A DNA stretch of 64,000 nt from a virus (Duplodnaviria; Caudoviricetes), in IMG/VR virus record IMGVR_UViG_3300014019_000001, positions 52,400 through 116,399 of that record. One strand, given 5' to 3'. Every line of letters begins with the position of its first letter. The stretch's first letter is position 1. Position numbers and translations under genes: made by a program. The notes beneath the pieces were generated by a model, which had not been told where the DNA came from, made no database searches, and saw nothing but the letters and a program-made list of their open reading frames with translations. Positions 1 through 64,000 of this stretch are shown one piece after another.

Positions 1-129
1 GTTTCGGTAACGGTGATAGCTTTTACGGCGCTCATAGTAGTGGCCTCTCTTTATGCGATCTGTTTTATCAGTTGAGTCTTAGGGATGCAAACTGAATCAA
101 CAGGAGGCGAACGGGCAGCGAGCAGCGAT

Positions 130-183
130 GTTCCCCTAAAGTTACGCATTGACTCATGAAGCCATAGTGAACAAATAAGGAAC
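130..183 (+). promoter_or_regulatory. Alphaproteobacterial LexA (SOS) box(es) with sigma70-type -35
   Basis: GAAC-AAATAAG-GAAC at 169-183 (canonical GAAC-N7-GAAC) abuts the ATG at 184; degenerate GTTC-N7-GTTA at 130-144; TTGACT at 149-154. Confidence 0.75.
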
Positions 184-474
184 ATGAGGCATCGACGTGG
201 CATTGACCTGACAGTGCGGGAGAGCCGCTACGACATTCTTTACCTGGGACCGCTCCTGGATCCGGTGCATACGACCTTTGACGATATCCCGGAGTGGCAC
301 GCCCTGGGCGGCCATTGTGCCCGTTGCGAGCGCACCGGCTGGATCAACCGCTGGGAGGTCTCAAGGAAGTGGGGCAAGCACACTTTCCTAGGCTCACTCG
401 CCGGTCGACTGAGGTGCTTAGGGTGCGGCAACAAGGATGGGAACAAGTGGATTCTCGGCAAGCTGCCAAGATAA
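184..474 (+). CDS. Small CxxC...CxxC (zinc-binding) protein, probably SOS-regulated
   Basis: 96 aa with CARC and CLGC; LexA box at start. Confidence 0.7.
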   Translation: MRHRRGIDLTVRESRYDILYLGPLLDPVHTTFDDIPEWHALGGHCARCERTGWINRWEVSRKWGKHTFLGSLAGRLRCLGCGNKDGNKWILGKLPR

Positions 475-535
475 TTCTTGCAAAATAAATAGTGGCCACT
501 AAATATATAACCGTCGCTAACGAAAGGAGACGGTT

Positions 536-877
536 ATGGAAAGAAGGCATGAGGATCAGATGCGCGCCGTGATCGAGCGCGTTCAAACCCACGGCGTCGC
601 AGAGGTTCTGAAGAGTGAGATCCGCTTGTGGTTTGGCCAGGACAGAGTAGGGCGCCGCACCTGGCGCCAGATCGCCCAGATGTGGCGCGAGACCAGTCAG
701 GACATCTCCAAGCACAAGATGTTGGTCGGCGGGCTCGACACCGAGCATTGGTATTTCGTCTATGCCTACAACGCACCGACCAACGCGGCTTCGTATCTCA
801 AGGACGTGCGTTACCTCGCCGGCGAGGTCAATCCGGAAGGGCTGCCGGTTGCAATTCCGGAAGACGGCGAGGAGTGA
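536..877 (+). CDS. Hypothetical protein
   Basis: 113 aa, AAGGAG RBS upstream, hairpin downstream (894-912). Confidence 0.7.
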   Translation: MERRHEDQMRAVIERVQTHGVAEVLKSEIRLWFGQDRVGRRTWRQIAQMWRETSQDISKHKMLVGGLDTEHWYFVYAYNAPTNAASYLKDVRYLAGEVNPEGLPVAIPEDGEE

Positions 878-949
878 ATATTGCCTAGGAGCGAGCGTAG
901 TTGATACGCTCGTCTTCCTGAACCTGCCATGGGAGCGGCGGCCGGATTG

Positions 950-964
950 TTAACCACCTGTTAA
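950..964. promoter_or_regulatory. CtrA-type binding site
   Basis: TTAA-CCACCTG-TTAA (TTAA-N7-TTAA) in a GC-rich background, with extra TTAA half-sites at 967-970 and ~1003. Confidence 0.55.
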
Positions 965-1051
965 GGTTAATGGTTTCTTACGCTGAAAACTCTAGTGGAC
1001 CATTAAGGTTCGCTAGAGAGGAGGGTAGGGAAGGAGAGGGTGTTGCTGCTC

Positions 1052-1573
1052 TCACAAATACCTTCCCAGGAACTGGCGCACTTCGTCATCGGTCATGTCG
1101 CCGAGGTCGCTGGCGCCAGGGCAGACAAGAACGTCATCGCCGAGCTTCGCCAGCGGCACACCGCTTGGTCCAGGGTCACACACCGCAACCGTTGCTCTCG
1201 ATATCGAGCGCAGCCAAGGAATGATCTGCTTCGGATCGTTCGACAGCGTGCCGATGCCGGCCAAGCCCAGGTTATGAACGCGCACGGCATCGAACAGGCC
1301 TTCCATCAGGAAGAGAGGGCCGGGGCGGTCAAAGGTTTCCAGTCCGAACACAGCGATGTGCCCGTTTGATCGATAGGTGTAGTAACGCCCGTCGCGCGGA
1401 TGGTTCTTCGCCTTCTTGTCAGCATCTGGGCGATACTGCTGATAGCCGCACAGCACGCCTGACAGATTGTAGAGCATAAAGGTCGCGACACGCTCCCGCT
1501 CATCGATCGCTGGTGAATAGAGGGAGAAGTCGACGTGCCGGTCCTTCAGGTGCTGAATCATTGAAGGTGTCAT
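1052..1573 (-). CDS. Small stand-alone TOPRIM (primase-like) protein
   Basis: FLMEGLFDA and AVCDPG TOPRIM motifs, 173 aa. Confidence 0.7.
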   Translation of the reverse strand: MTPSMIQHLKDRHVDFSLYSPAIDERERVATFMLYNLSGVLCGYQQYRPDADKKAKNHPRDGRYYTYRSNGHIAVFGLETFDRPGPLFLMEGLFDAVRVHNLGLAGIGTLSNDPKQIIPWLRSISRATVAVCDPGPSGVPLAKLGDDVLVCPGASDLGDMTDDEVRQFLGRYL

Positions 1574-1797
1574 CCGCCCACCTGCTCGGCCATAAGGGCG
1601 TATTTGGCTTCGAGCACAGGCACCAGCGCCAGCATCTCCGTCTCGGTCAGATCGTCGTGCTCCTCGATCTCGGGAATGATGCCGCCCTCATCGGGGTCGC
1701 CGCGCACCAGGATGTCGTAATAGTGGATCTCCTCACCGCGCTCAGCGATGCGATCATCGTGCATGGCGAAGACCTGAATCTCGGTCGCAGGCGTCAC
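1570..1797 (-). CDS. Hypothetical acidic protein
   Basis: GTG start overlapping upstream stop; coupled to next gene. Confidence 0.55.
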   Translation of the reverse strand: MTPATEIQVFAMHDDRIAERGEEIHYYDILVRGDPDEGGIIPEIEEHDDLTETEMLALVPVLEAKYALMAEQVGG

Positions 1798-1985
1798 TTG
1801 CTTTCTTCCTTGAGGCAGCTCGGGCAAACGTCTTCCCGGAAATTGACGTCCGGCTCGCAAACGATGCGCCAGCCGGCCTCTTGCGCGGCTCTCTTGGTCT
1901 CGCCGTCGTAGGGCCAGGGAAGGTTCAGGCTGAACGTCGTCACCTTGCATCGATCACACAGAATGTATCGGCCGCCTTGGGGCAT
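1794..1985 (-). CDS. Small CxxC/CxxC zinc-finger-like protein
   Basis: CDRC...CPSC, 63 aa, TGATG-coupled. Confidence 0.65.
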   Translation of the reverse strand: MPQGGRYILCDRCKVTTFSLNLPWPYDGETKRAAQEAGWRIVCEPDVNFREDVCPSCLKEESK

Positions 1986-2260
1986 CAGAATCTCCCGTAT
2001 TTGGGGCTGGAGCGCATCGCGTCAGCCTCGGCTAGACGGAGCGCCCGTTCACCGGAACGGTGCTCGCGGACTCCCTGTGCGCCTTCTGCGAGGTAGATTT
2101 CGTGTTCCTCTTCCGTATCGAAGGCGTCGGTGCAGAAGCTGCATGGAGGATTGCCCGTCCAGCACGAACATCCACGGTCGAGTAACTCGCCATCCGGATC
2201 TTCGAATATCTTTCTCTCCGCTGGCGCTCCGTGATGAGCTGGAAGATTAAGTCGCATCAC
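1985..2260 (-). CDS. Cys-cluster protein with C-terminal PKYGRF motif
   Basis: CSCWTGNPPCSFC; ends MRSSPKYGRF. Confidence 0.7.
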   Translation of the reverse strand: MMRLNLPAHHGAPAERKIFEDPDGELLDRGCSCWTGNPPCSFCTDAFDTEEEHEIYLAEGAQGVREHRSGERALRLAEADAMRSSPKYGRF

Positions 2261-2266
2261 TCGACC

Positions 2267-2470
2267 TCATTGGAGAGCGACCCGGAGCGAGATCCTCTGG
2301 TCTTCGTTACCGACGAAGTGAATGACCTGCTCGACCATGTGAATGTCGCCTCGTGGCGCGCTGTCGATGATCAGGATCTCGCCGGCTCTAGGAACGTGTT
2401 TGAGATTGACCTCCCAATACCGCCCGGTCAGTTCCTGCGTATCGCTGACCTCTTCCACTTGAACCTTCAT
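2267..2470 (-). CDS. Hypothetical protein
   Basis: ATG coupled to upstream stop at 2470. Confidence 0.55.
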   Translation of the reverse strand: MKVQVEEVSDTQELTGRYWEVNLKHVPRAGEILIIDSAPRGDIHMVEQVIHFVGNEDQRISLRVALQ

Positions 2471-2910
2471 CAATCGACACTCCACGTTTTCACGATTTCT
2501 TCCACGGATTCGAACTTCATTGGCGCCTTGCCTTCCTCGATCACCGTGAGGATGTCGCTGCAATGGATCAGGGCGAAGCGCATACGGCGCTCGGCATTCG
2601 TGATCCACGGCTGCGTCTTGAGCGGCAGGTGGTTCATGGGCCAGGAGGCGACATCGCGGATCTTCTCGGCATCATGCTTCATACGCTCCTGATAATGGGC
2701 GTCACGGATTTGCTTCTTCTTCAGGGCGCGCTCGTTGAGGAGATCGGCGAGACGCCGGCCGGGATCTGCCGCCCGTGCTGCTTCTTGCGTCAGGGCACGC
2801 ACGTCCTCGGGGCTGAGAAGCATGAATTCGCGGAGCTCGTCCTTGATATGGGCATGCGCTGCTTTCCAGATATCGGGGCGCTGGTGCCAGGGGAGGGTGT
2901 TGTTAGACAT
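2470..2910 (-). CDS. Hypothetical protein
   Basis: 146 aa in tightly packed operon. Confidence 0.65.
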   Translation of the reverse strand: MSNNTLPWHQRPDIWKAAHAHIKDELREFMLLSPEDVRALTQEAARAADPGRRLADLLNERALKKKQIRDAHYQERMKHDAEKIRDVASWPMNHLPLKTQPWITNAERRMRFALIHCSDILTVIEEGKAPMKFESVEEIVKTWSVD

Positions 2911-2913
2911 GGT

Positions 2914-3210
2914 TCAGTCCACCGGAGCGAGTTGTTTCCAGATCCAGATGTCGCCGGCCTCGTCTTCGTAGCAGGTCTCGCCGTTTTCATCGGGAAGCGG
3001 CACCTGTGTATCCCAATGGACCTTGCTCTCGCCGGCGTAGCAGGGCGTGCCGTCAGGCTTGAAGCCAGACACCGCTGCCGTCACAAGGACATGCTCGCAG
3101 ACGCCGACGATCACAGCGCCGGTTGGCGATTTGTAGCGGCTTGGCTCCTGAAGATCCGCGAGATAGTTGTTCAGCGCGTCCTCGACCTCGGTCTTCGTGA
3201 CCATTTCCAT
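2914..3210 (-). CDS. Hypothetical protein
   Basis: 98 aa in operon. Confidence 0.6.
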   Translation of the reverse strand: MEMVTKTEVEDALNNYLADLQEPSRYKSPTGAVIVGVCEHVLVTAAVSGFKPDGTPCYAGESKVHWDTQVPLPDENGETCYEDEAGDIWIWKQLAPVD

Positions 3211-3365
3211 GATTTTGACCGCCTGGGATCAGGCCGTCTTCGATCTCGGATCGGTCGCTTCCCAGAATTTGTGACCGACCGGCGCCTGGTAGCCACTGCC
3301 GATCAACTCAGCGAGGATGTGGCGGGCCAGATCGTTCGTTTCGTGGACAATCTGCTCGTCGGTTC

Positions 3366-3623
3366 TCATGATGCCTTTCCTTCGATTGCTGTGCCGGCGG
3401 GGCGATAGCTGTCGTCAAATTCCGGCTGTTTGGATCGGGCGATGACGTCGCGGATCTTCATCAGCAGCTCTCGCGGGAAGATGCTCTCCACCGCCTTGCA
3501 TGCCTCCAGGTTTTCGACCGAGGCGCCACAGAGCGGGCAGGGGTTGGGCACGTCGTTGTGGCAAGGGCATCGCTTTGACGCCCAATCCACCACTTCCTTG
3601 AGCATGGCCACGGCATCAGTCAT
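3366..3623 (-). CDS. Small Cys-rich protein
   Basis: CPC...CPLC; start coupled to upstream stop. Confidence 0.55.
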   Translation of the reverse strand: MTDAVAMLKEVVDWASKRCPCHNDVPNPCPLCGASVENLEACKAVESIFPRELLMKIRDVIARSKQPEFDDSYRPAGTAIEGKAS

Positions 3624-3823
3624 CACCAGCGTCCTTCTGTGATCATGCGCGCCTGAATGCCGTTGGCGTCGTAGTCGCCGGGACGAAGCTCCAACTGGCG
3701 CGCCGCTTCGTCGATGAAGTGGCTGTAACTCGGACCCATGCCGACGTCCGGGCATGCGTCGTCGTAGCGCTTGAGCGCCATAGCCAGTCGGAAGACGGCA
3801 ATGTTGGCGTCGACACACTTCAT
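3623..3823 (-). CDS. Hypothetical protein
   Basis: ATGA-coupled, 66 aa. Confidence 0.55.
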   Translation of the reverse strand: MKCVDANIAVFRLAMALKRYDDACPDVGMGPSYSHFIDEAARQLELRPGDYDANGIQARMITEGRW

Positions 3824-4377
3824 GGCTTCGACTCCAGGCCCATCATCAGGGTGCAGCACTGCGACCAGGCGCGCTGCCAGAGCGTTTCGTCGCCACCACG
3901 CAGGGCGCGTTCCAGCAGCTCCTTCTTCTCGCGCAGATAGACGGGCGCGAAGCCGGGGTCGTAAAGGGCGATCGAGGACGTGTTGTCGATCAGGTCGGCG
4001 ATCTTGATGGTCTTGGTCTGGTTCGACGCCTCGGCCAGCCGGTTGAGGTTGATCTCGAAGCGCTCCTTGCGATTGCCCGCCTCCAGACCGACATTCGTCA
4101 GCGCCTGGACCTTCAAGTAGACCACGGTGCCAAACTGGTCCTCGATGTGGTCGAGGGTGATGCCGGTGTCTTCCACCACGTCATGCAGCAAGGCGGCTGC
4201 GACGTCGGTCCAGTGATGCCCGTGGACGGTCTGCACGATGGCGGCCACGGCACGCGGATGGGCGATATAGGCTTCGCCCGTGTATTTGCGCACCTGGCGG
4301 GCACCGGTATGTGCCGCGAAGGCGAACAGATCCGCCGTCTGGATCATGCGAGATCCGAGGTTGGAATAGTGGTTCAT
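3820..4377 (-). CDS. RelA/SpoT-type HD hydrolase (Mesh1-like small alarmone hydrolase family)
   Basis: AHTGARQVRKYTGEAYIAHP, ALLHDVVED and IKIADLIDN motifs. Confidence 0.85.
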   Translation of the reverse strand: MNHYSNLGSRMIQTADLFAFAAHTGARQVRKYTGEAYIAHPRAVAAIVQTVHGHHWTDVAAALLHDVVEDTGITLDHIEDQFGTVVYLKVQALTNVGLEAGNRKERFEINLNRLAEASNQTKTIKIADLIDNTSSIALYDPGFAPVYLREKKELLERALRGGDETLWQRAWSQCCTLMMGLESKP

Positions 4378-4550
4378 CCGAAGAACCCTCCGCAGGCGAG
4401 CACGATCAGGGTGATGAGGGTGACGACGATCTGCACGGGCGCGCGAATGACGACCTCCTTCCCGTTCTTGGATGCTGCCGCGATCATGCCGAAGGCAAGC
4501 CACGCGAGGATGACCCACTGCGGCCAGCCGAAGGATGCGACGTTGATCAT
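4374..4550 (-). CDS. Small two-TM membrane protein
   Basis: 58 aa with two hydrophobic segments; GAGG RBS. Confidence 0.6.
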   Translation of the reverse strand: MINVASFGWPQWVILAWLAFGMIAAASKNGKEVVIRAPVQIVVTLITLIVLACGGFFG

Positions 4551-4576
4551 TCCATTTCCTCTCTCGTTTTGCGCTA

Positions 4577-4594
4577 TAGGTAAGCGCTTACTGA
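4577..4594. promoter_or_regulatory. 18-bp palindromic operator
   Basis: TAGGTAAGCGCTTACTGA vs consensus TAAGTAAGCGCTTACTTA. Confidence 0.75.
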
Positions 4595-4708
4595 TCATGC
4601 TCGGGGTCAAAGCGCCTTGGTCGGACAAGGCTTCCCACGAGTTTCGGGGTGCTACTGAAACGCCCTCATGCGTGACGGAGTTCGCACATACCCGCCGACA
4701 AGCTAAAC

Positions 4709-4795
4709 TGGAGTGCTGAGCAGGATTCGAACCTGCGACGCCCTTACGGGACCGGATTTGCAATCCGGCGCGTTCAACCACTTCGCTACCAGCAC
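4709..4795 (-). tRNA. tRNA-Cys(GCA) with long variable arm and encoded CCA
   Basis: Acceptor GTGCTGG/TCAGCAC plus U73-CCA; anticodon arm CCGGA-TTGCAAA-TCCGG; V-arm CCC-GTAA-GGG; T-arm GCAGG-TTCGAAT-CCTGC. Confidence 0.9.
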
Positions 4796-4797
4796 GA

Positions 4798-5529
4798 ATG
4801 ACGATGGACACAAGGCAAGCTCGAAGCTGCATCCGGTTCTCCCGGATCACTACGGGCGATCAACTCCGCAAGCCATCGTCATCTTGGCGAGCTTCCATCG
4901 CGCCTCCCCAGGTGTCTTTTTGCGACTGAGGTCTACCTGGTTACACCTGCTTGCCGTCGCTATTCAGCGCCAGCGAATTTCTCCTGGGAGAGACAGCCAA
5001 TCTCTCCTTTCTCAGCGCCGCAGATTGTCGAAGGCTTTCTCCGCTGCGCCACTACTCAGCCCGTCAATTCGGACCCAAGACCTTGTTGCCCATTCGGGCG
5101 AAACTGGCGCTCACGAGAGGAGTCGAACCTCTAGCCGGCTGGCCTGTGACTTGCGTCACTCCGACTGCTTCCGACGTCACCCGACAGCTATTCGACCCTT
5201 ATCCGGAGTCCAGATCGACATCGCCTGGAAGCTAGAGCATTGTGCGGCACTCTCTCCGCCCGTCACGATTTCACTCGTCGCCGAGGTCGCGACCCTCGGA
5301 TGCCTTAATTTTCAGCCCACGCTGGAGACATAGGATAGCTACTCCTCGCTCCGTCACTGACCAGATCAACGCCCGCCTAGAATAGGCAGAAGATCCAGAG
5401 GCTACCGGCGCCCGTGGCGCTTGGGCAGTGGGCATTATCGGCGCTTCAATTCTGGCGTTACCGCCAACTCTGACGCACCAATCTCACTTATTTCATTCCC
5501 GACACCTCATTCGCTGTTGCTGTGCGATC
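4798..5529 (-). ncRNA. Large structured non-coding RNA candidate (~730 nt, GOLLD-like context)
   Basis: No credible ORF; own promoter at 5551-5576; many helices, GNRA tetraloops, internal T-arm followed by CCA; abuts tRNA. Confidence 0.65.
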
Positions 5530-5576
5530 TAACTAAGTGCTTACATATCTCTTATAACGCGCTTAGCGTCGGGTCA
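5530..5576 (-). promoter_or_regulatory. Phage-type promoter plus operator driving the ncRNA-tRNA unit
   Basis: Minus strand TGACCC-N12-GTTATAA followed by operator at 5530-5547. Confidence 0.75.
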
Positions 5577-5593
5577 CTATTGGATTCTTCAGG

Positions 5594-5947
5594 TCAGTAA
5601 TCGGAGGCGTAGAACAGGGACAGGACGCGGATGGTCACGGCGGGATCCTCCGGGTGATTGCTGCCGCTCTCCTCGTCCAAGGCGTAGTAGTCGATCTTGA
5701 ACATGAAGGGCTTGCTCTCGCCCTCAACCGTGAACGTGCCGAAATCGTGCTCATGGTAGGGATCATTGTCCTCCGGCCAGTCGTCGAAGGTTCGCAGCGC
5801 CTGGATGATCGGTGTCAGCCGCTCACGGTCAGGGCGTTCCCGCGCGAGATCGCCGGTAAGAATGCTGTGACCGTTGATCGATCTTCCGGTTGTCCGAAGC
5901 TCGTCGTTGAGATTGCGGGTGCGGATTTTCTTCTCTTCCTCTGTCAC
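5594..5947 (-). CDS. DUF3768-family protein
   Basis: LNDELR...DNDPYHEHDFG...FKIDYY...P..P..T.RVL...ASDY signature. Confidence 0.8.
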   Translation of the reverse strand: MTEEEKKIRTRNLNDELRTTGRSINGHSILTGDLARERPDRERLTPIIQALRTFDDWPEDNDPYHEHDFGTFTVEGESKPFMFKIDYYALDEESGSNHPEDPAVTIRVLSLFYASDY

Positions 5948-6207
5948 CACAGATCCTCGGAATAGAGCGACGGCCCCTTGCTGTCGCTGATGATTTGCTT
6001 GGCGCGCCAGGCAATACCGTATGCCTCGACGCGGTTGACGTAGCGCCCGGTGCTTGTGACAAAGCCTTGGCATTGCGGGATCATGGCCGACCCGTTCAGC
6101 CCCATAGTCTGATCCATGGTCTGGATGATCGTGTGATGGCGCGCCGGTGGTGGTAGACTGACTATGGCGCCGAAATAGACGGCGGCCGCAGCTATGCGTT
6201 CATCCAT
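5944..6207 (-). CDS. Hypothetical phage protein
   Basis: RHH...QGFVTSTGRYVNR.EA...LYSEDLW, resembles a common phage family. Confidence 0.75.
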   Translation of the reverse strand: MDERIAAAAVYFGAIVSLPPPARHHTIIQTMDQTMGLNGSAMIPQCQGFVTSTGRYVNRVEAYGIAWRAKQIISDSKGPSLYSEDLW

Positions 6208-6403
6208 TGCGAATCCTCGCTATTTCAGCCTGAACCTCTTCCAGTTGCTGTCTCAGCATCCGCTCTCGAACCATCAGCGGCGCCAGGCGCTCAAGCTCGC
6301 CAATGACCGTCTCTGCGATCTTTTGGTGGTCGTCGAAATCATCGGGAACGATTGTGGTGAACTCGATTCTGTGGTGCATGCGAACGGGCTCGTAATTGGC
6401 CAT
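6200..6403 (-). CDS. Hypothetical coiled-coil protein
   Basis: 67 aa, coupled on both sides. Confidence 0.6.
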   Translation of the reverse strand: MANYEPVRMHHRIEFTTIVPDDFDDHQKIAETVIGELERLAPLMVRERMLRQQLEEVQAEIARIRNG

Positions 6404-6885
6404 CAGAACCTCCCGAAGTTGGGGTTTGCTTGCTTCATGTCGGCGGTGAGCGCATCGACCAGCCGGGCGTGCATCTGCTCGCCGATGACCTTTGCCATCG
6501 CTAGGGAAGGGTATTCTTTGCCGACGCGGCGGTCTCCGACCCTGATGGTCCAGAAGCTGCGAGGTCCGGCTGCAGGGTTGGGGTTGCGCGGATCGTGCGC
6601 GTCACCTCTCACCCGGATGATGTCGACCTTGGCTGCCGGAAACACCTCGTTCTCGAAGGAGAAGTCTGGCGGCGATGGCGGCAGAGATCGCGGCCAGGTG
6701 AAGGACAGCTCATCGATCCAAAAATGCGTGATAGCCTTCCCGGAAAGCGTGCCGCGATCCTTGAGCTTCGTCAGGGTGAAATCGGACTTAGGATAGGGCG
6801 TTGGCAGTGCCATATCGATGATCGGCAGTTTTCTCATCTTGCCGAGGTCGTCTTCAAACTCCAGGGAGTAGCTGGTCAGAGCCAT
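6403..6885 (-). CDS. Hypothetical protein with C-terminal PNFGRF motif
   Basis: Ends MKQANPNFGRF. Confidence 0.7.
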   Translation of the reverse strand: MALTSYSLEFEDDLGKMRKLPIIDMALPTPYPKSDFTLTKLKDRGTLSGKAITHFWIDELSFTWPRSLPPSPPDFSFENEVFPAAKVDIIRVRGDAHDPRNPNPAAGPRSFWTIRVGDRRVGKEYPSLAMAKVIGEQMHARLVDALTADMKQANPNFGRF

Positions 6886-7115
6886 CTGGGCACCACATGG
6901 TCCACACGGTTGAATGGAATGAAGACCGAATTGCCATGAGTGCCCGTGTCGAGAAACAACTGCGTGTCCTGCTCGGTTTGCAGCTCCAGGAAATACTCAT
7001 TCATCGACTTCAACGTGCCTTGGAAACGATGCCCCGAGAGCGTGGTGACGATCAGCTCGAAGGCTTTGCCCTTCGCCTGCGTCTCGATGTGTTTCAGAAT
7101 CCGATAAGCGCTCAT
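6876..7115 (-). CDS. Sm/LSm-like small protein
   Basis: VTTLSGHRFQGTLKSMNEYFLEL (Sm1-like) and SVFIPFNRVDHV (Sm2-like). Confidence 0.5.
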   Translation of the reverse strand: MSAYRILKHIETQAKGKAFELIVTTLSGHRFQGTLKSMNEYFLELQTEQDTQLFLDTGTHGNSVFIPFNRVDHVVPRWL

Positions 7116-7324
7116 ACGTGTGCCAGCTCCCTTCTCACCCGGCGGATCTGCGAAATGACGTTCTTGATGGCGCGGCGGTTGTTATCGCCGGTAGTCTTGC
7201 GGGGAACGACGCCGGCAAGCTGGCCGCATACCCGGATGTGGTAGTGGCGGGTGCCATTCTCGATCTCCCAGTCGTCCTGCTTCTCGAGCTCCGTCATGAG
7301 GATCGGCGGAAGGCGGTTGCTCAC
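7112..7324 (-). CDS. Hypothetical protein (HicA-like size and pattern)
   Basis: 70 aa, GTRHYHI. Confidence 0.55.
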   Translation of the reverse strand: MSNRLPPILMTELEKQDDWEIENGTRHYHIRVCGQLAGVVPRKTTGDNNRRAIKNVISQIRRVRRELAHV

Positions 7325-7569
7325 GTCACAGCCCTCGGGAACGACACGACGTTGGTCGCCGGCTGCTCGGGCTCCTCCTTCTTGACGGGCGCGGCCGCCG
7401 GCGCCTCGATGACCTCTTCGACTTGCTCATCCGTGGGCACGACGCAGCTCGCCAAGCGCAGATAGGCGCCGCCGATCTTAACCTTCAGTATGAAGCGACC
7501 GGGCGCAGGCTGCGTGATTACGAGCCGGCCGGACGCCAGCGCTGAGTTGATCAGGTATTCGACGATCAT
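7321..7569 (-). CDS. Hypothetical protein
   Basis: First gene after promoter; AAGGAG RBS. Confidence 0.65.
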   Translation of the reverse strand: MIVEYLINSALASGRLVITQPAPGRFILKVKIGGAYLRLASCVVPTDEQVEEVIEAPAAAPVKKEEPEQPATNVVSFPRAVT

Positions 7570-7584
7570 CGTTCACTCCTTCGC

Positions 7585-7626
7585 TAAGTCAGTTATTACT
7601 TAGTATAGCGAGAGAGTGAGCGGGTT
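7585..7626 (-). promoter_or_regulatory. Phage-type promoter plus operator
   Basis: AACCC-N12-GCTATA; operator TAAGTCAGTTATTACTTA at 7585-7602. Confidence 0.75.
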
Positions 7627-7636
7627 GCGTTTGGAT

Positions 7637-7879
7637 TCAGTCGGCCGCCGCGAAACGCCGCTCCGACCAGTTGGCGAAAGCGGCGTCGGCCTTGGTCTCG
7701 GTCAGGCGCAATGCAGAATCGACGGCGTTGATGAACACGCCACGGTCGGCTTCACTGTATTCTGCAAGGCTCGCCTTGATCGGGCACTCCTCGCCGGGAT
7801 GGCGCGCGGTATAGGCCCGCCGCATGGATGCAAGAAAGCCCTCGGCGGCGAACTCAAGGCGCAGGCGGCTCAAGCTCAA
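7637..7879 (-). CDS. Hypothetical protein
   Basis: 80 aa. Confidence 0.55.
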   Translation of the reverse strand: MSLSRLRLEFAAEGFLASMRRAYTARHPGEECPIKASLAEYSEADRGVFINAVDSALRLTETKADAAFANWSERRFAAAD

Positions 7880-8288
7880 GATTCAACTCCTTCAGTAGGC
7901 GGCGGACGTCGGCGTAGGTCCAGGTCTTCCTGCTCTTCGACGGCCCATAGGCTGTTTCGTTCAGGGCTATAGCGATCTCGTGTCCGTTCGCGTCCGTCTT
8001 CAATCGACGGATATTCAGAACGACCGGGGTCAGAGCCCGAAGCATTTCCTCGTGATAGGCACGTTTCGCGGCATTCATGGCTGGAATCGCCAGCGCGCCG
8101 CGCTCCTTGGCTGTCATCGGCCGGCGCAAGAGCATCATGCCCGGCGCCAGATCTTCGATCAGTGTGGGATCGATCGCCAGGAGATCTTTGATGAGGTCGA
8201 CGGCGTGCTCTGCCCCAGCCTGCATGTCGAGGCGGTCGAACGAAATCTCCTGTCGGACCGCCTCTTTGAGCCTAGTGCTTGGCGACAT
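7854..8288 (-). CDS. Hypothetical protein with C-terminal recombinase-type DNA-binding-like segment
   Basis: IAIALNE...KTWTYADVRRLL. Confidence 0.55.
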   Translation of the reverse strand: MSPSTRLKEAVRQEISFDRLDMQAGAEHAVDLIKDLLAIDPTLIEDLAPGMMLLRRPMTAKERGALAIPAMNAAKRAYHEEMLRALTPVVLNIRRLKTDANGHEIAIALNETAYGPSKSRKTWTYADVRRLLKELNLELEPPAP

Positions 8289-8589
8289 CGATCAACTGCT
8301 CCGGCCCCACGACGCCCTCGGCGATCTCGTAGAGGATGGACATGATCTGCTCGTTCTGGAGCGCGACGCTGAGCGCCATCAGGCGCTTGCCGATTTCGAG
8401 CTGGGCGAGCTCGGTCTCACCCCACTTCTCCGGGTTCTCCTTCAAGGAACTTATTCCTGTCGAAAAGACCTCAACTTCGCCATTAACGCGAAGAATGATG
8501 CCGCAATCGCCCTCTTTGATGAGCGGCTCATCGGTTCTCGGCTTGGGGGACAGGGTGTCGAACAAGCTCGGAACTGTGGTTTGGGACAT
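8272..8589 (-). CDS. Hypothetical protein
   Basis: AGGAG RBS; downstream of promoter at 8644-8666. Confidence 0.6.
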   Translation of the reverse strand: MSQTTVPSLFDTLSPKPRTDEPLIKEGDCGIILRVNGEVEVFSTGISSLKENPEKWGETELAQLEIGKRLMALSVALQNEQIMSILYEIAEGVVGPEQLIDVAKH

Positions 8590-8772
8590 CTGACTGCAAA
8601 CTCCTAAATTCACTCAATTTTATGTGCTTTTGTGCTTTTGCTGTTATAGCAGACGTGCATCGGGTCTTGTTGGCAATTCTACAGGTTGTTGTGAAACAAA
8701 TGAAGAACATTGTTGCCATCCTAGGATGAACGGCGTTATATGGGGTAGGTCAGAATTCCTAGTGGAGATATC

Positions 8773-9042
8773 ATGAGAGAGACGCAATTCAACGAGGAAG
8801 TGGACGCGCTGACGGAGGCCGTGCTCGTCGCCATGGAGGAACACTTCAAAATCAAAGGCTTGCACTTTGAGAGGGCGAATTTCGTCAGGGAGACGTCGGC
8901 CGACCTGGACCAGATCAGCCGGGAGGCTTACTTCTTCGGGGCGGAAACATTTCCTGACATCGAGCGCTCCGCCGTGGAACGCGTCATTCCGGCGCCGTTT
9001 CGACGACCTTCACCGCTTCCTTCAGCTCACTTTCCGTCATGA
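8773..9042 (+). CDS. Hypothetical protein (rare plus-strand gene)
   Basis: GGAG RBS, 89 aa. Confidence 0.55.
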   Translation: MRETQFNEEVDALTEAVLVAMEEHFKIKGLHFERANFVRETSADLDQISREAYFFGAETFPDIERSAVERVIPAPFRRPSPLPSAHFPS

Positions 9043-9238
9043 GCGCGCACTGCTGGCGCTGGTAGATCACCGTTTCGCCCTTGTCGTTGAACTTGGGCGG
9101 CGCCATGCTCTCATTGATCTGCGCGACCTGACGCTCGCATTCCTTGAGGGGCAGGACGTCCAAGACTTTCGTGTCGATCCTCGGCTCGGCGGTTCCGCCG
9201 ATCATCTGCACCAGGATTATCACGCCAACAAGTTTCAT
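8984..9238 (-). CDS. Hypothetical exported/membrane-anchored protein
   Basis: Hydrophobic N-terminus, two Cys. Confidence 0.5.
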   Translation of the reverse strand: MKLVGVIILVQMIGGTAEPRIDTKVLDVLPLKECERQVAQINESMAPPKFNDKGETVIYQRQQCALMTESELKEAVKVVETAPE

Positions 9239-9303
9239 CTCTACCAGCCTTCGGTTCCGGAGTTGCAATGCGCGATTGTAGCCGCGCATTGCACTTGTAG
9301 GAA

Positions 9304-9600
9304 TCATGTGACGCGATTGGAAGACCAGTTTTTCTTCAATTCGCAAATTCCCCGGAGCGCGTCTTCGTGGACATAGTTCGGGTGACGATACCAGAAGGCG
9401 AGGGCCTTCTCGCAGAGCACGATTTCCTTTTCCGCCTGGCGTTTCTCGACAGGTGACGAGCGTGGATTGTCGCGAACGAATTTCAGGAAGAGGAGCTGAT
9501 CGTAATGCTTCAGGTAGTGCTTGGTGCCGTTCCACTTCCAGACGTTCAATGCAGGCCGGTCAGCACCTGCAACTCGGCTCGTATCATAGAAATAGGTCAT
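9304..9600 (-). CDS. Hypothetical phage protein
   Basis: EKRQAEKEIVLCEKALAFWYRHPN; purine-rich leader. Confidence 0.7.
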   Translation of the reverse strand: MTYFYDTSRVAGADRPALNVWKWNGTKHYLKHYDQLLFLKFVRDNPRSSPVEKRQAEKEIVLCEKALAFWYRHPNYVHEDALRGICELKKNWSSNRVT

Positions 9601-9712
9601 AGCGTTTTCTCTCTTTAGCGATTTAGCTAATTGAAGAGTAGCGCGCTCAGACGAGGAATGCGGCTGGCTGTTGCGACGTTGGGAAGGAACCCCATGGGAC
9701 GCGCCGCCCATG

Positions 9713-9741
9713 AAAAAGCCCAGGGCGCGAACCCTGGGCTT
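9713..9741 (-). terminator. Intrinsic terminator
   Basis: AAGCCCAGGG-TTCGCG-CCCTGGGCTTTTT on minus strand. Confidence 0.8.
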
Positions 9742-9767
9742 GGGGCCGAGACTGCTTGGGAGGAGGA

Positions 9768-10307
9768 TTAGTCTTCGGCCACATTCCGGACCATGAGCGG
9801 GCGCTGGGAGAGGCGCAGCGGCTGGTCCGAGAACAGATAGTCGCCGTGCCATTCGACATAGGCGTTGGTGTCGGCGGTGAAGAAGAAGATCCCCTCGGTA
9901 TTCTCGCCGTAGGCGCCGTCGTAGTCGGGCTGCTCGATCTTCTCAAGGACGGTCGTGCCGCCGACGGAGAACTTCTGCGGCGCTTCGCCGGCCATCAGGT
10001 AGCTCTTGAGCGACGTGACCTTACCCCGGATCGGGTATTCGGCGACGACGTTGCCGTAGGAGAGCAGGTAGATGTAGCCGGACATGTTCTGCTGGTTGAT
10101 GCGCTCCAGGCGCTCGACCAGGTTCTTGCGCTCCAGCGACGTTTCGAGACGCGGATTGGGAATCGCGTTCATGAGACGCTGCTGGTTGCTTTCGACCTGG
10201 GCTGCGTTGCGCTGCGTGGTGGTCGGCTCGGCGGGCTCACAACCGGCGAGAACGGCAAGAGCCATGAGGCCGGCGAGCAGCGCGTAATGATGGCGGGTGC
10301 GGGACAT
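9768..10307 (-). CDS. Lipoprotein of unknown function
   Basis: Signal peptide with LAGC lipobox. Confidence 0.8.
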   Translation of the reverse strand: MSRTRHHYALLAGLMALAVLAGCEPAEPTTTQRNAAQVESNQQRLMNAIPNPRLETSLERKNLVERLERINQQNMSGYIYLLSYGNVVAEYPIRGKVTSLKSYLMAGEAPQKFSVGGTTVLEKIEQPDYDGAYGENTEGIFFFTADTNAYVEWHGDYLFSDQPLRLSQRPLMVRNVAED

Positions 10308-10316
10308 TGACGATCC

Positions 10317-10745
10317 TTAGTTCAGCTCCGCCGGCAGATCGCTCGTGCGGAAGAGGTTGCGATTGGCCATCTGGGTCTTGGCGTTGTATTCGGCGACCAT
10401 CTGGGCGCGCTGACCACGGAGACCGAGGAGAACGTTGTTGAGGCGCGCCCACTCCTGGCGATCCTCGAACTTCCAGGTGGAGCGCGCACCGGCGCTCTGC
10501 TCGAAGGATGCAAGCGACGCCTCGGCCGCGCCGATCTTCACGCCGATCGCCTGAACGTCCTGGTATTGCCGTTTGAACCACTCGTAATTGTGGATCATGT
10601 TGTCGGCGTTGAAGGTGCGCTCCGCTACGCCCGAGGCGGCGCGGAAGGGCAGGGTGAGAATGCCGGCTACAGAACCGGCGATCACCAGGCCGGATACGAT
10701 GCCGATGGCAGCAAGTCCGGCTACGAAGATTTCGCGGGCTTTCAA
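10317..10745 (-). CDS. Membrane-anchored helical protein, probable partner of the lipoprotein
   Basis: N-terminal TM, coiled coil, NYEWF...EYNAK motifs. Confidence 0.75.
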   Translation of the reverse strand: MKAREIFVAGLAAIGIVSGLVIAGSVAGILTLPFRAASGVAERTFNADNMIHNYEWFKRQYQDVQAIGVKIGAAEASLASFEQSAGARSTWKFEDRQEWARLNNVLLGLRGQRAQMVAEYNAKTQMANRNLFRTSDLPAELN

Positions 10746-10846
10746 GTTCGCTTCCTTTCAGGGCGATAGAGCATCCAAGCGCTCACCGCCAAACCGATCA
10801 GGAAGGGTCCGAGAACAGCGGCGGTGAGCGCGAGTTTCATGGTCGA

Positions 10847-11191
10847 TTAGCCGCGACGACCGACCGGGCCGCCGGCGTGAAGGCCGAAGAGGGTGGCGAG
10901 GATCGCTTCCGGCGGAATCGTGAAGCCAGCGGTCTCGCATTCGCACGGCGGCAGTTTGGTCGAGTCGACGCCGAGCTCTTCGAGCTGGTCGGAGACCTTT
11001 TCTTCCTTCTGGGCGAGTTCGATGAGGGCGAGCTTCTGGAAGGTTTCCAGGGTGTTCTGGGACAGATCGACGTGAGCGCCGGAGCCAGCCGCCACGCGAA
11101 CGCCGAGGTCCTCGACAGCGGCAATCTGGGCACGGATTGCCGTCAGTTCGGACGACAGCTTGGACACCTGGTTGAGATCGGAAATGTGCAT
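10847..11191 (-). CDS. Hypothetical coiled-coil protein
   Basis: AAGGAG RBS after promoter/operator at 11226-11270. Confidence 0.65.
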   Translation of the reverse strand: MHISDLNQVSKLSSELTAIRAQIAAVEDLGVRVAAGSGAHVDLSQNTLETFQKLALIELAQKEEKVSDQLEELGVDSTKLPPCECETAGFTIPPEAILATLFGLHAGGPVGRRG

Positions 11192-11225
11192 TCTTACGCT
11201 CCTTTTGCGTTTCGTGATGCTCGTC

Positions 11226-11270
11226 TAACTCATCACTTACTTACTTTATAGCGAGTCAGACGCTGGGTTA
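11226..11270 (-). promoter_or_regulatory. Phage-type promoter plus operator
   Basis: AACCC-N12-GCTATAA; operator at 11226-11243. Confidence 0.75.
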
Positions 11271-11292
11271 CTTGTGGTTTCTGTCGGTGTTA

Positions 11293-12723
11293 TCAGGCTG
11301 CTTCAGGAAGCTCTGCCACCTCCTTGTGCGTTGCCAACATTGCCTGGTGGGCGCGCTCGCGCACGTCGGCGAAGCTGGTGAGCTGGCTCATGCCGTCGCT
11401 GTAGACGACCTTCAGGAGGTTCTTGAGCTTCTCGTCCGGCCGAGCTTCGCTCTCCTTGATCGCAATGAGCCCGTGGCCGGTGTCGATGACGATCTGCCGC
11501 CCCGCCTTGGACGTCTTGGCGGGATCGGTCGCAGGCTTCTTCTGCAGGTCCGCCCAGCCGGCGCCGGTATCAATCGCGTTCGCCTTCATCGCGAAGTTGA
11601 GGTCGTTACGCGAATGCCCCTGGAGCAGCCCGCCGCCCATGCCAAAGGCGATATTGTCGATGGACCAGCGATTTTCGATCAGCGCGCGGCACAGCCGGCT
11701 GATGGAGTTGAGGTTCATTCCGTCACCCTGGATGACGCCGATCTTCTCGTGGAGCACCTTGAAGCCCTTCGAGTTGGTGGTGCCGCCGAACTTGTTCCAG
11801 AGCGTTTCGAGCACCTTGATGGGCGTCGTCACCGGGTCGCCGGAGTCTGGCCGGATGATCAGCTTGCCGTCGATGTTCTGGATCTTCTCCTTCAGGCTGC
11901 TGCCGTAGATGTTCTCCAGGGCGTTGAAGAGGTCGTAGCTGTCAGAGACGACCGAGAAGAGACCGTCGCCGAACTTGTCGAGCATGTTGCTGTAGGCATC
12001 GGTCTCGTGCTGGCGGCCCCATGCAGTCATCGTGGAGTGCTCGGATGCGGGGATCGAGAAGCCGGCGCACCCGTCCTTCTCCTGGTAGACCCGGCGAACG
12101 GCGAGAAGCGCCTCAAGGGTGTCGGTGCCCTGGAAGTTCACCAGATGCGCCATGCCACCGATGCCGGCAGATTCACCGGACGACACGCCGCGCCCGCCGA
12201 AGTCGTGCAGCTTGAAGGCGATATCCGGAGCGTCAGAGGTCTTGAGAGCGGTGTCGTAGATGATCACCTTGGTCACGAAGGACAGCGTTGCGACCGAGGT
12301 GGCATACCAGACAGCGCGCAGAAGGGCCGTTTCGATGAAGCTCGTCAGCCACGGAACCTCCGGGTCGGTGTTGCGCACCTGGACCAGCGGCGTGCCGCGC
12401 TCGACGATGGAACCTTCGGGAAGCGCCTCGATCTCCAGCGGCAGGTAGCCGTTGTGATGCTTCCAGATGTGCAGCCAGCCGTCGCGATTGAAGGGCAACC
12501 CGTGCTTTTCGAGGAGTTCCCCGGCTTCATCGATGTCGCTCAAGGTGATCGGCTTCATCAGGTAGTCCTGAATGAACGCCTGGATGCCGAAGAACAGCAC
12601 CTTGCCGTCGACGGCCGCGTTCCCACGCGCCTCGATGTAGGAGGACACGAACTTCGTGCCTTCCGGGTATTGCAGGAAGTGGGAGTGCTTATAGCTGTCA
12701 CTCGCCAGGATGATGTTGACCAT
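11293..12723 (-). CDS. nadV: Nicotinamide phosphoribosyltransferase
   Basis: DSYKHSH, LHDFGGRG, PASEHS, VVSDSYD, IRPDSGDP, IQGDG, FGMGGGLLQ. Confidence 0.93.
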   Translation of the reverse strand: MVNIILASDSYKHSHFLQYPEGTKFVSSYIEARGNAAVDGKVLFFGIQAFIQDYLMKPITLSDIDEAGELLEKHGLPFNRDGWLHIWKHHNGYLPLEIEALPEGSIVERGTPLVQVRNTDPEVPWLTSFIETALLRAVWYATSVATLSFVTKVIIYDTALKTSDAPDIAFKLHDFGGRGVSSGESAGIGGMAHLVNFQGTDTLEALLAVRRVYQEKDGCAGFSIPASEHSTMTAWGRQHETDAYSNMLDKFGDGLFSVVSDSYDLFNALENIYGSSLKEKIQNIDGKLIIRPDSGDPVTTPIKVLETLWNKFGGTTNSKGFKVLHEKIGVIQGDGMNLNSISRLCRALIENRWSIDNIAFGMGGGLLQGHSRNDLNFAMKANAIDTGAGWADLQKKPATDPAKTSKAGRQIVIDTGHGLIAIKESEARPDEKLKNLLKVVYSDGMSQLTSFADVRERAHQAMLATHKEVAELPEAA

Positions 12724-12736
12724 CAGCGTCTCGCTT

Positions 12737-13765
12737 TCAGAGGAAATTGGAGATGAGGTTGTGGTGGTCCTCGAAGAACAGCTCCGGGGACAGATCATCG
12801 AAGGAATACCAATCGGCTTTCGCCGCATCATCGCCGCCTTCGACCTTCGGCAGATTGACAGGGGTAGGAATCTCGAAGTGGTAGACCATCGAGACGATCC
12901 GGCCGCGCAGTGAGCGGTGCGGATTATCTGCGACCATGTGGCCGACCATGTAGTGCTCCAGATCGTTGATCGAGAGCCCGGTTTCTTCCCTCAGTTCACG
13001 GCAAGCGGCATCAAAGAAACGCTCGTTCTTGTCCACGAAGCCGCCGGGCATCGCCAGCGTTCCTCGACCGACAGCTTTGCCGCGCGTGACGAGAAGGATC
13101 TTGCCCCGGTGCACGACAAGCGCGTCAGCGGCCAGGAACGGGCCGGCACCATAGGTTTGACGCCCGACCTGGATCGCGTCCTTGTAGGCGACAAGATCCT
13201 TGAACTTCTCGGACAGCGCGAAGTCCTTCAGCCAGGCGAGAACGCTCGGCGACACGGCGTCGTGGGGCATGCGCGGGAGCCGCCGAATGTAGTCCTCGCG
13301 AATATCCGACGCATTGATGGTGCCGTGCTGCGTCGTGAGCTGGATCGAATCCCATTGAGGGAACATGTTGAGATAGTATGACGAGGCGTCCTTGCCGTAG
13401 CCGGCGAGGGAGATATCCGCGTCCTGGGTGCCGTGAAGCTGGACACCGCCCTTATTGAGGTGGCGCAGGACGATCTGGTTGACCAGGCCGCGCAGCTCAC
13501 CGGCCCATGCTGTATCCGGATCGAAATCCTCAAGCAGGGCGACGACCAGACGGCCGGTGGCAACTTCGTGCCGGAACACCGCCTCAATCATGGCGCGGCG
13601 CTCGTCGCCGGTGAAGGGGTTGACCGGCGTGCGTGCCTGATAGGCACTGCCGACGACGACAATCAGCGTATCGACCTTGGAGAGCGCCTCGCGGATCACA
13701 TGCTCATGACCGATGTGAAGCGGCTGGAAACGTCCGATATAGACGCCGAAATGGGGCTTAGACAT
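12737..13765 (-). CDS. nadM: Bifunctional NMN adenylyltransferase / Nudix ADP-ribose hydrolase
   Basis: IGRFQPLHIGH, NASDIR, Nudix box PGGFVD...RELREETG, GGDDA, FFEDH. Confidence 0.92.
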   Translation of the reverse strand: MSKPHFGVYIGRFQPLHIGHEHVIREALSKVDTLIVVVGSAYQARTPVNPFTGDERRAMIEAVFRHEVATGRLVVALLEDFDPDTAWAGELRGLVNQIVLRHLNKGGVQLHGTQDADISLAGYGKDASSYYLNMFPQWDSIQLTTQHGTINASDIREDYIRRLPRMPHDAVSPSVLAWLKDFALSEKFKDLVAYKDAIQVGRQTYGAGPFLAADALVVHRGKILLVTRGKAVGRGTLAMPGGFVDKNERFFDAACRELREETGLSINDLEHYMVGHMVADNPHRSLRGRIVSMVYHFEIPTPVNLPKVEGGDDAAKADWYSFDDLSPELFFEDHHNLISNFL

Positions 13766-13958
13766 TCATCAGGTTCCTCTCGATGCGGAAGGTCTGCTCA
13801 CCGCAACGCACGATGTTGCCGTCAATCTCGTCCACCGGATCGGTGTAGAAGGTCTGGCCATCGGGCTTATTGGTGAAGCCTTGAGTGGTGCCGCCGACGA
13901 CTACGCGGTTGGTTCCCACATCGAGGAAGCGGGCATTCTTGAGCACTCCCAAAAACAT
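13758..13958 (-). CDS. Hypothetical protein
   Basis: GGAG RBS; downstream of operator at 13975-13992. Confidence 0.5.
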   Translation of the reverse strand: MFLGVLKNARFLDVGTNRVVVGGTTQGFTNKPDGQTFYTDPVDEIDGNIVRCGEQTFRIERNLMNV

Positions 13959-14090
13959 TCTCGTCTCTCCAAAATGAGTAATCGCTGACTTATGTGTCGG
14001 CGCGCGTCGAAGCGACCTTTGCTCGCTTCGATGTTTCATCATCGCAGCATATGAGCAGGGTTGCGGCAGGGGCTTTTCGGTTAGTGCAGG

Positions 14091-14711
14091 TTACTGGCTC
14101 GCCCAGACCACACGCGCCATCCACTCGACATCGGCGTGGTCGAGTGTTCGGTTCGGGTGCTCGGGATTGAGCGAGACAAGCTCGATGGCGCGGGGGCTTT
14201 GGCGTTGCAGGCTTTTGACCATCACCTCGCCCTCGCGCGTCCTTACGACGACGCGATCGCCACGGCGAACCTGCGCGCCCGGCTCGATGATAAGGATGTC
14301 GCCGTCACGGTAGACCGGCTGCATGCTGTCGCCTTGGACTTCGAGCGCGTAGTGCCCAGGTTTGCCGGGAAACTCTACGACATCCCAGCCTTCGCCCGTG
14401 GGAAAGCCGCCATCGTCAAAGAAACCGCCGGCGCCCGCCTGGGCGAAGCCCAGAAGAGGCATCGTGGCTGATTTTGGCCCCGTCGGCGCGGCTATCTCGA
14501 AAAAGTCATCGATGCCTGTGCCGGTTGCATCAAGCAGCTTCGCGATCGATTCCGTGGACGGCCAGCGCTGACGGCCATCTGCGCCCTGCCGCTTGGACTT
14601 GTTGAAGGACGTTGGGTCCAGCCCTGCACGGCGGGCAAGGCCGGAGGGTGAGAGACCGCGACGCTGGGCGAGGTTATCGATCGCCGCCCAAATTCTGTCG
14701 TGAGAGAACAT
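14091..14711 (-). CDS. HTH plus S24 peptidase (LexA/CI-type) transcriptional regulator
   Basis: N-terminal HTH, AQAG cleavage-like site, GDSM Ser and MVK Lys dyad. Confidence 0.9.
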   Translation of the reverse strand: MFSHDRIWAAIDNLAQRRGLSPSGLARRAGLDPTSFNKSKRQGADGRQRWPSTESIAKLLDATGTGIDDFFEIAAPTGPKSATMPLLGFAQAGAGGFFDDGGFPTGEGWDVVEFPGKPGHYALEVQGDSMQPVYRDGDILIIEPGAQVRRGDRVVVRTREGEVMVKSLQRQSPRAIELVSLNPEHPNRTLDHADVEWMARVVWASQ

Positions 14712-14829
14712 GAAGGGAGATCCCGATATGGCTGTGGACCGGCAAATGCCGGTCCTTTCAAGCGCGAACATAGAGGATGATTCCTATTCAGTAAAGGAGA
14801 AGCAGGATTATTTTCCTGTATGAGTGGGA

Positions 14830-15249
14830 TCAGCCGTCGAGGGCGTCGAGACGCTTGAGAATTTCGTCCTTGGACAGCTTGGTGATCTCTTCGCTTTCCT
14901 TCGCGGCGTAGGCTTCGAGCAGCTTGCGACGCTCCTCGGCATTCGAGGCGCGCTTGGCGGCGGCTGCGATTTCAGCCTGCTTCACACCGATGATGTGCTT
15001 GAGGATTTCGAGCTTCGCCTCCAGCTCGCCGACGCGCGGATCGGGCTTCGCGCTGACGAACGAGCCTTCACCGATAGACTTCAGCTCGGCGTTGATAGAG
15101 CGGGCGATCGTGTCGAGGTCGGTCTTGACCTCGCGCGTTGCGCCGGTGGCGACGAGGGGAAGATCCCAGAGCTGCTCGGTGGAGAGCTCGCCCTTCGCCG
15201 ATGCGAAACGGTATTTCTTGCGGGTGGCGGTTTCAAAGATGTTCGACAT
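14830..15249 (-). CDS. Hypothetical coiled-coil protein, probable partner of the 662-aa gene
   Basis: IFETATRKKYRF...GELSTEQLWDLPL. Confidence 0.75.
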   Translation of the reverse strand: MSNIFETATRKKYRFASAKGELSTEQLWDLPLVATGATREVKTDLDTIARSINAELKSIGEGSFVSAKPDPRVGELEAKLEILKHIIGVKQAEIAAAAKRASNAEERRKLLEAYAAKESEEITKLSKDEILKRLDALDG

Positions 15250-15292
15250 TTTCCAGTTTCCTTGTGGTTTTCGAGGGAAGGTGACGCCCGGA

Positions 15293-17281
15293 TCAGAAGT
15301 TGATCCGGAACGCCTTGTTGATGGTCGCGCCCTTGACGACGACGATGGCGGTGTCCTGGCGGGTGGACGAGAAGCCGAGGCCGGAGAGCTGCTCGGTGGA
15401 CTTCGGCGTCTTGGTCTTGGCACCGAGGATCTCGAAGACCTTCCGGTGCGGCTCGAGCTCGCCACGGAGGAACTCGTTGTAGATGCCGCGCGCCTGGTCA
15501 GGGTTCACGCAGTCCTTCAGGATGAAGAACCAGTGCTTGTTGCCGACCTGCTGATCACCCCAATGATTGGGCGACAGAAGCAGCGTGTCGACAGGCACGA
15601 GCGTCTCGGTATTCACACCCCACTTTTCGATGGAGCCGGAGGTGGCTGTGAGCGTCGGGCCGGGTTTGAAGCCCTGCACCTTGCCGCCGATCACGTCGAA
15701 CGTGGCGAGCTGAATGCTCTCACCCTGGCTGACGATCTTCGGATAGGCGAAGGTGCGCGTCTCGCCGTTGAAGAAGAACTCGACCTCGAAGCCGCCGTCC
15801 TCACGCCTGCGCTGCGAATACTGGTTGACGTAGATCGTGTAATTGCCGTCGCGGGGCGAGCCCCAGCTCAGGTTCTCAACCGGGTTCTTCGGGTCGTGCC
15901 GGTCCATACCGTTCATGTCGACATCGAGAACCCCGAGACGCTGGCGGTAGTAGATGTGCCCCGCCGGCGTGTGGGCGTGCAGATCCAGGTCGTCGGAATT
16001 GTGCCAGGCGAGCGACACACGCAGCGGCGCGTCGATGTTGCCGCCGGCCGTTTTCACGCGCTCCTTGATCGAATCCGTCACTTCGCCGTCATAGGACCAG
16101 GCGAAATCATTCGCCCATTTGAACAGCCGCCCTGTGTTCTCGTGGACCGGCGCCGTAAGGCTCATGAAGTTGCCGGCATGGCGGTTCTCGACCAGGAGTG
16201 AGATCGAGGAGGCCAGGTGCAGCTTGTGCTTGATGAAGTCCTCGACCGAGATATCCTCGGCGTTCTTGACGTCGACCACGGCCGGCTTCACCGCCTCCAT
16301 CAGGAGACCAGTCAGGCTGCCGTCCTTCATCTTGCCGCGCACCTCGTTGTCCACGAACAGAATGTCGTTGACGGACACGTCGGAGATCTTGGCGAAACGG
16401 CGTTCGACGGCGTTCTCGAGACCCAGCTCCTTGAGCTTGTCCACGGCCTGCTCGATCATCTTCGCCGTGATCAGCGACTTGGGGCGCTTGTAGTTCTGCG
16501 GCGCGACCTTGCTTTCAAACTTACGCACGGCGCTTTCGAGGTCGTCGCCGGCCGACAGGTCGATGACGAGCGAGCCAATGACCGTGCTGCGGAAGAGAGC
16601 GAAGCGATCCGTCACCTTCTGCCACAGGAACAGCTCCTTGTTGGGCGCGGCGTCGTAGTCGGTCTTCAGGCGATAGAAGCCATTGACGGCAGCAGAGTGC
16701 TCGGCGCCACGGTAGAGGTTGTTCTGGTTGATCAGGTCGACGACCGTGTTCAGGGCGTCAATCGTCAGCTCCTCGCAGCCGCGCTTGAAGACGCCAAGGT
16801 TCGTGGTGATGGAGCCGCGATCGGCGTCCGGACGGGTGCTGCGATGCTTCCGGTCGATCGCCGTGAAGAAGTGGGTGAACTGGTAGGTCTTGTTGTCGAT
16901 GTAGTCGATGTTGGGCTTGTGGCCGAAGACCGATTCCTTCGTGCGGAAGACGCTGCGGATCGCCTTCGAGCGCACCACGGCGGCGAGCGCGGCGGCGACG
17001 ACATCGTAGGGATGCGGCAGACCCTTGAGATCCCAGAGCGTCTCGATCTTGCCATCGATGATAGCGATCAGGTGGCCGGCATGGCGAACGAACGCCCGGT
17101 CATAGGAGCCGTCATGCACGGTGCGCACACGGAAGATCGGGTCAGTGCCGGCCGGGAAGGCGGCGAGGTAGATGCCCCAGAGTTCGTCGCGCTCGGCGTC
17201 GACCTCATAGAGTTCGTGCTTGGAAAGCAGGGCGAAACGATCTTCGACCGCCTTCGAGAATTTCGGGAAATTGTCGCTCAT
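15293..17281 (-). CDS. Large phage protein with C-terminal DUF2135/YfaP-like beta domain
   Basis: LRVSLAWHNSDDLDLH...LDVDMNG...PVEN; 662 aa. Confidence 0.75.
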   Translation of the reverse strand: MSDNFPKFSKAVEDRFALLSKHELYEVDAERDELWGIYLAAFPAGTDPIFRVRTVHDGSYDRAFVRHAGHLIAIIDGKIETLWDLKGLPHPYDVVAAALAAVVRSKAIRSVFRTKESVFGHKPNIDYIDNKTYQFTHFFTAIDRKHRSTRPDADRGSITTNLGVFKRGCEELTIDALNTVVDLINQNNLYRGAEHSAAVNGFYRLKTDYDAAPNKELFLWQKVTDRFALFRSTVIGSLVIDLSAGDDLESAVRKFESKVAPQNYKRPKSLITAKMIEQAVDKLKELGLENAVERRFAKISDVSVNDILFVDNEVRGKMKDGSLTGLLMEAVKPAVVDVKNAEDISVEDFIKHKLHLASSISLLVENRHAGNFMSLTAPVHENTGRLFKWANDFAWSYDGEVTDSIKERVKTAGGNIDAPLRVSLAWHNSDDLDLHAHTPAGHIYYRQRLGVLDVDMNGMDRHDPKNPVENLSWGSPRDGNYTIYVNQYSQRRREDGGFEVEFFFNGETRTFAYPKIVSQGESIQLATFDVIGGKVQGFKPGPTLTATSGSIEKWGVNTETLVPVDTLLLSPNHWGDQQVGNKHWFFILKDCVNPDQARGIYNEFLRGELEPHRKVFEILGAKTKTPKSTEQLSGLGFSSTRQDTAIVVVKGATINKAFRINF

Positions 17282-17346
17282 CGGGTTTTCAGGCTCCGTT
17301 AATAAGTAAGCGCTGACTGCGCTTTGTTGACAAAATAAGAGTAGCG

Positions 17347-17625
17347 TTAGCTGCTACGGGTTGCGGCAGGGACGTCGCGGAGACGTTGATCTCCCTCAGC
17401 CCAGTCGTGGACGTAGGCGACAGTGGAGCGCCGGTCGCAGCGCTCGCAGCGGCAGGAAAGGCTGACGTGGTGACGACCGATGCCGTCGATGGGACCGGCC
17501 GTGGGGCGCAGATACGGGCGATCACCCCACCAACCGGAGCGCCAGACGTGACCGAAGAGGCGGCACATCAGGGGCACGTTTTCTTCCCATTTGCGCGCCG
17601 GCCAGCGGAGAACGACCTTGCTCAT
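17347..17625 (-). CDS. Small Cys/His protein (DUF1660-like CxLFGHxW)
   Basis: CRLFGHVW...CERC. Confidence 0.55.
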   Translation of the reverse strand: MSKVVLRWPARKWEENVPLMCRLFGHVWRSGWWGDRPYLRPTAGPIDGIGRHHVSLSCRCERCDRRSTVAYVHDWAEGDQRLRDVPAATRSS

Positions 17626-17996
17626 TATGCGTAAGCCTCGTCCCAGGTCTCGGCAAAGCGGCAGTTCTCCGGCATGTCGGCGAAGAACGGCTTGATCTGC
17701 TCGCGTTTGTAGCCGGCGAGGCCACAGCCCACAGGCGTCACGTAGAACCGGAGATCCGGCCGGCTGCGCGCGAATTCCTTGAAATCCTCGATATGCCGGC
17801 CGATGGCGTCGAGCGTGAGGGTCTGAATGCGCAGATCTTTCGTCGGCAGTGCGTAGCTGCGCCCCTGCAAGCCTTCGCCCTGGAACAGGATCGCGCCATA
17901 CTGCTTGAGGGCAGTGAGCGCAGCGCCGGCTCCGTGGCGGCCGGCAAGGTTGGAGCCGAAAACGAATACCTCGTTCGGTTTAATGCCTTCTCTCAT
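17625..17996 (-). CDS. A1S_2505-family (macro-domain-like) phage protein
   Basis: EVFVFGSNLAGRHGAGAA, SYALPT, FYVTPVGCGLAG. Confidence 0.85.
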   Translation of the reverse strand: MREGIKPNEVFVFGSNLAGRHGAGAALTALKQYGAILFQGEGLQGRSYALPTKDLRIQTLTLDAIGRHIEDFKEFARSRPDLRFYVTPVGCGLAGYKREQIKPFFADMPENCRFAETWDEAYA

Positions 17997-18043
17997 TGTT
18001 GCTTCCTCTCTCAGTAAGCGGTTAGTTATATTTCAGGGCAAAC

Positions 18044-18595
18044 CTATTCGTAGTTCTCCGGGTGGAGTTTCTGGTCGGTCTTGTCGGCGCAGCCTGGACA
18101 CTCGCCGTCGTAGCCATCGCCACCCTCGGCGTAGTGCTCTCCGCACGAACGGCAGACGAGAAAGTCGTCATCCTCGCTGTCTTCGATCACCTCGGCGAAG
18201 TTCATGTCGAACGCCCGGCGGGTGAGCGCGAGAAGGTTATCGCCTTCAACGCCGTGGTCGCGGCGCGCCAGGTGCAGCAGATCACCGATGAGGTCCTGAA
18301 TGTGCGCCTTGTCGTCTTCGTCACACTGATGGCTCGCCTTGTAGGCGTTGAGCGCCTTCTTGGCCCAGCCGGCGCGCATTTCGTTGGTAATCTGGGTCGT
18401 CGGTTCGTCCGGCCTGCGCTGCGCCTGGATTTCCTCGCGCAAAGCCTCGTGGCGATCAGCTTTGTCATCGAGCCGGATCGTGGTCGAGCTGCCGGTGGTT
18501 AGCTTATCAGCGACACGGCGGATCTCCGTCTCACGGTAGGAGAGGGCGCTCTCCAGCATGTCGATCTGAACGTCATCAAGGATCAAGACCGCCAT
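18044..18595 (-). CDS. Hypothetical protein with C-terminal zinc ribbon
   Basis: DLIGDLLHLA; CRSC...CPGC. Confidence 0.7.
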   Translation of the reverse strand: MAVLILDDVQIDMLESALSYRETEIRRVADKLTTGSSTTIRLDDKADRHEALREEIQAQRRPDEPTTQITNEMRAGWAKKALNAYKASHQCDEDDKAHIQDLIGDLLHLARRDHGVEGDNLLALTRRAFDMNFAEVIEDSEDDDFLVCRSCGEHYAEGGDGYDGECPGCADKTDQKLHPENYE

Positions 18596-18867
18596 CAGTA
18601 TTTCTCCATCCTACCGAGGATCAGCACGAGGCGCGGATTTTCGGTCATTTCCGGGCGCGGATAGGCATCGCGAAACAGAGTGCGCGCCTCAGCCGGTGAC
18701 TCGAAAATCTCGTAGAATTCCTCGCGCGGATCATCCTTCGCAGGATCAAGACCCTCGTAGCTATCGTAGACGACGGCATAAAAGGGATGACCCTCGTGGC
18801 CGTGCTTGAAAGCGGCGACGGCGAGACGGAGGCGGGCAAAGAACCGATAGAGAGTCTTACGCATCAC
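18595..18867 (-). CDS. Hypothetical protein
   Basis: Coupled ORF. Confidence 0.6.
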   Translation of the reverse strand: MMRKTLYRFFARLRLAVAAFKHGHEGHPFYAVVYDSYEGLDPAKDDPREEFYEIFESPAEARTLFRDAYPRPEMTENPRLVLILGRMEKY

Positions 18868-19286
18868 GCAGCCTCCTTGCCGCTCAATGCGTTGGGAAAA
18901 ACGGTCAGGTAGAGCCGCTCGTCGCGTTCAACAGCGGCGATGGATTCATGGATAGGCTTGGGTTTGGTGGCGCGCTCCAGGCGCCGCTGAAGCTCTCTGC
19001 GAAGACCCCTAAAATATTGGAGGTTTTGCTCGTGCTCGAAGTGGAGGTTCGGCACCTCGATAATGGTCATGCCGGCGGCTTCAGCCTGGCGGCGGATCTT
19101 CCCGCGATGAGCGGATGTCGAAGTGCTGTAGGGCATGTTGTTGATCAACATCACGCCGTTGTGCTTACGGGCGATCAGCACGTCGTAGGAATAAGCTTTG
19201 CTGCCGTCGAAGCGCATTTCGCCGCATTTGGCGACGCGGTGGGTGCCGGTCACGAAAGCGCGCGCCAGATCGATATGATTGATCAC
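18864..19286 (-). CDS. Hypothetical protein
   Basis: YSY..LIA...YSTSTSAH motif. Confidence 0.65.
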   Translation of the reverse strand: MINHIDLARAFVTGTHRVAKCGEMRFDGSKAYSYDVLIARKHNGVMLINNMPYSTSTSAHRGKIRRQAEAAGMTIIEVPNLHFEHEQNLQYFRGLRRELQRRLERATKPKPIHESIAAVERDERLYLTVFPNALSGKEAA

Positions 19287-19693
19287 TGGTTCAGCTCCTC
19301 GCACAGACGGTCGATTTGCTCGTCGGAGAGACCTTCGTGGGCGCCGTCATTAGTGAGAATGTCGTGCAGCGCGGCATGCAATTCGCCGGCATTCATGGTG
19401 CGCATATCCTGGAGGCAGCGCAGGCCGGCGAGAATTGCGTCACGTTCGATAGCGGAGAATGAGTAAGTGATTACTTCCGGCAATTCGCAAATGGAATCGT
19501 CACCGAGTTCTTCGGTTTCGCCTTCCATAAGCTGGAAGTCGTCAAACTCAGCGATGTCGCCGATCTCGACCCAATCGCCCGTGTAAAGTGGGTTCATGGC
19601 CGTCATTTCGGCTTCTTCCTGGGTGTCTGCTTCGACAAGGGTGGCATACTTCACCCATGCGTCGTGACCCTTCACGACCTTGAACTTTGCCAT
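19283..19693 (-). CDS. Hypothetical acidic protein
   Basis: First gene after promoter at 19709-19755; internal operator copy at 19460-19477. Confidence 0.7.
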   Translation of the reverse strand: MAKFKVVKGHDAWVKYATLVEADTQEEAEMTAMNPLYTGDWVEIGDIAEFDDFQLMEGETEELGDDSICELPEVITYSFSAIERDAILAGLRCLQDMRTMNAGELHAALHDILTNDGAHEGLSDEQIDRLCEELNQ

Positions 19694-19708
19694 TTCTCTC
19701 TCCGTCGC

Positions 19709-19755
19709 GCACTAAGCGCTTACTTATCTATCTATAGCGATAGCAAGGCGGGTTG
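19709..19755 (-). promoter_or_regulatory. Phage-type promoter plus operator
   Basis: CAACCC-N11-GCTATAG then TAAGTAAGCGCTTAG. Confidence 0.8.
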
Positions 19756-19825
19756 CAATAGGATTCTTTCGGGGCCGAAGCGGCGCATCGCAGGATCGGG
19801 ACGCGCCGCTGGCTGGCGGCATGGC

Positions 19826-20614
19826 TCAGGCCGTCTGCGCCGGAGGATTCAAGATCGCGCGCAGGCTGGCGGCGACCGTCGAGTTCTGGTTACGCGCGAG
19901 CGCCTGTTTCGTGCGCGTGGCGATCTTCACCGCGTCGAAGAGGTTCATGATCTGCCCGGCCTGGCTGCGCGCCGTTCCCTCGTTGTAGCCCTCGGTGTCG
20001 CTCTTGGCGCCGGGCGACTTATACGCGGCGACGAGATCAGCCGAGGAGATCGAGCCCTGCTTTTCGAGAAGGTTGAAGGCGATGACGACGAACGTGGACG
20101 GCGCTTTGCCGGCGGCGATCGCGCCGAAGAGATTCTCGAATTTCTCCGCGACCTTCTTCTGCTTGGGGATCAGGCCGAGGGTGTCGGTCTTCGCCTTGTC
20201 GAGCACCGCCGGATCGGACGGAACGGCGCCTTCGAGAACGAAGTGCTTGGCATCGATGTTCTTCAGGTCGCGCGGCGTGCGCGGGGTCGACGGCGCGCGG
20301 GGCGTCTTCGCAGCCTTCACGACGGTCTGGGCGGGGGCGGCCGGCGTGGTGCTGGCGACGACGGTCGATTCCTGCTCCTGGTAGGCTTCCTCGCGCTCGA
20401 TAGCCGCCTCGACCTTGCGGATCTCCTCGTCGTTCAGAACGAGTTCGCCGAGGGTGTCATCGATCGCCGGCTGGCTGGCGCCAACAGCTTCATCGACGGC
20501 TTCGATCAGTTCCTCGACGCTGGCGTCAGACGCGCTGACGTCCAGGCCGTCGAGAAGGTTGTCCAGTTCTGCAATGTCGGCCGCGCCGACGGGGGCATTC
20601 GCCTGATTTTCCAT
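19826..20614 (-). CDS. Hypothetical protein with acidic N-terminus and its own promoter
   Basis: 262 aa; GGAG RBS; promoter at 20665-20688. Confidence 0.75.
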   Translation of the reverse strand: MENQANAPVGAADIAELDNLLDGLDVSASDASVEELIEAVDEAVGASQPAIDDTLGELVLNDEEIRKVEAAIEREEAYQEQESTVVASTTPAAPAQTVVKAAKTPRAPSTPRTPRDLKNIDAKHFVLEGAVPSDPAVLDKAKTDTLGLIPKQKKVAEKFENLFGAIAAGKAPSTFVVIAFNLLEKQGSISSADLVAAYKSPGAKSDTEGYNEGTARSQAGQIMNLFDAVKIATRTKQALARNQNSTVAASLRAILNPPAQTA

Positions 20615-20701
20615 TCTCAGTCTCCGTTTCGCTCTCTTTGCGCTCTTTCGCGCTCACAGTTTCGTTATACGAGAGAGCAAAACGGGTTGCGGCTGGGTAG
20701 A

Positions 20702-21256
20702 TCAGGCCGCGAGAGGCATCTTCTGTTGTTCCGGCAGGCTGAACCAGCCTTGGCGATAGCCCTTGAAGAAGCACGCCATCATGCGATCCACGTCGTAGGC
20801 TGCCGCGTGGGCGAGCGCGGGATCGTATTCCTCGTTCATGGCGAAGCAGAGCTCCTGCAGAGTGGGTTTCTTGCCATCAGGCGTCGCCCAGATGCCTTCC
20901 ATCATCGTGTCGACGATGGGCCGCTCCGGCAGCTTGAGCTTCATCCGCTCCAACTCGTATTTGAGGAATCCCGTATCGAACGGCGCATTGTGAATGACGA
21001 AAGCGGAGGATTTCTCCAACACCTTCTGGACCGCCGGCGCGACCTTCGCCCAGGTGGGCTTGCCGATCAGGTCGGACGAGGAGATCCCATGCACGCGCTG
21101 CGCATCCACGGCGATCGAGCGCTCGGGGTCAATGCGCTGCTCGAATGCGAAGACCTTGGTGCCGTCGAGCTTCCAGAGGCCGATATAGACCTCGATCAGC
21201 CGGTGATCGCCGACCTCAAGGCCCGTGGTTTCAGTGTCGAGACCTGCCAGAAGCAT
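20702..21256 (-). CDS. dnaQ: DnaQ-like DEDDh 3'-5' exonuclease (epsilon-like)
   Basis: LDTETTG, HNAPFD, AHAAAYDV. Confidence 0.9.
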   Translation of the reverse strand: MLLAGLDTETTGLEVGDHRLIEVYIGLWKLDGTKVFAFEQRIDPERSIAVDAQRVHGISSSDLIGKPTWAKVAPAVQKVLEKSSAFVIHNAPFDTGFLKYELERMKLKLPERPIVDTMMEGIWATPDGKKPTLQELCFAMNEEYDPALAHAAAYDVDRMMACFFKGYRQGWFSLPEQQKMPLAA

Positions 21257-21404
21257 TACTTGCCATCCTCTCGGGTCATGTTGAACAACAGCTTGCCGAA
21301 GCCAAGGGCAAGCAGGAAAAGCGGCATGCCGATTACCACCGCGCAGACGAGGGCAACGCAAGCAATCTGGGCGATGTCGATGAGGGTCTGCATGGCGGCT
21401 CCTT

Positions 21405-21992
21405 TCAGATGTGCTGCCAGGTGGTGCGATTGAGGATGTTCACGACGGTCGAGCGCGCGATGCCGAAGCGCTTCATGAGCTCCGGGATGGAGGCGCCGTC
21501 GCTGGCGTGCTGGCGTCGGATCTCGATGACCTGGCCGGCGCTGAGCTTCGCGTTGGAATTCTGGGATCCACGGCCAGACTTGAGACCCGTCCGGTGCGCG
21601 TGCTTCTCGTTGTCACTCCCGGTCGACCATTCGAGCTGATATTCGCCCCATTTGGCGCGCAGCTCAGGTGTTGGTTGACGCAGGTAATTGTGCTCCTTAT
21701 TGCCGTCGATGTGGTTGACCTGCGGCAGGTTGAGCGGGTTCGGCAGGAAGCGCAGCGCGATCACCCGGTTGAGCAGAATGGACTTCGTGAAGCCCATCCA
21801 GGTCATGTTCGCATAGACCCGGCCGGTGGCCTTGTGGACGCGGAACTTGATCGGCTCGTATTCGTCGGAGAGGAGCTCGCCCTTGTCGCTGGCGCGCTTG
21901 CAGCGCAGAACCGTGCCGTCCTCCCTCGGAATGATGTAGCGGCTCTTGATCGCGTGCAGGATCCATTTGTCCTTTGAAAATTTCTTGGTCAC
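21405..21992 (-). CDS. HNH endonuclease with C-terminal HTH
   Basis: VNHIDGNKEHN...LEW...NEKHA, then RG..NSNAKL and HTH. Confidence 0.8.
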   Translation of the reverse strand: MTKKFSKDKWILHAIKSRYIIPREDGTVLRCKRASDKGELLSDEYEPIKFRVHKATGRVYANMTWMGFTKSILLNRVIALRFLPNPLNLPQVNHIDGNKEHNYLRQPTPELRAKWGEYQLEWSTGSDNEKHAHRTGLKSGRGSQNSNAKLSAGQVIEIRRQHASDGASIPELMKRFGIARSTVVNILNRTTWQHI

Positions 21993-22510
21993 AGCCGCGC
22001 GAACTCCTTGTGAGCAGCCTTGTAGGCCGTGTCATAGGCATCCTTCGCCTCGGTCATCGTTGAATAGCTGCCGAGGAACTTCGCCTTCCCGTTGATCCTG
22101 ATTTGAGCGAGGAAGCGCCCATTGCGCTCTCTCACACCGCGCACGCCGCTCGTATTCGTAGATGGCGTTTTGCGATTGGCGATACTCTGCACGCCCGTAG
22201 CCAGGCGCAGGTTCGACCACCTGTTATTCGACGGGTTGAGGTCGATATGATCGACAATCAGAACCGGCCACTGCCCGGTCATCATCGCCCAAGCGATCCG
22301 CTGGCCGAGACATGGGCTGCTATCGATGGAGATGACGACGTATCCATCTTTGCGAACCGTGCCGGCGAGATCGCCAGCTTTCGCGCCCTTACAGCCGCCG
22401 CGATCGATCTTCCAGCGAAGCTCCCCGGTAAACGAATCATAAGTAAGAAGTTCGTGAAGGCGCTGAACAGTCGGCTCCTTCCTCACTCTCTTTCGTCCTG
22501 GTTTAGCCAC
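21989..22510 (-). CDS. HNH-AP2 endonuclease
   Basis: VDHIDLNPSNNRWSNLR; TSGVRGV...AQI...LG...EA..AY. Confidence 0.88.
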   Translation of the reverse strand: MAKPGRKRVRKEPTVQRLHELLTYDSFTGELRWKIDRGGCKGAKAGDLAGTVRKDGYVVISIDSSPCLGQRIAWAMMTGQWPVLIVDHIDLNPSNNRWSNLRLATGVQSIANRKTPSTNTSGVRGVRERNGRFLAQIRINGKAKFLGSYSTMTEAKDAYDTAYKAAHKEFARL

Positions 22511-22730
22511 GGTTCTTCCTCATCTGGCGGATTTCTTCGATGACCTGCTCCAGGTTCCTGAGCAGCTCTTTGTCGGCGAGGCCGGAAACGGTGTCCCAGA
22601 TCGCGTTGGCGACGATGAAGAGCTCCCGGTCGGTGATCTTTCCGGCCTCATAGGCTGCCACCCACTTCGCAAGCTGCGCGCTGCCTTTGCGCGTCAACTC
22701 CTCGGAGAAGGTCGGCCATTCGTCTGTCAT
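22503..22730 (-). CDS. Hypothetical protein
   Basis: Follows promoter/operator at 22744-22782. Confidence 0.6.
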   Translation of the reverse strand: MTDEWPTFSEELTRKGSAQLAKWVAAYEAGKITDRELFIVANAIWDTVSGLADKELLRNLEQVIEEIRQMRKNRG

Positions 22731-22784
22731 TTCGTCACCTGCATAATTCACTGCTTACTTATAGCAAGCGATCAGACGGAATGC

Positions 22785-23447
22785 TCACGGGTTCACGAAG
22801 CGCATGTCGGCATAGCGATGACGACGGGACATGGCGTCCTCGTAGGCCATCAGAAAGTATTCCTTGGCCTGGTAGGCGCTCATCATTTCGATCTCGTAGG
22901 GCGCGCAGAGCGCGTCGGGATCGAGCATTTCAGAAGGGTCGTCCGGCTGGTGCGGCACGATCTGCCGGAATTCGGCCGTGCAGACGGCGTTGTCGGCGAT
23001 CTTGATCTCCTTGGGCAACGGGCAGATCAGCCCGAAGCGCTGCGCCACGGCCCACTCGGCGCGATCCTCAATGGGCTTGATGATGGCATGCACCATCGGG
23101 TGATGCTTCACCGGCCGGATCATATCGCCGAAGAGGTATTCAGGCGCATCGTGCAGCAGAGCTTCCAGCTCCAGATCTGGGCGGTGGAGATGCTCGACCA
23201 TGAATTTCGCGCACAGAACCGAATGTTCGGCCACGGAGAACGAGATACGGCTGCGGAACTGCTTGTGCTGGGTGGCGCCGTTCCAGCGATTGTTGTTCGC
23301 CAGGTGATGAGCCACCACCTCGATCTTGATTTCCTCCGGGCGCGGATCGAACGGGTAGATTTTGTGACCGTCTGAGGCGTTCATCGTCGGGCCACGGCTG
23401 GGAGCCGGCGACGGGCTTGTGATTTCGGTATGCTTCGGGGTGGTCAT
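22785..23447 (-). CDS. YfbR/YfdR-like HD 5'-deoxynucleotidase
   Basis: FSVAEHS, ALLHDAPEYLFGDMIRPVK, IKIAD. Confidence 0.85.
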   Translation of the reverse strand: MTTPKHTEITSPSPAPSRGPTMNASDGHKIYPFDPRPEEIKIEVVAHHLANNNRWNGATQHKQFRSRISFSVAEHSVLCAKFMVEHLHRPDLELEALLHDAPEYLFGDMIRPVKHHPMVHAIIKPIEDRAEWAVAQRFGLICPLPKEIKIADNAVCTAEFRQIVPHQPDDPSEMLDPDALCAPYEIEMMSAYQAKEYFLMAYEDAMSRRHRYADMRFVNP

Positions 23448-23466
23448 CGGCGCTTCTCGCTCGGGG

Positions 23467-23497
23467 AAAAGAAAAGGGCGGGATTGCTCCCGCCCTT
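23467..23497 (-). terminator. Intrinsic terminator after rIIB
   Basis: GGGCGGGA-GCAA-TCCCGCCC followed by TTTTCTTTT. Confidence 0.8.
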
Positions 23498-23514
23498 GCT
23501 TCGGAAGTCAGTGA

Positions 23515-25044
23515 TTACTTACCTTCGATCTCACGACGAAGGGCGCGCAGCTTCTTGGCGGAGATGCTGTAGAGGCGCTCCGCTTCGCGCTGGCTGATCT
23601 CGCCAGCCTTCACGCGATTGTAGGCTTCGCGCCACTTCTCCGGGATCGTCGAGGTCTGCATCGGCGGCTGCGGCTGGCTCATCTTCGCGGGAGCCGCCGG
23701 GCGCGTCACGACCTTGCTCGGCTTCTTGTTGACGCCGCCCTTCTTCGGGCTGACCTGGGCGGCGCGCTGCGCTGCTTCTTCCTTGATCGAGACAGCCTTC
23801 GTCTTCTTCGGAGCCGGCGCCTTCTTCACGTCAGCCTTGGCGGCCTTCGCAGCAGCGCGTTGTTCCTTCTCCGCCTTCTTTTCGGCGACGACCTCTTCGA
23901 CAGCCTTCTTCACCTCCTTGACCGAGACGACGTTCTTGTCCAGGCTTTCGTCGAGGGCTTCCACCTTCGCCACGTCGGTCTTGACCTCGGCGACGGACGC
24001 GAGCTTGTCGATGGTGACGCCACGACGCGGGGTGGTGACGACATTCGTGCCCTTCGCGCCGCCGATCACCACGTCTTCAACGACCTCGATGTGGTCGCCG
24101 GCAATGACGTTCGCGAGGATCTTCGCAGACGGCTCGTGGCTCGTCATCGGCTTGTTGCGGAGAAGCAGATGATAGCCCTCCTCCGGGACACGGGCGACGA
24201 TGTGGTAGGCGGCAGCGCGCATCTTGTCCGGCTCGTTGTAGGGCACGGCGATGACATCTTCCGGCGCCACCTTGATCAGCGTGATCAGGTCATATCGGAA
24301 GCCGGCGATATAGCCGCGCCGGGCGACGTGCAGACCACTGGAGCACTGGATGCGACGCGACGGGTCAACCAGGCTTTCAGCCATCGAGACGCGCGAGCCG
24401 ACGCGCTGGTGGACCTTGCGCGTGTGCGGATCGACGAAGACATCCTTGTCGTAGCTGGAGAAGCACAGGATCTTGTAGCCGACGATCGTGCCGTCATCAG
24501 CGATCGGAAGGTCGGCGCGCTCGATGAAGTGCAGCAGCTCCTGAACGGAGTGGCCGCGCTTGTCGATGACCTTGGACAGACGCTCCAGGAAGCGCTGGAG
24601 ACCCTTCACGTTCTGGAAGGCGGCATATTCGATCTGCTTTTCGAGCTTCTCCATGCCGGGAATCTCCTTGCCGTCGACGATGGCAACGAGCGTTTCGGCA
24701 TCGGGATCGACCACCGGGCCGGTGGGCTGCTCGATAGTCTCGCCCTCAGCAGTCACCTGACTGTCGCCGTAGCTGCCGAGGTTGAAGTGACCGACGAAAT
24801 CGCGGAACTTCTTGCGGACGAAGCGGATGAGGCCGCCGGTCTTGGCTTCGACCTTCGCTTCGAGCGAGTAGGAGTCGAGGTCGATTTCGACGGTCTTGTG
24901 CTTGGCGAGAGGCTTCGTGATCTCGTCCATGATGGACTTGGTGCGATAGCCGGTCGCCGGGAGATTGATCTCCTTTCCGTCCGTCGTATAGAGCGTCACC
25001 CCGGCGGCGCTGGTGATCGCGGATGTGATCTTGACCTTGTTCAT
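23515..25044 (-). CDS. rIIB: rIIB-like protein
   Basis: DLPIADDGTIVGYK, CSSGLHV, KVAPEDVIAVP..KMR. Confidence 0.88.
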   Translation of the reverse strand: MNKVKITSAITSAAGVTLYTTDGKEINLPATGYRTKSIMDEITKPLAKHKTVEIDLDSYSLEAKVEAKTGGLIRFVRKKFRDFVGHFNLGSYGDSQVTAEGETIEQPTGPVVDPDAETLVAIVDGKEIPGMEKLEKQIEYAAFQNVKGLQRFLERLSKVIDKRGHSVQELLHFIERADLPIADDGTIVGYKILCFSSYDKDVFVDPHTRKVHQRVGSRVSMAESLVDPSRRIQCSSGLHVARRGYIAGFRYDLITLIKVAPEDVIAVPYNEPDKMRAAAYHIVARVPEEGYHLLLRNKPMTSHEPSAKILANVIAGDHIEVVEDVVIGGAKGTNVVTTPRRGVTIDKLASVAEVKTDVAKVEALDESLDKNVVSVKEVKKAVEEVVAEKKAEKEQRAAAKAAKADVKKAPAPKKTKAVSIKEEAAQRAAQVSPKKGGVNKKPSKVVTRPAAPAKMSQPQPPMQTSTIPEKWREAYNRVKAGEISQREAERLYSISAKKLRALRREIEGK

Positions 25045-27578
25045 TATGCTGCTTCCTTTTCGGTGATGACGGCCGGCGGCAGAGCAGCCGGGATGATCGT
25101 CAGGGCGGTGGATTGAGGTTTGGGAGCTTCTGCAGCCGGCATCGCCTCGACGTCGACGGCTTCGGGTTCAGCGACTTTTGCGTCCTCGCTGCTTCGGACT
25201 TTGATGCGCGCCTTATGGCGGCGTTCCATGAAGCGCATCACCGCAAAGAGATCCTGGACGCGCTCCTCGTCGGAGTAGTCCATGTAGTAGTGAATGCCGG
25301 CGAGGGACTTGAATGCCGCGAACTGCTCGTTGGCCTCGACACGGCTGACGCGAAGCGAGCCGAAGTTCTTCAACGCCATGTTCTCCAGGTCACGGAGCTC
25401 GGAGCGAAGCCACTCCTTCTGCTCCGTGTGAGACTTGGTGTTGTTCATGTTGCTTCGGACGCTCGAAACGACTTGAATGAGGTCGTAAGCCTTGCGGCCG
25501 ACATCGGTCATGCGCACCTTCGGCGGGAAGAAATGCATCGTCATTTCGAGGCTGCGACTGGAGAGCTCGCTGATCATCTGGGAGCACTCGGCGTAGCCGC
25601 TACTGGTCACGAAGCCCTTGCGCGCCATCCAGGCATACTGGACGTCCCGCTTGTCCTGGTTCTCCTTGAGGAAGCGGACCATCGCTTCAAGGAGCGGCTC
25701 GGCGCCGGTTTTCGCCCGGATCTTGGCTTCTTCTTTCGCGTCGAACACCACGGCAATGTCGCCGAAGTGCTTTGTCAGCACATCACGGGAGACCTGATAC
25801 TGGCCGGCGCCCTTGTAATCCCGCCAGTCGTTCTGGCCACGGACGTAGTATTTTGCCGTCTCCAGGCTCTCAGCCTTCGGCAGCTTGCCGTCGTTGAGGT
25901 CCATGAGCGAGTGGTAAAGGTCGGTTTTGACGACCTTCGGCGCACGCTTCGGCGGGGGCGTGATCTTCACCTCGACCGGCTCGAAGCCGAACTTCTGCGC
26001 CAGTGCCTTGATCTTGTCGATCTGGGCATGCTGGCCGCGCTTGAGGACGAAGACCATATGCGCCTGGCACTGGTCATAGTTGACGTGCCTGACGGTCTTG
26101 TCGATTGCACGATCCTTGGCGATCTGCGCCACGGCATCGCGCTGATTGAAGCTGATATAGAGCTTCTTGCTGACGATCTGGGTGTAGTCCTTGATCGTCT
26201 TGTCCATGCGTGTCGGGCGAATGTTGCCGCTGTGCGAGCTGCCATCGATGAGAAAAGCATAGAGGTTCTCGAACAGCCCGAGCTTGTTCGCGATGCGCTG
26301 GAACAGCCGGGACTCGATCCGGAAGCCGTTGATGCGGGGCAACCGGGCACCGTAGTAGCGCTCGATCGTCGGGCGAATGTAGGCTGCCTTCCGGAAGTAG
26401 TTGCGCATGTCGCGCGGAACGGCCTTCGCGAACGCCAGACGCCACATCTTGTATTGGTTCTTCACCAGCGACTGGATGTGGGCCGCCGCGCACGCCTTGT
26501 GGATCTGATCCAGGGTGAGCGAGGCGCTGTGCTGCGGCATGAAGCGGACGAAATCCGAACTCACGAGCTGACGGTTCCAGGGAAGCTCCTTCTCCTTCTT
26601 CACGACGTTCTCGGCGCCCTTGAAAATGATCTCCTTGGCGTGAGGCTTCATGCCGTTGCGGATAATGCGATCGGCACGCGCCAGAAGCTCCAGAAGCGTT
26701 TCCTTCGTCTTGTCCGTGTAGGAGAGGGACTCGCGGGAGGGCGTGACACCGACGCTGTTCGGCGGCGCGATGATAACGAGGCGACCAACGCTGCCGGTGA
26801 TTTCCGAGACCTTGGTGACGGCTTCCATCAGTTCCCGTTCAGTCGTCTGGACAGGATAGAGCACCGTGCCGTAGAGGCAGTAGACATTGCTCTCGCGCAT
26901 GTCGTGGCCTGGAATGATCGCGAAGCCATGCGTCGCCTGGCTGTAGTCGTAGCCTTCAATGAGCGCGCCGCCGTTGATGACGACCTTCATGCCGCCCTGC
27001 ATCACGACGGACTTCAGGATGCTCATGAAGAGATCCTTGTCCTTCGGTTCCTTCAGGGGGATCGAGACAGTGACACCGCTCTCGGTCGTCGGGACCTTCA
27101 CCATCTGCCGGAAGTCGGGCTTGCCGTCGGTCTCAGCGCCACCGCGCGAGATCGCATAGACGTGCTTGAAGCCGTTGACGCAGCTCGTCACGGAGAAGTG
27201 GTCGGAATAGGCGAACGGAGCCTTCGAGCCGAGGCCGAAGCCGCCGGTCTGGTTCTCGTCTTTCACCTTGGTCGATGCGCCGTAGCGGCAATAGATCGGG
27301 CCGATCTTGTCGGCGGGGATGCCGGGACCGAAGTCCTTGATGACCAGCTCGGTATCGGTGAGGGTCACTTCGACGGGGCGATCCTTCTGGCCGGACACGA
27401 TATGCGCGTCCCAGGCGTTGCAGAAGACTTCACGGATGACCGCCCGCTTCTTGTCGCGGTAGAGGGTATCAGACAGGACGGTGAAGAACTCGGCCGACTC
27501 CGACATGGTGAAGGCTTGGGCTTTGCCGCCGCCGATAATGGCGTGGGTATCGAGCCCTGCGATTTGCGATACTTCCAT
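25044..27578 (-). CDS. rIIA: rIIA-like protein (N-terminal GHKL ATPase)
   Basis: LSDTLY..K..AVIRE..CNAWDAH, DFGPGI, GGFGLGSKAPFAY, TPSRESLSY. Confidence 0.9.
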   Translation of the reverse strand: MEVSQIAGLDTHAIIGGGKAQAFTMSESAEFFTVLSDTLYRDKKRAVIREVFCNAWDAHIVSGQKDRPVEVTLTDTELVIKDFGPGIPADKIGPIYCRYGASTKVKDENQTGGFGLGSKAPFAYSDHFSVTSCVNGFKHVYAISRGGAETDGKPDFRQMVKVPTTESGVTVSIPLKEPKDKDLFMSILKSVVMQGGMKVVINGGALIEGYDYSQATHGFAIIPGHDMRESNVYCLYGTVLYPVQTTERELMEAVTKVSEITGSVGRLVIIAPPNSVGVTPSRESLSYTDKTKETLLELLARADRIIRNGMKPHAKEIIFKGAENVVKKEKELPWNRQLVSSDFVRFMPQHSASLTLDQIHKACAAAHIQSLVKNQYKMWRLAFAKAVPRDMRNYFRKAAYIRPTIERYYGARLPRINGFRIESRLFQRIANKLGLFENLYAFLIDGSSHSGNIRPTRMDKTIKDYTQIVSKKLYISFNQRDAVAQIAKDRAIDKTVRHVNYDQCQAHMVFVLKRGQHAQIDKIKALAQKFGFEPVEVKITPPPKRAPKVVKTDLYHSLMDLNDGKLPKAESLETAKYYVRGQNDWRDYKGAGQYQVSRDVLTKHFGDIAVVFDAKEEAKIRAKTGAEPLLEAMVRFLKENQDKRDVQYAWMARKGFVTSSGYAECSQMISELSSRSLEMTMHFFPPKVRMTDVGRKAYDLIQVVSSVRSNMNNTKSHTEQKEWLRSELRDLENMALKNFGSLRVSRVEANEQFAAFKSLAGIHYYMDYSDEERVQDLFAVMRFMERRHKARIKVRSSEDAKVAEPEAVDVEAMPAAEAPKPQSTALTIIPAALPPAVITEKEAA

Positions 27579-27610
27579 CTTTCTCTCTCTTCCTTTCGTG
27601 AGCGCTCTAA

Positions 27611-27656
27611 GAACTAAGCGCTTACTTATGTTGCTATAGCAGACGAGAAGAGGGTT
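27611..27656 (-). promoter_or_regulatory. Phage-type promoter plus operator
   Basis: CAACCC-N11-GCTATAG...TAAGTAAGCGCTTAG. Confidence 0.8.
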
Positions 27657-27696
27657 GCTCACGGAATCTCGAGGCTCTTGATTCCGTGAGCGAGCG

Positions 27697-28317
27697 TCAG
27701 TTGAGGTGGATTGCGCTGCGGCGCTCCCTGTCGATGACGTCGAGGCGCTGCACGATGGTCTCGTGCAGGAAGTCCTTGCGAACGTCCCAATCCGTGTCGA
27801 AGATCAGGGCGGAATTGACCTGTTCCTTGAGCTCGGAGATACCGCCTTGCACGACGAGCGCGTGGTGCATCTGGTAGATGGGATTCTCCGACGGCTTGCC
27901 GTCCTCGACCACGTAATCCGGCAGAGGTGCCAGATAGAACACGAAGTCGTAGACGGAGCGCGTGGCTTCCAGGCACTTGTCGGCGAAGTTCGCCGCCTGG
28001 CGCAGGACCTCCAGATCAACGTTGTCGCCGTTCTTCATGGTGAACTCGCAAGCGAGATAGCCAAGGAAGTCGAGCGGCGTCCGGTCGCAGATCAGCGGCC
28101 GGCTGCGCTTGTCGAGCTCCTCCAGGTGGTTCTGGAGGAGCAGCGTCTGAAGGTGCAGACGATCCATGAGCGACAGGTCGCCCGTGGCATCGTAGCCGAA
28201 CGACTTGGCCGTCTTGGAGATCGAGGTCTCGTAAAAATCGATCCCGAGCTCCTCTGCGACGGCGCGCGCCAGTGTGGTCTTGCCGGAGCGGTGCGCTCCT
28301 GTCAGGCCAAACAACAT
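27697..28317 (-). CDS. P-loop nucleotide kinase-like (AAA_28)
   Basis: GAHRSGKTT; ICDRTPLD. Confidence 0.8.
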   Translation of the reverse strand: MLFGLTGAHRSGKTTLARAVAEELGIDFYETSISKTAKSFGYDATGDLSLMDRLHLQTLLLQNHLEELDKRSRPLICDRTPLDFLGYLACEFTMKNGDNVDLEVLRQAANFADKCLEATRSVYDFVFYLAPLPDYVVEDGKPSENPIYQMHHALVVQGGISELKEQVNSALIFDTDWDVRKDFLHETIVQRLDVIDRERRSAIHLN

Positions 28318-28781
28318 CAGAGCCTTCCGGTGCTGCCAAAGCCGGCGGCACCACGGTCAGAAATGTCCAGCTCCTCGACCTCAGCGAACTGTGCGCGGAG
28401 AACCGGCGCGATGACGAGCTGCCCGATGCGCTCACCCGGCGACATCTGATATGCCTTGTTCGACGTGTTGAGCAGGATCACCTTGATCTCGCCGCGATAG
28501 TCGCTGTCGACCGTGCCGGGCGTGTTGACGATGGTCAGGCCGTGCTTGGCGGCGAGACCAGAGCGAGGGCGCACCTGGAATTCAAAGCCGACGGGCAGCT
28601 CAACGGCAATTCCGGTCGAAATCATGCGCCGCTCGCCGGGTGCAAGCCACAGATCGTCGTTCTTGTCGAAGACGGCATAGACGTCGGCGCCGGCGGCCTC
28701 GGCGCTGCCATAGGTCGGAATGGTGGCGTCCTGACGCAGACGCTTGATCTTGACCGGCACGAGGGGAATGGATGCGCCCAT
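28317..28781 (-). CDS. dut: dUTPase (trimeric)
   Basis: AGADV, RPRSGLA, GTVDSDYRGE, RIGQL, RGAAGFGSTG. Confidence 0.95.
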   Translation of the reverse strand: MGASIPLVPVKIKRLRQDATIPTYGSAEAAGADVYAVFDKNDDLWLAPGERRMISTGIAVELPVGFEFQVRPRSGLAAKHGLTIVNTPGTVDSDYRGEIKVILLNTSNKAYQMSPGERIGQLVIAPVLRAQFAEVEELDISDRGAAGFGSTGRL

Positions 28782-28783
28782 TT

Positions 28784-29002
28784 TCAGTTTCCTTTCAGGA
28801 GTTCACGCGCAGCGGCGGCGTAGCCGTCGGCGATGGATTTCACGGCTGCGTGCTTCGCAGCCTCGGGATCGGCTTCCGGGCCGGCCCAGTGGCAATCCTC
28901 GTCCGGACCTTCATCGAGGGTCCAGTAGAAGCCCGGCTGGAGATCGGGGTGTTCCCCGATCTCCTTGATGCGAAGGGAGAACGTGGTGTTGCCGTCACTC
29001 AT
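28784..29002 (-). CDS. Hypothetical protein
   Basis: 72 aa in operon. Confidence 0.55.
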   Translation of the reverse strand: MSDGNTTFSLRIKEIGEHPDLQPGFYWTLDEGPDEDCHWAGPEADPEAAKHAAVKSIADGYAAAARELLKGN

Positions 29003-29264
29003 AACGAACCGTCACATTCTTGAAGAAGCCGCCGCACACGACGCCGGAGACCGGCTTGCCGTTCACGCCGATGGCGCGGAACGACGTGCTGTAGGTCTCG
29101 CCCCGGCTGCAGCCGAGGAACGAATAGCCATCGAGGCGGACGTTGGTGAGACCCTGCGCCTCAAGTGCGCGGCGAGCGGTGGCCGGATCGACGTTGCCCA
29201 TGGTGGCGAACGTGATCAGACCGAGAACTGCGAGACCGCCAAGCAAGATACCTGCTTCCTTCAT
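28995..29264 (-). CDS. Small membrane-anchored/exported protein
   Basis: N-terminal TM; C...VSGVVCGG..K..TVR. Confidence 0.7.
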   Translation of the reverse strand: MKEAGILLGGLAVLGLITFATMGNVDPATARRALEAQGLTNVRLDGYSFLGCSRGETYSTSFRAIGVNGKPVSGVVCGGFFKNVTVRYE

Positions 29265-29271
29265 GATGAAC

Positions 29272-30279
29272 CTACTTCGAGACCGGGGCTTTGATCGCTG
29301 CGGCGGGGTGGTAATCGATCAACTCCACGTCATCGACGCCGACATCGAAGATGCTGCCGTCGTGATGGAGCATGACCTGCGGCAGCTCGACGGGCTGACG
29401 GGTGAGCTGCTCCTTCGCCTGCTCAACGTGGTTGGCGTAGAGGTGCAGGTCGCCGAAGGTGTGAACGAACTCGCCCGGCTCCAGACCGACCTCGTGTGCA
29501 ACCAGCATCGTCAGCAGCGCGTAGGACGCGATATTGAAGGGAACGCCGAGGAACCAATCAGCGCTGCGCTGATAGAGCTGGCAATTCAGCTTGCCGTTGG
29601 CGACGTGGAACTGGAACATGGTGTGACACGGCGGCAAGGCCATGCTGTCGACCTCGACCGGGTTCCAGGCGCTAACAATGTGCCTGCGGCCGTAGGGGTC
29701 TCTCTTGAGCCCTTCGATCACGTTCTTGAGCTGGTCGATGTGAACCGGAACGTGTTCCGAGGCGCCAGACGTGTTATCGTAGACGACCTTCTTCGCACCG
29801 ATCCAGTCGCGCCACTGCTTGCCGTAGACCGGGCCGAGATCGCCGTTCTCGTCAGCCCATTCGTCCCAGATCGAGACGTTGTGATCTTTCAGGAACTTGA
29901 TGTTGGTGTCGCCGCGCAGAAACCAGAGCAACTCGACCAGGATCGAGTGGAAGTGGACCTTCTTGGTCGTCAGCAGCGGGAAGCCTTCCGACAGATCGAA
30001 CCGGAGCTGCTCGCCGAAGAGACCGTAGGTGCCGCCGTTGCGGCCCTCGCGATAGACGCCCTTGTCGATCAGCTTGCGCAGGACGCGCAGATACTGGTGA
30101 TCGGCCATGTTGCCGATGAGACGCAGGTTCTGTTCGCTGTAGATATGGAGAGCGCCCCGGTCATCCTCAACCACGTAGCGCGTTTTGTTATCCAGCTTGT
30201 CGAAGACAGAAACGATCGTCCCGTCAAAGCTGTAATCGCCGGTGACTTTCGTCACAGCATCGAGATCCGAAAAGGGCAA
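29272..30279 (-). CDS. thyA: Thymidylate synthase with 57-aa N-terminal extra domain
   Basis: FPLLTTK, ELLWFL, LPPCH, YQRSAD, PFNIASY; TTG start with AGGAGG. Confidence 0.95.
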
Positions 30280-30289
30280 AGTTGCCTCC

Positions 30290-30523
30290 TTACTTCTTGA
30301 GAATGTCGGCGGCGACTTCGAGCAGGATGTCCGGAAGCTCTTTCGTGCCGTCGTTGATTTTCGTGGTGAGTTGGCCGGAGAAGTCTTTCATCTCCGAGTA
30401 GGTGAGGCCCTGGATGAGCCCCGCCAGGTTCTTGAGTTTGGCGTTGGGATCCGCCTTTACCTTGTCGCCGAGCGTGAGGCGGCGCTCCTTGTCTGTGCGG
30501 AAGTCGTCAAACGCCACCAACAA
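30290..30523 (-). CDS. Hypothetical protein
   Basis: 77 aa. Confidence 0.55.
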
Positions 30524-30866
30524 GCTCCCGTGCCTTGCCGACAGCGATGGACGCGCGCTTTTCGAGGTCGCAGCCGCAGTAGCCGGTGTGCTCCGACTTC
30601 TCGATCAGCAGCGTGTCCTGCTCGTTGGAGATCCGGGCGAGTTCGCGCAGAAGGCAACGCGACTCGACGAGTTCCTTCTGGAGACGGGCGGCCGAACCGG
30701 CCTGGTTGCGATTGCGGCGCTCCAGATCAGCGATTTCACGCTGAAGGGCGATGATGGTGTCCTTGTCGGCCGGGCTATCTTCGGCCTCCTCGGCAGCGCC
30801 GAAGAAATTGCACATGTTGACCTGGTGAACGATGCTGACCTGCGGCCGGCGAAGGAAGTTGAACAT
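30507..30866 (-). CDS. Hypothetical coiled-coil protein
   Basis: Follows promoter/operator at 30881-30923. Confidence 0.6.
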   Translation of the reverse strand: MFNFLRRPQVSIVHQVNMCNFFGAAEEAEDSPADKDTIIALQREIADLERRNRNQAGSAARLQKELVESRCLLRELARISNEQDTLLIEKSEHTGYCGCDLEKRASIAVGKARELVGGV

Positions 30867-30880
30867 CTGCCTTTCCTTTC

Positions 30881-30923
30881 TAGCTAAGTGATTACTTATG
30901 TTATAGCGCGCGTGAAACGGGTC
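30881..30923 (-). promoter_or_regulatory. Phage-type promoter plus operator
   Basis: TGACCC-N11-GCTATAA-CA-TAAGTAATCACTTAG. Confidence 0.8.
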
Positions 30924-30941
30924 ACGCGCGCTATTGAGAGG

Positions 30942-31166
30942 TCAGAGACTGTCGAGATAAGCCTTGAGCTTGTCGGACCCGCCGACGTGCACGTCGCCAT
31001 GGAAGATCTGCGGAACAGTCGAGTGGCCGGCGGCGCGGAAGCGCTGGAACTGCAGGTCAGTCACCAGCACCTCCTCCTCGAAATCGATGCCGCGAACCGC
31101 CAGCAAAGCCTTCGCGCGGCTGCAATAGACGCAGGTCGGCGTGGAAATCACTCGCCACTTTGCCAT
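30942..31166 (-). CDS. Glutaredoxin
   Basis: CVYC, TVPQIF, VGG. Confidence 0.9.
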   Translation of the reverse strand: MAKWRVISTPTCVYCSRAKALLAVRGIDFEEEVLVTDLQFQRFRAAGHSTVPQIFHGDVHVGGSDKLKAYLDSL

Positions 31167-33454
31167 TACGCCGCCTCCTTTCGATCTTCCGAGAAGTCGA
31201 TCGGGCACGCGCCGGCGCCGCAGTCCACATGCTCGAAGCCGATGTCCTCCTTGACGTCATCACCCTGGATGGCGGCGGCGATCAGTTCGAACTGCTGCTT
31301 CGTGACGGGCTGTTCCGGCTGATACTCGTAGGCCGAGGTATCGGTCTGGGGCATGACCGAGCAGCAGCGGATGGAGAACTGGCCGTCGATCAGCGTGTGC
31401 AGGAAGTGCTCGAAATCAACCTTCTTCGGGTCATACTTGAGCGTATAGCTGACCTGATTGCCGGTCTCATGGGCGAGGGACTCGCCGTTGGCATCGACAC
31501 CGTGGATCCAGTATTTCTCCAGCAGGCGCAGGAATTCATACTGTTCCTCGGGCGTTGCCTCGGCGGCCGTGACCACCCATTCGCCGCCATCGAGCTCGCA
31601 GATGCGCGGCTTCGTCGGGAAGCCAACGACGGTGGTGCCCTCGTAGGTCTTCAGACGCTTCACCGGATAGCCCATGGCCTCGTAGTCAGCGACGAGCGGA
31701 TCGTCATTGCGGAACTGCACCCAGCGGATGAACTCGCGCATGGACGGCAGGTGCGCGCCTTCGGTCAGACCGAAGAGCTTCGATGTGGTGCCGGCCGGCT
31801 TGAAGGTCGTGTTGGTGTGCGGGACGACGACGCCCAACTCCTTCGCGAACTTCTCAGCCTCGTCATCGATCGCCCGCTTGAACCGGGAGAGCGTGAGCCA
31901 CATTTCCTTGGACTTCTGCTCGTTCACGATATCGTGCCAGGTGAACTTGAAGCGGTCGTAGGCCCATTCGTGGAAGCCGGTGATGCCGACGCCGATACGA
32001 TTGGTCCGGTTGACCTCGCGCCGGTAGAGGCAGTCCATCGTGTTCACGCGGATCAGAGCGCGCACAGCCGCCCGGAACGCATCCTCGGCGTCATCGTCGT
32101 TCTGCGCGTGGAAGGGCACCACGTCAGCGATCACGCAATAGGCGCCGAGCATCAGCAGGGTGATCTCGCCGCACGGATTGGTGATCATGGTGTATTTCAC
32201 GTCCATGACGACCTTCGCCAGCGCCGACATCAGCGGGATCGTGTCCGCATCAACCTGGAAGCGGCTGGAGCCTGCATAGAGACCGTCAACGTAGGATTCG
32301 ATGCCCTCGTTGTTCTGCGTGAGCTTGTCCTGGTTGATGATGCCGGGCTCGCCGGTGCCATCGAAATAGGATGCCTTCGCCAGCTCGATCAGCACGCGCC
32401 AGGCGTGGGCTTCCGTGACGGTGATCGCGCCGACGCCGAGAAGGAAGATGAGGCGCGGGACGGACGTGCCGAGATCGGCATCACCAAGCTGATTGCGAAC
32501 CTTGGCGCAGGCGGCGCGGAACTCGTCATCGATCGTGACCGAGTTGTTGGACGACCACAGGAACCCACCCCGCTTGAGCTGGATGAAGTCGAAGATGGTC
32601 GCGTCCTTCCAGTGCTTCGTCGCCATCCGGGCAGCGCGGCGCGCACCGCCGACGAGAACGCACTCGGCAGCATAGTGGTCGGCATACATGGCGGCGCGCC
32701 AGGGGGCCATGCCGGCGTCGCGGAGGAGGGCGATGTTCGCGATTGCCGACATCAGCGGGCCGGGGCCGGACGCCGGCCGGTTCTGCATGCCCTTAATCGG
32801 ACTGCCGCGCTTTCGGACCTGGGTGAAGTCCAGAATCAGAACTTCGTCGCGCCGGTTCTCGAACGCCATGCGCTCGATGATTTCGACGGCCTTCGCCCAG
32901 CCTTCGCGGCTGTCCGGCACTTCGAACACGGTGATCTTGCGATCGGCATAGAGGTGCTCGGCGTCCCGGCGTGTCTTATAGCCGGAGATCACACCGCTCT
33001 GCACGTCGCCGTGCGACCAGTCGATCACCGGAACGACGATAGGCATATTGTTCAGATCCGCCTGGATCATCGCGTCATCATAGGCGCGGCCGACGCCGGA
33101 GCCATTGAGCAGCAGATAGAAGAGCAGGAACGTCGCGGCCGCCGTGGAGCAGTTCGTGAAGACCTCCTGATTGCGCTCCGGCTGCGTCTCGTCGCCGTGC
33201 TGAAGGTGCCGGCCGGACATGAGCAGCGAAGCCTGGCGCAGGTGGTGATTGAGGTTGGCGTATTCGCTCTGGGCGGCGTTCGCGCCGCGCGGGTCGAGCA
33301 GCGAGTTGCCAAGGGCCACGCGATGGGCGACCTCAGCCCAGGTCTCGACGCGCGTGCTGCCATCCGGATCGGTGATCTTGCGGTTGATGGTGCGATCGGC
33401 GACGGCCTGGCCCATACCGGCGAAGTATTCCCTCGCAGGGGTGTGCGAACTCAT
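31166..33454 (-). CDS. nrdJ: Class II (B12-dependent) ribonucleotide reductase
   Basis: FTNCS, TNPCGEI, KPAGTTS, C-terminal CGAGACP; no beta-subunit gene nearby. Confidence 0.85.
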   Translation of the reverse strand: MSSHTPAREYFAGMGQAVADRTINRKITDPDGSTRVETWAEVAHRVALGNSLLDPRGANAAQSEYANLNHHLRQASLLMSGRHLQHGDETQPERNQEVFTNCSTAAATFLLFYLLLNGSGVGRAYDDAMIQADLNNMPIVVPVIDWSHGDVQSGVISGYKTRRDAEHLYADRKITVFEVPDSREGWAKAVEIIERMAFENRRDEVLILDFTQVRKRGSPIKGMQNRPASGPGPLMSAIANIALLRDAGMAPWRAAMYADHYAAECVLVGGARRAARMATKHWKDATIFDFIQLKRGGFLWSSNNSVTIDDEFRAACAKVRNQLGDADLGTSVPRLIFLLGVGAITVTEAHAWRVLIELAKASYFDGTGEPGIINQDKLTQNNEGIESYVDGLYAGSSRFQVDADTIPLMSALAKVVMDVKYTMITNPCGEITLLMLGAYCVIADVVPFHAQNDDDAEDAFRAAVRALIRVNTMDCLYRREVNRTNRIGVGITGFHEWAYDRFKFTWHDIVNEQKSKEMWLTLSRFKRAIDDEAEKFAKELGVVVPHTNTTFKPAGTTSKLFGLTEGAHLPSMREFIRWVQFRNDDPLVADYEAMGYPVKRLKTYEGTTVVGFPTKPRICELDGGEWVVTAAEATPEEQYEFLRLLEKYWIHGVDANGESLAHETGNQVSYTLKYDPKKVDFEHFLHTLIDGQFSIRCCSVMPQTDTSAYEYQPEQPVTKQQFELIAAAIQGDDVKEDIGFEHVDCGAGACPIDFSEDRKEAA

Positions 33455-33529
33455 ATTGACTCCTTTTGGTGCTTGGATGCTACATATAGTAGCTAAGCGC
33501 TTACTTATGCGCTAGAGGAAAAATAAAGA

Positions 33530-34096
33530 TCAGGCCGCGCGCTGGGCCAAAATTGCCTGAACCTGCTTGAACGCAGGGGTGACGATGCCGGCGTGACAGA
33601 TGGCTGCGGCGTCGGCCAGGTGCTCGTTCTTGAGGGTCGGCACAAGGACGCCTGCGCGCTTGGTCGTCAGCCAGGGCGCGTTCGGATAGGTCTCCGATGC
33701 CCACTCGATCATTTCCTGCTTGCTGGCGGTCCTGGTGCCGACGGTGCACTTCTTCGTCTCGATAGGCGCCACTTCGAGCAGGGGAATCTTGATGCCGGCA
33801 TAGATGCCGATGGTGATGCCGAACCCAAGGACGGCGTTGTAATCTTGTCCGCCGGAAGGCACCTCGGCGAAGCAGACGGTCACGTCCTTCAGGAAGTCGT
33901 CGACACCACGGGCAATTTCCTGCGCCCGGAGAAGATTGTCGGATGAGGCGCGCACGGACTTGGACTTGTCCTTCTGGGTCTCGATCAGCTTCAAATCGAG
34001 AATATCGAGCGCACCCGAGGTGATGTCGAAGGACATCTTGGTCATGCCGAAATTGCGCAGCGAGCCGTCGAGCCCCGCGATGATGAGTTTGGACAT
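33530..34096 (-). CDS. RuvC-like Holliday junction resolvase
   Basis: AGLDGSLRNFG, FAEVP, NEHLADA. Confidence 0.8.
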   Translation of the reverse strand: MSKLIIAGLDGSLRNFGMTKMSFDITSGALDILDLKLIETQKDKSKSVRASSDNLLRAQEIARGVDDFLKDVTVCFAEVPSGGQDYNAVLGFGITIGIYAGIKIPLLEVAPIETKKCTVGTRTASKQEMIEWASETYPNAPWLTTKRAGVLVPTLKNEHLADAAAICHAGIVTPAFKQVQAILAQRAA

Positions 34097-34575
34097 CAGA
34101 ACCTTCCGAACTTGGGATTGTCTTTGTGCATTTCCGCCGCCGTGACCTTCTCCAGCTCGATCTCATCGAGCATGGCCTTCTCGGTATCGGCGATGAAGGT
34201 TGTGATCAGATCGGGGAGCTTTTCGATCAGGTTGGCGTAGCCGAGCTTTTCGCAGGCGTTGCTGGCGAAGAGCGGAATGGCCTGGTCGAGGTGCGCGGCG
34301 TCCCATTCGCACTGCTTCCATGGCGCATCATCGACAGGCGTAAACGAGAACAGGATCTTCCCGCTTTTGCCGACGCGAACGTCCTTGAAGAACAGCTCCT
34401 GGTCGCCGAACACCGGCTTGGTGCGATAGGTGTCGTCGGGAAGGAGAACTGACGCCTGGGGCGCGCCTTCTACGGTGAAGACGGCGCCTTTCAGCGCCGT
34501 ATTGATGGTGTCGATCACGCGCTCGTAGAGCTTATCCTTGTCGAGCTGCGTATCGGTCATGTGGATGTTCGACAT
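34096..34575 (-). CDS. Hypothetical protein with C-terminal PKFGRF motif
   Basis: Ends MHKDNPKFGRF; promoter/operator at 34586-34632. Confidence 0.75.
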   Translation of the reverse strand: MSNIHMTDTQLDKDKLYERVIDTINTALKGAVFTVEGAPQASVLLPDDTYRTKPVFGDQELFFKDVRVGKSGKILFSFTPVDDAPWKQCEWDAAHLDQAIPLFASNACEKLGYANLIEKLPDLITTFIADTEKAMLDEIELEKVTAAEMHKDNPKFGRF

Positions 34576-34667
34576 TTCCGAAACCTTCGTAAGTGCTTAC
34601 TTAGTGAATTATAGCACTTTCGCGCAGGAGCACGCGCTTAAAGCGGGATGGGATCAGCCGCTGGCCT

Positions 34668-36611
34668 TCAGGCAGTCACCTCAGTCACGGTGGTCTTGCC
34701 GCCCTTCATCTCCACCTGGACGATGTTGGAGATCCAGTCGCGCAATGAATTGTGGGAGATGACGAACACGGAGCCGCGCTCCTTCGCCTTGTCTTCCAGG
34801 ATTTGCATCAGGCGCTCCAGGCCGGCGGGGTCGAGGGCGTCATCGATTTCGTCGCCGATGAAGAGCTCGATGGGCTTGGTGGCGCGCGTTGCGACAAGAT
34901 CCTGAAGGGCAAGCGCCGCCGCGATCCGGACCTTGCGCTTCTCGCCGCCAGAAAGGCCAGCGAATGACTTGGAGCCGGACTTCTTCTCGACCTCGATGGA
35001 GAACTTCTCGCGGAGCTCGCCCTTAGCGTTCTTCACGAGGGTCGTCCAGTTGGCCGAAATGTTGCCGTCGGACAGGATCGCGAGATACTTGGCCGTCTGC
35101 TGATTGAGGAAAGGCGTCACCTCGTCGAGGATGTGGGCGCGCACGCCGGCCGGCGAGAACACCTTCGTCACCGCCTCGGCGATCTCCATCGCTTTCATGA
35201 CCTCATTCAGCTTGTCCTGGAGATCCTTTCCAGCCTTGTCGGCGGCTTCGAGCTGCTTATGGCATTCAGCGATGTTCGCTTCGAACGGATTGACTGCCGC
35301 CGAAAGCGTTTTCACGCCCTCACCAAGCGTTTTTGCAGCGATAGCGAGTTGCGCCCGTTTCTGCTTCAAAAGCTCGCCAGCGCTCAACTGTGCTTGTTTC
35401 TGCGCACGTTCCGCGCTGACCTGTGACGTGTCGGTCATCTTCGACTGAAACGCCTTGGCGGCGACCTCGGTTTCCTCAACCAGCTTCGTTGCAGCCGCGA
35501 CCTTCTTCTTCGCGTCAGCAAGCTCCATGTTGGCTTCTTCGACACGATCGCCGGCCGCTTTTTTCGCCGCGCCCAGCTCCGCCTCGGTCATAGGTCTGCC
35601 GCACTCGTCGCACGGGCAGCCGATCTTGTGCTGAACGTTGGCAAGCTCTGCCTGGAAGCGCGACAGAAGTCGGTTCGCATTGGCGACATTGTTCGTCGCC
35701 GCCACGAGCTGAGTCTGGGCCTGGGCCGCCTCCTTCACGAGCGCCGCATGCTGCTGTCCCTCCTGACTGACAGCCGCGATCTTCGCGTCGCATTCGGCTA
35801 TCGCCTTCTGGAGACCGGCGAAGTCAACGGCGCCGATCTGCGCATCAAGCACCTTGATCTGATCCACCTTATTCCGAATCTCCGACTTATCGGCGGAAAT
35901 CTTGAGGCGCTGTGTGTTCGTCCAGCCGTCGCGACTTGCAATTTCCTGGGTGAGCTGATGAGTGATCCAGGCTTTCCGCTGGTCGCACTGAGCGATGGAC
36001 GCGGCCACCTGATCGTATTCAGCCTTCTTCTTGCCGAGGCGCTCGCGTGCCTCCTTATAGGCTTCCTCGAGAAGGGTGACGCCGGCGGCTTCCTCGATCA
36101 GGATCTTGAGCTGCTTGTCGGTCATCGCCGGAAGGTCGGGCATCTGCTCCTGGCCGGCGTAGATCGCGCCCTTGAACACCTCGTAGGAGGCGCCAAGGAT
36201 CTTGTTGACCACATCCTGGGTGAGCTTGTCCGTGCCCTTCGTCAGGTCGATGTCGAACATCTTGGTCTGATCGTTGAATTTCCTGACCTGGAGGCTGTTC
36301 TTACCGTCCTTGTGCTTGCGGTGACGCGCGATACGATAGGCGTCAGGACCGTCTTCGATCTCGACACAAGCGCGCGTGCCCTTGCCGGCGGCGTCATTGA
36401 TGACGTCATCGCCAGAGACGCCGCGCGCTGTCGTGCCGTAAAGACACCAGCACAGAGCATCCGCGAGCGAGGACTTGCCGGAGCCGTTTGAATCCGCCGA
36501 GGTGTCGTCAGCATTGATGCCCTGGATAAGGACCAAGCCTCGATCCGCAAATTTAACCTCAGCTTTGGTGATGGCGAGGAACTCCTCGACCGTCATCTTG
36601 GAGAATTTCAT
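34668..36611 (-). CDS. sbcC: SbcC/Rad50-like ATPase
   Basis: NGSGKSS, coiled coils, CDEC hook, LSGGE, IGDE, ISH. Confidence 0.92.
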   Translation of the reverse strand: MKFSKMTVEEFLAITKAEVKFADRGLVLIQGINADDTSADSNGSGKSSLADALCWCLYGTTARGVSGDDVINDAAGKGTRACVEIEDGPDAYRIARHRKHKDGKNSLQVRKFNDQTKMFDIDLTKGTDKLTQDVVNKILGASYEVFKGAIYAGQEQMPDLPAMTDKQLKILIEEAAGVTLLEEAYKEARERLGKKKAEYDQVAASIAQCDQRKAWITHQLTQEIASRDGWTNTQRLKISADKSEIRNKVDQIKVLDAQIGAVDFAGLQKAIAECDAKIAAVSQEGQQHAALVKEAAQAQTQLVAATNNVANANRLLSRFQAELANVQHKIGCPCDECGRPMTEAELGAAKKAAGDRVEEANMELADAKKKVAAATKLVEETEVAAKAFQSKMTDTSQVSAERAQKQAQLSAGELLKQKRAQLAIAAKTLGEGVKTLSAAVNPFEANIAECHKQLEAADKAGKDLQDKLNEVMKAMEIAEAVTKVFSPAGVRAHILDEVTPFLNQQTAKYLAILSDGNISANWTTLVKNAKGELREKFSIEVEKKSGSKSFAGLSGGEKRKVRIAAALALQDLVATRATKPIELFIGDEIDDALDPAGLERLMQILEDKAKERGSVFVISHNSLRDWISNIVQVEMKGGKTTVTEVTA

Positions 36612-36787
36612 AACCTACTCCGGATAGATAATTTCTTCTGGGAGATCGATGTCGTAACGCAAGCGAACGGGAAGGCCAGTTTCGTTGGCTTTCTTCTGGG
36701 CTTGCTCCCGAGTATGCTGCTTGGCGATCTCCAAGCCGCGCTCTCGCATGGCTTTGAAAATCTTATCTACTTGGTCGACTGACATCG

Positions 36788-37141
36788 TTACTCCTTCGCG
36801 TTGATCGCAGCGGTCATGTTGCCAGTCGCTGCAGCCTGTTGAACGTTGGTCTGATGCGTGGGACGAGCCGCAGGGGCCTGCTTTGTCGCTGGCGCCGACG
36901 CGGCCTTCTTCGCGCTGCGAACGACGTCACGTCCACGGCCGCGATCGCCGAACTCGCGCATGTCCTGCTTGATGATCTGGACGCTGGCGGCGTCCTTCTT
37001 CCGATACATTTCGGCGGTGGGAAGCGGCAGGTCGCAGATGGTCTGCTTGATCAGCTCCGTGCGCTCGCCCGTCTTCCTTCCCTTCTCGTCGAAGGTCGAA
37101 ATCAGATGCTTGTTCTCCAGAATGACCGTGTAAAGCTGCAT
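36788..37141 (-). CDS. Hypothetical protein with C-terminal AAATGNMTAAINA motif
   Basis: 117 aa after operator at 37152-37169. Confidence 0.7.
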   Translation of the reverse strand: MQLYTVILENKHLISTFDEKGRKTGERTELIKQTICDLPLPTAEMYRKKDAASVQIIKQDMREFGDRGRGRDVVRSAKKAASAPATKQAPAARPTHQTNVQQAAATGNMTAAINAKE

Positions 37142-37206
37142 GTCTCTCTCCTAAGTAGCTACTGACTTAGACTAGCAGCTACACGAATGGCGTTCGGCTG
37201 GGATCG

Positions 37207-38307
37207 TCAGGCTTCTTCGTAGACGCTCTCGGCGGCCTTCAGCACGTCGGCGGCGGCCGTCTTCACGGCGTTCCGATCGATATGCTGTGGAAGCTCCATC
37301 TTGTCGCCGAATGCCGCGACCGACTGAGCAAGTGTCAGCGTCTTTCCGTTCTGGACAGCCTGCCCGGTGCGCTGGTTGATCTGCGCCGGCGGCACCTGAA
37401 TGGACGTGCCGAGCGCGCCATGCGTCTCGAAGAACGTTTTCAGGTCCTTCATGTCCTCGGCCGTCATCTGGCTGCCACGGAAGCGGATATAGTTGCCGTC
37501 GCACTGGAGCTTGATTTCATCCTCATCACGCCCGGAAACGTCGATGAACTTCGGCGCGTGGCTGTCCATGAACTTGATGTTCTGATGGTCGACCAGGAGG
37601 AAGCCCGCCTTGGTGCCGACATCGCCCCAGGTCTGGTGCGTGGTCGCGCCGATCGACACGATACCGCCGGGCATGACTTTGTGATTGTGGTAGTGGCCGG
37701 CGAAAATCCGGCGGAAGCCGAACTGCGCGAGACGCGCGTCAGAAATTCCGTGGCCGGCCGGCATGCCCGGCAGCACGCCGTCGATGCCTGCGTGAATGAA
37801 CACGTCGATTTCATCGACGCCATTGCCAACAGCGCCGGCGAGTTTGCCGAGATCGTTCAGGAGCGCCTCGTCGTTGGAATGCCAGGGAACGAACCCCAGG
37901 TGGTAGCCATCATCCGTCGTGATCAGGCGGGGTTCGTTGATGACGGTGAAGGTTCCGTGTTCCGAGAACGTCTGGGAGAGCGTCTGGATCGCCGAACCGA
38001 GCTCCGACGTTTCCTTGCCTTTCAGGTCGTGATTGCCGGGGATCGCCAGGATCGAAACACCCGAGTCCAGGATCTTCCGGATCGCGTCCTGCGTCGGGTT
38101 CAGCACCTCCGGGTCGATCGAGCCGCGAACATGGAAGATATCGCCAGCGATGACCATCACCTTGCCGCCGGCCTTTTTCAGCTCGGCTGCCGCGCGCTCC
38201 ATTTCGCTGAGGATGATACCGAGACGATTATTTACCCCGTCGCTCCGGACATGCGAAAACAGGGACCAGTTATGGGCGTGCAGGTCGGACAGGACTGCAA
38301 AAGTCAT
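37207..38307 (-). CDS. sbcD: SbcD/Mre11-like nuclease
   Basis: SDLH, AGDIFH, GNHD, GHYH. Confidence 0.92.
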   Translation of the reverse strand: MTFAVLSDLHAHNWSLFSHVRSDGVNNRLGIILSEMERAAAELKKAGGKVMVIAGDIFHVRGSIDPEVLNPTQDAIRKILDSGVSILAIPGNHDLKGKETSELGSAIQTLSQTFSEHGTFTVINEPRLITTDDGYHLGFVPWHSNDEALLNDLGKLAGAVGNGVDEIDVFIHAGIDGVLPGMPAGHGISDARLAQFGFRRIFAGHYHNHKVMPGGIVSIGATTHQTWGDVGTKAGFLLVDHQNIKFMDSHAPKFIDVSGRDEDEIKLQCDGNYIRFRGSQMTAEDMKDLKTFFETHGALGTSIQVPPAQINQRTGQAVQNGKTLTLAQSVAAFGDKMELPQHIDRNAVKTAAADVLKAAESVYEEA

Positions 38308-38321
38308 TTCTCTCTCCAGAT

Positions 38322-38365
38322 GCTCTAAGCGCTTACTTACGTTATAGCGCTTAGAGCGAGGGTTG
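38322..38365 (-). promoter_or_regulatory. Phage-type promoter plus operator
   Basis: AACCC-N11-GCTATAA-CG-TAAGTAAGCGCTTAG. Confidence 0.8.
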
Positions 38366-38371
38366 TTGCGG

Positions 38372-39328
38372 CTACTTCAAGGAGTTCTTGAAATTGTCGA
38401 TATTGGTCAGGTTCGGCCGGCGCTTGAGCGTGACACTGCCCTTCTCAACCGCCTTCAGCATGTAACTGATAATCCGGTGCATCGCCTTCTGGGCGTCACC
38501 GTTGCCGGTCCCGAATTTGCCGTTCCACGTCGCCGAGTTGTTCTCGTCGCCATTCACGCCGCAGCGCAGATAGGTGTCGAGATAGAAATGAGCATTACCC
38601 TCGCCGTTGTTGAAGACGATCCCGGTCTTGTTATTGTAGGCCTCGATCATCTTCTGCGTGGAGACACCCATGTCACGGCGGAGCATGAGCAAGGCACTCG
38701 CCAGGAACGGAACCTTGAAGCGAGCCTGGACCGGGCTCATCTTATCGAGAGCCTTCAGCTCGGCGCAGAAGAATTTGATCTGGGCATCGCGATCATTCTT
38801 ACCGGGAGCGCCGCTGACATAGGAGCAGGCGAGTGTCAGCGCTTCGCCGAAACTGCCCTTTGCCAGCCAATCAGTCTGAAGATTGATGTCGGCGGCGTTC
38901 ATGAGGCCCTGAATGGTATCAGGTGAAGTCTTCACCGAACGCCGACTGTCGTGGCTGTTGTAGAGCCGCTCGGACTCAGTTTTCAGGCTGATTTTCGGGT
39001 CGAGGAGGTCGTAGACGATCACGAAGAGCGTAGTCAGTCCGCTCATCTTGCGCCCGATCAGGTATGCGCGCGTATGCCCGTCGATCTTGACCGAATTTCC
39101 ATGCACGTCGCGCGCCATAAAGACGACGCCGTGTTCCGGACGAAGGTCATTCAGATGAAGCGTGTTACGAAGACTTTCATTGCGCTGGATCGAATTGCGC
39201 GGAACCTGCTCCCACTCTGCCGCCGTCATGATCTCGGCGGAGATACGCACATTCTCGATGATCACGGATGTCGCCGGAACGATCGGCGACACGAGCTTCG
39301 GGGAAGAAGTGCGAAGTGCCTGTGCCAT
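38372..39328 (-). CDS. ParB/Srx-like N-terminal domain protein
   Basis: IQRN...KIDGHTR motif; monocistronic with promoter/operator at 39350-39392. Confidence 0.6.
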   Translation of the reverse strand: MAQALRTSSPKLVSPIVPATSVIIENVRISAEIMTAAEWEQVPRNSIQRNESLRNTLHLNDLRPEHGVVFMARDVHGNSVKIDGHTRAYLIGRKMSGLTTLFVIVYDLLDPKISLKTESERLYNSHDSRRSVKTSPDTIQGLMNAADINLQTDWLAKGSFGEALTLACSYVSGAPGKNDRDAQIKFFCAELKALDKMSPVQARFKVPFLASALLMLRRDMGVSTQKMIEAYNNKTGIVFNNGEGNAHFYLDTYLRCGVNGDENNSATWNGKFGTGNGDAQKAMHRIISYMLKAVEKGSVTLKRRPNLTNIDNFKNSLK

Positions 39329-39404
39329 ATGTCTATCTCTCTTTCTCGCTAATGCATTGATTACTTACGTATAACGCGAAAGAAAAAGGACTTCGGCTGG
39401 ATAG

Positions 39405-39827
39405 TTAAGGACGCGCGACGGCAGCTTTGCGCTTGAACTCCTTCAGGGGCAAATAGCGCTGGAGCGCGCCGCCACGGCTCTCGTAGTTCATGATCCGGGC
39501 GTGGCTGGTGTCGAAGAACTTGTCGATCGGGGCAAGCCAAATATCGTCCGATTCCTTGCACAGAACGCCGACGACCTTGATGCCTTCCACCCGTCGATCC
39601 CGGAGAGTTTCCTCATCGATCGCCCAGGCGGCCACTCCTTCGCGAATGGCCTCGGAGATGTTCTTTTTACCCGCCCGGAAAATCTCTCCGAGCCGGCGAT
39701 ACGCGAGATAGACCTGGGTGCCGTTAGGCAAGGTGTAGACGGCTCCGTAGAGCCGCCGGCCCTTCTTGACGAGCCGCTTGGGCAGCTTGTCCATCTGCTT
39801 CCGCAAGGTTGGCGGTTTGCGCGCCAC
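39405..39827 (-). CDS. Hypothetical basic protein
   Basis: GTG start with AAGGA RBS; WAIDEETL...QRYLPL. Confidence 0.7.
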   Translation of the reverse strand: MARKPPTLRKQMDKLPKRLVKKGRRLYGAVYTLPNGTQVYLAYRRLGEIFRAGKKNISEAIREGVAAWAIDEETLRDRRVEGIKVVGVLCKESDDIWLAPIDKFFDTSHARIMNYESRGGALQRYLPLKEFKRKAAVARP

Positions 39828-40254
39828 TTTCAAATCCTTTCCACTCAAATAGCCCCTGTTTTCCCTGAATAGGGATCGGATGCTCCAGCACTTCCGGCCG
39901 CATCATCCGCCAGGCGTAATTTCCAATCGAGAACCAGCCGTAGGAACGCTCTTCCTCGGTGATGTCCTCCAGAAACTCCTCAGTGACGACCTCGAAGCTG
40001 TCCAAGATCACCGTGCCGAGGAGGTAGCCTCTCGGCAGTTCTTCGAGAGGCGGCAGACCGGTCATCGCGTAGTAGCGCTGCATCAGTGGATCGGCGGCTG
40101 CGTTGCGCTGGTCCGGGGTGATGCTCTTGGTCGACGCGATCCCGATCCGCTGACCGATTGCAGACTTGGGCGGCGCCCAGGTCCTCGTTTCGAAGATTTT
40201 GAAGCCGTGGACCACAAGTGAGGTCCACGGCTGCCAGATAGAGATTACCTTCAT
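39724..40254 (-). CDS. ASCH-domain protein
   Basis: ISIWQPW.SL..HG.K.FETRTW...GKQGLFEW. Confidence 0.85.
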   Translation of the reverse strand: MKVISIWQPWTSLVVHGFKIFETRTWAPPKSAIGQRIGIASTKSITPDQRNAAADPLMQRYYAMTGLPPLEELPRGYLLGTVILDSFEVVTEEFLEDITEEERSYGWFSIGNYAWRMMRPEVLEHPIPIQGKQGLFEWKGFESGAQTANLAEADGQAAQAARQEGPAALRSRLHLA

Positions 40255-40327
40255 ATCGACCCCGTGATTTGCTGATTGAGCTATAGCAAGAACGGAGTCG
40301 GGATGAATCCCCTGGAAAGGGAAATCG

Positions 40328-40540
40328 CTAGTCGGATACCTCCGCGAGGATCTCCACCTCACCGACCTTCAGATCACGAACCGGAAGGTCTTTGATCGCC
40401 TCCGACCACTCGATCAGTTCCGCCGGGGTCTGGAGCGCGATTTCTCGCGCTTCTTCCTCGGTCGCAGCCTCGACGTTGAGCGTGGCGTGCTGGATCTGCT
40501 CGATGCGTCGGACAAGGACGATCTCGTAAAGCTGCTTCAT
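40328..40540 (-). CDS. Hypothetical protein
   Basis: VEAATEEEAREIA; coupled to recA. Confidence 0.6.
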   Translation of the reverse strand: MKQLYEIVLVRRIEQIQHATLNVEAATEEEAREIALQTPAELIEWSEAIKDLPVRDLKVGEVEILAEVSD

Positions 40541-41667
40541 GCCGCTTCCTTGACGTCATCCTCCTCGGGCGCGTCGGTCGAGATATCGACTTCGGCGACC
40601 ACCGGCGGTTCGTATTCCGGCGGCAAGAGAGCCGTCAGCTTCTTGAAGCCGCTTTCGCCTTCAGCTTCGATTTGGCGAGCAAGCGCCTCGCGGCCGATCT
40701 GTTTGCCTTCCCAGAGGACGTGGCCGGCCTTGACGTTCTTGTCGTTGCCCTTCTCGTCCTTGTAGGTCGTCGGCAGCAGCCCCTGTTCGTTGAGGAACTC
40801 GACCAGGCTGCGCTCACGGTCGAAGCGACCAGTGCCGTCCTGCTGGAACATAAAGCGCCAGGAGGCAGTCTGGAACGGCCGATTGACCTTGTTCTTCCGG
40901 AAGCCGCCGGTCACTTCCATACCGATGACGTCCTTGCCGAGCTTGATCTGCGAGGCCGACAGCCACAGGCGCTGCGAGAAGTAGAACTCGGGCGCGTCGC
41001 CGCCGGTCGTCTTGCGCGGATCGCCGAACGTGACGCCGATCTTGTTGCGCATCTGGTTGAGGAAGATCGAGCAGACGCCGTAGTCCTCGGAGATCTGCGC
41101 GACCGACGGGAAGTGCGTGGAGGTGCAGACGGCCAGCTCCAGCTTGTCGCGCATGTTGCGCTTGTCGATTTCACGCAGATTGCCCTTGTCGTCGTAGAGG
41201 AGGGCATGCGGCGTCATAGCGGCGAGCGAGTCCCAAACCCAGCAGATCGGCGCATCCTTCGGGATCAGTTTCTTCTCGCGGATCGTGCGCACGGCCTGGG
41301 CGAAGATGGCGATCGACTGTTCGAAGGTCTCGGGCTTGCGATAGACGAGGCGGCCGGGGGTCGTGTCGAGGCCGAGACGCGGCGCCAGCTTCAGCGAGAA
41401 GGAGCGCTCGTGGTCCATGAAGCCGGCGATGCCGCCGAGCTCCTGCGCGGCTGCCATGGCGCGCGTCGCGATGGCAGTCTTGCCGGAGGAGGGCGGGCCG
41501 GCGATTTCGATCATGCGACCGACCGGGAAGCAGCCCGTCCAGGAATTCGACGATGCGTTGTTCAGGGGCGGGAAGCCGCTGTCGAGCCAGTGCTTGACCG
41601 TTGCCTCCTCATCGTTGTCGCCGATGACGCCAAAGAGAGTTTTGGCGATGTCACTTGCAGAAGCCAT
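40537..41667 (-). CDS. recA: RecA/UvsX-like recombinase
   Basis: GRMIEIAGPPSSGKT, DHERS, WDSLAA, FLNQMR, TTGG.A..FY. Confidence 0.92.
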   Translation of the reverse strand: MASASDIAKTLFGVIGDNDEEATVKHWLDSGFPPLNNASSNSWTGCFPVGRMIEIAGPPSSGKTAIATRAMAAAQELGGIAGFMDHERSFSLKLAPRLGLDTTPGRLVYRKPETFEQSIAIFAQAVRTIREKKLIPKDAPICWVWDSLAAMTPHALLYDDKGNLREIDKRNMRDKLELAVCTSTHFPSVAQISEDYGVCSIFLNQMRNKIGVTFGDPRKTTGGDAPEFYFSQRLWLSASQIKLGKDVIGMEVTGGFRKNKVNRPFQTASWRFMFQQDGTGRFDRERSLVEFLNEQGLLPTTYKDEKGNDKNVKAGHVLWEGKQIGREALARQIEAEGESGFKKLTALLPPEYEPPVVAEVDISTDAPEEDDVKEAA

Positions 41668-41683
41668 TTGCTTTCCTTCCTGC

Positions 41684-42043
41684 TTACGAGTCTACGAAAT
41701 CCACATCTTCATCTGCCGCAACGAGGGCAGGCTTCGGCTTTCCTTGTCCGACGAGACGCTCACGAACAGGCGGCGCAGCGGGACGCGCCGCTGGTGCCTG
41801 GTATTCCTTGTCGAGCGAGAAGCCGCCGTTCGCCGCAAGCGCAGTGCGCAGGGACAGTTCCGCCTTGCTACGGCTGTCGCTCTGCACGGTCGCAAGGAAG
41901 TTGAAGGTCTTGGCGATGTCGGTCTCTTCGACGCTGCTGCTGCCTTCGATCAGGCGAACCAGATCGTGATAGGCACGAGCGACCTTGCCAACGGCCGCTT
42001 CGAGCTTGGCCCGGTCAGGCTGCTTGGTAGTTTCGGATGTCAT
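41684..42043 (-). CDS. Hypothetical protein
   Basis: GGAGG RBS; acidic tail. Confidence 0.6.
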   Translation of the reverse strand: MTSETTKQPDRAKLEAAVGKVARAYHDLVRLIEGSSSVEETDIAKTFNFLATVQSDSRSKAELSLRTALAANGGFSLDKEYQAPAARPAAPPVRERLVGQGKPKPALVAADEDVDFVDS

Positions 42044-42353
42044 CGAGATAAGCCTCCGGAATCCAGAGATTGCAGGTATTGAGCGCACCCTTGCGCTCAC
42101 GCTTTTCGTTCAGAGCCTTCATAACCTCCGCCCAGTTGACGTCGTTCATGCTGGCGAGGCTCATCAGGCACTCCAGAACGTCGGCGTATTCCTCCGGATT
42201 GGAGATATCGCGGGCGATCTCCTCAGCTTCCGAATGAAGCTTGGCGACGAGCAAAGCGGTCGCGACAGCCGGCGAGACGGCGAGGTTCAGCTCCGTGATG
42301 CCTGGACGCGGGACCATCTTGTCCCGGACAAGCTGCGGAATTCGCGTTTTCAT
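42015..42353 (-). CDS. MazG-like NTP pyrophosphohydrolase
   Basis: LVRDK...KL..EA.E...EEYADVLE...KRERKG. Confidence 0.8.
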   Translation of the reverse strand: MKTRIPQLVRDKMVPRPGITELNLAVSPAVATALLVAKLHSEAEEIARDISNPEEYADVLECLMSLASMNDVNWAEVMKALNEKRERKGALNTCNLWIPEAYLDDIRNYQAA

Positions 42354-43300
42354 GCTGCCTCCTGCATGATTGCCTGGTAGGCCGGGAAGACCGACGACCA
42401 GTTTTCGAGATCTTGGGTGAGGGATCGGAACAGCAGCCGGTCGCAGAACGCGCGCAGCTTGTTGATGTCCGGCTCACCCTTGGTGACGCGCAGATTGATG
42501 GGCGCCGGACGATGCGGCGTCTTGAGATCCATCAGCTTGATGTTGGAGGCGAAGGCGATCGCCTTGCTCTCATCCTCGACGAGCGCGCGATATTTCTTCG
42601 GCAGCTTGGCGACATCGACGGTCTTTTCGAGAATGCACTGGTTGGTGAAGCTGGCGAACGAGCCATAGGTCTGAAGGAACTCTTTCGCGCCCTTCTCACC
42701 GATACCGCCGACGCCCGGAATGTTGTCGCCCAGGTCGCCCATCAGCGCCTTCATTTCGATGAACTGATGCACGTCCTTGACGCCGTATTTCTCCGGCAGC
42801 ATCGAAGGTGTCATCTTCCGATCGTTGATCGGGTCGAACCATGTGACGTTGGGGCTGATAAGCTGAATCCAGTCCCGGTCGGCCGAGACGAGGATGATCT
42901 TGTCGCCACGAGGCTCAAAGCGCTGCACCATGATGCCGGCGAGGTCGTCGGCCTCCATGTTCGCTGCGCGCACCTGATTGATCCCGAGGAGCTGAATGCC
43001 GATCTCGATCAGGCGCGCCTGCTTCTTGAGCTGTTCCTTCTGCGCTTTCAGCGCGGCAGCCGCCGGCGTGTCGTCCTTGTCGCGATTGGCCTTATATTCC
43101 GGGTATTCGATCTTGCGCCAGGAGGCGCCGTCCCAGAGGACGGAGGGGGTGTAGAGATTGCCGTAGACCGCCATCAGCCGGCGGAGGGTGCGCATCATGC
43201 CGAAGACGGCCTGAACCTGCGTCTGGCCGACGGTGAGCGTCGTGCCGGCATTTGCAGCATGCGCGATTGAATTGCCATCAATGAGGAGGTGACTAGCCAT
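42350..43300 (-). CDS. 5'-3' exonuclease / flap endonuclease (T4 RNase H-like)
   Basis: LLIDGNS, YKANR, EADD, SADRD, GDLGDNIPGVGGIGEK. Confidence 0.92.
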   Translation of the reverse strand: MASHLLIDGNSIAHAANAGTTLTVGQTQVQAVFGMMRTLRRLMAVYGNLYTPSVLWDGASWRKIEYPEYKANRDKDDTPAAAALKAQKEQLKKQARLIEIGIQLLGINQVRAANMEADDLAGIMVQRFEPRGDKIILVSADRDWIQLISPNVTWFDPINDRKMTPSMLPEKYGVKDVHQFIEMKALMGDLGDNIPGVGGIGEKGAKEFLQTYGSFASFTNQCILEKTVDVAKLPKKYRALVEDESKAIAFASNIKLMDLKTPHRPAPINLRVTKGEPDINKLRAFCDRLLFRSLTQDLENWSSVFPAYQAIMQEAA

Positions 43301-43320
43301 TTTCGACCTTTCGAAATGAG

Positions 43321-43424
43321 AGCGGCGGCACGCGAACCAGGAACGTGCCGCCGCTTGTGCTGACCCTCTATTGCGGCGAGAGGGTCAGCAGCGCAGCGCC
43401 CGAGGGGGCAGGGAGGCGCTGCGC
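43321..43424. repeat. Three abutting perfect hairpins
   Basis: 12-bp (43321-32/43344-55), 12-bp (43358-69/43379-90) and 10-bp (43391-400/43415-24) stems. Confidence 0.8.
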
Positions 43425-43432
43425 GCTACTCG

Positions 43433-44461
43433 TCAGACGATCAGGCCGTCGAGCTCGGCGAGAACGTCATCCACCTCGGCCGAAGACAGAGCGTCATTCT
43501 GTGCGGGAGCCGCCGTCGCAGCAGCCTGGGCCGGCTGTGCAGCGGGTTCAGCCGGAGCGGCTTCCTCGACAGCAGCGACGGCTGCTTCAAGCTCGGCGTC
43601 CGTAACCTCCGTCGTGGCGGCACTGGTTTCGGTCGCATCTTCGACTGCCGTGGCGGTCGAGGTGAGAGCTGCGGCGGGGGTGCGTGCAGCGTTCGACGTG
43701 CCGGCAGTCAGGGCAGCGGTGGCACCAGCAGCGGCGCCGCCAGCAATGGCGATCAGCTTGGACTGCGGGATGCCGGCGATCTGACCGATGGCGTTGAGCG
43801 CCTTCGTTTCATCGCCCCGGAAGAATTCCTTCGCGATGTGGTCGTGCAGGTCGTGGCACTTGGCGATCGCATCCTTCTTCACGGGCTTGGAAACACCGGG
43901 CTTCACGTTCGCCGTGTATTCGGTGTTCATGCCCTTGCCGGTGCGCGTGACCACGATGTCGACGCCGTTGGCGAGATCGGTGATATCCTGGCCGGCGTCG
44001 TCATACTGCTCCATCAGGTCCCAGACCTGCTGGGCGGCCGACGGGCGCAGTTCGAGGATCTCGACTTCCTCGTTGTCGGGGTTGGTCGTGCGATCGATGA
44101 CGTTGAAGAGGATGTTCTTGGAGACCTTCCATTCCTCGTAGATGCCCTTGGACTGCTCGTCGTGAGCATTGGCGATCGCGAGGTCGACGGCAGTGCCGAC
44201 AGGGCAGGGTTCCTGGTAGCAGACGTCGCGGGAGCCGACGACGACGATCGGCTTGCCGTTCTTCTCCGCCTTGATCCAGTGAACGCCAAGTTCAGCCCAG
44301 AACTTGCCAGTGGGGCCAACCCAGGGAGCCTGGGCTTCGGTCGGCGCAAGGAAGCGGTAGACGTTGCGCCCTTCCTTGGGCTTGATGCGCTTGCCGTCGC
44401 TGCGACCATATTTGTTCTTGGCCTCGTTGACGGATTTGCGGAGCGCGGGAGACAGAGCCAT
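43433..44461 (-). CDS. gp32-like single-stranded DNA-binding protein
   Basis: G.N.YRFL, HW, CPV, DIVVTRTG.G..TEY; Ala-rich linker and acidic tail; lies between exonuclease and polymerase. Confidence 0.75.
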   Translation of the reverse strand: MALSPALRKSVNEAKNKYGRSDGKRIKPKEGRNVYRFLAPTEAQAPWVGPTGKFWAELGVHWIKAEKNGKPIVVVGSRDVCYQEPCPVGTAVDLAIANAHDEQSKGIYEEWKVSKNILFNVIDRTTNPDNEEVEILELRPSAAQQVWDLMEQYDDAGQDITDLANGVDIVVTRTGKGMNTEYTANVKPGVSKPVKKDAIAKCHDLHDHIAKEFFRGDETKALNAIGQIAGIPQSKLIAIAGGAAAGATAALTAGTSNAARTPAAALTSTATAVEDATETSAATTEVTDAELEAAVAAVEEAAPAEPAAQPAQAAATAAPAQNDALSSAEVDDVLAELDGLIV

Positions 44462-44579
44462 TCGATGATTCCTTCGTAAGTTCGTTAGTTCGTTCGGTCG
44501 TTCGTGCCTATAGCGAAATAGCTATTTAGCTAAATCAGTTATAGCAGTCGCGAAGAGGGACACGCTGCGAAAGTGCTGA

Positions 44580-44792
44580 TCAGGCGTATTTTTCGGCCAG
44601 GCGCTTCGCTTCGTCGGCCTCTTCGCGCAGATCGCTGGCGCGCTTGAGCGAGGCTTCTGCTTCCGTTTCGGCAGCATCGGCTTCTGCGAGCGCGCGTTCA
44701 CGGAAAGCCTTCAGGCGCTCGACGATCGAGGCGAGCGGCCCCATGATGTCGGCGATCGTTTCCTGCTTTCCGAAGGACATGCTCAGTTTCAT
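44580..44792 (-). CDS. Hypothetical coiled-coil protein
   Basis: AGGAGG RBS; promoter/operator at 44816-44857. Confidence 0.65.
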   Translation of the reverse strand: MKLSMSFGKQETIADIMGPLASIVERLKAFRERALAEADAAETEAEASLKRASDLREEADEAKRLAEKYA

Positions 44793-44862
44793 TTAATGAC
44801 CCTCCTAACGGTCTGTGAGTAACTGATTACTTATCTATAGCAGCACGAAAAAGGGATGCTGC

Positions 44863-45417
44863 TCATTCCGTAACGACGCCCTCATCCCGCGCCTTCGCCT
44901 GGCGGCGGGCGAGAAGACGGTCCTGGGTGGCGCGCGTTTCCTCTTCCTTGGCGTTCTTCAGCGCCACGGACAGCTCACCCTTGAGCTCCTCACGATTGAT
45001 CAGACCCTGCTGAACCAGCATGTCGCGACGATGCCGGAACGCCTCGACGGCGATCTTGGCGACGGACTCGATCTGCTTGGCCTCATTGAGCGCCTTCCTT
45101 GCCTCGATGACGCGGGGATGCCGGGTGACGATTTCGGAAATCTGGCTTTCGGTGGACTTCTGGCCGGCAAGCGCCTTCTTGTCGCGCTCGCGCCGTGCGA
45201 CCTCCGCCTCGGTGTTTTCCAGCAGCATCTTCATCTTGTCGACCTGCATACCGGCCTGGGCGGCGAGCACGCCGTAATTGGCGAACGTTGCCGCCTGCTC
45301 CATCATGGCCGAGGAGAGGTCGGCGTTGGAGTAGGACAGATCCTTCTTGAGCTGAACAGGATCGATGTATTGCACGACCTTGATGGTGGCCGGCTTCTCT
45401 TTGACTTCCTCGCTCAC
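44863..45417 (-). CDS. UvsY-like helical recombination mediator (tentative)
   Basis: TE..I...V..HP, AF.HRRDML; all-helical. Confidence 0.55.
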   Translation of the reverse strand: MSEEVKEKPATIKVVQYIDPVQLKKDLSYSNADLSSAMMEQAATFANYGVLAAQAGMQVDKMKMLLENTEAEVARRERDKKALAGQKSTESQISEIVTRHPRVIEARKALNEAKQIESVAKIAVEAFRHRRDMLVQQGLINREELKGELSVALKNAKEEETRATQDRLLARRQAKARDEGVVTE

Positions 45418-45465
45418 GGCGGGACTCCTTTTCGGGATTGCGATAGTGCTGTTATAGCGTTGATT

Positions 45466-48400
45466 TCATGGAAGAAGATCGACAACGGAGTGGAAGACAT
45501 CCTCCATGTTCTTCTGCTTGTCAGGGGAGAAATAGATTTCGCCCGGAGAGAAGCCGATCACGATGTTCGCATCCAGCTCCTTCGAATAAACGACCTTGCC
45601 CGCCTGGTCGGATGCCTTGCCTTTGAAGTCCGGGAAGAACTGCCGAACCACCGATGAGCCGAGCAGCACGATCACCGGCGGCTTCAGGATTTCGATCTCC
45701 CGCTGGAGATAGGGTGCGTAGGTGGCGATCTCGTCGGCGGTGAGCTGTTTCTCCGCTTTCGTGCGCTTCACCAGTGCCGTCCAGTAGGCGTCCTCGCGTG
45801 CAAGGTCATGAACAGCCATCGCGTCGATCACCGCGTTGACGGACTGACTCCAGCCCATCATGCCGATCTCCTCTTCCTGACTGCCGGGGCAGTCCTGAAC
45901 AAGCATGAACCTTGCGGTGCGCCCGAAGCTCGGCTTCACAGGCATGCCGTCGCTCGTGCCGCCGGGGCCGTGCCGCTCGCGATACTCGGCTGCCAGTGCG
46001 CCGATATCGTTCTTGGCCTCCTTGCCCATGTCGAGGTCACGATTGACCGGAACGTTGGCCGTGATCAGACCGGGAATCAGCTCGATGAGATCCCTGATCC
46101 TGGAGGGATCGGTCGCAGGGACTTGTCCCGGCTCGATGCGAGAGAAGGCTCCAACTTTGTCGAGCGCGTCCTGGTGGCGCACGTTGCATCGCCGCTTCTC
46201 GACGCGCGCAATGAAGTCAGCCTTGTTCTTGAACGGACCGGCTTTGCGCGCCTCCAGAATGGCGCCGGTCGTGTTGCCGGAAATACCCTTGATGCGCTGG
46301 AACGGGATCACCAGACGAACGTCTGTGGCGATTTCGAAGCGATCGGTGGAGATGTTGATGTCGGGCATAGAGACGTCGATCCCGAAGCGTGAGGCGTCAC
46401 GAATGATGCCCGGCAGCTTGTCCTCGTCCATGAGCGTGAGCGCGGCGGCAAAGAACTCGACAGGATAGTTGGTCTTCAGCCACATCGACTGATAAGAGAT
46501 CAGCGTGTATTCGACCGAGTGGCTCTTGTTGAAGCCGTAGCCGGCGAAGCCCTCGATCTTGTCGAAAAGCGCGCCTGCCCATTCCGGATCGCAGCCGATT
46601 GTCGCCACACAGCCGTCAACGAACTTGCCGCGCTCCTTCTTCATCTCCTCGGGGAGCTTTTTGCCCATGATCTTGCGGAGCTTGTCAGCGTCAGGCGCCG
46701 AGTAGCCAGCGATCGCACGCGCCACCTGCATGACCTGCTCCTGGTAGACCATAACGCCGAAGGTCTCCTTCAGGATCGGCTCCATGAGCGGATGATCGTA
46801 TTCCACCACCTCATAGCCCTGCTTGCGAAGATAGAAGCTCTCCATCATCCCGGACTCCATCGGACCTGGGCGATAGAGAGCCGTGGCAGCCGTGATGTCC
46901 TCGAATGTAATCGAGCCGTCCTTGCCGAGCTGTTTGAGGAGATTGCGCATGCCGCCGGACTCAAACTGGAAGACAGCGGTCGTCAGCCCTGTGGCGAAGT
47001 TCTCCAGGACCTTCTGGTCATCGAGCGGAATGCGCATCAGGTCCGGCCGGCGGCCGTGTCGCTCCTTGATATATTCCGAGGCGAGATTGATCAGGTCGAG
47101 CGTGTTGAGGCCGAGAATATCCATTTTGACCAGACCCTGGTCCTCGACGATGCGCTTGTCCCAGTTGACGACGGCGCCTTCCTTACGCCGCTCGATGACG
47201 GCGCGCTCCACGAGATCCATACCACCGACGATGACACCAGCGGCGTGCTGGCCGTAGTTGCGCATGGTGCCTTCCAGGCGCGTCATGATCGGCCACCAGT
47301 CCGGGTGCTTCTTGGCGAAAGCGTCGATCTCAGGAACTTGCTCGGCGCAGGCGGGGAGGGGGACGTTGGCGCCGTGCAGCTTTGGCACGTATTTCGAGCA
47401 GACGTATTCCTTCTCGGGCAATCCGATCACGCGGCTGACGTCACGGATCGAACTGGCAGCCGCCAGCGCTGCGAAGTTGGAAACGCCTGCCACGCGCTCG
47501 CGCCCATACTTCCGGTCGAGATACTCGAAAATCTCGTGCCGGCGCTGGGACATGAAGTCGAGGTCGGCGTCAGGCAAGTCGATACGGTCGGGGTTGATGA
47601 AGCGTTCGAACAGCAACCCGAACCGAATCGGATCGCAGTCCGTGATGCCCATCAGGTAAGCGACCAGAGAACCACCGACACTGCCGCGCCCAGGGCCAAC
47701 CAGGATGCCGTTTTGCTTTGCAAAGCGGACGACATCCTGGACGAGAAGGAAGTAGCCCGAGAACTTGAGCTTCTGGAGGACCGAAAGCTCGTATTTGAGG
47801 CGCTCCTTGTAAACTGACTGGAGCTCGTCCTTTCCGGGGAGGTGGCCGAAAACCTCTCCCGCAAATCGCTGCGCCCAGCCTTTCTTGCATTCCGCGACCA
47901 CGGCCGCGAATTCGTCCTCCGCCATTTTCGGGAGCGTGACCTCGGCTTTGGACCACTGGTAGCTGACTGCATCGACAAGATCCTTCGTGTTGGCGAGCCC
48001 TTGCTTGAAATGCGCGCCGGCGCTCGCGTTGCCTCGTTCGACAAAGCGCCGGGACGCCTTGCCCACCTCCTGAGCCAGTTCCTTCACACCGAGAATGTGG
48101 AAGTCGCGGTTGTGGGTCGAGCGGTGCCAGGCATCGCTGACCTTGTTGTTGTTGCAGATGGCAGCCATGATCTCGGCTGCGTCAGCTTCACCTTCGCGAT
48201 AGAAGGCAGGCCGGACGACGAGCGGCTCTGCGCCGCGATCGATCGCTTCCACGGCCAGCTCGTTCAGGCGTGCGAAATAGGGGGTGTCGATCGGGATCAT
48301 CGCCGCATAGACGTGCCCAAGACGCGACTGGATCTCCTGCTGGATCGCTACCGCCTCGGGATGCGCCGTCAGGGGAGCAACGTCGCCAAGCGTGATGCGA

Positions 48401-48828
48401 AGATCGTCCTTGGTGAGTTTGTCGAGCTCCGCATAGAGATCGGCGAGATCGAGGCGCGCGACGTAATAGAACCTGGGTTCCTCGTTCGCCAGCGTGAGCA
48501 GCCGGAAGATCGCCTTCAGACCCTTCTCCGACAGCACGTAGGCTGTGGCGTGATAGATCGGCTGGCCCTTTTTGTTCTTTTTGTCGGTCTTGTCCGCGCG
48601 CCAGGTGTGATCGTTGACCAGACGGAGACGCACGCCGATCACCGGCTTGATCTCCGCTTTCTTGCAGCGATTGGTGAAGTCGATCATGCTGGTTACGGTC
48701 ATCGTGTCCGTGACCGCCACAGCCTTCTCACCAGTGGCTTTGGCGACCTCGACCAGGTGCTCTGTCTGGAGAATGGACTCTCCGATCGAGAAGTCGGTTC
48801 TTGCAGCGAGAATGGAATACATGGTCAT
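45466..48828 (-). CDS. dnaE: DNA polymerase III alpha subunit with degenerate PHP and C-terminal UDG-like domain
   Basis: GPGRGSVGGSL, FERFINPDR..LPDADLD, QHAAG, KMDILGL, FQFES, YQEQ, YGFNKSH. Confidence 0.95.
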   Translation of the reverse strand: MTMYSILAARTDFSIGESILQTEHLVEVAKATGEKAVAVTDTMTVTSMIDFTNRCKKAEIKPVIGVRLRLVNDHTWRADKTDKKNKKGQPIYHATAYVLSEKGLKAIFRLLTLANEEPRFYYVARLDLADLYAELDKLTKDDLRITLGDVAPLTAHPEAVAIQQEIQSRLGHVYAAMIPIDTPYFARLNELAVEAIDRGAEPLVVRPAFYREGEADAAEIMAAICNNNKVSDAWHRSTHNRDFHILGVKELAQEVGKASRRFVERGNASAGAHFKQGLANTKDLVDAVSYQWSKAEVTLPKMAEDEFAAVVAECKKGWAQRFAGEVFGHLPGKDELQSVYKERLKYELSVLQKLKFSGYFLLVQDVVRFAKQNGILVGPGRGSVGGSLVAYLMGITDCDPIRFGLLFERFINPDRIDLPDADLDFMSQRRHEIFEYLDRKYGRERVAGVSNFAALAAASSIRDVSRVIGLPEKEYVCSKYVPKLHGANVPLPACAEQVPEIDAFAKKHPDWWPIMTRLEGTMRNYGQHAAGVIVGGMDLVERAVIERRKEGAVVNWDKRIVEDQGLVKMDILGLNTLDLINLASEYIKERHGRRPDLMRIPLDDQKVLENFATGLTTAVFQFESGGMRNLLKQLGKDGSITFEDITAATALYRPGPMESGMMESFYLRKQGYEVVEYDHPLMEPILKETFGVMVYQEQVMQVARAIAGYSAPDADKLRKIMGKKLPEEMKKERGKFVDGCVATIGCDPEWAGALFDKIEGFAGYGFNKSHSVEYTLISYQSMWLKTNYPVEFFAAALTLMDEDKLPGIIRDASRFGIDVSMPDINISTDRFEIATDVRLVIPFQRIKGISGNTTGAILEARKAGPFKNKADFIARVEKRRCNVRHQDALDKVGAFSRIEPGQVPATDPSRIRDLIELIPGLITANVPVNRDLDMGKEAKNDIGALAAEYRERHGPGGTSDGMPVKPSFGRTARFMLVQDCPGSQEEEIGMMGWSQSVNAVIDAMAVHDLAREDAYWTALVKRTKAEKQLTADEIATYAPYLQREIEILKPPVIVLLGSSVVRQFFPDFKGKASDQAGKVVYSKELDANIVIGFSPGEIYFSPDKQKNMEDVFHSVVDLLP

Positions 48829-49358
48829 GCGCTCCTCTTGAGAACGGCGCCCGCCTCGGAGTCAGTGATCGCTCCGATATGCGCGAGCGCCTGAAACGCC
48901 ATCCGCGCGTGTGCATCGGCAGTGTTCTGCTGCCAGCCGAGCTTCTGAACGAACGCTTGTGCGAGGAGAGGTCTGGGAAGGGGACGGCCGAGCCGCAGAA
49001 GAAGGTGACAGGCGATCTGCAGGAACGGCACCTTGCCTTCGAACGGGTTGATGCCCTTCGAAAGGTTCTCGGTGATCCGCAGGTTGGAAACGTCGAGCTT
49101 CTCGATCAGGCGACGGACCTTCACCGGCAACACCATCAGCGCCGGATCGGCATCAGTCATAGGAACAATCGCCGGCTTGAGCTTCGGCCCACGGCGCGTC
49201 GGCTTGATCCCGAAGCGATCCCGCAGAGCGAGCAGATTTTCCTCGTGAAGGGGCTGGCACTGCGCGGCGAACGGACAATTGCGGCAGATCGTGCTGTCGG
49301 TCTGGAATGCAAGCGCCGAGCCAAAGCAGCCAGGCGCAAAGCTCGGAATTTCAGTCAT
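48825..49358 (-). CDS. Cys-rich N-terminus plus probable winged-helix protein
   Basis: PGCFG...C..CPF...C. Confidence 0.7.
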   Translation of the reverse strand: MTEIPSFAPGCFGSALAFQTDSTICRNCPFAAQCQPLHEENLLALRDRFGIKPTRRGPKLKPAIVPMTDADPALMVLPVKVRRLIEKLDVSNLRITENLSKGINPFEGKVPFLQIACHLLLRLGRPLPRPLLAQAFVQKLGWQQNTADAHARMAFQALAHIGAITDSEAGAVLKRSA

Positions 49359-50002
49359 CGTGTCATGCTCCTGCAAACGCGCTCGCCGAGGCCGCGCAGT
49401 TCCTTCATGATTTCAGTTCGCTCTTTGTTCGACGCATCCATGAAGTCGAAGATGGTCGACGCAGCGAGACGGACAGTTGCCGGACTGTTGATGCCCATCT
49501 GCTCGCGCCCGTAATCGGACTTGCGCTTGAGGCAGATGATCTCCTTCATCAGCTCGTCGGGCTGCTCGCGCAGCAGCGTGACGAACAGACGAGCGCGGGG
49601 CTTGAGGTTGCGGATCGCGTATTCGAAGTGCTGGTCTTCCTCGAAGGCATTGAAGTCGTTCCGATCATCCGGAATGACGTCGGCCAGGGTTGCGCGACCG
49701 GTATCCTCGCCAACTGTGGAATTGAGCGAGACCGCCAGAACCTCGGTGTGCCGGCGCTCGATGTGCTTTTCGATTTCTCGATTGATATGCATCCGCATGC
49801 CGTTCATGAGATAGGCTTGGAACGGCACGCCCGTCTCCGGCTCGTAGCTGTCTGACGCCTTGATCCAGGCGATCTTGAGCTCCTGCTGGATGTCTTCCAG
49901 GCTGAAGGCGCGGCCGCCGTCTCCGGCAGCACGCAGACGCCTCATCACACGATGCGAGAAGGACTTGATCGCCTTCTCGCTTGCTTCGGGTTCGCGCAAC
50001 AT
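49355..50002 (-). CDS. Sigma70-like factor (region 2 present, divergent C-terminus)
   Basis: LEDIQQE..IAWIKASDSYEPETGVPFQAYL...MR; SLN. Confidence 0.65.
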   Translation of the reverse strand: MLREPEASEKAIKSFSHRVMRRLRAAGDGGRAFSLEDIQQELKIAWIKASDSYEPETGVPFQAYLMNGMRMHINREIEKHIERRHTEVLAVSLNSTVGEDTGRATLADVIPDDRNDFNAFEEDQHFEYAIRNLKPRARLFVTLLREQPDELMKEIICLKRKSDYGREQMGINSPATVRLAASTIFDFMDASNKERTEIMKELRGLGERVCRSMTR

Positions 50003-51228
50003 CAGCCGAAGATCCTCTGTGCGAACTCGTCGACCGTCTTTTTGTCGATGCGCGACAAGCGGTTTGCGAAGGCGAGCTTGAGCCCCTGGCGCCAGTCACC
50101 GCCGAAATACATGCCGAGGTCGGCTGCGTTGATCAGCTCGCGCGGGGAGACGGTCATCGAGATCCCGCCTTCCTTGAACTTGTCGCGCACCGCCTTGGCG
50201 AACTTCACGATCTTGCCGGCAGTGGGCTTGTCGACGCCGGTTTTCGAGACGAGAATCAGCTCCTCTGTCGCCGGATCCATGTATTCGACTTCCTCGACAA
50301 TCGGGAAGCGCGAGTAGTTGGCGGCGTTCTGGATCAGGGTGCCTTGATAAAGACCGGTCTCGTCGCCGACGCCATTCGTGTTGCCGGTGGCACAGAAGCG
50401 GAAGTTCGGATGCGGCTTGATCACGCGGAACTCAGGCGGCGCGTCCTTGATGACGAGCGGCTTGCCTTCAAGCACCGGCTGGTAAACGGCTGTGACCGAC
50501 GGCATGGCGAAGTCGTATTCGTCGGCGCAATAGACCCAGCCGTTCAGCATAGCCATCGGAAGCGGCCCAAGCTGAAACTCGGTCACGGTCTGCGGCTTGA
50601 TGATCTTTTCCTTCTCGCCGGAAGCGTTCAGCACCTCTTCCTCGACGAATTTGGTGCGCACGACATACTGGCCGAGGATATGCGCTTCCTCGGTGTTGAT
50701 GGTGTGCTGGACGCGGCTGAACGGACGACCTGTGCGAGCGCAGACCTGTTCGAGAACGGTCGTCTTGCCGGTGCCATGAAAGCCCCAGAGATACACCGGC
50801 TTGTTGATTTCGAAGCCGATGATGACCTTCTTCACGAGGTCGATGTTGAACACGTAGTCGGGATCGACCATCTGGATATACGGCTTGGCATCCTCGGAGG
50901 CGTCGTTGACGACCTGGATCTCGATCGGATTACCGATAGAGCTGCGCGCGGCGCGCGCCTCGCCGAAGCCAAAGACTTCGTGCAGATAGTGCTTCTGCCC
51001 CGGCGTCACGACGGCATTCGCAGCCTGGGCCTTGGCAGCGCGTGACTTGTCGAGGGCGTCCATTGCCCGTTTCGACAGAATGGGCGCATCGGGAAACTCC
51101 TTCTGGTAGCGCTCAAGCGTCCAGTCGGGGTGATTGTCGCGAATGTGAACCTGGATGGAGTGAACACGGGCGCCGTCGATTTGGCAGATGATTTTCCCGT
51201 CAGCGTTCGTGTCGGCGGCGTCAGCCAT
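50002..51228 (-). CDS. CobS/MoxR-like AAA+ ATPase with N-terminal C/H finger
   Basis: GFHGTGKTT, ADEYD, FCATGNT, SRF, SPREL. Confidence 0.88.
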   Translation of the reverse strand: MADAADTNADGKIICQIDGARVHSIQVHIRDNHPDWTLERYQKEFPDAPILSKRAMDALDKSRAAKAQAANAVVTPGQKHYLHEVFGFGEARAARSSIGNPIEIQVVNDASEDAKPYIQMVDPDYVFNIDLVKKVIIGFEINKPVYLWGFHGTGKTTVLEQVCARTGRPFSRVQHTINTEEAHILGQYVVRTKFVEEEVLNASGEKEKIIKPQTVTEFQLGPLPMAMLNGWVYCADEYDFAMPSVTAVYQPVLEGKPLVIKDAPPEFRVIKPHPNFRFCATGNTNGVGDETGLYQGTLIQNAANYSRFPIVEEVEYMDPATEELILVSKTGVDKPTAGKIVKFAKAVRDKFKEGGISMTVSPRELINAADLGMYFGGDWRQGLKLAFANRLSRIDKKTVDEFAQRIFG

Positions 51229-51346
51229 TTTTCGTTTTCCTCATTTCTCTCTCGTGTGCGCGTTGTGATAGCGCATAACTAATTACTTACTCACATTCTC
51301 AACGGGCTGCAAGTAATTACTTACTTACCCGCTGAAAGCCCGAAAA

Positions 51347-54133
51347 TCAGTTCGTCAGGATCGCCTTGAGCTCCTTCATGACCTCGGTCGGAAGGTCCTC
51401 GATCCGGTTGAGAACGATGTGGTTTCGATAGAAGCGACGGACGGCGGTATCCATGATGCCGATGCCGACGAGATCGATTCCAAGCTTTTCGAGCTTCTCG
51501 ACCGTCTGCTTGAGGTGCCCGGCCGCGTTGGCGGCGCCGGAGGGCTGTCCGTCAGACAGCACCAGCATCACCTTGCGCTTCTCGCGTCGCTTCAAGAGGC
51601 GGATCGCCGCGTATTCGAGGGACTCGCCGTCGACATTCGTGACCATGCCGCGCTGTGCGTTGGCGGCGTAGGCGATGCGCTTTTTGACCTCGGCGTTGAT
51701 GCGCTCGTCAAACTCCTTGTAGATGGGCATGACGATCGGAACCGTCCGATGGAAGCGAACGCCCTTTGCAGCGTGGTTGTAGATGTCCTGGTTCATCTCC
51801 TGCATCGCTGAGCGCGAGCCCTTGCCGCGATGATCGCCTGTCGTGAAGCCAAGCACCTCGCTGGAGATGTTGACGCGCTCCAACGTCGAGGAGAGAGCAT
51901 AACCCGCCACCATCGCCGTTCGCATCTTTGCGCCACCCATCGAGCCGGAGTTGTCGATGAGCAGCGTGACTGCCGTATCCTTCGACTTGTGCTCCTGCTT
52001 GCGATTGAACAGGCGATCGTCGTTCGTGGTGATCCGATGCAGGGAAGGGGCGTGCAGGCGGCCGGAGCGATAGCCCGGCACCTTGATGACGTGCGACTGG
52101 CTCGCCATCATCCGCTCGATGTCCTTCTGCATCCGCCCGGTCATGGCGCGCGTCTGTTCTTCCAGTTCGGGAACCCACTGCGGGGCGATCTCGGGCGCTT
52201 TGAGCACCTCGATTCGGTCGAACTCGCGGGTGTAGACGTTGTAATCGTTGTCGGCGAGGAGATCGACGGCTTCGTTCGCGATCAGGATTGCGATCTGGCT
52301 CGACACGTCGGCCTTCTCGAAGGCGTTATCCTCGAAGTCGAACATGGACTTGCCGAGACCGTTACCCACGCCACCGCCGTCGCTCTGATCATCGTCATCG
52401 GCCTCACCGATCTCGCCCGCCTCGTGATCGTCGGTCTGGATCGCTATACGATCGCCTTTCGACCCGTCGCCCGGCTCCTCGTTTCCATCTTCGTCGTCTT
52501 CGCCGGCCGAGGCGGGCTCGCCATCCTCGTCAGGATCTTCCTCGTCCTGACCCGGCGCATCCTTTCCGTTATCGTCTCCGTCGTCAGAAGCCTCGGCCTC
52601 TTCTTCGGCGCCGTCGTCAGCGTCGCCATCATCATCTTCCTGGCCTTCGCCGTCTTCTTCGCTCTCGTCAGCGCCATCTTCCCCGTCGAGAAGATCATCG
52701 TCTGCGTCGCCTTCGCGCTCGCCGTCATCTTCCTCGGAACCATCACGCCCAGAGCCCTCATCTTCATCCTTCTCAGGATCTTCGTCTTCGGCTCCATCTT
52801 CATCGCGATTCCCGTCGCCATCGCCTTCAGCGTCATCGGACCCCTCGCCATCACCGGCAGAGTCGTCTTCCTCTTCACCGCCGTCGCTCTGGTCATCGTC
52901 ATCGGCTTTTTCCTGTTCGTCGTCGCCACCAGACGGTTCACCGTCCTGGCCGCCCTCAGCTTCGCCAGCGCCGTCTTCAACCTCATCGTCTTCGTCCTTT
53001 GCGCCCTTGCCAGACTTGCCAGGCTGAGACTCGCCGTCATCGCTGTCGGAATGGTCTCGCTCGCCATCTCCGTCGCCCTGTTCAGCTTTCTTGTCGGGCT
53101 TGTCCTGGGATTGACCAGCGGATTGCTGCTGATCCTGGTTGCTGCTGTCGCCAGCGCTCTCGTCGGGCTCACCATCACCGCCGCCACCAGGCTGCGGCGG
53201 AGGATCGAGATACTCGAATGCGCCGACCTTGGTGACTTCGCCGTGCTCCGTCTTGACGGTCACATCCACGACACCAGCGACATGCGCCGGTGTTTCGACA
53301 AGGATGGTTTGCTGGCTCTGATGGGCGATGATCTTCGCAATCGAGCCGTCGAACTTGACCCATTCGAGATCGATGAAGTGCGTGCCCTTTACTGCAACAG
53401 GCTCGCCGCCAGGCGTAAAGCCCTGATTCGGCTCGATGGCGGTGATCGTGGGCGCCGGCATGACGGGATGGAGAATCCCGTCGAGGACCTTGGCAATCTC
53501 AAGCGTCTCGCGCGTGGTGCGAACCTTCGGCAGATCCTTCTTCACCTTGTCCGGCAGCTTGTCGACGAGTTCCTTCACCAGGGGGTTATCCCAGTGCTTC
53601 TCGTCGTCCATGTAGTCCTGGAATTCCGTGTGACCGGCCAAGGCGCGCATGACGACGACGAGAAGGTAGAGGAACTTCTCCTTGTCGGTTTTCGCTGAGT
53701 CGACAGCCGGCCTGGTGATCTTAGCGATGAAGTGTCGGCGGAGATCCGCGATGTTCTTCTTCGAGCCGGGGAAGATGCGCTCCATCTCCCGCTCGATCAT
53801 CGTGTCCTCGATGATGTTGTGATAGGTGCGCAGGCGCTGGATCTTCTTGTCCTGCATCTGCTGCGGCGTGAGGCGATAGCCTGCACACCAGTCCCAATCG
53901 GTGATCAGGACATGGCCGACCTCGTGGTCGATGAAGCCCTGGATTGCGCGAATGAAGCCAGCGTCGGCCGTGTCCGGAATGTTGGGAATGTTGATGCGCT
54001 CGGGCTTACGTGTCGTGGGGTTTGCGACGACGTATGCCTGAGCGCCTCGCTGCGTGACCGTCAGACCCTTACCTGTCAGCATCGGCACGAGCTTCGTGAC
54101 CACTTCACGAAGCTCAACAATCTCACGGTTCAT
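51347..54133 (-). CDS. CobT-like protein: HExxH N-domain, IPT/TIG insert, acidic tract, C-terminal vWA
   Basis: DHEVGH, NIIED, DNSGSM, LSDGQP, GIGI. Confidence 0.88.
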   Translation of the reverse strand: MNREIVELREVVTKLVPMLTGKGLTVTQRGAQAYVVANPTTRKPERINIPNIPDTADAGFIRAIQGFIDHEVGHVLITDWDWCAGYRLTPQQMQDKKIQRLRTYHNIIEDTMIEREMERIFPGSKKNIADLRRHFIAKITRPAVDSAKTDKEKFLYLLVVVMRALAGHTEFQDYMDDEKHWDNPLVKELVDKLPDKVKKDLPKVRTTRETLEIAKVLDGILHPVMPAPTITAIEPNQGFTPGGEPVAVKGTHFIDLEWVKFDGSIAKIIAHQSQQTILVETPAHVAGVVDVTVKTEHGEVTKVGAFEYLDPPPQPGGGGDGEPDESAGDSSNQDQQQSAGQSQDKPDKKAEQGDGDGERDHSDSDDGESQPGKSGKGAKDEDDEVEDGAGEAEGGQDGEPSGGDDEQEKADDDDQSDGGEEEDDSAGDGEGSDDAEGDGDGNRDEDGAEDEDPEKDEDEGSGRDGSEEDDGEREGDADDDLLDGEDGADESEEDGEGQEDDDGDADDGAEEEAEASDDGDDNGKDAPGQDEEDPDEDGEPASAGEDDEDGNEEPGDGSKGDRIAIQTDDHEAGEIGEADDDDQSDGGGVGNGLGKSMFDFEDNAFEKADVSSQIAILIANEAVDLLADNDYNVYTREFDRIEVLKAPEIAPQWVPELEEQTRAMTGRMQKDIERMMASQSHVIKVPGYRSGRLHAPSLHRITTNDDRLFNRKQEHKSKDTAVTLLIDNSGSMGGAKMRTAMVAGYALSSTLERVNISSEVLGFTTGDHRGKGSRSAMQEMNQDIYNHAAKGVRFHRTVPIVMPIYKEFDERINAEVKKRIAYAANAQRGMVTNVDGESLEYAAIRLLKRREKRKVMLVLSDGQPSGAANAAGHLKQTVEKLEKLGIDLVGIGIMDTAVRRFYRNHIVLNRIEDLPTEVMKELKAILTN

Positions 54134-54171
54134 TTTTCTCTCTCCAGTCCTAAGTAACTTGTGACTTATGT

Positions 54172-54405
54172 TTAACTCGAAAAAACAAGGGGTTCAAACG
54201 GCAGAAGGAGGAACGACGAGCCGATCGGGGGAATGAAGATGAACACCTTGCCGTGTTCCGGGTGCACGCCGGAATAGACGACGGAACTGCCGTTGTCGAA
54301 GCGCTCGGCGCTCGTCAGACGGTCAGCGTGAAGCTCAGCATCTTCCTGAGAAATTTCGATCAGGCGGGTGCAGTTATGCGTGACGTTCATTGTCTCGACC
54401 TTCAA
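54172..54405 (-). CDS. Hypothetical protein flanked by two operators
   Basis: Operators at 54151-54168 and 54419-54436. Confidence 0.5.
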   Translation of the reverse strand: MKVETMNVTHNCTRLIEISQEDAELHADRLTSAERFDNGSSVVYSGVHPEHGKVFIFIPPIGSSFLLLPFEPLVFSS

Positions 54406-54497
54406 AGGTTGTCGGCGGTCAGTAATCCATTACTTATGTCCGACTGTCAACAAAACCGGCCCGAGGGCCGGCGTGAATCCACTCTGATGTGGATAAC

Positions 54498-54899
54498 TTA
54501 CTTGGAGAACAGATCGAAGAGGCCATCCTTTATCTCAAAAGTGAGACTCGGATCCGAGTTGCCGGAGGCTTCACGGATCTCGTTGATGATGGCGGCCTCG
54601 TTCTTGGAAATGGCGTGGTTGAACAGAGGCATCAGCGTCTTCAGAGCTTCTTCATCGAAGAACTGGTTAAGCGCCAGCCGGAAGAGGTAGGCTGGGTCTA
54701 CGTCGAGTGCTTTTGCCATGGCCGGCACACGATCCAGCGCAAGCTTTGATCGGCCCGACTTGAGCATGGAGACGAAGTTGGCATTGGCGAAACCAGCCTG
54801 ATTGGCGATTTCTTGCTGCGACTTCCGGCTCTGGAGCTCCTGGATCCTCTTACTGAGAAAATCCGAAAGCGTCGACTGGGCCGACGAGCTTGCATTCAT
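54498..54899 (-). CDS. XRE-family HTH regulator
   Basis: SQQEIANQAGF.NANFVSMLKSG. Confidence 0.85.
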   Translation of the reverse strand: MNASSSAQSTLSDFLSKRIQELQSRKSQQEIANQAGFANANFVSMLKSGRSKLALDRVPAMAKALDVDPAYLFRLALNQFFDEEALKTLMPLFNHAISKNEAAIINEIREASGNSDPSLTFEIKDGLFDLFSK

Positions 54900-55199
54900 T
54901 TGAAAAGTTCCCTTACAGTTTTCGCTTAGTTACATGCGAAGCTATAGCGCTTTGATATAGGGTTGGCTCGCACACTCAAGCCTTAAATGCGTGTTTGAAC
55001 AGGTTCACCACAGCCTGCATGTTAAGTCAACACCTACTTATTTTCCCGCATTAGTTCCATAACAAAGCTTATGCAATTTTTTACGGGAATCCACTCGGCC
55101 GCATGGAACTCTTCAGTGGTGGTTACGAGCAACCACTTGCCAAAGCGGCCAGAATCGGGGTTACTCGCGACCATAATTTTGAAATGCGCGGAGATTCGC

Positions 55200-55400
55200 A
55201 TGTCTGCGGAAAAGACAGAACGGTTGCGGGAACGCCGTAGGGCGAAGGGACTGAAAGAAACAACCATCTGGCTTACCCAGGAAGCGGATCAGACGATTAC
55301 CGAGCTTGTTGCGTCCATGGGCCTCAAGAACCGTTCCGAGGCCATTCAGTATGCGTTGAGCCGGGTCGCTTCCAACGAGGGGACTCATTTTAGAAACTGA
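55200..55400 (+). CDS. Small ribbon-helix-helix protein upstream of repC
   Basis: KETTIWL...KNRSEAIQYAL; GGAG RBS. Confidence 0.7.
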   Translation: MSAEKTERLRERRRAKGLKETTIWLTQEADQTITELVASMGLKNRSEAIQYALSRVASNEGTHFRN

Positions 55401-55401
55401 C

Positions 55402-55485
55402 AAAGGAAAAAAGCCCCAAGGCTGGAACCAAGGGGCTTTTTGAAACTCACTGTTGCAGATGGCGCAACGTGATTCGGCTGTAGCA
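55402..55485 (-). ncRNA. repABC-type counter-transcribed RNA (ctRNA/inc-alpha)
   Basis: Minus-strand TTGACT -35 at 55514-55519; GCCCC/GGGGC hairpin with U tract at 55407-55441; GANTC sites; immediately upstream of repC. Confidence 0.65.
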
Positions 55486-55572
55486 ATCCGTTTCTCACAC
55501 GCCCGTCTGCTTTAGTCAACGACGAATCTTCGATTCGGCGAACGAGAGCCTTTGTCCTGCAGGAAAGAACCT

Positions 55573-56664
55573 ATGCAGACGGTCAGCACCGGCTGGCGGC
55601 GCCCTGCGCGCTTCGTTCAGCCACCGACTCCGACAGCGGAGGTGTCGTCCACGGATCTATTCGCCGTGGCGCGCCTGGCGGTCAAATCCCTCAACCTGCG
55701 CCCTGGCGCTCGCTTCGTCCTTGAGCAACTCGTAGGCTGCTGGGGCGGAGAGCTCCTTGGCGGCCGCTATCTCGTTTGGCCCTCCAACGAATTCCTCATG
55801 GACCGAACCGGGCTTTCTGAGCGTGGTGTGCGCTACGCTATCCGGAGCCTCCTGGAGCTCGGCGTCATCGTCTCCAAGGAGTCCGCCAACGGGAAGCGCT
55901 TTGCCATTCGTTCGGCCAACGGCCAGATCCGGGATGCCTACGGTCTGGACCTCTCCCCTCTCCTGTCGCGCCGCGAGGAATTCACCGAGCGTTGTGAGGA
56001 GATCAAGGTCGCTCGGGAATACAGACGCCGCCAGTTCGATGAGATCACGGTCTGCCGGCGCTCCGTGCAGGAGCTTCTGCGCGCCTTGAAGGATTGGTTC
56101 GACAAGCCCACTGGCGACCTTCAGCGCGAGTTCGAGCGTTTGGCAGCCATCACCCCGCGCCGGGACAGCCTCGCGAGCCCTGAAGCCGCTTTGGCAGCAT
56201 GGCGTGCACTCCATGAAGTCACCAAGGAACAATATGATGCCGCCTGTGGGGGCAATAACAGCCGTATCATTGAAGACAACAACGATACCCCTGACCAGTC
56301 TTGTAACAAGGCTTATGAGAAAAATGTGGCGGGGCCGAACCTGGTCGAGTTGGCGGCAGCATGCCCGGATGCGATGAGCTTTATGCCGAAGGTGGCCGAC
56401 GAGCGTGATCTGATACGTGCGGTAAGCACGCTGCGAGGCGCATTTGGCACACATGAGAGCGCCTGGAATGAGGCGATGGAAATGCTGGGCGCCGCGCAGG
56501 CGGCCAAAGCCTTCGTGGTGGTCTTGCAGCGCGCCACCGAGGACAACGGCGAGAAGATCAAGAACGTCGGGGGCTATTTCCGCGCCTACGCCAGAATGAT
56601 CGAACAGGGGCGGGTCGACCTGGGATTGGAGGTGCGCGGGATGCGCCGGCGACGCGCCCACTAG
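55573..56664 (+). CDS. repC: Plasmid replication initiator RepC (repABC family)
   Basis: STGWR, VWPSN..L, SANGKRF, AYGLDLSPL, ACPD, IKNVGGYFR; AT-richer central segment (~56220-56330) like repC oriV. Confidence 0.92.
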   Translation: MQTVSTGWRRPARFVQPPTPTAEVSSTDLFAVARLAVKSLNLRPGARFVLEQLVGCWGGELLGGRYLVWPSNEFLMDRTGLSERGVRYAIRSLLELGVIVSKESANGKRFAIRSANGQIRDAYGLDLSPLLSRREEFTERCEEIKVAREYRRRQFDEITVCRRSVQELLRALKDWFDKPTGDLQREFERLAAITPRRDSLASPEAALAAWRALHEVTKEQYDAACGGNNSRIIEDNNDTPDQSCNKAYEKNVAGPNLVELAAACPDAMSFMPKVADERDLIRAVSTLRGAFGTHESAWNEAMEMLGAAQAAKAFVVVLQRATEDNGEKIKNVGGYFRAYARMIEQGRVDLGLEVRGMRRRRAH

Positions 56665-56668
56665 AACG

Positions 56669-56697
56669 AAAAAAGGGGCGCATTGCGCGCCCCTGTT
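56669..56697. terminator. Terminator between convergent repC and ligase
   Basis: AAAAAA-GGGGCGC-ATTGC-GCGCCCC. Confidence 0.7.
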
Positions 56698-56766
56698 GAG
56701 AGAGAAATCGCCTTAACCCCGGCGACGAGGGAACTTATACGACTGTTATAGCGGAATTTTTGCCGT

Positions 56767-58209
56767 TTACGCCGCGAATTTTTCCTTGTCCTCGATTTCG
56801 CCGGTCTTGTCGTCGCGGAACCGCTTGAAGCGGGGGTGACGAAGAGAGCCGTCGGGCGTGACCTCGTGGTATTCGACCTCGACCAGGCGACCGAGAAGCT
56901 TCATGCCTTCCGGGATCTCGTCCACGGTCAGATCGAAGCCTGGCTTGAAGCCGACATGAGGATCGTGAATGCCGATCGCTTTCGCGTCGTGCTGCCACAA
57001 CTGCCAAAGTTCCTCGCGGAGCTCGGCAGACAGACCACCGCCGACGCGCACCGAGACGCCTCTGCGATCGAGGATGATACCACCTGTCGTCTTCTCGTTG
57101 TCCTTGCCGACTTCGCCATTGTAGAAACCGATGATCGGCAGATCTTCGGTTTCCTCGGCCTTGATCTTGAGCCAGCCGTAGGACTTCTTCTTGTCGTAGA
57201 GCCCGTTCGGATCCTTGACCATCGCACCTTCAAGGCCGCGCGCCTGGAATTTGGCGTAGAGATCGTGAATCTCCTGGTGGCTGTTGACGAGGTATCGGGG
57301 CGTCTTGGTGATGATGGTGTCATCGGCGTGAGACACGAACGCGGCCACCAGGTTTCGACGTTCCATATAGGGCTTTCCGACAGAGCCGGTTGCGTCAAAA
57401 TCAGCGTAGCTCATCAGATCAAAGACGTTGAAGAGCGCGTCCTTGGCAACCTCGCTGGTGCGCCGAAGCGCGCCTGTCTCCGCGAAATTGTCGTTCACGG
57501 TCATTTCGCCGTCGACCATGAAATTGAGATCCTGGCGGGCATATCGCGCCAGATCGCCGGGACGTGTGGAGAGCGTGGAGCAAAGTTCCCGGTGGTTGTT
57601 GGCCTGGAGGGCTCTCAGCGCCGTCTCGATCATCGGTTCGACCAGGTGTTCGGCCGCCGGCGCGCGCTTGCCCGACCGAGTGAAGAAGCCGCCATTTCCG
57701 TTCCGACACAGGAACGTGAAACGATAGCCATCGAGCTTCGGCTCGACGACCTGGGGCCAGCTCTTGATGCGCTTTTCCTCGTAGTGGTGAGCGCGCATGA
57801 CGGCGAAGACCGGGATGAGATCCGGCATGACCTTCTGGATGGTCGATTCAGCGATCCCACAGCGCAGATCCTTGTTGAGGATGCGCCAGAGCAGCTCGTT
57901 CGCCGCCTCGTCCGACGCCTTGAGGCAAGTCGCGACCACATCGGCCGCCGCATTACCCGTCAGCTCACGCTGCGCCAGCTTCGTCAGGACGCTTTCCACG
58001 CCATTAATCTCGAATTCCAGCTTTTCGCCGAGGTTCGATGCATGCCGGGTCGGCTTGATGCCGTAGGTGATGAACGGATCGTATGCCCATTTCACCACGA
58101 AACGACCCATTTCGGACTCCAGGAGCTTCGCCAGCAGCGCCTCCTTGCCGTTTCGCGACCCTTCTGCCGCGATCTGCTCGATCAATTCGAGCGTTTCCTT
58201 GCCATTCAT
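56767..58209 (-). CDS. ATP-dependent DNA ligase
   Basis: EPKLDGYR, DGE, VFD, EGAMVK, WLKIK, SLRHPRF..FRDDK. Confidence 0.95.
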   Translation of the reverse strand: MNGKETLELIEQIAAEGSRNGKEALLAKLLESEMGRFVVKWAYDPFITYGIKPTRHASNLGEKLEFEINGVESVLTKLAQRELTGNAAADVVATCLKASDEAANELLWRILNKDLRCGIAESTIQKVMPDLIPVFAVMRAHHYEEKRIKSWPQVVEPKLDGYRFTFLCRNGNGGFFTRSGKRAPAAEHLVEPMIETALRALQANNHRELCSTLSTRPGDLARYARQDLNFMVDGEMTVNDNFAETGALRRTSEVAKDALFNVFDLMSYADFDATGSVGKPYMERRNLVAAFVSHADDTIITKTPRYLVNSHQEIHDLYAKFQARGLEGAMVKDPNGLYDKKKSYGWLKIKAEETEDLPIIGFYNGEVGKDNEKTTGGIILDRRGVSVRVGGGLSAELREELWQLWQHDAKAIGIHDPHVGFKPGFDLTVDEIPEGMKLLGRLVEVEYHEVTPDGSLRHPRFKRFRDDKTGEIEDKEKFAA

Positions 58210-58223
58210 ATGTAATCGCTTCC

Positions 58224-58775
58224 TTATGCGTTGATCGCCGCAACGAGGTTGCCGGTTGCGGCTGCTTCGTTGATGTTGGCGTTGGGCGTTGCGCTCTCGG
58301 CCGACTTGACCGGCTTGCGCCTGAGCGAGATCGCGGTTGTCTCGAAGGGCTGACCACGCCTCGAGGACTCGCCAGGTGCCGTCTTCAACTGCTCATCGAT
58401 GCGCTGATTGGCGGTGGCGAGAAGAGCGCGTTCAGCGTCCGGCACCCGAAGATCGTTGAGCACTGACTCCCGCATGAGAACGGGCCGGATGCGTTCCAGC
58501 ACAGGCTTCATGATCTTGCCCTCTTTCGGGGTCAGCGAGCCGTGGTGGTCGTTCGTCCAGGACTTATCGAAGCAATATTTCCGGACCATTTCGGCCGCCG
58601 GGCACTTGTTGCAGTGCATGGCCGCCTGACAGCCGCGTCGCACCTCGGGTGCGCGACCGGCCCAGACGAGATCACGAAGCTTCACGCATGCGCCCATGCG
58701 TGTCTTGGCGCCGAAGATCGGGCAGGTGAATGTAAACTGGTTGTCGTCCCGCAGGCTTTCGTAGACTGTCGGCAT
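58224..58775 (-). CDS. Cys-rich protein with C-terminal AAATGNLVAAINA motif
   Basis: CP...C...C...CNKCP. Confidence 0.75.
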   Translation of the reverse strand: MPTVYESLRDDNQFTFTCPIFGAKTRMGACVKLRDLVWAGRAPEVRRGCQAAMHCNKCPAAEMVRKYCFDKSWTNDHHGSLTPKEGKIMKPVLERIRPVLMRESVLNDLRVPDAERALLATANQRIDEQLKTAPGESSRRGQPFETTAISLRRKPVKSAESATPNANINEAAATGNLVAAINA

Positions 58776-59302
58776 CAGAATCTCCCAAATTTCGGATTAC
58801 CCTTCATCGACGCCAGCTCAGCCTCGCGCTGAGCAGCCTCGGCGCGCGCAACTGCGTCAGGGTCGATCGTGACGTGGCGCGTCTGATTGCCGATGAAATT
58901 GTCATCGTCGTCACGGTTGGACTCAGGCTCGCGCATGCCGTCTGTGCTGTAATTCGGGTCGAGGTGCTTGGCGTTCGCTGGCCCGATCTTCGGAAAGACA
59001 GTGCGCCCGATCACCAGCGGAAGCTGCGCGGCGCTCTCGACCGTAACGATCTTGGAATCGGTGAGACGGTAGCTCTTTGAGCCCGACTGACGATGATTGA
59101 GCTCCTTCTGGTAGTCGGCTTCCGCATCGATCTGACTCGGAAACGCCTTTACCCTCACCTGCCCCGTTGCGCCTTTCGCGCCCCAGCGGCGAATGACGAT
59201 TGCCCTGCCCTGCTTGTTCACCACGAGGGTCAGGAAATAGTCCTTCGTTCCGCCCTTATGGGACAAGGACGCCTTCACGACTTCCATAGGATATTCAGAC
59301 AT
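58775..59302 (-). CDS. WGR-domain protein with C-terminal PKFGRF motif
   Basis: KDY.L...RRWGAKGATGQ...AE..Y.K; ends MKGNPKFGRF. Confidence 0.75.
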   Translation of the reverse strand: MSEYPMEVVKASLSHKGGTKDYFLTLVVNKQGRAIVIRRWGAKGATGQVRVKAFPSQIDAEADYQKELNHRQSGSKSYRLTDSKIVTVESAAQLPLVIGRTVFPKIGPANAKHLDPNYSTDGMREPESNRDDDDNFIGNQTRHVTIDPDAVARAEAAQREAELASMKGNPKFGRF

Positions 59303-59380
59303 CGGTCTTCTCTCTCTTGCGCTATGCGCTTCTCTCAGCTTTCGTTATAGCGATCTCTGAAAGGGTCGATAACGAATTGA

Positions 59381-60505
59381 TTACTTACGAACTCGGGCAG
59401 CGTAAGGGTTCCGCAGGCGCCATTGGATATCTAGCGCCGGCGTCCAGACTTTCGCGTCCTGATAAGCGCGCACAACGACCTCCGGCAGCACCTCGTTGGG
59501 ATCCTTTCCGGCCGGGAGAAGCGCGACTTTCACGACGAGGCCGATACCCGTGAGAAGCTTCGCGGCGTTGAGAGCGGAAATCAGCGCTTTCTCCTCGCCG
59601 TCCCACATGATCGTGACCTGCTTCACACCCCTCGCTTTCAGCTTCGCAAAGCGCCCGAGCTGGTCGTTACCATCGAGCGAGCCATAGGAAAGATGCTTAC
59701 CGAATGAGCCGATCGGGACGACATGTCGAAGGGCTACCTCGCCATCGAAAGCAATCTTCATCGCCGCCACGTCAAAGAACCCCTCCCCCATCGCCACTTC
59801 CTGCGTGAGCAGAACATTCTGCCCGTTGAGCAGGAATCGACCGGTTCCGGGCAGCATCTTCGGAAAGAGATATTTCCTCTCCGTCAGCCCAAGGGCCTTT
59901 TGCTCGGGTGTCAGCGGCGGGTTCAAGTCGCGGCCTTGGAAGGTGACGAGTGTGCCGTCCAGATCGAAGACCGGAATGATCACGCGATTGTCGAAGGGCT
60001 GTCGCTTTTTCTGGCCGTCCTCCTCAAATTCCCACCAACCGAATTCGCAGTAGCGGAGCGAGAAGTATTTGGCGTATTCGGCCGTGACGCCGCGCTGCTC
60101 CAGATATTGAAGATTCGAACCATCCTCCGTCGGCATCTCCATGCTGAAGGGCAGCTTCACCTCGCCATGTTCAACAGCGACGGCAGTCGTTCGCTTGGGG
60201 CGCCAGCCCTGCTCTTTGAGAAGCTCCTGCGCCATGTCGAACGTCTCCCGCCACTCAAGCTGGAAATGCTCCTTGATGAATGAGAGCTTGGTGAAACTCG
60301 CGTTGCAGACGAAACAGTTCCCTCGCCCGGTCTCCGCATTGAGATAGACGCGCCAGCGACTGTCGCCGCAGGATGCGACCGGGCAATGCTTGGCGTTGAT
60401 CTGCATGCCCGAAACGCCGCGCGAGAGCTTGTAGGGAAGGCTCTCGCGCTCGAAAAGGAACTCCAGGTCGAGCTCCTTTTGGATTTCGTCAGCCTCGATC
60501 CGCAT
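59381..60505 (-). CDS. DNA primase (Zn finger plus TOPRIM)
   Basis: CP...C...CFVC, YLEQRG, RVIIP, FQGR, EGFFD, WDGE, KDPNE. Confidence 0.88.
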   Translation of the reverse strand: MRIEADEIQKELDLEFLFERESLPYKLSRGVSGMQINAKHCPVASCGDSRWRVYLNAETGRGNCFVCNASFTKLSFIKEHFQLEWRETFDMAQELLKEQGWRPKRTTAVAVEHGEVKLPFSMEMPTEDGSNLQYLEQRGVTAEYAKYFSLRYCEFGWWEFEEDGQKKRQPFDNRVIIPVFDLDGTLVTFQGRDLNPPLTPEQKALGLTERKYLFPKMLPGTGRFLLNGQNVLLTQEVAMGEGFFDVAAMKIAFDGEVALRHVVPIGSFGKHLSYGSLDGNDQLGRFAKLKARGVKQVTIMWDGEEKALISALNAAKLLTGIGLVVKVALLPAGKDPNEVLPEVVVRAYQDAKVWTPALDIQWRLRNPYAARVRK

Positions 60506-60507
60506 GA

Positions 60508-61839
60508 CTATTCCTTCTGCAGGATCTTGGTGAGGAACTGCATTTTCTGGCGATCCTGCCGGATGCGGAGAGTGAAGCCGTCTTCGGTGTTTCGCGACAG
60601 CGCCCAATACAGACGCGCCTCGCCTGCTTTCTTCTCGGCGTCCGTGGCGTTGATGCCAATCAGGATGTCGACGGTGCGCGCCTTATTCCAGTCGTCACCG
60701 ACGTCGGTGGCCTTGGCCGTAGCAGCCTTTGCGCCGTCACGGTTCGTCTGTGTGGCAGTGAGGAGTGCAGCATCGAACTCGTGCGCGATGGCGCGAAGGT
60801 CGATGTAGATGGTGCGAAGGTTCTCCTGGAGATTGTCTGAGCGATACTCTGCCGCCATGATATCGGCATAGTCGACCGTGATCAGGTCGAAGATGATGCC
60901 GTCATTGCGATACTCCTCGATGATGCGGTGAAGCTGCGAAGGCTTCAGCGTGCCGGAGGCGAAGTCGCGCATCTTGAATGCGCCGGCGTTCTTCTCCGCT
61001 GCTTGGATCTTGGCTTTCACCTGAGCGGGATCGACCGCCAGGTTCTTGATCATGGTGTCGGAGAGGGCAGCGTCGATACGCTCGGCGATGATCCACGACG
61101 CAACTTCGCAGGAGCCGTAGAAGGTGTTGAAGCCGGCCAGTGATGCGTTCTTCGTGAAGTCGCCGAGGCCGAGGGATTTACCGGCCTTGGCGGCGCCCAT
61201 CAGGCAAGAGAGCTCTCGCCGGCCCCATCCAGCATGGAAGAGATAGGCATCCATACCGGAATAGCCGGTCGTGATGCCGCGCTTGATCAGCTTGCCGGCC
61301 TTGATGTCCTCGCGGCGCTGCGTTCGGCTGTCGATCTCCTTCCAGTAGTCGTAGTCTTGGCTGTCGGTGGACGCGCCGACGGCGAGCGCGTTCTTCATGG
61401 CCTTTTCGATGGACTTCCAGTCCTTCTTCTCCAAAGCCGGAAGCGATTCCATGATCGCAGCCTCGACGGCCTGGTGGCGGGCAAAGTCGCGCACCTTGTC
61501 GAGCACGTAAGCGGAGTTGGAGAGGTCGACGCCCTTGCCGATCGCGCCCTTCACGACTGCGACGACTTCATCCTTCATGTCGAGCCGGATACGCTTGCTC
61601 GCGAACGCATCCTTGAGAAGCATCGGAAGGATCTTCGGATCGGGCGCGCTCTTGTAGGTCTTCAGGTGCTCCTGAACCATCGCGACCACGGCGCCGGAGG
61701 CGGCTTCAGTGAAATATTCCGGCTTGATCAGCTCCTTGGTGCGCATCGCGAACTGCGTGTCGCGCATGAACAGGTTCACCACCTTCTGCTGGAATGCCTG
61801 ATCGAACTCGTAAGTCTGCTGCTCCAGCTCCTCGCTCAC
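60508..61839 (-). CDS. Replicative SF4 helicase (DnaB/gp41-like)
   Basis: GAAKAGKS, VDYADIM, TATQTNR. Confidence 0.9.
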   Translation of the reverse strand: MSEELEQQTYEFDQAFQQKVVNLFMRDTQFAMRTKELIKPEYFTEAASGAVVAMVQEHLKTYKSAPDPKILPMLLKDAFASKRIRLDMKDEVVAVVKGAIGKGVDLSNSAYVLDKVRDFARHQAVEAAIMESLPALEKKDWKSIEKAMKNALAVGASTDSQDYDYWKEIDSRTQRREDIKAGKLIKRGITTGYSGMDAYLFHAGWGRRELSCLMGAAKAGKSLGLGDFTKNASLAGFNTFYGSCEVASWIIAERIDAALSDTMIKNLAVDPAQVKAKIQAAEKNAGAFKMRDFASGTLKPSQLHRIIEEYRNDGIIFDLITVDYADIMAAEYRSDNLQENLRTIYIDLRAIAHEFDAALLTATQTNRDGAKAATAKATDVGDDWNKARTVDILIGINATDAEKKAGEARLYWALSRNTEDGFTLRIRQDRQKMQFLTKILQKE

Positions 61840-62126
61840 TGGCGCACCTCGAAAGAAGTAAGCGCTGACTTATAAACCACGACAGCAAAAGACAGATCCG
61901 GCATGCCAGTCGGCAGAACCTTGATGGAGAACTGGTCGGCGGCGAGAAGCTCGCCATCGATGTTGGCGCCAGCAAGAGTGGTCAGCTTGATATGCTTGCC
62001 GATCGCGGCCATCAGATCGTCCTGATGGGTCCAGCGCTTCGGCTTGCTCTCCTTGAGGGTGAGGGTCTTGTTTTTGTTGGGGCGGAAGCCGTTCTCGCGA
62101 CGGCCATTCGAGCTGATATTGGGCAT
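61836..62126 (-). CDS. Hfq-like Sm-fold protein
   Basis: QD...G..IDG.L...DQFSI...VVYKSAL parallels the Hfq QD/G/DQF/VYKHAI pattern. Confidence 0.7.
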   Translation of the reverse strand: MPNISSNGRRENGFRPNKNKTLTLKESKPKRWTHQDDLMAAIGKHIKLTTLAGANIDGELLAADQFSIKVLPTGMPDLSFAVVVYKSALTSFEVRQ

Positions 62127-62141
62127 GAAACTGCTTTCTCT

Positions 62142-62157
62142 CGATTTAGCTAAATCG
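62142..62157. promoter_or_regulatory. Second palindromic operator type
   Basis: CGATTTAGCTAAATCG; core also at 44524-44535 and 9621-9632. Confidence 0.65.
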
Positions 62158-62181
62158 CGTTATAGCGAAAAAGCTGCGGAG

Positions 62182-62946
62182 TCAGTGAATATATGACTTC
62201 GCGTTTTCGAGAATGGCGGGGTTGATCACGCCGTCCTCAGCCCATGTGTTGATTTTCTGAAGCGGGAGAGCGTCCTCGTTGACGAAGCGACCGATCAGTT
62301 CGGCCGGATTACTCCGCAGCATGGCCTGCTTACGCAGCCATTCGTGGTAGTCATTCTGCGCCGGAAGTGCCTGGAAATTCTCGATCAGATAGGCTGGGTG
62401 GTCGCTCGTGTAGAGCCTTGCTTCCTGGAGCTCCGACCAGCGCTGCTGAACCCGATCCACCACGAGGTCGGAGTAGAGGTGCTGTGGTTGAGGCAAATAC
62501 GGCCGATTCCAGTAGCGCAGGCGATACTCGAAGGCGAGATCGAGATAGACCTCATAGGGCATGCCCAGGAGATCTGCCATCTGGCGACCGTGCCAGCAGG
62601 CTGTGAAGTGGGACTTCGCCTTCTTGTGCGTCGAGCTCTCCGGCGCATCGAGCCCGGCGAAGATGCTGTCGACGGAGATCGTGCGAACGTATTTCGCGGC
62701 GTTCACGTCGAGATTCTGGGCGTAATGGCTGCGAAAGGCGCCGTCGAAGGCTTGAATGTAGAGACGGGTCGCCTGAAGCGGCGACATGAAGCGGTAGTCG
62801 AACCACTTGTGAGTGAACAGGTCGGCCTCGAATTGAAGCGTTTTCTGGTTCTGGATGAATTTGAAGGCGACGAGATCGTCCTCCAAAGGCGAGGAGCGCA
62901 CCTCGATGTCGCCTTTGAAAATCGCCTCGTTAGTCTGCTGCATCAT
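62182..62946 (-). CDS. Hypothetical protein upstream of helicase operon
   Basis: KWFDYRFMSP, R..AD..GMPY, LP.P.HL. Confidence 0.75.
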   Translation of the reverse strand: MMQQTNEAIFKGDIEVRSSPLEDDLVAFKFIQNQKTLQFEADLFTHKWFDYRFMSPLQATRLYIQAFDGAFRSHYAQNLDVNAAKYVRTISVDSIFAGLDAPESSTHKKAKSHFTACWHGRQMADLLGMPYEVYLDLAFEYRLRYWNRPYLPQPQHLYSDLVVDRVQQRWSELQEARLYTSDHPAYLIENFQALPAQNDYHEWLRKQAMLRSNPAELIGRFVNEDALPLQKINTWAEDGVINPAILENAKSYIH

Positions 62947-63017
62947 GTCTGGACCATTCTCTTGCGTTGCTCAGAGAGATATAGCGAAACTAAGGAGGCG
63001 ATTACTTAGGTTTCGTG

Positions 63018-63776
63018 TCAGACCTCGCCTTCGTAGGCGTCAACGATGTCCTGGCAGAGGCCGGACCGAACGATTTCGCCGCGCGTGAAGGTGATGACGT
63101 CGACCTTGGCATGGTTGCCGATGCGTTGGGTCGCGTCCGTCAGGCCGGAGGATTTGCCGATCTTCTCGTCGATCTGGGAGACGTCGCCGTTGATGATGAA
63201 CTTGGCGTTCTCGCCGATGCGCGTCAGGAAAGCCTTGAACTCGGCCTTCGTGGCGTTCTGCATTTCGTCTGCAATCACCCAGGCATCCTTGAACGTGCGG
63301 CCACGGATGAACGCCAGCGGAATCGGCTCGATCTTGCCGGCCTTGAGGCAATAGTCGTAGTGGCCGGAGCCCAGCGCCTCGACGAAAGCCTCTTTCAACG
63401 GAATCAGATAGGGTTCGAACTTCTCGTTCAGCTCTCCGGGAAGGAAGCCCATCCCCTCCCCTACCTCGATCGCCGGGCGGGTCACGTAGATCTTCTTGAT
63501 CACGTCGGCTTTAAGAGCCTCGGCCGCCTTCTGAACTGCATACCAGGTTTTGCCCGTGCCGGCCGGGCCAACGCCGAACACGATATCCTTCGACTGGATG
63601 GCAGAGTCGTATCGCTTCTGACCCTTGGTGAGCGGCTTGACCGGCTCACGCCGAGCAGGCGTCGGGGCGTTCGGAAGGGACTGATCGAGGGACGCGACCA
63701 GCTTGGCGTGACTACGCGAGGCGTTTCGCTCGTCGCGACGGGTTTGACGGGCGACGGGCTTGCTCTTTTTTGCCAT
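63018..63776 (-). CDS. phoH: PhoH-like protein
   Basis: GPAGTGKT, GFLPG, RGRTF, DEMQN, LTRIG, GD..Q. Confidence 0.93.
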   Translation of the reverse strand: MAKKSKPVARQTRRDERNASRSHAKLVASLDQSLPNAPTPARREPVKPLTKGQKRYDSAIQSKDIVFGVGPAGTGKTWYAVQKAAEALKADVIKKIYVTRPAIEVGEGMGFLPGELNEKFEPYLIPLKEAFVEALGSGHYDYCLKAGKIEPIPLAFIRGRTFKDAWVIADEMQNATKAEFKAFLTRIGENAKFIINGDVSQIDEKIGKSSGLTDATQRIGNHAKVDVITFTRGEIVRSGLCQDIVDAYEGEV

Positions 63777-63887
63777 TCAGGAGGGCTCCAGCAGGGAGTG
63801 ACTAACTACCCGAATACTATAGCGGAAACCTTTGTAATAGGTAACTGATTACTTAATCTCGAAGGAGAATCATGCACGCCACAAGAA

Positions 63888-63908
63888 GGGGGGGGGGGGG
63901 GGGGGGGG
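63888..63908. repeat. Poly-G tract (21 nt), probable sequencing/assembly artefact
   Basis: Homopolymer at an abrupt switch of sequence type. Confidence 0.8.
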
Positions 63909-64000
63909 CGCCGCTTCAACAGGGCCAGGGCCGCGCGCCGCGCCGAGCGCGGGCCCATGCCCGGCAGCTTGGCCAGCAGGCTGATCAGCCGTTCGATTTC
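63909..64000 (-). CDS. recR: Fragment of chromosomal recR (N-terminal part)
   Basis: [31 protein letters not shown], cut off by the poly-G. Confidence 0.8.

Follow-up and report, generated by a model that had tools for sequence, protein, structure and literature searches.

Four small proteins encoded by a rhizobial phage-plasmid of 116,399 bp, otherwise unrelated, share the C-terminal ending M-x3/4-[NS]-P-[KN]-[FY]-G-R-F. The ending belongs to a tail that is borne by about 20 BLAST-unrelated protein families in the RHEph10-like and SSU5-like phage-plasmids of Alpha-, Beta- and Gammaproteobacteria, and that is under selection at the protein level. In our judgement this tail is probably a short linear docking motif, comparable to an address label, which is read by one co-evolving partner. 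All four genes lie in the window, the 64,000-nucleotide stretch of this genome analysed here (Table 1).

Form of the tail and selection acting on it

The initial annotation had picked out the four open reading frames from the window. They are real and lie on the minus strand, which it had left out. Its description of the bodies as unrelated holds, each falling into a separate BLAST family, as do the RuvC-like resolvase that it named among the coupled genes, which lies downstream of the third gene, and the WGR domain that it assigned to the fourth (PF05406, E 2.9e-6). The helix said to precede the tail is present, long and immediately adjacent to it, in both proteins folded with AlphaFold2 (residues 120-151 of P0003, the third protein, and 148-167 of P0004, the fourth). 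For the second protein (6403-6885), Pfam and PHROG searches gave no match and no known domain; the tail is present in all of its orthologues from RHEph10, N1_10, B1VFA, X66, G001 and the Ancylobacter element. The Cys-rich first protein has one tagged BLAST relative, in RHph_N1_10.

Across the group, the tail takes the general form [Y/M/L]-x-x-[N/H]-P-x-[F/Y/W]-[G/A]-x-[F/W]-COOH, with the consensus YxxNPx[FW]Gx[FW] over 30 tails and 122 proteins of the family that also includes the third gene (slot B, below). It is displayed after a helix, either at the very C-terminus or one small residue before it. One additional Ala or Gly comes after the motif in phage nickie and about nine slot-B representatives; a free carboxylate on the last aromatic is therefore not an absolute requirement. 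When the entire genome was scanned in six frames, [FYW]-G-x-[FYW]-stop turned up in these four reading frames only, and P[KNR][FYW]G.[FYW] had zero occurrences at internal positions. Tail-type ends number four against 0.15 expected from proteome composition in 161 genes (Poisson P about 2e-5); inside proteins, the tail 4-mer is close to background (44 seen, 33 expected).

Table 1. Tagged genes, their neighbours and candidate readers
Feature	Coordinates	Strand	Evidence or remark
Tagged protein, 91 aa, Cys-rich CxC...CxxC stretch	1985..2260	-	tail ..MRSSPKYGRF (translation)
Tagged protein, 160 aa, body family 2	6403..6885	-	tail ..MKQANPNFGRF (translation)
RuvC-like Holliday-junction resolvase	33530..34096	-	PHROG 159, E 4e-29
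Slot-B tagged protein, 159 aa	34096..34575	-	tail ..MHKDNPKFGRF (translation)
SbcC-like ATPase	34668-36611	-	Pfam AAA_23/SMC_N; upstream of slot B
117-aa ORF	between SbcC-like and SbcD-like genes, within 34668..38307	-	
SbcD-like nuclease	37207-38307	-	Pfam Metallophos; upstream of slot B
CobS, MoxR-type AAA+	50002-51228	-	Pfam AAA_5/CbbQ_C; candidate reader
CobT, TIG + vWA	51347-54133	-	Pfam CobT_C/VWA; candidate reader
ATP-dependent DNA ligase	56767-58209	-	Pfam ligase domains; downstream of slot A
Conserved 183-aa protein	58224-58775	-	synteny; downstream of slot A
Slot-A tagged protein, 175 aa, WGR domain	58775..59302	-	tail ..MKGNPKFGRF (translation)
DnaG-type primase	59381-60607	-	Pfam DNAG_N; upstream of slot A
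DnaB-like helicase	60508-61839	-	Pfam DnaB_C; upstream of slot A

Might the peptide be a by-product of Shine-Dalgarno (SD) sequences and translational coupling (GGGAG or GGAAG followed by the spacer TTC and TGATG), or might it control re-initiation as a nascent-peptide signal? The initial annotation had entertained such a signal tied to TGATG coupling. Consistently, all four window genes end in GG(G/A)AG(A/G)TTCTGATG, with the terminal TTC TGA TG overlapping stop and next start as had been described, and SD-driven ends of another kind exist in the same genome, where K-E-A-A-stop derives from AAGGAGGCNGC(A/G)TGA and the class of -AA ends is partly an SD by-product. The relatives, however, speak against it, because they keep the tail without a coupled gene and with codons that do not form an SD sequence. 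Their Gly-Arg codons are often GGC CGC or GGG CGG, the same peptide is also written with GGT CTG, GCC ACC and others, and the tagged gene may be followed by gaps of 9 to >90 nt or end in TAG or TAA with no adjacent start. Whole lineages have Ala, Gly, Thr, Ser, Met or Leu in place of Arg and yet keep Gly and the aromatic residues, and an SD sequence explains neither N-P-x nor the Y/M position. We regard a coupling origin as extremely improbable.

The tail codons of the four window genes differ at synonymous sites, as first reported. Taken over the group, Gly is encoded by all four codons (GGG, GGA, GGC, GGT) and Arg by AGA, AGG, CGC, CGG, CGT and CGA; the stops of 36 tagged genes comprise 19 TGA, 9 TAA and 8 TAG, and only about 15 of the 36 overlap the next start, more than half lacking such an overlap. 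Because Gly, Arg and stop codons vary in this way and most tagged genes have no overlapping start, selection on the tail acts on the protein. In families 1-3 the bodies share an identity of 0.30-0.34, compared with 0.68-0.83 for the last four residues; tagged proteins otherwise drift apart to 30% identity or past recognition, and the tail is what they conserve best.

Distribution and two near-constant homes

Every relative examined (15 related genomes or elements, Salmonella phage SSU5 among them) carries the tail on 2-10 proteins, compared with 0-2 matches for control patterns. No tail was found in the less closely related Rhizobium phage RHph_I4, and when 5.8 billion proteins were searched with a tail profile, matches came from this phage group only. 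The tag had been suggested to be phage-specific; its distribution instead covers a supergroup of phage-plasmids. We found no description of the tail in the literature. In host genomes the motif is at chance level only: P-x-[FY]-G-x-F-stop matched 47 times and the control pattern 45 times in 41 genomes of Ancylobacter's order, and the matches include no orthologue or locus that recurs. The Ancylobacter chromosome has four stop-ending matches in the 4.4 Mb outside the element's contig, and the 114-kb element itself has four (five tagged reading frames by six-frame scan).

Each genome uses one aromatic type, F/Y, W or Y..W, depending on its lineage. Position -3 is exclusively F or Y in seven Rhizobiales-type genomes and exclusively W in the Roseospira, E. 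coli, Klebsiella, SSU5, G048, G049 and L099 elements, and in Chitinibacter and Stenotrophomonas phage ANB28 Y at -3 goes with W as the last residue. At -2, Ala is found in a few tails of Enterobacterial, Chitinibacter and Ancylobacter origin. The whole-genome sample may include no more than two or three independent changes of aromatic type, few events on which to base the argument for concerted change within genomes.

The tagged protein has two near-constant homes, DnaB-primase-[X]-ligase (slot A) and SbcD-SbcC-[X]-RuvC-like (slot B). Slot A adjoins the primase on one side, and on the other the 183-aa protein followed by DNA ligase; slot B lies between SbcC and the resolvase, whose start overlaps the slot-B stop (TGATG). 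This synteny was seen in eight elements, and the slots are kept from Rhizobium to E. coli, Klebsiella and Salmonella SSU5 (SSU5_042 and SSU5_076), where the bodies are beyond BLAST detection. The two carriers are near-fixed accessory proteins, one of a replication module and the other of a recombination module. Slot-A orthologues retain the tail. Of 126 slot-B representatives found, 125 were scored, and 113 of these have the tail, most others having the motif plus one residue; in the alignment of 122 proteins no column other than Gly(-2) is invariant, and the last Phe is kept in more than 90%.

From conserved tail to candidate readers

How might such a tail act? One answer is that it serves as a C-terminal degron for host ClpXP, Lon, FtsH or HslUV, or for a phage protease or adaptor, such that early and accessory tagged proteins would turn over together. 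Bacterial AAA+ proteases commonly pick substrates by hydrophobic or aromatic C-terminal tails, many tagged proteins are small non-core products of early-type arrays (ANB28 has a run of eight tagged genes and Roseospira one of four), and a gene for an HslV-like peptidase occurs in some members. Yet the two best-kept carriers sit in replication and recombination operons throughout the supergroup, which fits stable subunits better, and the motif is unlike known ends of the -LAA type. Host proteases are highly conserved, so that lineage-specific aromatic switches are not predicted, and host proteins with such ends were not seen beyond the chance matches in the 41 genomes of the host order. The peptidase gene itself is missing from several tagged elements, PF00227 being absent from the records of the tagged E. 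coli and Klebsiella phages and from the contig of the Roseospira element. A degron is thus quite unlikely, and the phage HslV-like peptidase is excluded as a universal reader; a protease had been among the hubs first suggested.

Alternatively, the tail may be a latch or an oligomerisation strap that binds the body of its own protein or of a second copy, in which case there would be no common reader and the likeness between families would reflect repeated capture of one convenient C-terminal module. The AlphaFold2 model of the slot-B protein (pLDDT 92.4) consists of an N-terminal helix, an SH3/Tudor-like barrel with weak fold matches (Z 5-6), a long helix and the tail, and the tail is modelled at pLDDT 84, a value that could reflect packing against the body of the protein instead of a partner. 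Moreover, the body columns that covary best with tail position -3 are 99, 39, 97 and 36, and column 99 appears size-compensating (V/I with F, A/T with W); a phylogeny-aware test of this covariation, however, had four supported independent pairs only and no power. In the WGR protein, by contrast, the core reaches 85-94, the flexible linker (121-147) about 58-66 and the tail, after helix 148-167, only 58. Docking motifs usually sit after just such a low-confidence linker and helix. With bodies that fall into separate BLAST families, and with differing secondary-structure layouts in the P0003 and P0004 models, a single tail would be unlikely to match a self-pocket in each of them, and self-binding leaves the uniformity across families within a genome unexplained. 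We hold it to be improbable.

Finally, the W, Y and F that the tail combines with Gly are residues typical of interfaces, and several phages have replication proteins that operate at the membrane, which raises the prospect of a generic membrane-interface or nucleic-acid anchor based on aromatic stacking. However, the Gly is invariant, the spacing fixed and the position strictly terminal, and there are a conserved N-P turn and a hydrophobic residue at -9, features that imply stereospecific recognition. Conservation of a basic residue at -1, as expected for phosphate binding, is lacking, and four residues would make a very weak membrane anchor. A generic anchor is accordingly very improbable.

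A docking motif with a common reader is the explanation that we favour. The initial annotation had proposed a shared tag read by one hub; the shared tag stands, with about 20 families, concerted change and chance level in hosts now added, and one hub is its probable reader. The motif, the selection on the protein, the distribution, the two slots and the uniformity within genomes are shown; what we infer is the binding and the identity of the partner. One partner would bind all tagged proteins through a common pocket near the chain end that accommodates both aromatic side chains and requires Gly or Ala in between, and this partner would co-evolve with the tail. Such co-evolution would make a phage-encoded partner likelier than a conserved host hub. 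The candidate readers are all present in each genome that has the tail, and therefore presence and absence cannot discriminate among them. Another core protein of replication or recombination (a gp32-like SSB, RecA, DnaB, DnaE or SbcCD) is a tentative possibility, and the CobT vWA domain together with CobS a slightly less probable one. The barrel of the slot-B protein itself would be a long shot; as a common reader it is a sub-case of docking and would account for the uniformity. The probability that is left falls to a host protein, including a protease.

Of the hubs first suggested, CobS/CobT is still a candidate. The pair is encoded in every tail-bearing genome, the CobT MIDAS is intact (DxSGSM, GFTT and SDG are invariant in eight elements), and no CobN was found in the window genome. 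Conceivably, though we rate this as rather unlikely, the tails are client handles of an orphan phage CobS/CobT machine, in which every tagged protein would be captured on the CobT vWA by its aromatic-Gly-x-aromatic chain end, and a ring of MoxR-type CobS would load or remodel these clients on the replication and recombination apparatus. If so, the long-unexplained 'cobalt chelatase' genes of phages would gain a role unrelated to cobalamin, and a tag-based client-delivery system would be defined in SSU5-like phage-plasmids.

Relation to other C-terminal recognition systems

Several familiar systems can be set apart by sequence. Proteasome activators with HbYX tails, and HslU on HslV, likewise insert hydrophobic or aromatic C-terminal tails into ring pockets, but the tails described here have R/M/A/S/L at -1 in place of the penultimate Tyr, and several tagged elements lack an HslV-like gene. 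An ssrA-like -LAA degron does not match tails that end in F or W rather than Ala-Ala, and a PDZ-type ligand (hydrophobic at 0 and -2) does not match the Gly at -2 of all aligned slot-B members. The tails of E. coli SSB (DDDIPF) and of T7 gp2.5/gp4 resemble ours in that a pocket of a replisome partner recognises the terminal aromatic together with the chain end, but they are acidic and sit on the hub, whereas ours are neutral or basic, sit on many clients and have no acidic run at positions -1 to -6 (N/H, P, variable, Ar, G, R/M/A/S). The SSB of RHph_I4, a phage without N-P-x-Ar-G-x-Ar tails, ends in DDNIPF.

Like the tail, the beta-clamp motif (QL[SD]LF, QxxLxF) and the archaeal and eukaryotic PIP box are short, often C-terminal, end in an aromatic or hydrophobic residue and are common to many DNA-handling proteins. 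The beta-clamp motif is nonetheless rejected, since the tails have no conserved Gln, Gly(-2) is invariant where clamp motifs are hydrophobic, and host clamp clients lack the tail (the 41 host-order genomes above). In T4 and RB69, DNA polymerase gp43, the late sigma factor gp55 and the co-activator gp33 dock on the clamp gp45 by C-terminal tails. There, too, unrelated phage proteins have one short hydrophobic or aromatic end in common, and the hub is single and phage-encoded. The tail sequence differs, being N-P-x-Ar-G-x-Ar here, and, at variance with T4-type tails and the PIP box, the C-termini of DnaE, ligase and FEN carry no tail in the window genome and RHEph10. The genome has no PF00712 match, and Pfam and PHROG searches revealed no clamp domain among the conserved unknown proteins scanned.

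For MoxR AAA+/vWA pairs, a model has been proposed whereby an extended peptide of the client is captured at the vWA MIDAS and then subjected to ATP-driven remodelling (reviewed in PMC7159879). MIDAS ligands are usually acidic side chains, a difference from the tails described here, but the tail-bearing genomes encode just such a pair, with the MIDAS intact and the CobN client missing, and a link between CobT and the tail is a candidate example of this mode of capture.

The tail and its distribution

The four ORFs of the window for which the initial annotation had proposed a common C-terminal motif are real, and all lie on the minus strand. The codons of their tails differ at synonymous sites, as it had also stated, and each gene ends in TTC TGA TG. 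A six-frame scan of the whole genome around the window (116,399 bp, 59.7% G+C; the window is its right-hand 64 kb) recovered [FYW]-G-x-[FYW]-stop in these four ORFs only and the longer motif at no internal position, and the bare 4-mer occurs inside the proteins of this genome at about background frequency. Proteome composition predicts 0.15 such ends by chance, against the four seen (P about 2e-5). Numbering the last residue as 0, a Met stands at position -9 or -10 in all four tails, where the tails of the type found in the related Rhizobium phage RHEph10 mostly have Tyr; written generally, the tail is [Y/M/L]-x-x-[N/H]-P-x-[F/Y/W]-[G/A]-x-[F/W]-COOH. Searches of the proteins that end in this tail (hereafter tagged), in the window and across about 20 families, against Pfam and PHROGs returned the WGR domain as the sole match, and their bodies had no usable match in the ESM Atlas.

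Features of the window discussed in the text
Feature	Position	Strand	Description
Tagged ORF	1985-2260	-	91 aa, end ..MRSSPKYGRF
Tagged ORF	6403-6885	-	160 aa, end ..MKQANPNFGRF
Tagged ORF, slot B	34096-34575	-	159 aa, end ..MHKDNPKFGRF
Tagged ORF, slot A	58775-59302	-	175 aa, WGR domain (PF05406), end ..MKGNPKFGRF
Ala-Ala-ending ORF	25044-27662	-	example
Ala-Ala-ending ORF	31166-33454	-	example
Ala-Ala-ending ORF	40537-41667	-	example
Second-motif carrier	36788-37141	-	117-aa ORF between SbcC and SbcD
Second-motif carrier	58224-58775	-	conserved ~185-aa protein directly after slot A
DnaE-type polymerase	45466-48828	-	C-terminal uracil-DNA-glycosylase-superfamily domain (971-1098)
CobT	51347-54133	-	IPT/TIG domain (residues 228-302) ahead of vWA domain

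The observation is confirmed and extends beyond the window phage. Whole-record scans found tagged ORFs in a range of phages and elements, including SSU5-like phage-plasmids, and reversed-pattern controls gave 0-2 matches in the first set (B1VFA, RHph_X66, RHph_N1_10, G001 and RHph_I4). The Ancylobacter, Roseospira and Chitinibacter contigs, located with the phage CobS protein as query, are 96-114 kb long, lie in bacterial assemblies and share most core genes of the window phage at 27-76% identity; they probably belong to the same supergroup, as phage-plasmids resident in these bacteria. Assemblies of Shinella, Rhizobium and Pararhizobium likewise contain contigs (113-119 kb) with close relatives of the window proteins. 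The tail-bearing group matches the RHEph10-related phage-plasmids together with the SSU5 supercommunity (PMC7969092), and the gene content of RHEph10 includes repC, parA and parB. Pattern matches in two unrelated phages, G045 and G047, were attributed to chance.

Tagged ORFs per genome or element
Genome or element	Tagged ORFs	Tail
Rhizobium phage B1VFA	9	[FY]G.F
Rhizobium phage RHph_X66	7	[FY]G.F
Rhizobium phage RHph_N1_10	8	[FY]G.F
IMG/VR contig G001	4	[FY]G.F
Rhizobium phage RHph_I4 (less closely related)	0	none
Ancylobacter rudongensis contig	5	[FY][GA]RF
Roseospira marina contig	8	WG.[FW]
Chitinibacter tainanensis contig	3	Y[GA].W
E. coli and Klebsiella SSU5-like phage-plasmids	2 each	W[GA].W
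Salmonella phage SSU5	2 (SSU5_042, SSU5_076)	..WATW
Stenotrophomonas phage ANB28	10	YG.W
IMG/VR contig G048	4	WG.F
IMG/VR contig G049	2	WG.F

Tagged ORFs may stand side by side. The densest array is in ANB28, where eight of the ten are consecutive (65-138 aa, ends Y-G-x-W; record 100370-102740); the first four in Roseospira follow one another with ends WG[LT]W (G003:C15:34039-35722), and one metagenomic contig has three in succession, all ending ..WGLF. In Pseudomonas phage nickie two small ORFs are tagged, and its proteins in the slots described below (record 46773-47546, 66459-68029) end ..WGAFG, ..FGGWA and ..IGGWA, that is, in the motif plus one Gly or Ala. Since about 9 of 125 representatives of the slot-B family likewise carry one extra residue, strict terminality is relaxed in some lineages.

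The tail peptide, its coding sequence and its carriers

Might the tail be a by-product of translational coupling? The initial annotation had raised the caveat that part of its coding sequence could serve as the Shine-Dalgarno of the next gene, and this was worth testing because the window genome does make Shine-Dalgarno-driven protein ends. Proteins with Ala-Ala at the C-terminus are over-represented, numbering 16 of 161 here and 23 of 154 in RHEph10, and about 7 of the 16 end in K/Q-E-A-A-stop, encoded by AAGGAGGCNGC(A/G)TGA with the next start overlapping or adjacent; such an end is a Shine-Dalgarno plus the overlapping start of the following gene. The tail behaves otherwise. The 36 tagged genes compared, from eight genomes, use every GGN codon for Gly, which is Ala in seven tails, and AGA, AGG, CGC, CGG, CGT and CGA for Arg at -1; their stop codons are divided among TGA (19), TAA (9) and TAG (8). 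Only about 15 of the 36 overlap the next start, so that the motif persists where there is no coupled downstream gene, and in RHEph10, where seven ORFs end [YM]xxx[NH][PE]x[FY]G[RM]F, gaps of 74-97 nt by annotated coordinates follow three of them. Moreover, Arg is replaced lineage-wide: by Ala, Gly or Thr in B1VFA and X66, by Ser or Thr in the enterobacterial elements and by Leu or Met in Roseospira. Selection therefore acts on the tail peptide. The codon, stop-codon and spacing data reject a Shine-Dalgarno by-product, and the suggestion that the tail is a coupling signal in its own right is not borne out by the same evidence.

BLAST clustering of the tagged bodies with their tails removed gave about 20 families, and in three of these (families 1-3) identity is 0.30-0.34 over the body versus 0.68-0.83 over the last four residues. 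All eight elements compared, and likewise G048, G049 and SSU5, have a tagged protein at two positions in the genome: slot A, in the order DnaB, primase, tagged protein, 155-190-aa protein, ligase, and slot B, in the order SbcD, small ORF, SbcC, tagged protein, RuvC-like resolvase, RNR. The context genes of both window slots are confirmed by Pfam or PHROGs. In the enterobacterial elements the slot proteins (247-264 aa) have lost BLAST similarity to the rhizobial ones and kept the tail. A phmmer search with the window slot-B protein against 1.84 billion representatives yielded a family of 126 clusters at 50% identity, whose metagenomic contexts keep the order SbcC, tagged protein, 188-aa protein, RNR. 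The ends of 113 of 125 representatives fit [FYW][GAS].[FYWLM], and most of the others are the motif plus one residue; in an alignment of 122 sequences (consensus YxxNPxFGxF) Gly(-2) is the sole invariant column and the last Phe exceeds 90%. The tail is the single most conserved feature of this large unannotated family.

A second near-C-terminal motif, AAxTG[ND][LM]xAAI[NS], recurs in two to three proteins per genome, among them two ORFs of the window and rIIB of RHEph10, and may be another docking motif.

A putative phage-encoded reader

We envision the tail as a short linear docking motif through which all tagged proteins would bind one common partner, whose pocket would accept, close to the C-terminus, two aromatic side chains with Gly-x between them. 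We hold the docking-tag reading with moderate confidence. The AlphaFold2 model of the WGR protein (11 sequences) is compatible with it: a confident core is followed by a linker of low confidence (121-147), then by a helix (148-167) and the tail at pLDDT 58, as is usual where a docking motif is carried on a flexible arm. The slot-B protein, modelled from a deep alignment (pLDDT 92.4), is predicted to begin with a helix; a six-stranded barrel (30-105) and short helices come next, then a long helix (120-151) and an eight-residue tail with pLDDT 84 in its last block. Foldseek found no PDB match to this model at E 0.001 or better, and VIA-align matched the barrel to SH3/Tudor-like domains at Z 5-6 only.

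The tail varies in concert. In every genome the aromatic at -3 belongs to one class across unrelated families: only F or Y in seven Rhizobiales-type genomes, only W in Roseospira, E. coli, Klebsiella, SSU5, G048, G049 and contig L099, and, in Chitinibacter and ANB28, Y combined with W as the last residue. Parsimony on a quick slot-B family tree counts at least 18 changes between F/Y and W, only four of them on supported branches, and the whole genomes sampled may represent only two or three switches. Hosts do not share the motif: 41 genomes of Ancylobacter's order gave 47 pattern and 45 control matches with no recurring locus, and Ancylobacter itself has four stop-ending matches in the 4.4 Mb outside the element's contig, against four on the 114-kb element (five tagged ORFs by six-frame scan). 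The proposed comparison of phage and host proteomes thus places hosts at control level and relatives above it, and gives no support to mimicry of a host motif. The tag is phage-specific in this sense, as had been suggested, but it is not confined to one phage, being common to relatives including SSU5. That the tails are uniform within a genome, differ from lineage to lineage and are absent from hosts speaks for a reader that is encoded by the phage and co-evolves with them, rather than for a conserved host hub.

Candidate readers are the genes universal in tagged genomes: DnaB, primase, ligase, DnaE, a DnaQ-like exonuclease, FEN, a gp32-like SSB, RecA, SbcCD, the RuvC-like protein, CobS, CobT and a few uncharacterised proteins. 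The initial annotation had also listed a protease among its candidate hubs; a phage HslV-like peptidase is excluded as universal reader because it is missing from three tagged lineages. By analogy, CobS (a MoxR-type AAA+ protein) and CobT (a vWA protein) would be an attractive choice, as vWA-MoxR pairs are proposed to work by gripping an extended peptide of their client (PMC7159879). The MIDAS residues of CobT are invariant from Rhizobium to Klebsiella elements, and the window phage encodes no CobN; CobS/CobT co-occur with the tail no better than other core genes. Alternatively, the slot-B protein itself may hold the pocket. Mutual information pairs tail position -3 best with body columns 99, 39, 97 and 36, column 99 being V/I with tail F and A/T with tail W; this signal is suggestive, and a phylogeny-aware test had four supported independent pairs only and hence no power.

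Relation to known docking tails

A sliding clamp is an unlikely reader, because the window phage genome has no DnaN-type gene, DnaE, ligase and FEN have C-termini without the tail, and the tail has none of the residues that define the bacterial clamp-binding motif and the PIP motif. Two conserved core proteins of 254 and 262 aa, considered as possible clamps, gave PDB sequence matches at E 0.1 or weaker only, and DnaE has no conserved internal Q..LF of the canonical clamp motif. In the window DnaE, a glycosylase-superfamily domain replaces the usual OB/tau-binding end; some DnaE members, the alphaproteobacterial ones, carry KQxxMxDVF near the C-terminus, possibly a clamp-binding motif. RHph_I4, which has neither the tail nor CobS/CobT, encodes a 355-aa protein whose last residues, DDNIPF, are the classical tip of bacterial SSB (record 73465-74532); in tag-bearing phages the SSB is gp32-like instead, and its acidic end reads ..LDGLIV or ..LDSI.

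The replisomes of T4, T7 and bacteria are organised by shared docking tails, and a new tail is a direct pointer to a hub. It joins about 20 phage protein families of unassigned function into one functional set, provides a rule by which further members can be spotted in new genomes, and may be a first clue to the role of phage CobS/CobT. SSU5-like phage-plasmids, found widely in Salmonella, E. coli and Klebsiella, are genetically tractable, and a 10-residue tail peptide offers a simple experimental handle for the partner. No description of the tail turned up in the searchable literature. In principle its nearest counterparts are the T4 clamp-binding tails, the bacterial clamp-binding motif and the acidic tails of SSB and T7, although it shares the defining features of none of them.

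Follow-up and report, generated by a model that had tools for sequence, protein, structure and literature searches.

The window (the whole stretch of 64,000 nt analysed here) contains, at positions 4798-5576, a gene-free segment of ~0.8 kb that belongs to a Rhizobium-type phage-plasmid with a genome of 116 kb. Its hairpins, including those capped by GNRA loops, its T-arm with the CCA end and its promoter motif all read on the minus strand, as does the neighboring tRNA-Cys gene. The following features can be distinguished, in the direction of that strand:

5553-5574, minus strand: phage promoter-like motif ACCC-N11-CGTTATA, which has 7 occurrences on this strand of the window (putative function)
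5533-5544, minus strand: operator-like near-palindrome that follows closely on the promoter motif; a recurring motif
5306-5530, minus strand: leader ("unit 0") with GNRA hairpin 5453-5466; the weakest part, without homologue
5240-5305, minus strand: module A, a 65-nt three-hairpin RNA; a subfamily of the motif with ACG..CGU, GAC-ARG and a GAGAGA loop
5189-5239, minus strand: module B1, a short structured stretch common to pLM21S1 only
5105-5188, minus strand: anticodon-less tRNA look-alike of 84 nt with a tRNA-Arg-like 3' third (ARAGORN at lowered threshold)
5085-5105, minus strand: punctuation hairpin 1, with A/U-rich flank, 4-bp GC stem, GAAU loop and AAC tail, starting at the A of CCA
4981-5084, minus strand: module C, a three-helix module of ~100 nt between the punctuation hairpins, with homologues in loci L004, L019 and L085
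4951-4980, minus strand: punctuation hairpin 2, with the same flanks and GAAU loop and a 9-bp stem (pattern match and family tally)
4798-4950, minus strand: unit D, its first hairpin kept in locus L024, the rest in this window only
4709-4795, minus strand: an 87-nt tRNA-Cys(GCA) whose variable arm is long (found by ARAGORN and by Rfam, the latter at 61.6 bits)
4600-4708, minus strand: conserved trailer after tRNA-Cys, up to the operator motif at 4580-4591 (Shinella plasmid alignment)

The initial annotation regarded this stretch as free of ORFs, which is true of the minus strand, where stop codons interrupt all three frames, but not of the plus strand, where an ORF of 206 aa spans positions 4713-5333. 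Small ORFs also exist on the minus strand (e.g. 5435-5271, 54 aa). Nonetheless, the chance that the stretch encodes a protein is close to negligible. The 206-aa ORF has no Pfam match and runs antisense through the tRNA; the alignment of the window with pLM21S1 contains indels of 1, 2 and 19 nt, which are not multiples of three; the ORF that Shinella has in this position shows no similarity; and the G-U-containing covariation described below fits only an RNA made from the minus strand. As to the 54-aa ORF, its end falls within module A; at other loci, the ORF upstream of module A mostly terminates 2-13 nt ahead of it.

The suggestion that the stretch has its own phage-type promoter and operator agrees with the recurrence of both motifs at 5574-5553 and 5544-5533. 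In the window, ACCC-N11-CGYTATA is found seven times on the minus strand versus 0.45 expected, and the palindrome GTAAGCNNTTAS has 28 matches versus 1.3 expected. We infer that transcription starts from the motif at 5574-5533 and that tRNA-Cys, which lies co-oriented beside the stretch and behind the promoter-like motif, is co-transcribed. The tRNA-Cys gene is conserved in the Shinella plasmid, in Rhizobium phage B1VFA and in locus L012, and the segment 4804-4602, which includes the trailer, is 81% identical to the Shinella plasmid. The second copy of the operator motif, at 4580-4591, marks the downstream bound of the unit; no intrinsic terminator was scored on the minus strand. The leader (5306-5530) has stops in all minus frames and a folding z-score of -0.84, and BLAST found nothing similar to it in phages, plasmids or the retrieved loci. 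Together with much of unit D, which likewise lacks homologues and shows weak fold statistics, it may be filler.

Module A and its relatives

Module A folds into helices P1 (5299-5294/5286-5281), P2 (5278-5275/5268-5265) and P3 (5259-5255/5248-5244). Its core, as defined in this analysis, comprises an ACG..CGU stem, a GAC-ARG linker and a hairpin with a GAGAGA loop; in stricter terms, P2 is closed by A-U, C-G and G-C pairs and followed by the linker, P3 has 5 bp and a GAGAGA-type loop, and an A follows P3. The family is described by model R1 and alignments A2 and A4. The window sequence 5308-5236 scores 85.9 bits with R1, and in A4 module A retains all invariant columns, with a loop that is a minor variant. 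Covariation is strong in both alignments: among 22 sequences, 97.3% of positions to be paired are paired, with a score of 0.405 versus 0.138 for shuffles (0/500). Across the family, the inserts accommodated by P2 range from 3 to about 75 nt.

The 116-kb genome carries a single copy of module A. The core pattern occurs in metagenomes (at least 120 stretches) and in viral contigs (at least 80 stretches), but in none of 401 alphaproteobacterial genomes; the 14 matches of a module A 18-mer in the genome collection were all due to chance. Rfam gave no match to a 101-nt slice with module A at E<=10 and no ribozyme match to 14 other members at E<=1, and literature searches for a named motif of this kind returned nothing relevant. 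Module A represents a large, strongly conserved, covarying and apparently phage-confined family that is absent from Rfam 15.

Among 129 distinct copies of the motif, 30 have a tRNA gene on the same strand within 600 nt and none has one in antisense; in 12 of the 129 the tRNA starts 3-13 nt downstream, and in several copies the motif begins directly after the CCA of an upstream tRNA. It often occupies the slot between phage tRNA genes, where in other phages it forms a unit of ~45-75 nt. In copies that lack a downstream tRNA, the sampled next genes often code for DNA polymerase, SSB, a replication initiator or a nuclease. Clustering of the neighbors at 174 loci revealed no protein family common to more than 10 of them, and we therefore reject a dedicated protein partner encoded beside module A. 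A riboswitch for one gene class is likewise rejected in view of the diversity of the downstream genes, tRNAs included. The GGGAGA-type string of module A recalls the start sites of T7-like phages; we considered, and rejected, that a phage RNA polymerase might use the module as a promoter in DNA form, since G-U pairs take part in the covariation of both helices and P2 accommodates the inserts mentioned above. An HDV-like/theta or hammerhead fold was also considered, for module A as well as for the punctuation hairpin with its downstream sequence. In both cases threading by eye failed and Rfam gave no match; for module A, the Rfam models of hammerhead, twister, twister-sister, pistol, hatchet and HDV-like ribozymes gave no match, and the by-eye threading covered the HDV and hammerhead cores. 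Module A most likely acts in cis, as an element of processing, stability or anti-termination.

The tRNA look-alike, the punctuation hairpins and module C

The 84-nt look-alike has an acceptor stem with 5 of 7 bp, a D-like arm, a 13-nt variable region and, as the initial annotation noted, a T-arm (5116-5132) with a canonical 7-nt T-loop, followed by the seven nucleotides of the acceptor strand (5109-5115), a G (5108) and CCA (5105-5107). Its "anticodon" stem of 5 bp is capped by GCAA (5146-5159), so that a 4-nt GNRA loop takes the place of the anticodon loop, and ARAGORN at -ps80 reports an 84-nt tRNA with a 2-nt "anticodon". Neither ARAGORN with default settings nor Rfam (RF00005) finds a tRNA at 5188-5105, and we reject a full tRNA at this position: the T-arm, G73 and CCA are canonical, but a 7-nt anticodon loop and a 7-bp acceptor stem are lacking. 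At its 3' end, 32-41 nt can be aligned with tRNA-Arg genes of alphaproteobacteria, with 28 identities in 32 positions.

The combination of a T-arm and CCA in an alphaproteobacterial phage also brought tmRNA to mind. Neither a one-piece nor a permuted two-piece tmRNA (RF00023, RF01849, RF01850) could be upheld: a perfect 5' acceptor strand and G3:U70 are missing (position 70 is A), ARAGORN with default settings detects no tmRNA, Rfam recognizes nothing but the T-arm (8.6 bits), and the "tmRNAp" call made by ARAGORN at lowered threshold is not credible, as it reuses tRNA-Cys. A tRNA split by a group I intron was rejected as well, since the Rfam models of group I and group II introns do not match 4500-5800 at E<=10 and the T-arm is absent from the homologue.

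This homologue, in pLM21S1, is the only one of the tRNA-like part, and the T-arm is precisely missing from it, which makes a requirement of the tRNA-like end for processing less plausible. Module B1 lies within a 74%-identical alignment to locus L002 (2171-2001) and has no further homologue beyond pLM21S1; a module B pattern had one chance match in viral contigs, and a module B/trailer pattern had no match in metagenomes.

It is conceivable, though unlikely, that most of the stretch is debris, a decayed tRNA cluster or recombination scar zone at a variable accessory site in which only tRNA-Cys and perhaps module A are functional, and in which the T-arm with CCA is the dead 3' fragment of a tRNA-Arg or the relic of an old att site (attP). 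The match to only the 3' third of tRNA-Arg genes, the imperfect acceptor stem, the deletion of the T-arm in pLM21S1, the small ORFs that replace the stretch in syntenic relatives and the lack of homologues for the leader and unit D would all fit such an origin. On the other hand, compensatory changes between the window and pLM21S1 preserve the GNRA-capped stem 5146-5159 (a covariation that, for module B, comes from one homologue and hence few sequences), helices of module C and the unit D hairpin are kept in the same way, and the punctuation hairpins recur in many phages with high conservation. Moreover, no integrase is encoded nearby, and pLM21S1, of Sinorhizobium sp. LM21, has been described as a phage-plasmid (PMC7969092).

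By punctuation hairpin we mean an (A/U)UUC flank, a GC-rich stem, a GAAU-type tetraloop and an A-rich 3' flank on the strand of the tRNAs. The two copies in the window, at 5103-5085 and 4978-4951, are the only ones in the whole genome. The family numbers 37 distinct copies at 24 loci, always on the same strand as nearby tRNAs, with a uniformity that is partly due to ascertainment because most copies were retrieved with an exact pattern. Stem variants (wobble, 5-bp and 9-bp versions) preserve pairing. The hairpin directly follows CCA in L012 and L018. A near-identical version of hairpin 2 is present in L011 and in the Shinella plasmid, where it comes after the CCA of a tRNA-like RNA.

Between the two hairpins, module C (fold z -2.13) forms helices H1 (5074-5070/5063-5059), H2 (inner stem 5044-5040/5024-5020) and H3 (5007-5001/4993-4987), with conserved single-stranded blocks at 5057-5049 and 5014-5006. 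A pattern search returned 59 matches, of which three contain the module itself: RHph_N1_10 (L004), L019 and L085. Compensatory changes are seen in all three helices when this alignment is read by eye, a covariation drawn from few sequences because there are three homologues only. In L019 punctuation hairpins flank the module on both sides, in L085 it is followed by two tRNAs, and in RHph_N1_10 it adjoins genes for ribonucleotide reductase and glutaredoxin. Unit D consists of a hairpin with a conserved ~20-nt loop (4939-4934/4914-4909), which shows two compensatory pair changes in L024, a second hairpin at 4831-4847 and, adjoining tRNA-Cys, a 10-bp stem (4882-4873/4807-4798).

Modules are conserved separately in different phages

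The initial annotation proposed a single, ornate RNA of ~730 nt, of the GOLLD type or of a new class. On such a view, the modules described above would be domains of one fold and the repeated GAAU hairpins its building blocks. Many of the structural elements that it listed were recovered on the minus strand, among them the exact 10-bp stem 4798-4807/4873-4882, the hairpins 4831-4847 and 5281-5299, the 7-bp stem 4987-4993/5001-5007 and the two GNRA hairpins (5146-5159 and 5453-5466). The 7-bp stem 4909-4915/4943-4949 is also present, but is better drawn as 4934-4939/4909-4914, the version with compensatory changes in L024. The connections over longer distances fared worse: neither 5107-5115/5413-5420 nor 5134-5145/5399-5409 forms a perfect stem, since bulges or mismatches interrupt the pairing, and comparison with relatives lends them no support. 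The "pseudoknot" partner 5055-5061 belongs to a conserved single-stranded block, and the module that contains this block is found elsewhere without the segment proposed to pair with it. The suggestion that two Sm/Hfq-like proteins are candidate partners is not supported: a single Hfq match below threshold (15 bits versus a cut-off of 27; 6957-7079, minus strand) was found in the window, and LSM had no match.

A large RNA would be in line with an uninterrupted, ORF-poor sequence that lies on one strand downstream of a single promoter motif, with the many hairpins, and with a folding energy that is mildly lower than that of shuffled sequences (z -1.85 for the minus and -1.03 for the plus strand of the whole region). 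GOLLD lies near phage tRNAs and has variable domains. Nevertheless, we consider this explanation rather improbable. According to BLAST, separate pieces of the stretch match different relatives in different contexts and other orders: the element directly after module A is tRNA-Cys in B1VFA, whereas the Shinella plasmid has another tRNA-like RNA there and L024 a punctuation hairpin, and between tRNAs of other phages module A stands alone. In the nearest relatives by synteny, only islands of the stretch are present, or small ORFs occupy the position. Rfam searches of the window (gathering threshold) and of 4500-5800 (E<=10) returned tRNA-Cys as the only family; GOLLD (RF01998) and ROOL (RF03087) gave no match at E<=10, and ROOL was absent also from 14 related loci. 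Over 28 related loci Rfam found only tRNAs, apart from a weak YrlA-like match in one array (L153, 33.9 bits, below cut-off). The stretch resembles GOLLD and ROOL in being phage-borne, non-coding and near tRNA genes, and differs from them in being a chain of independent modules rather than one conserved fold.

Judged by comparison of the relatives, the stretch is probably a string of small, separately conserved RNA modules that leads into a tRNA gene, and not a giant RNA. With comparable confidence we regard it as a non-coding transcription unit of the tRNA-cluster type, made of a promoter/operator motif, at least five separable modules and tRNA-Cys, whose modules evolve and change place independently of each other.

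Possible processing and known counterparts

In the working that we propose, a transcript from the promoter/operator motif would run through at least five structured modules into tRNA-Cys, with the two punctuation hairpins and their A/U-rich flanks separating the modules. Most likely, the primary transcript would be cut into small RNAs, or its parts insulated from each other. Cuts could be made at the tRNA-like ends, by RNase P on the 5' side and by trailer cleavage after CCA, as well as in the single-stranded A/U-rich flanks of the punctuation hairpins, each of which would resemble an RNase E-type site beside a protective hairpin. Module A would presumably work without a dedicated phage protein encoded alongside.

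Several known RNAs invite comparison. The T4 "species 1 and 2" RNAs are small structured RNAs of unknown function that lie among phage tRNA genes, are co-transcribed with them and are matured by the tRNA-processing machinery. By description they are alike; however, the present modules form families of their own that recur across many unrelated environmental phages. The put RNA of HK022, a cis-acting RNA of about 70 nt with stem-loops, is located between the early promoters and the early genes, and acts as a protein-independent processive antiterminator. Again by description, it offers a possible mode for module A, which, unlike put, is found also between tRNAs and has a core far more conserved across phages. 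The YrlA and Y-RNA-like tRNA mimics (RF02553) share with the look-alike a tRNA-like domain with a T-arm, the absence of a decoding anticodon loop and the occurrence in phage tRNA arrays, but the look-alike ends in a free CCA like a tRNA, and YrlA has no match in the window at E<=10. Theta ribozymes, the minimal HDV-like ribozymes, are tRNA-sized, lie directly beside tRNAs in phage arrays, have been proposed to process trailers, and were reported only from gut phages of Bacteroidota and Bacillota (PMC10879173). Module A resembles them in beginning right after CCA in several arrays, but it does not fit the nested double-pseudoknot HDV fold in by-eye threading and has no HDV-type Rfam match.

It is tempting, although at present doubtful, to go further and view module A as a new class of autonomous cis-acting RNAs that punctuates tRNA arrays and early (DNA-metabolism) operons, and the GAAU hairpins as another signal, dedicated to processing, within that system. 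If so, module A could be a small self-cleaving ribozyme, or an element directed at RNA polymerase or an RNase.

The attractive interpretation of the locus as a GOLLD-like giant RNA is thereby corrected, and phage "gene deserts" such as this one would appear to be assembled from small RNA cassettes that can be exchanged and are linked to tRNA genes. Module A, which is found both in tRNA slots and ahead of replication genes, is a candidate for a new element of RNA processing or transcription control, while the tRNA-Arg-derived look-alike and the punctuation hairpins may bear on the question of how phages mature their polycistronic non-coding transcripts.

Mosaic make-up of the stretch upstream of tRNA-Cys

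The IMG/VR virus record that contains the window is 116.4 kb long and has relatives among Rhizobium phages of 115-122 kb (B1VFA, RHph_N1_10, V1VFA-S and RHph_X66) and plasmids of ~117-119 kb (Shinella zoogloeoides unnamed3, Sinorhizobium pLM21S1 and Rhizobium pRlX6), of which pLM21S1 is described as a phage-plasmid (PMC7969092). The RNA stretch (~5576-4798) precedes a tRNA-Cys gene, downstream of which come a small ORF and then an HD-domain gene.

Features of the stretch and its borders
5594-6073, minus, DUF3768 gene, upstream border of the RNA stretch
5530-5306, minus, leader
5305-5240, minus, module A
5188-5105, minus, tRNA look-alike
5105-5085, minus, punctuation hairpin 1, after the CCA; small, GAAU loop, A/U-rich flanks conserved
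5084-4981, minus, module C, between the two punctuation hairpins
4980-4951, minus, punctuation hairpin 2, with a 9-bp stem
4950-4798, minus, unit D
4709-4795, minus, tRNA-Cys(GCA), 87 nt, with a stem-loop variable arm and U73
3820-4518, minus, HD_4 (RelA/SpoT-type hydrolase) domain gene, downstream of the RNA unit

The long-arm form of tRNA-Cys is also present in the Shinella plasmid, phage B1VFA and a viral contig (L012); pLM21S1 has an ordinary 76-nt form, unlike the 87-nt version of the window. The V1VFA-S gene syntenic to the HD_4 gene is annotated as a (p)ppGpp synthetase/hydrolase.

According to BLAST, the stretch matches its relatives as separate islands, and small ORFs replace it in the syntenic relatives V1VFA-S, RHph_X66 and pRlX6, a pattern that, judging from sequence comparison, one conserved fold for the whole stretch cannot explain.

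Islands of similarity (BLAST)
5308-5241, common to the Shinella plasmid, B1VFA and >20 viral contigs
5275-5085, common to pLM21S1 only
5105-4986, common to RHph_N1_10, at another genomic place (downstream of ribonucleotide reductase and glutaredoxin genes)
4980-4951, common to the Shinella plasmid and viral locus L011
4949-4891, common to locus L024
4804-4602 (tRNA-Cys and trailer), common to the Shinella plasmid

At gathering thresholds Rfam 15 finds tRNA-Cys alone in the 64-kb window, and at E<=10 the region 4500-5800 adds just weak chance matches, among them one to the beta-tmRNA model (8.6 bits, from the T-arm alone); ARAGORN finds no tmRNA. This leaves GOLLD, ROOL, tmRNA, introns and Y RNA without support, and tests for membership in these classes, in YrlA and in the known ribozyme families were all negative. 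Given the mosaic islands and the Rfam negatives, the single giant GOLLD-type RNA proposed in the initial annotation finds no support, whereas the local structured features on which it was built are real. On the minus strand every named local hairpin is there and exact, and so are the two GNRA-capped hairpins and a canonical T-arm, after which come 7 nt, G and CCA; the long-range stems contain imperfections and lack comparative support. The fold energy of the whole stretch (minus strand) is only slightly lower than that of shuffled controls (z -1.85).

The description of the stretch as ORF-free holds for the minus strand, which has stops in all frames, but not for the plus strand, which has a 206-aa ORF without a Pfam match; indels of 1, 2 and 19 nt relative to pLM21S1 argue against coding. 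The two Sm/Hfq-like proteins put forward as partners could not be substantiated, since the sole Hfq-like signal in the genome is sub-threshold (15.1 bits, E 0.002, Pfam cut-off 27) and there is no LSM match. This signal (6957-7079, minus, in ORF 6876-7115) lies 1.4 kb upstream of the RNA stretch on the same strand.

The phage-type promoter and operator reported for the stretch do both belong to motifs repeated in the window far above chance: the minus strand has 7 matches to ACCC-N11-CGYTATA (0.45 expected), and the near-palindrome GTAAGC..TTAS has 28 matches (1.3 expected). The promoter-like form ACCC-N11-CGCTATA likewise recurs far above chance on the minus strand, and so, window-wide, does the operator-like palindrome GTAAGCGCTTAC/G (motif scan; for example 4580-4591, 5533-5544, 19712-19723, 27614-27625, 33493-33504 and 38325-38336), whose second copy, at 4580-4591, closes the RNA unit. 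This recurrence points to a putative phage-specific transcription regulon.

Module A and the larger motif

Module A was aligned from 22 distinct sequences fetched by an 18-nt core. It comprises three hairpins with compensatory changes in 9 of 15 pairs; 97.3% of the cells in the trimmed alignment are paired, and the covariation score (0.405 versus 0.138 shuffled, with 0/500 shuffles as high) collapses once the partners are slid. A search with P2 left free returned no new variants; when the pattern was loosened and anchored in the 3' half, module A proved to be one subfamily of a far larger motif. This core motif consists, in order, of A, an ACG/CGU-closed stem whose loop or insert measures 3 to ~75 nt, GAC-ARG, a 5-bp hairpin with a GAGAGA loop, and A. 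Both helices covary in the 42 short-insert members (0.311 versus 0.088 shuffled; 0/500), with 95.9% paired. The core pattern was found in at least 120 stretches of metagenome contigs and at least 80 of viral contigs, and in 0 of 401 alphaproteobacterial genomes; the 14 matches of the 18-mer to the genome collection are all due to chance, and this virus genome has one copy of module A. Rfam has no family that matches this copy at E<=10 or, at E<=1, any of 14 other members, and the larger phage RNA motif is apparently undescribed.

A same-strand tRNA lies within 600 nt of 30 of the 129 distinct core-motif copies, no copy has an antisense tRNA, and in 12 a tRNA starts 3-13 nt downstream. In several arrays the motif starts directly behind the CCA of the preceding tRNA, and thus fills the 63-112-nt slot between tRNAs. 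Other copies lie a few to ~90 nt ahead of the start codon of the next gene; the genes sampled include those for DNA polymerase, Gp2.5-like SSB, replication initiator, Cas4-type nuclease, 5-hmdU DNA kinase and TerC. The canonical subfamily usually sits 2-13 nt past the preceding stop codon. As the proteins encoded upstream of module A are mutually unrelated and no protein family among its neighbours is common to more than 10 of 174 loci, module A looks autonomous, and would act in cis or with a host factor. By our own estimate, which was not computed, it could quite possibly be a processing or stability element, including a new self-cleaving ribozyme; a put-like antiterminator is a more doubtful candidate, a trans-acting small RNA is unlikely, and a ligand sensor is rather improbable.

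In the viral contigs L026 and L038, module A lies 2 nt past the stop of a putative tyrosine-recombinase (integrase) ORF, called from the look of its C-terminal sequence; L026 also has a tRNA-Leu ~200 nt downstream of module A, and may represent an att-region context. A metagenomic phage tRNA array bearing the module A motif (L153) contains a weak YrlA (Y-RNA-like) match at 1380-1484 on the minus strand (33.9 bits, E 6e-4, below the cut-off of 69).

tRNA-like units, punctuation hairpins and module C

With ARAGORN at a lowered threshold, 84 nt (5188-5105) fold as a cloverleaf. Its acceptor stem is paired at 5/7 positions, its T-arm is canonical and it ends in G73 and CCA; a D-like arm and a variable region of 13 nt are also present, and the "anticodon" stem has 5 bp and a GNRA tetraloop cap. 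Over its 3' 32-41 nt the look-alike aligns to tRNA-Arg genes of alphaproteobacteria (identity 28/32); matches to this piece with <=3 mismatches exist in 40 of 301 genomes, where ARAGORN calls tRNA-Arg at those loci that were checked. The pLM21S1 homologue keeps the GNRA-capped stem via compensatory changes, with a different GNRA loop, and is without exactly the 19-nt T-arm hairpin. By these alignments, the look-alike is a predicted tRNA-Arg derivative that has lost its ability to decode.

A different, 126-nt RNA stands directly after module A in the Shinella plasmid (NZ_CP132310, ~2125-2000, minus). Its 7-bp acceptor stem is perfect, its T-arm is canonical, G73 and CCA are present, and ~95 nt stand where the D and anticodon arms would be; ARAGORN misses it at default settings. 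The acceptor stem is of the tRNA-Glu type, by comparison with that of E. coli tRNA-Glu (GUCC...GGAC, G73, CCA). In B1VFA, tRNA-Cys itself occupies this position; from these three occupants, the slot after module A usually holds a tRNA or tRNA-like RNA.

The genome has two copies of the punctuation hairpin, both in the stretch, and the fetched loci contain 37 distinct copies in 24 loci, most of them retrieved by exact pattern, so that their sequence uniformity is partly ascertainment. The stem variants (two wobble versions, a 5-bp and a 9-bp version) retain pairing, and the two wobble versions pair only when read on the RNA-array strand. Copies are spaced 90-350 nt in arrays, always on the strand of nearby tRNAs, and in L012 and L018 follow directly behind the CCA of real tRNAs. 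In L011 (~5840-5960, plus), the acceptor strand and D-arm of a tRNA 5' half continue directly into a punctuation hairpin, and the matching 3' acceptor strand comes ~60 nt beyond it; the hairpin element may have interrupted a tRNA here, or been fused to one.

Module C has three homologues (in RHph_N1_10, L019 and L085), which have in common with it two conserved single-stranded blocks and three helices, with pair changes judged compensatory by inspection; as this makes four sequences, the evidence for the predicted structure is moderate. The L019 copy is again flanked by punctuation hairpins, and the L085 copy is followed by two tRNAs. In unit D, a hairpin (4939-4934/4914-4909, ~20-nt loop) is kept in L024 with two compensatory pair changes; no homologues were found for the 10-bp stem adjoining the tRNA or for the leader.

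The stretch as a probable tRNA-operon-type transcript

The promoter motif comes first, then the leader, module A, the tRNA look-alike, a hairpin, module C, a second hairpin, unit D and finally tRNA-Cys. Since consensus scans detect neither a sigma-70-type promoter inside the stretch nor a minus-strand terminator, and many phages have like units around real tRNAs, the stretch is best read as a tRNA-operon-type polycistronic non-coding transcript. In such a transcript the tRNA-like ends would serve as cut or insulation points, through RNase P and then trailer cleavage after the CCA, and further such points could lie in the A/U-rich flanks of the punctuation hairpins. RNase E prefers A/U-rich single strands beside hairpins, and by analogy we infer that these flanks resemble its sites.

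The T4 tRNA cluster encodes small stable RNAs, which are among the closest precedents of the stretch, as are the Y-RNA-like tRNA mimics. The same applies to the theta ribozymes, found beside phage tRNAs (PMC10879173). The stretch belongs, as a new variant, with the non-tRNA RNAs in phage tRNA operons, a known phenomenon, and one of its modules represents a large phage RNA motif, apparently undescribed and worth study at the bench.
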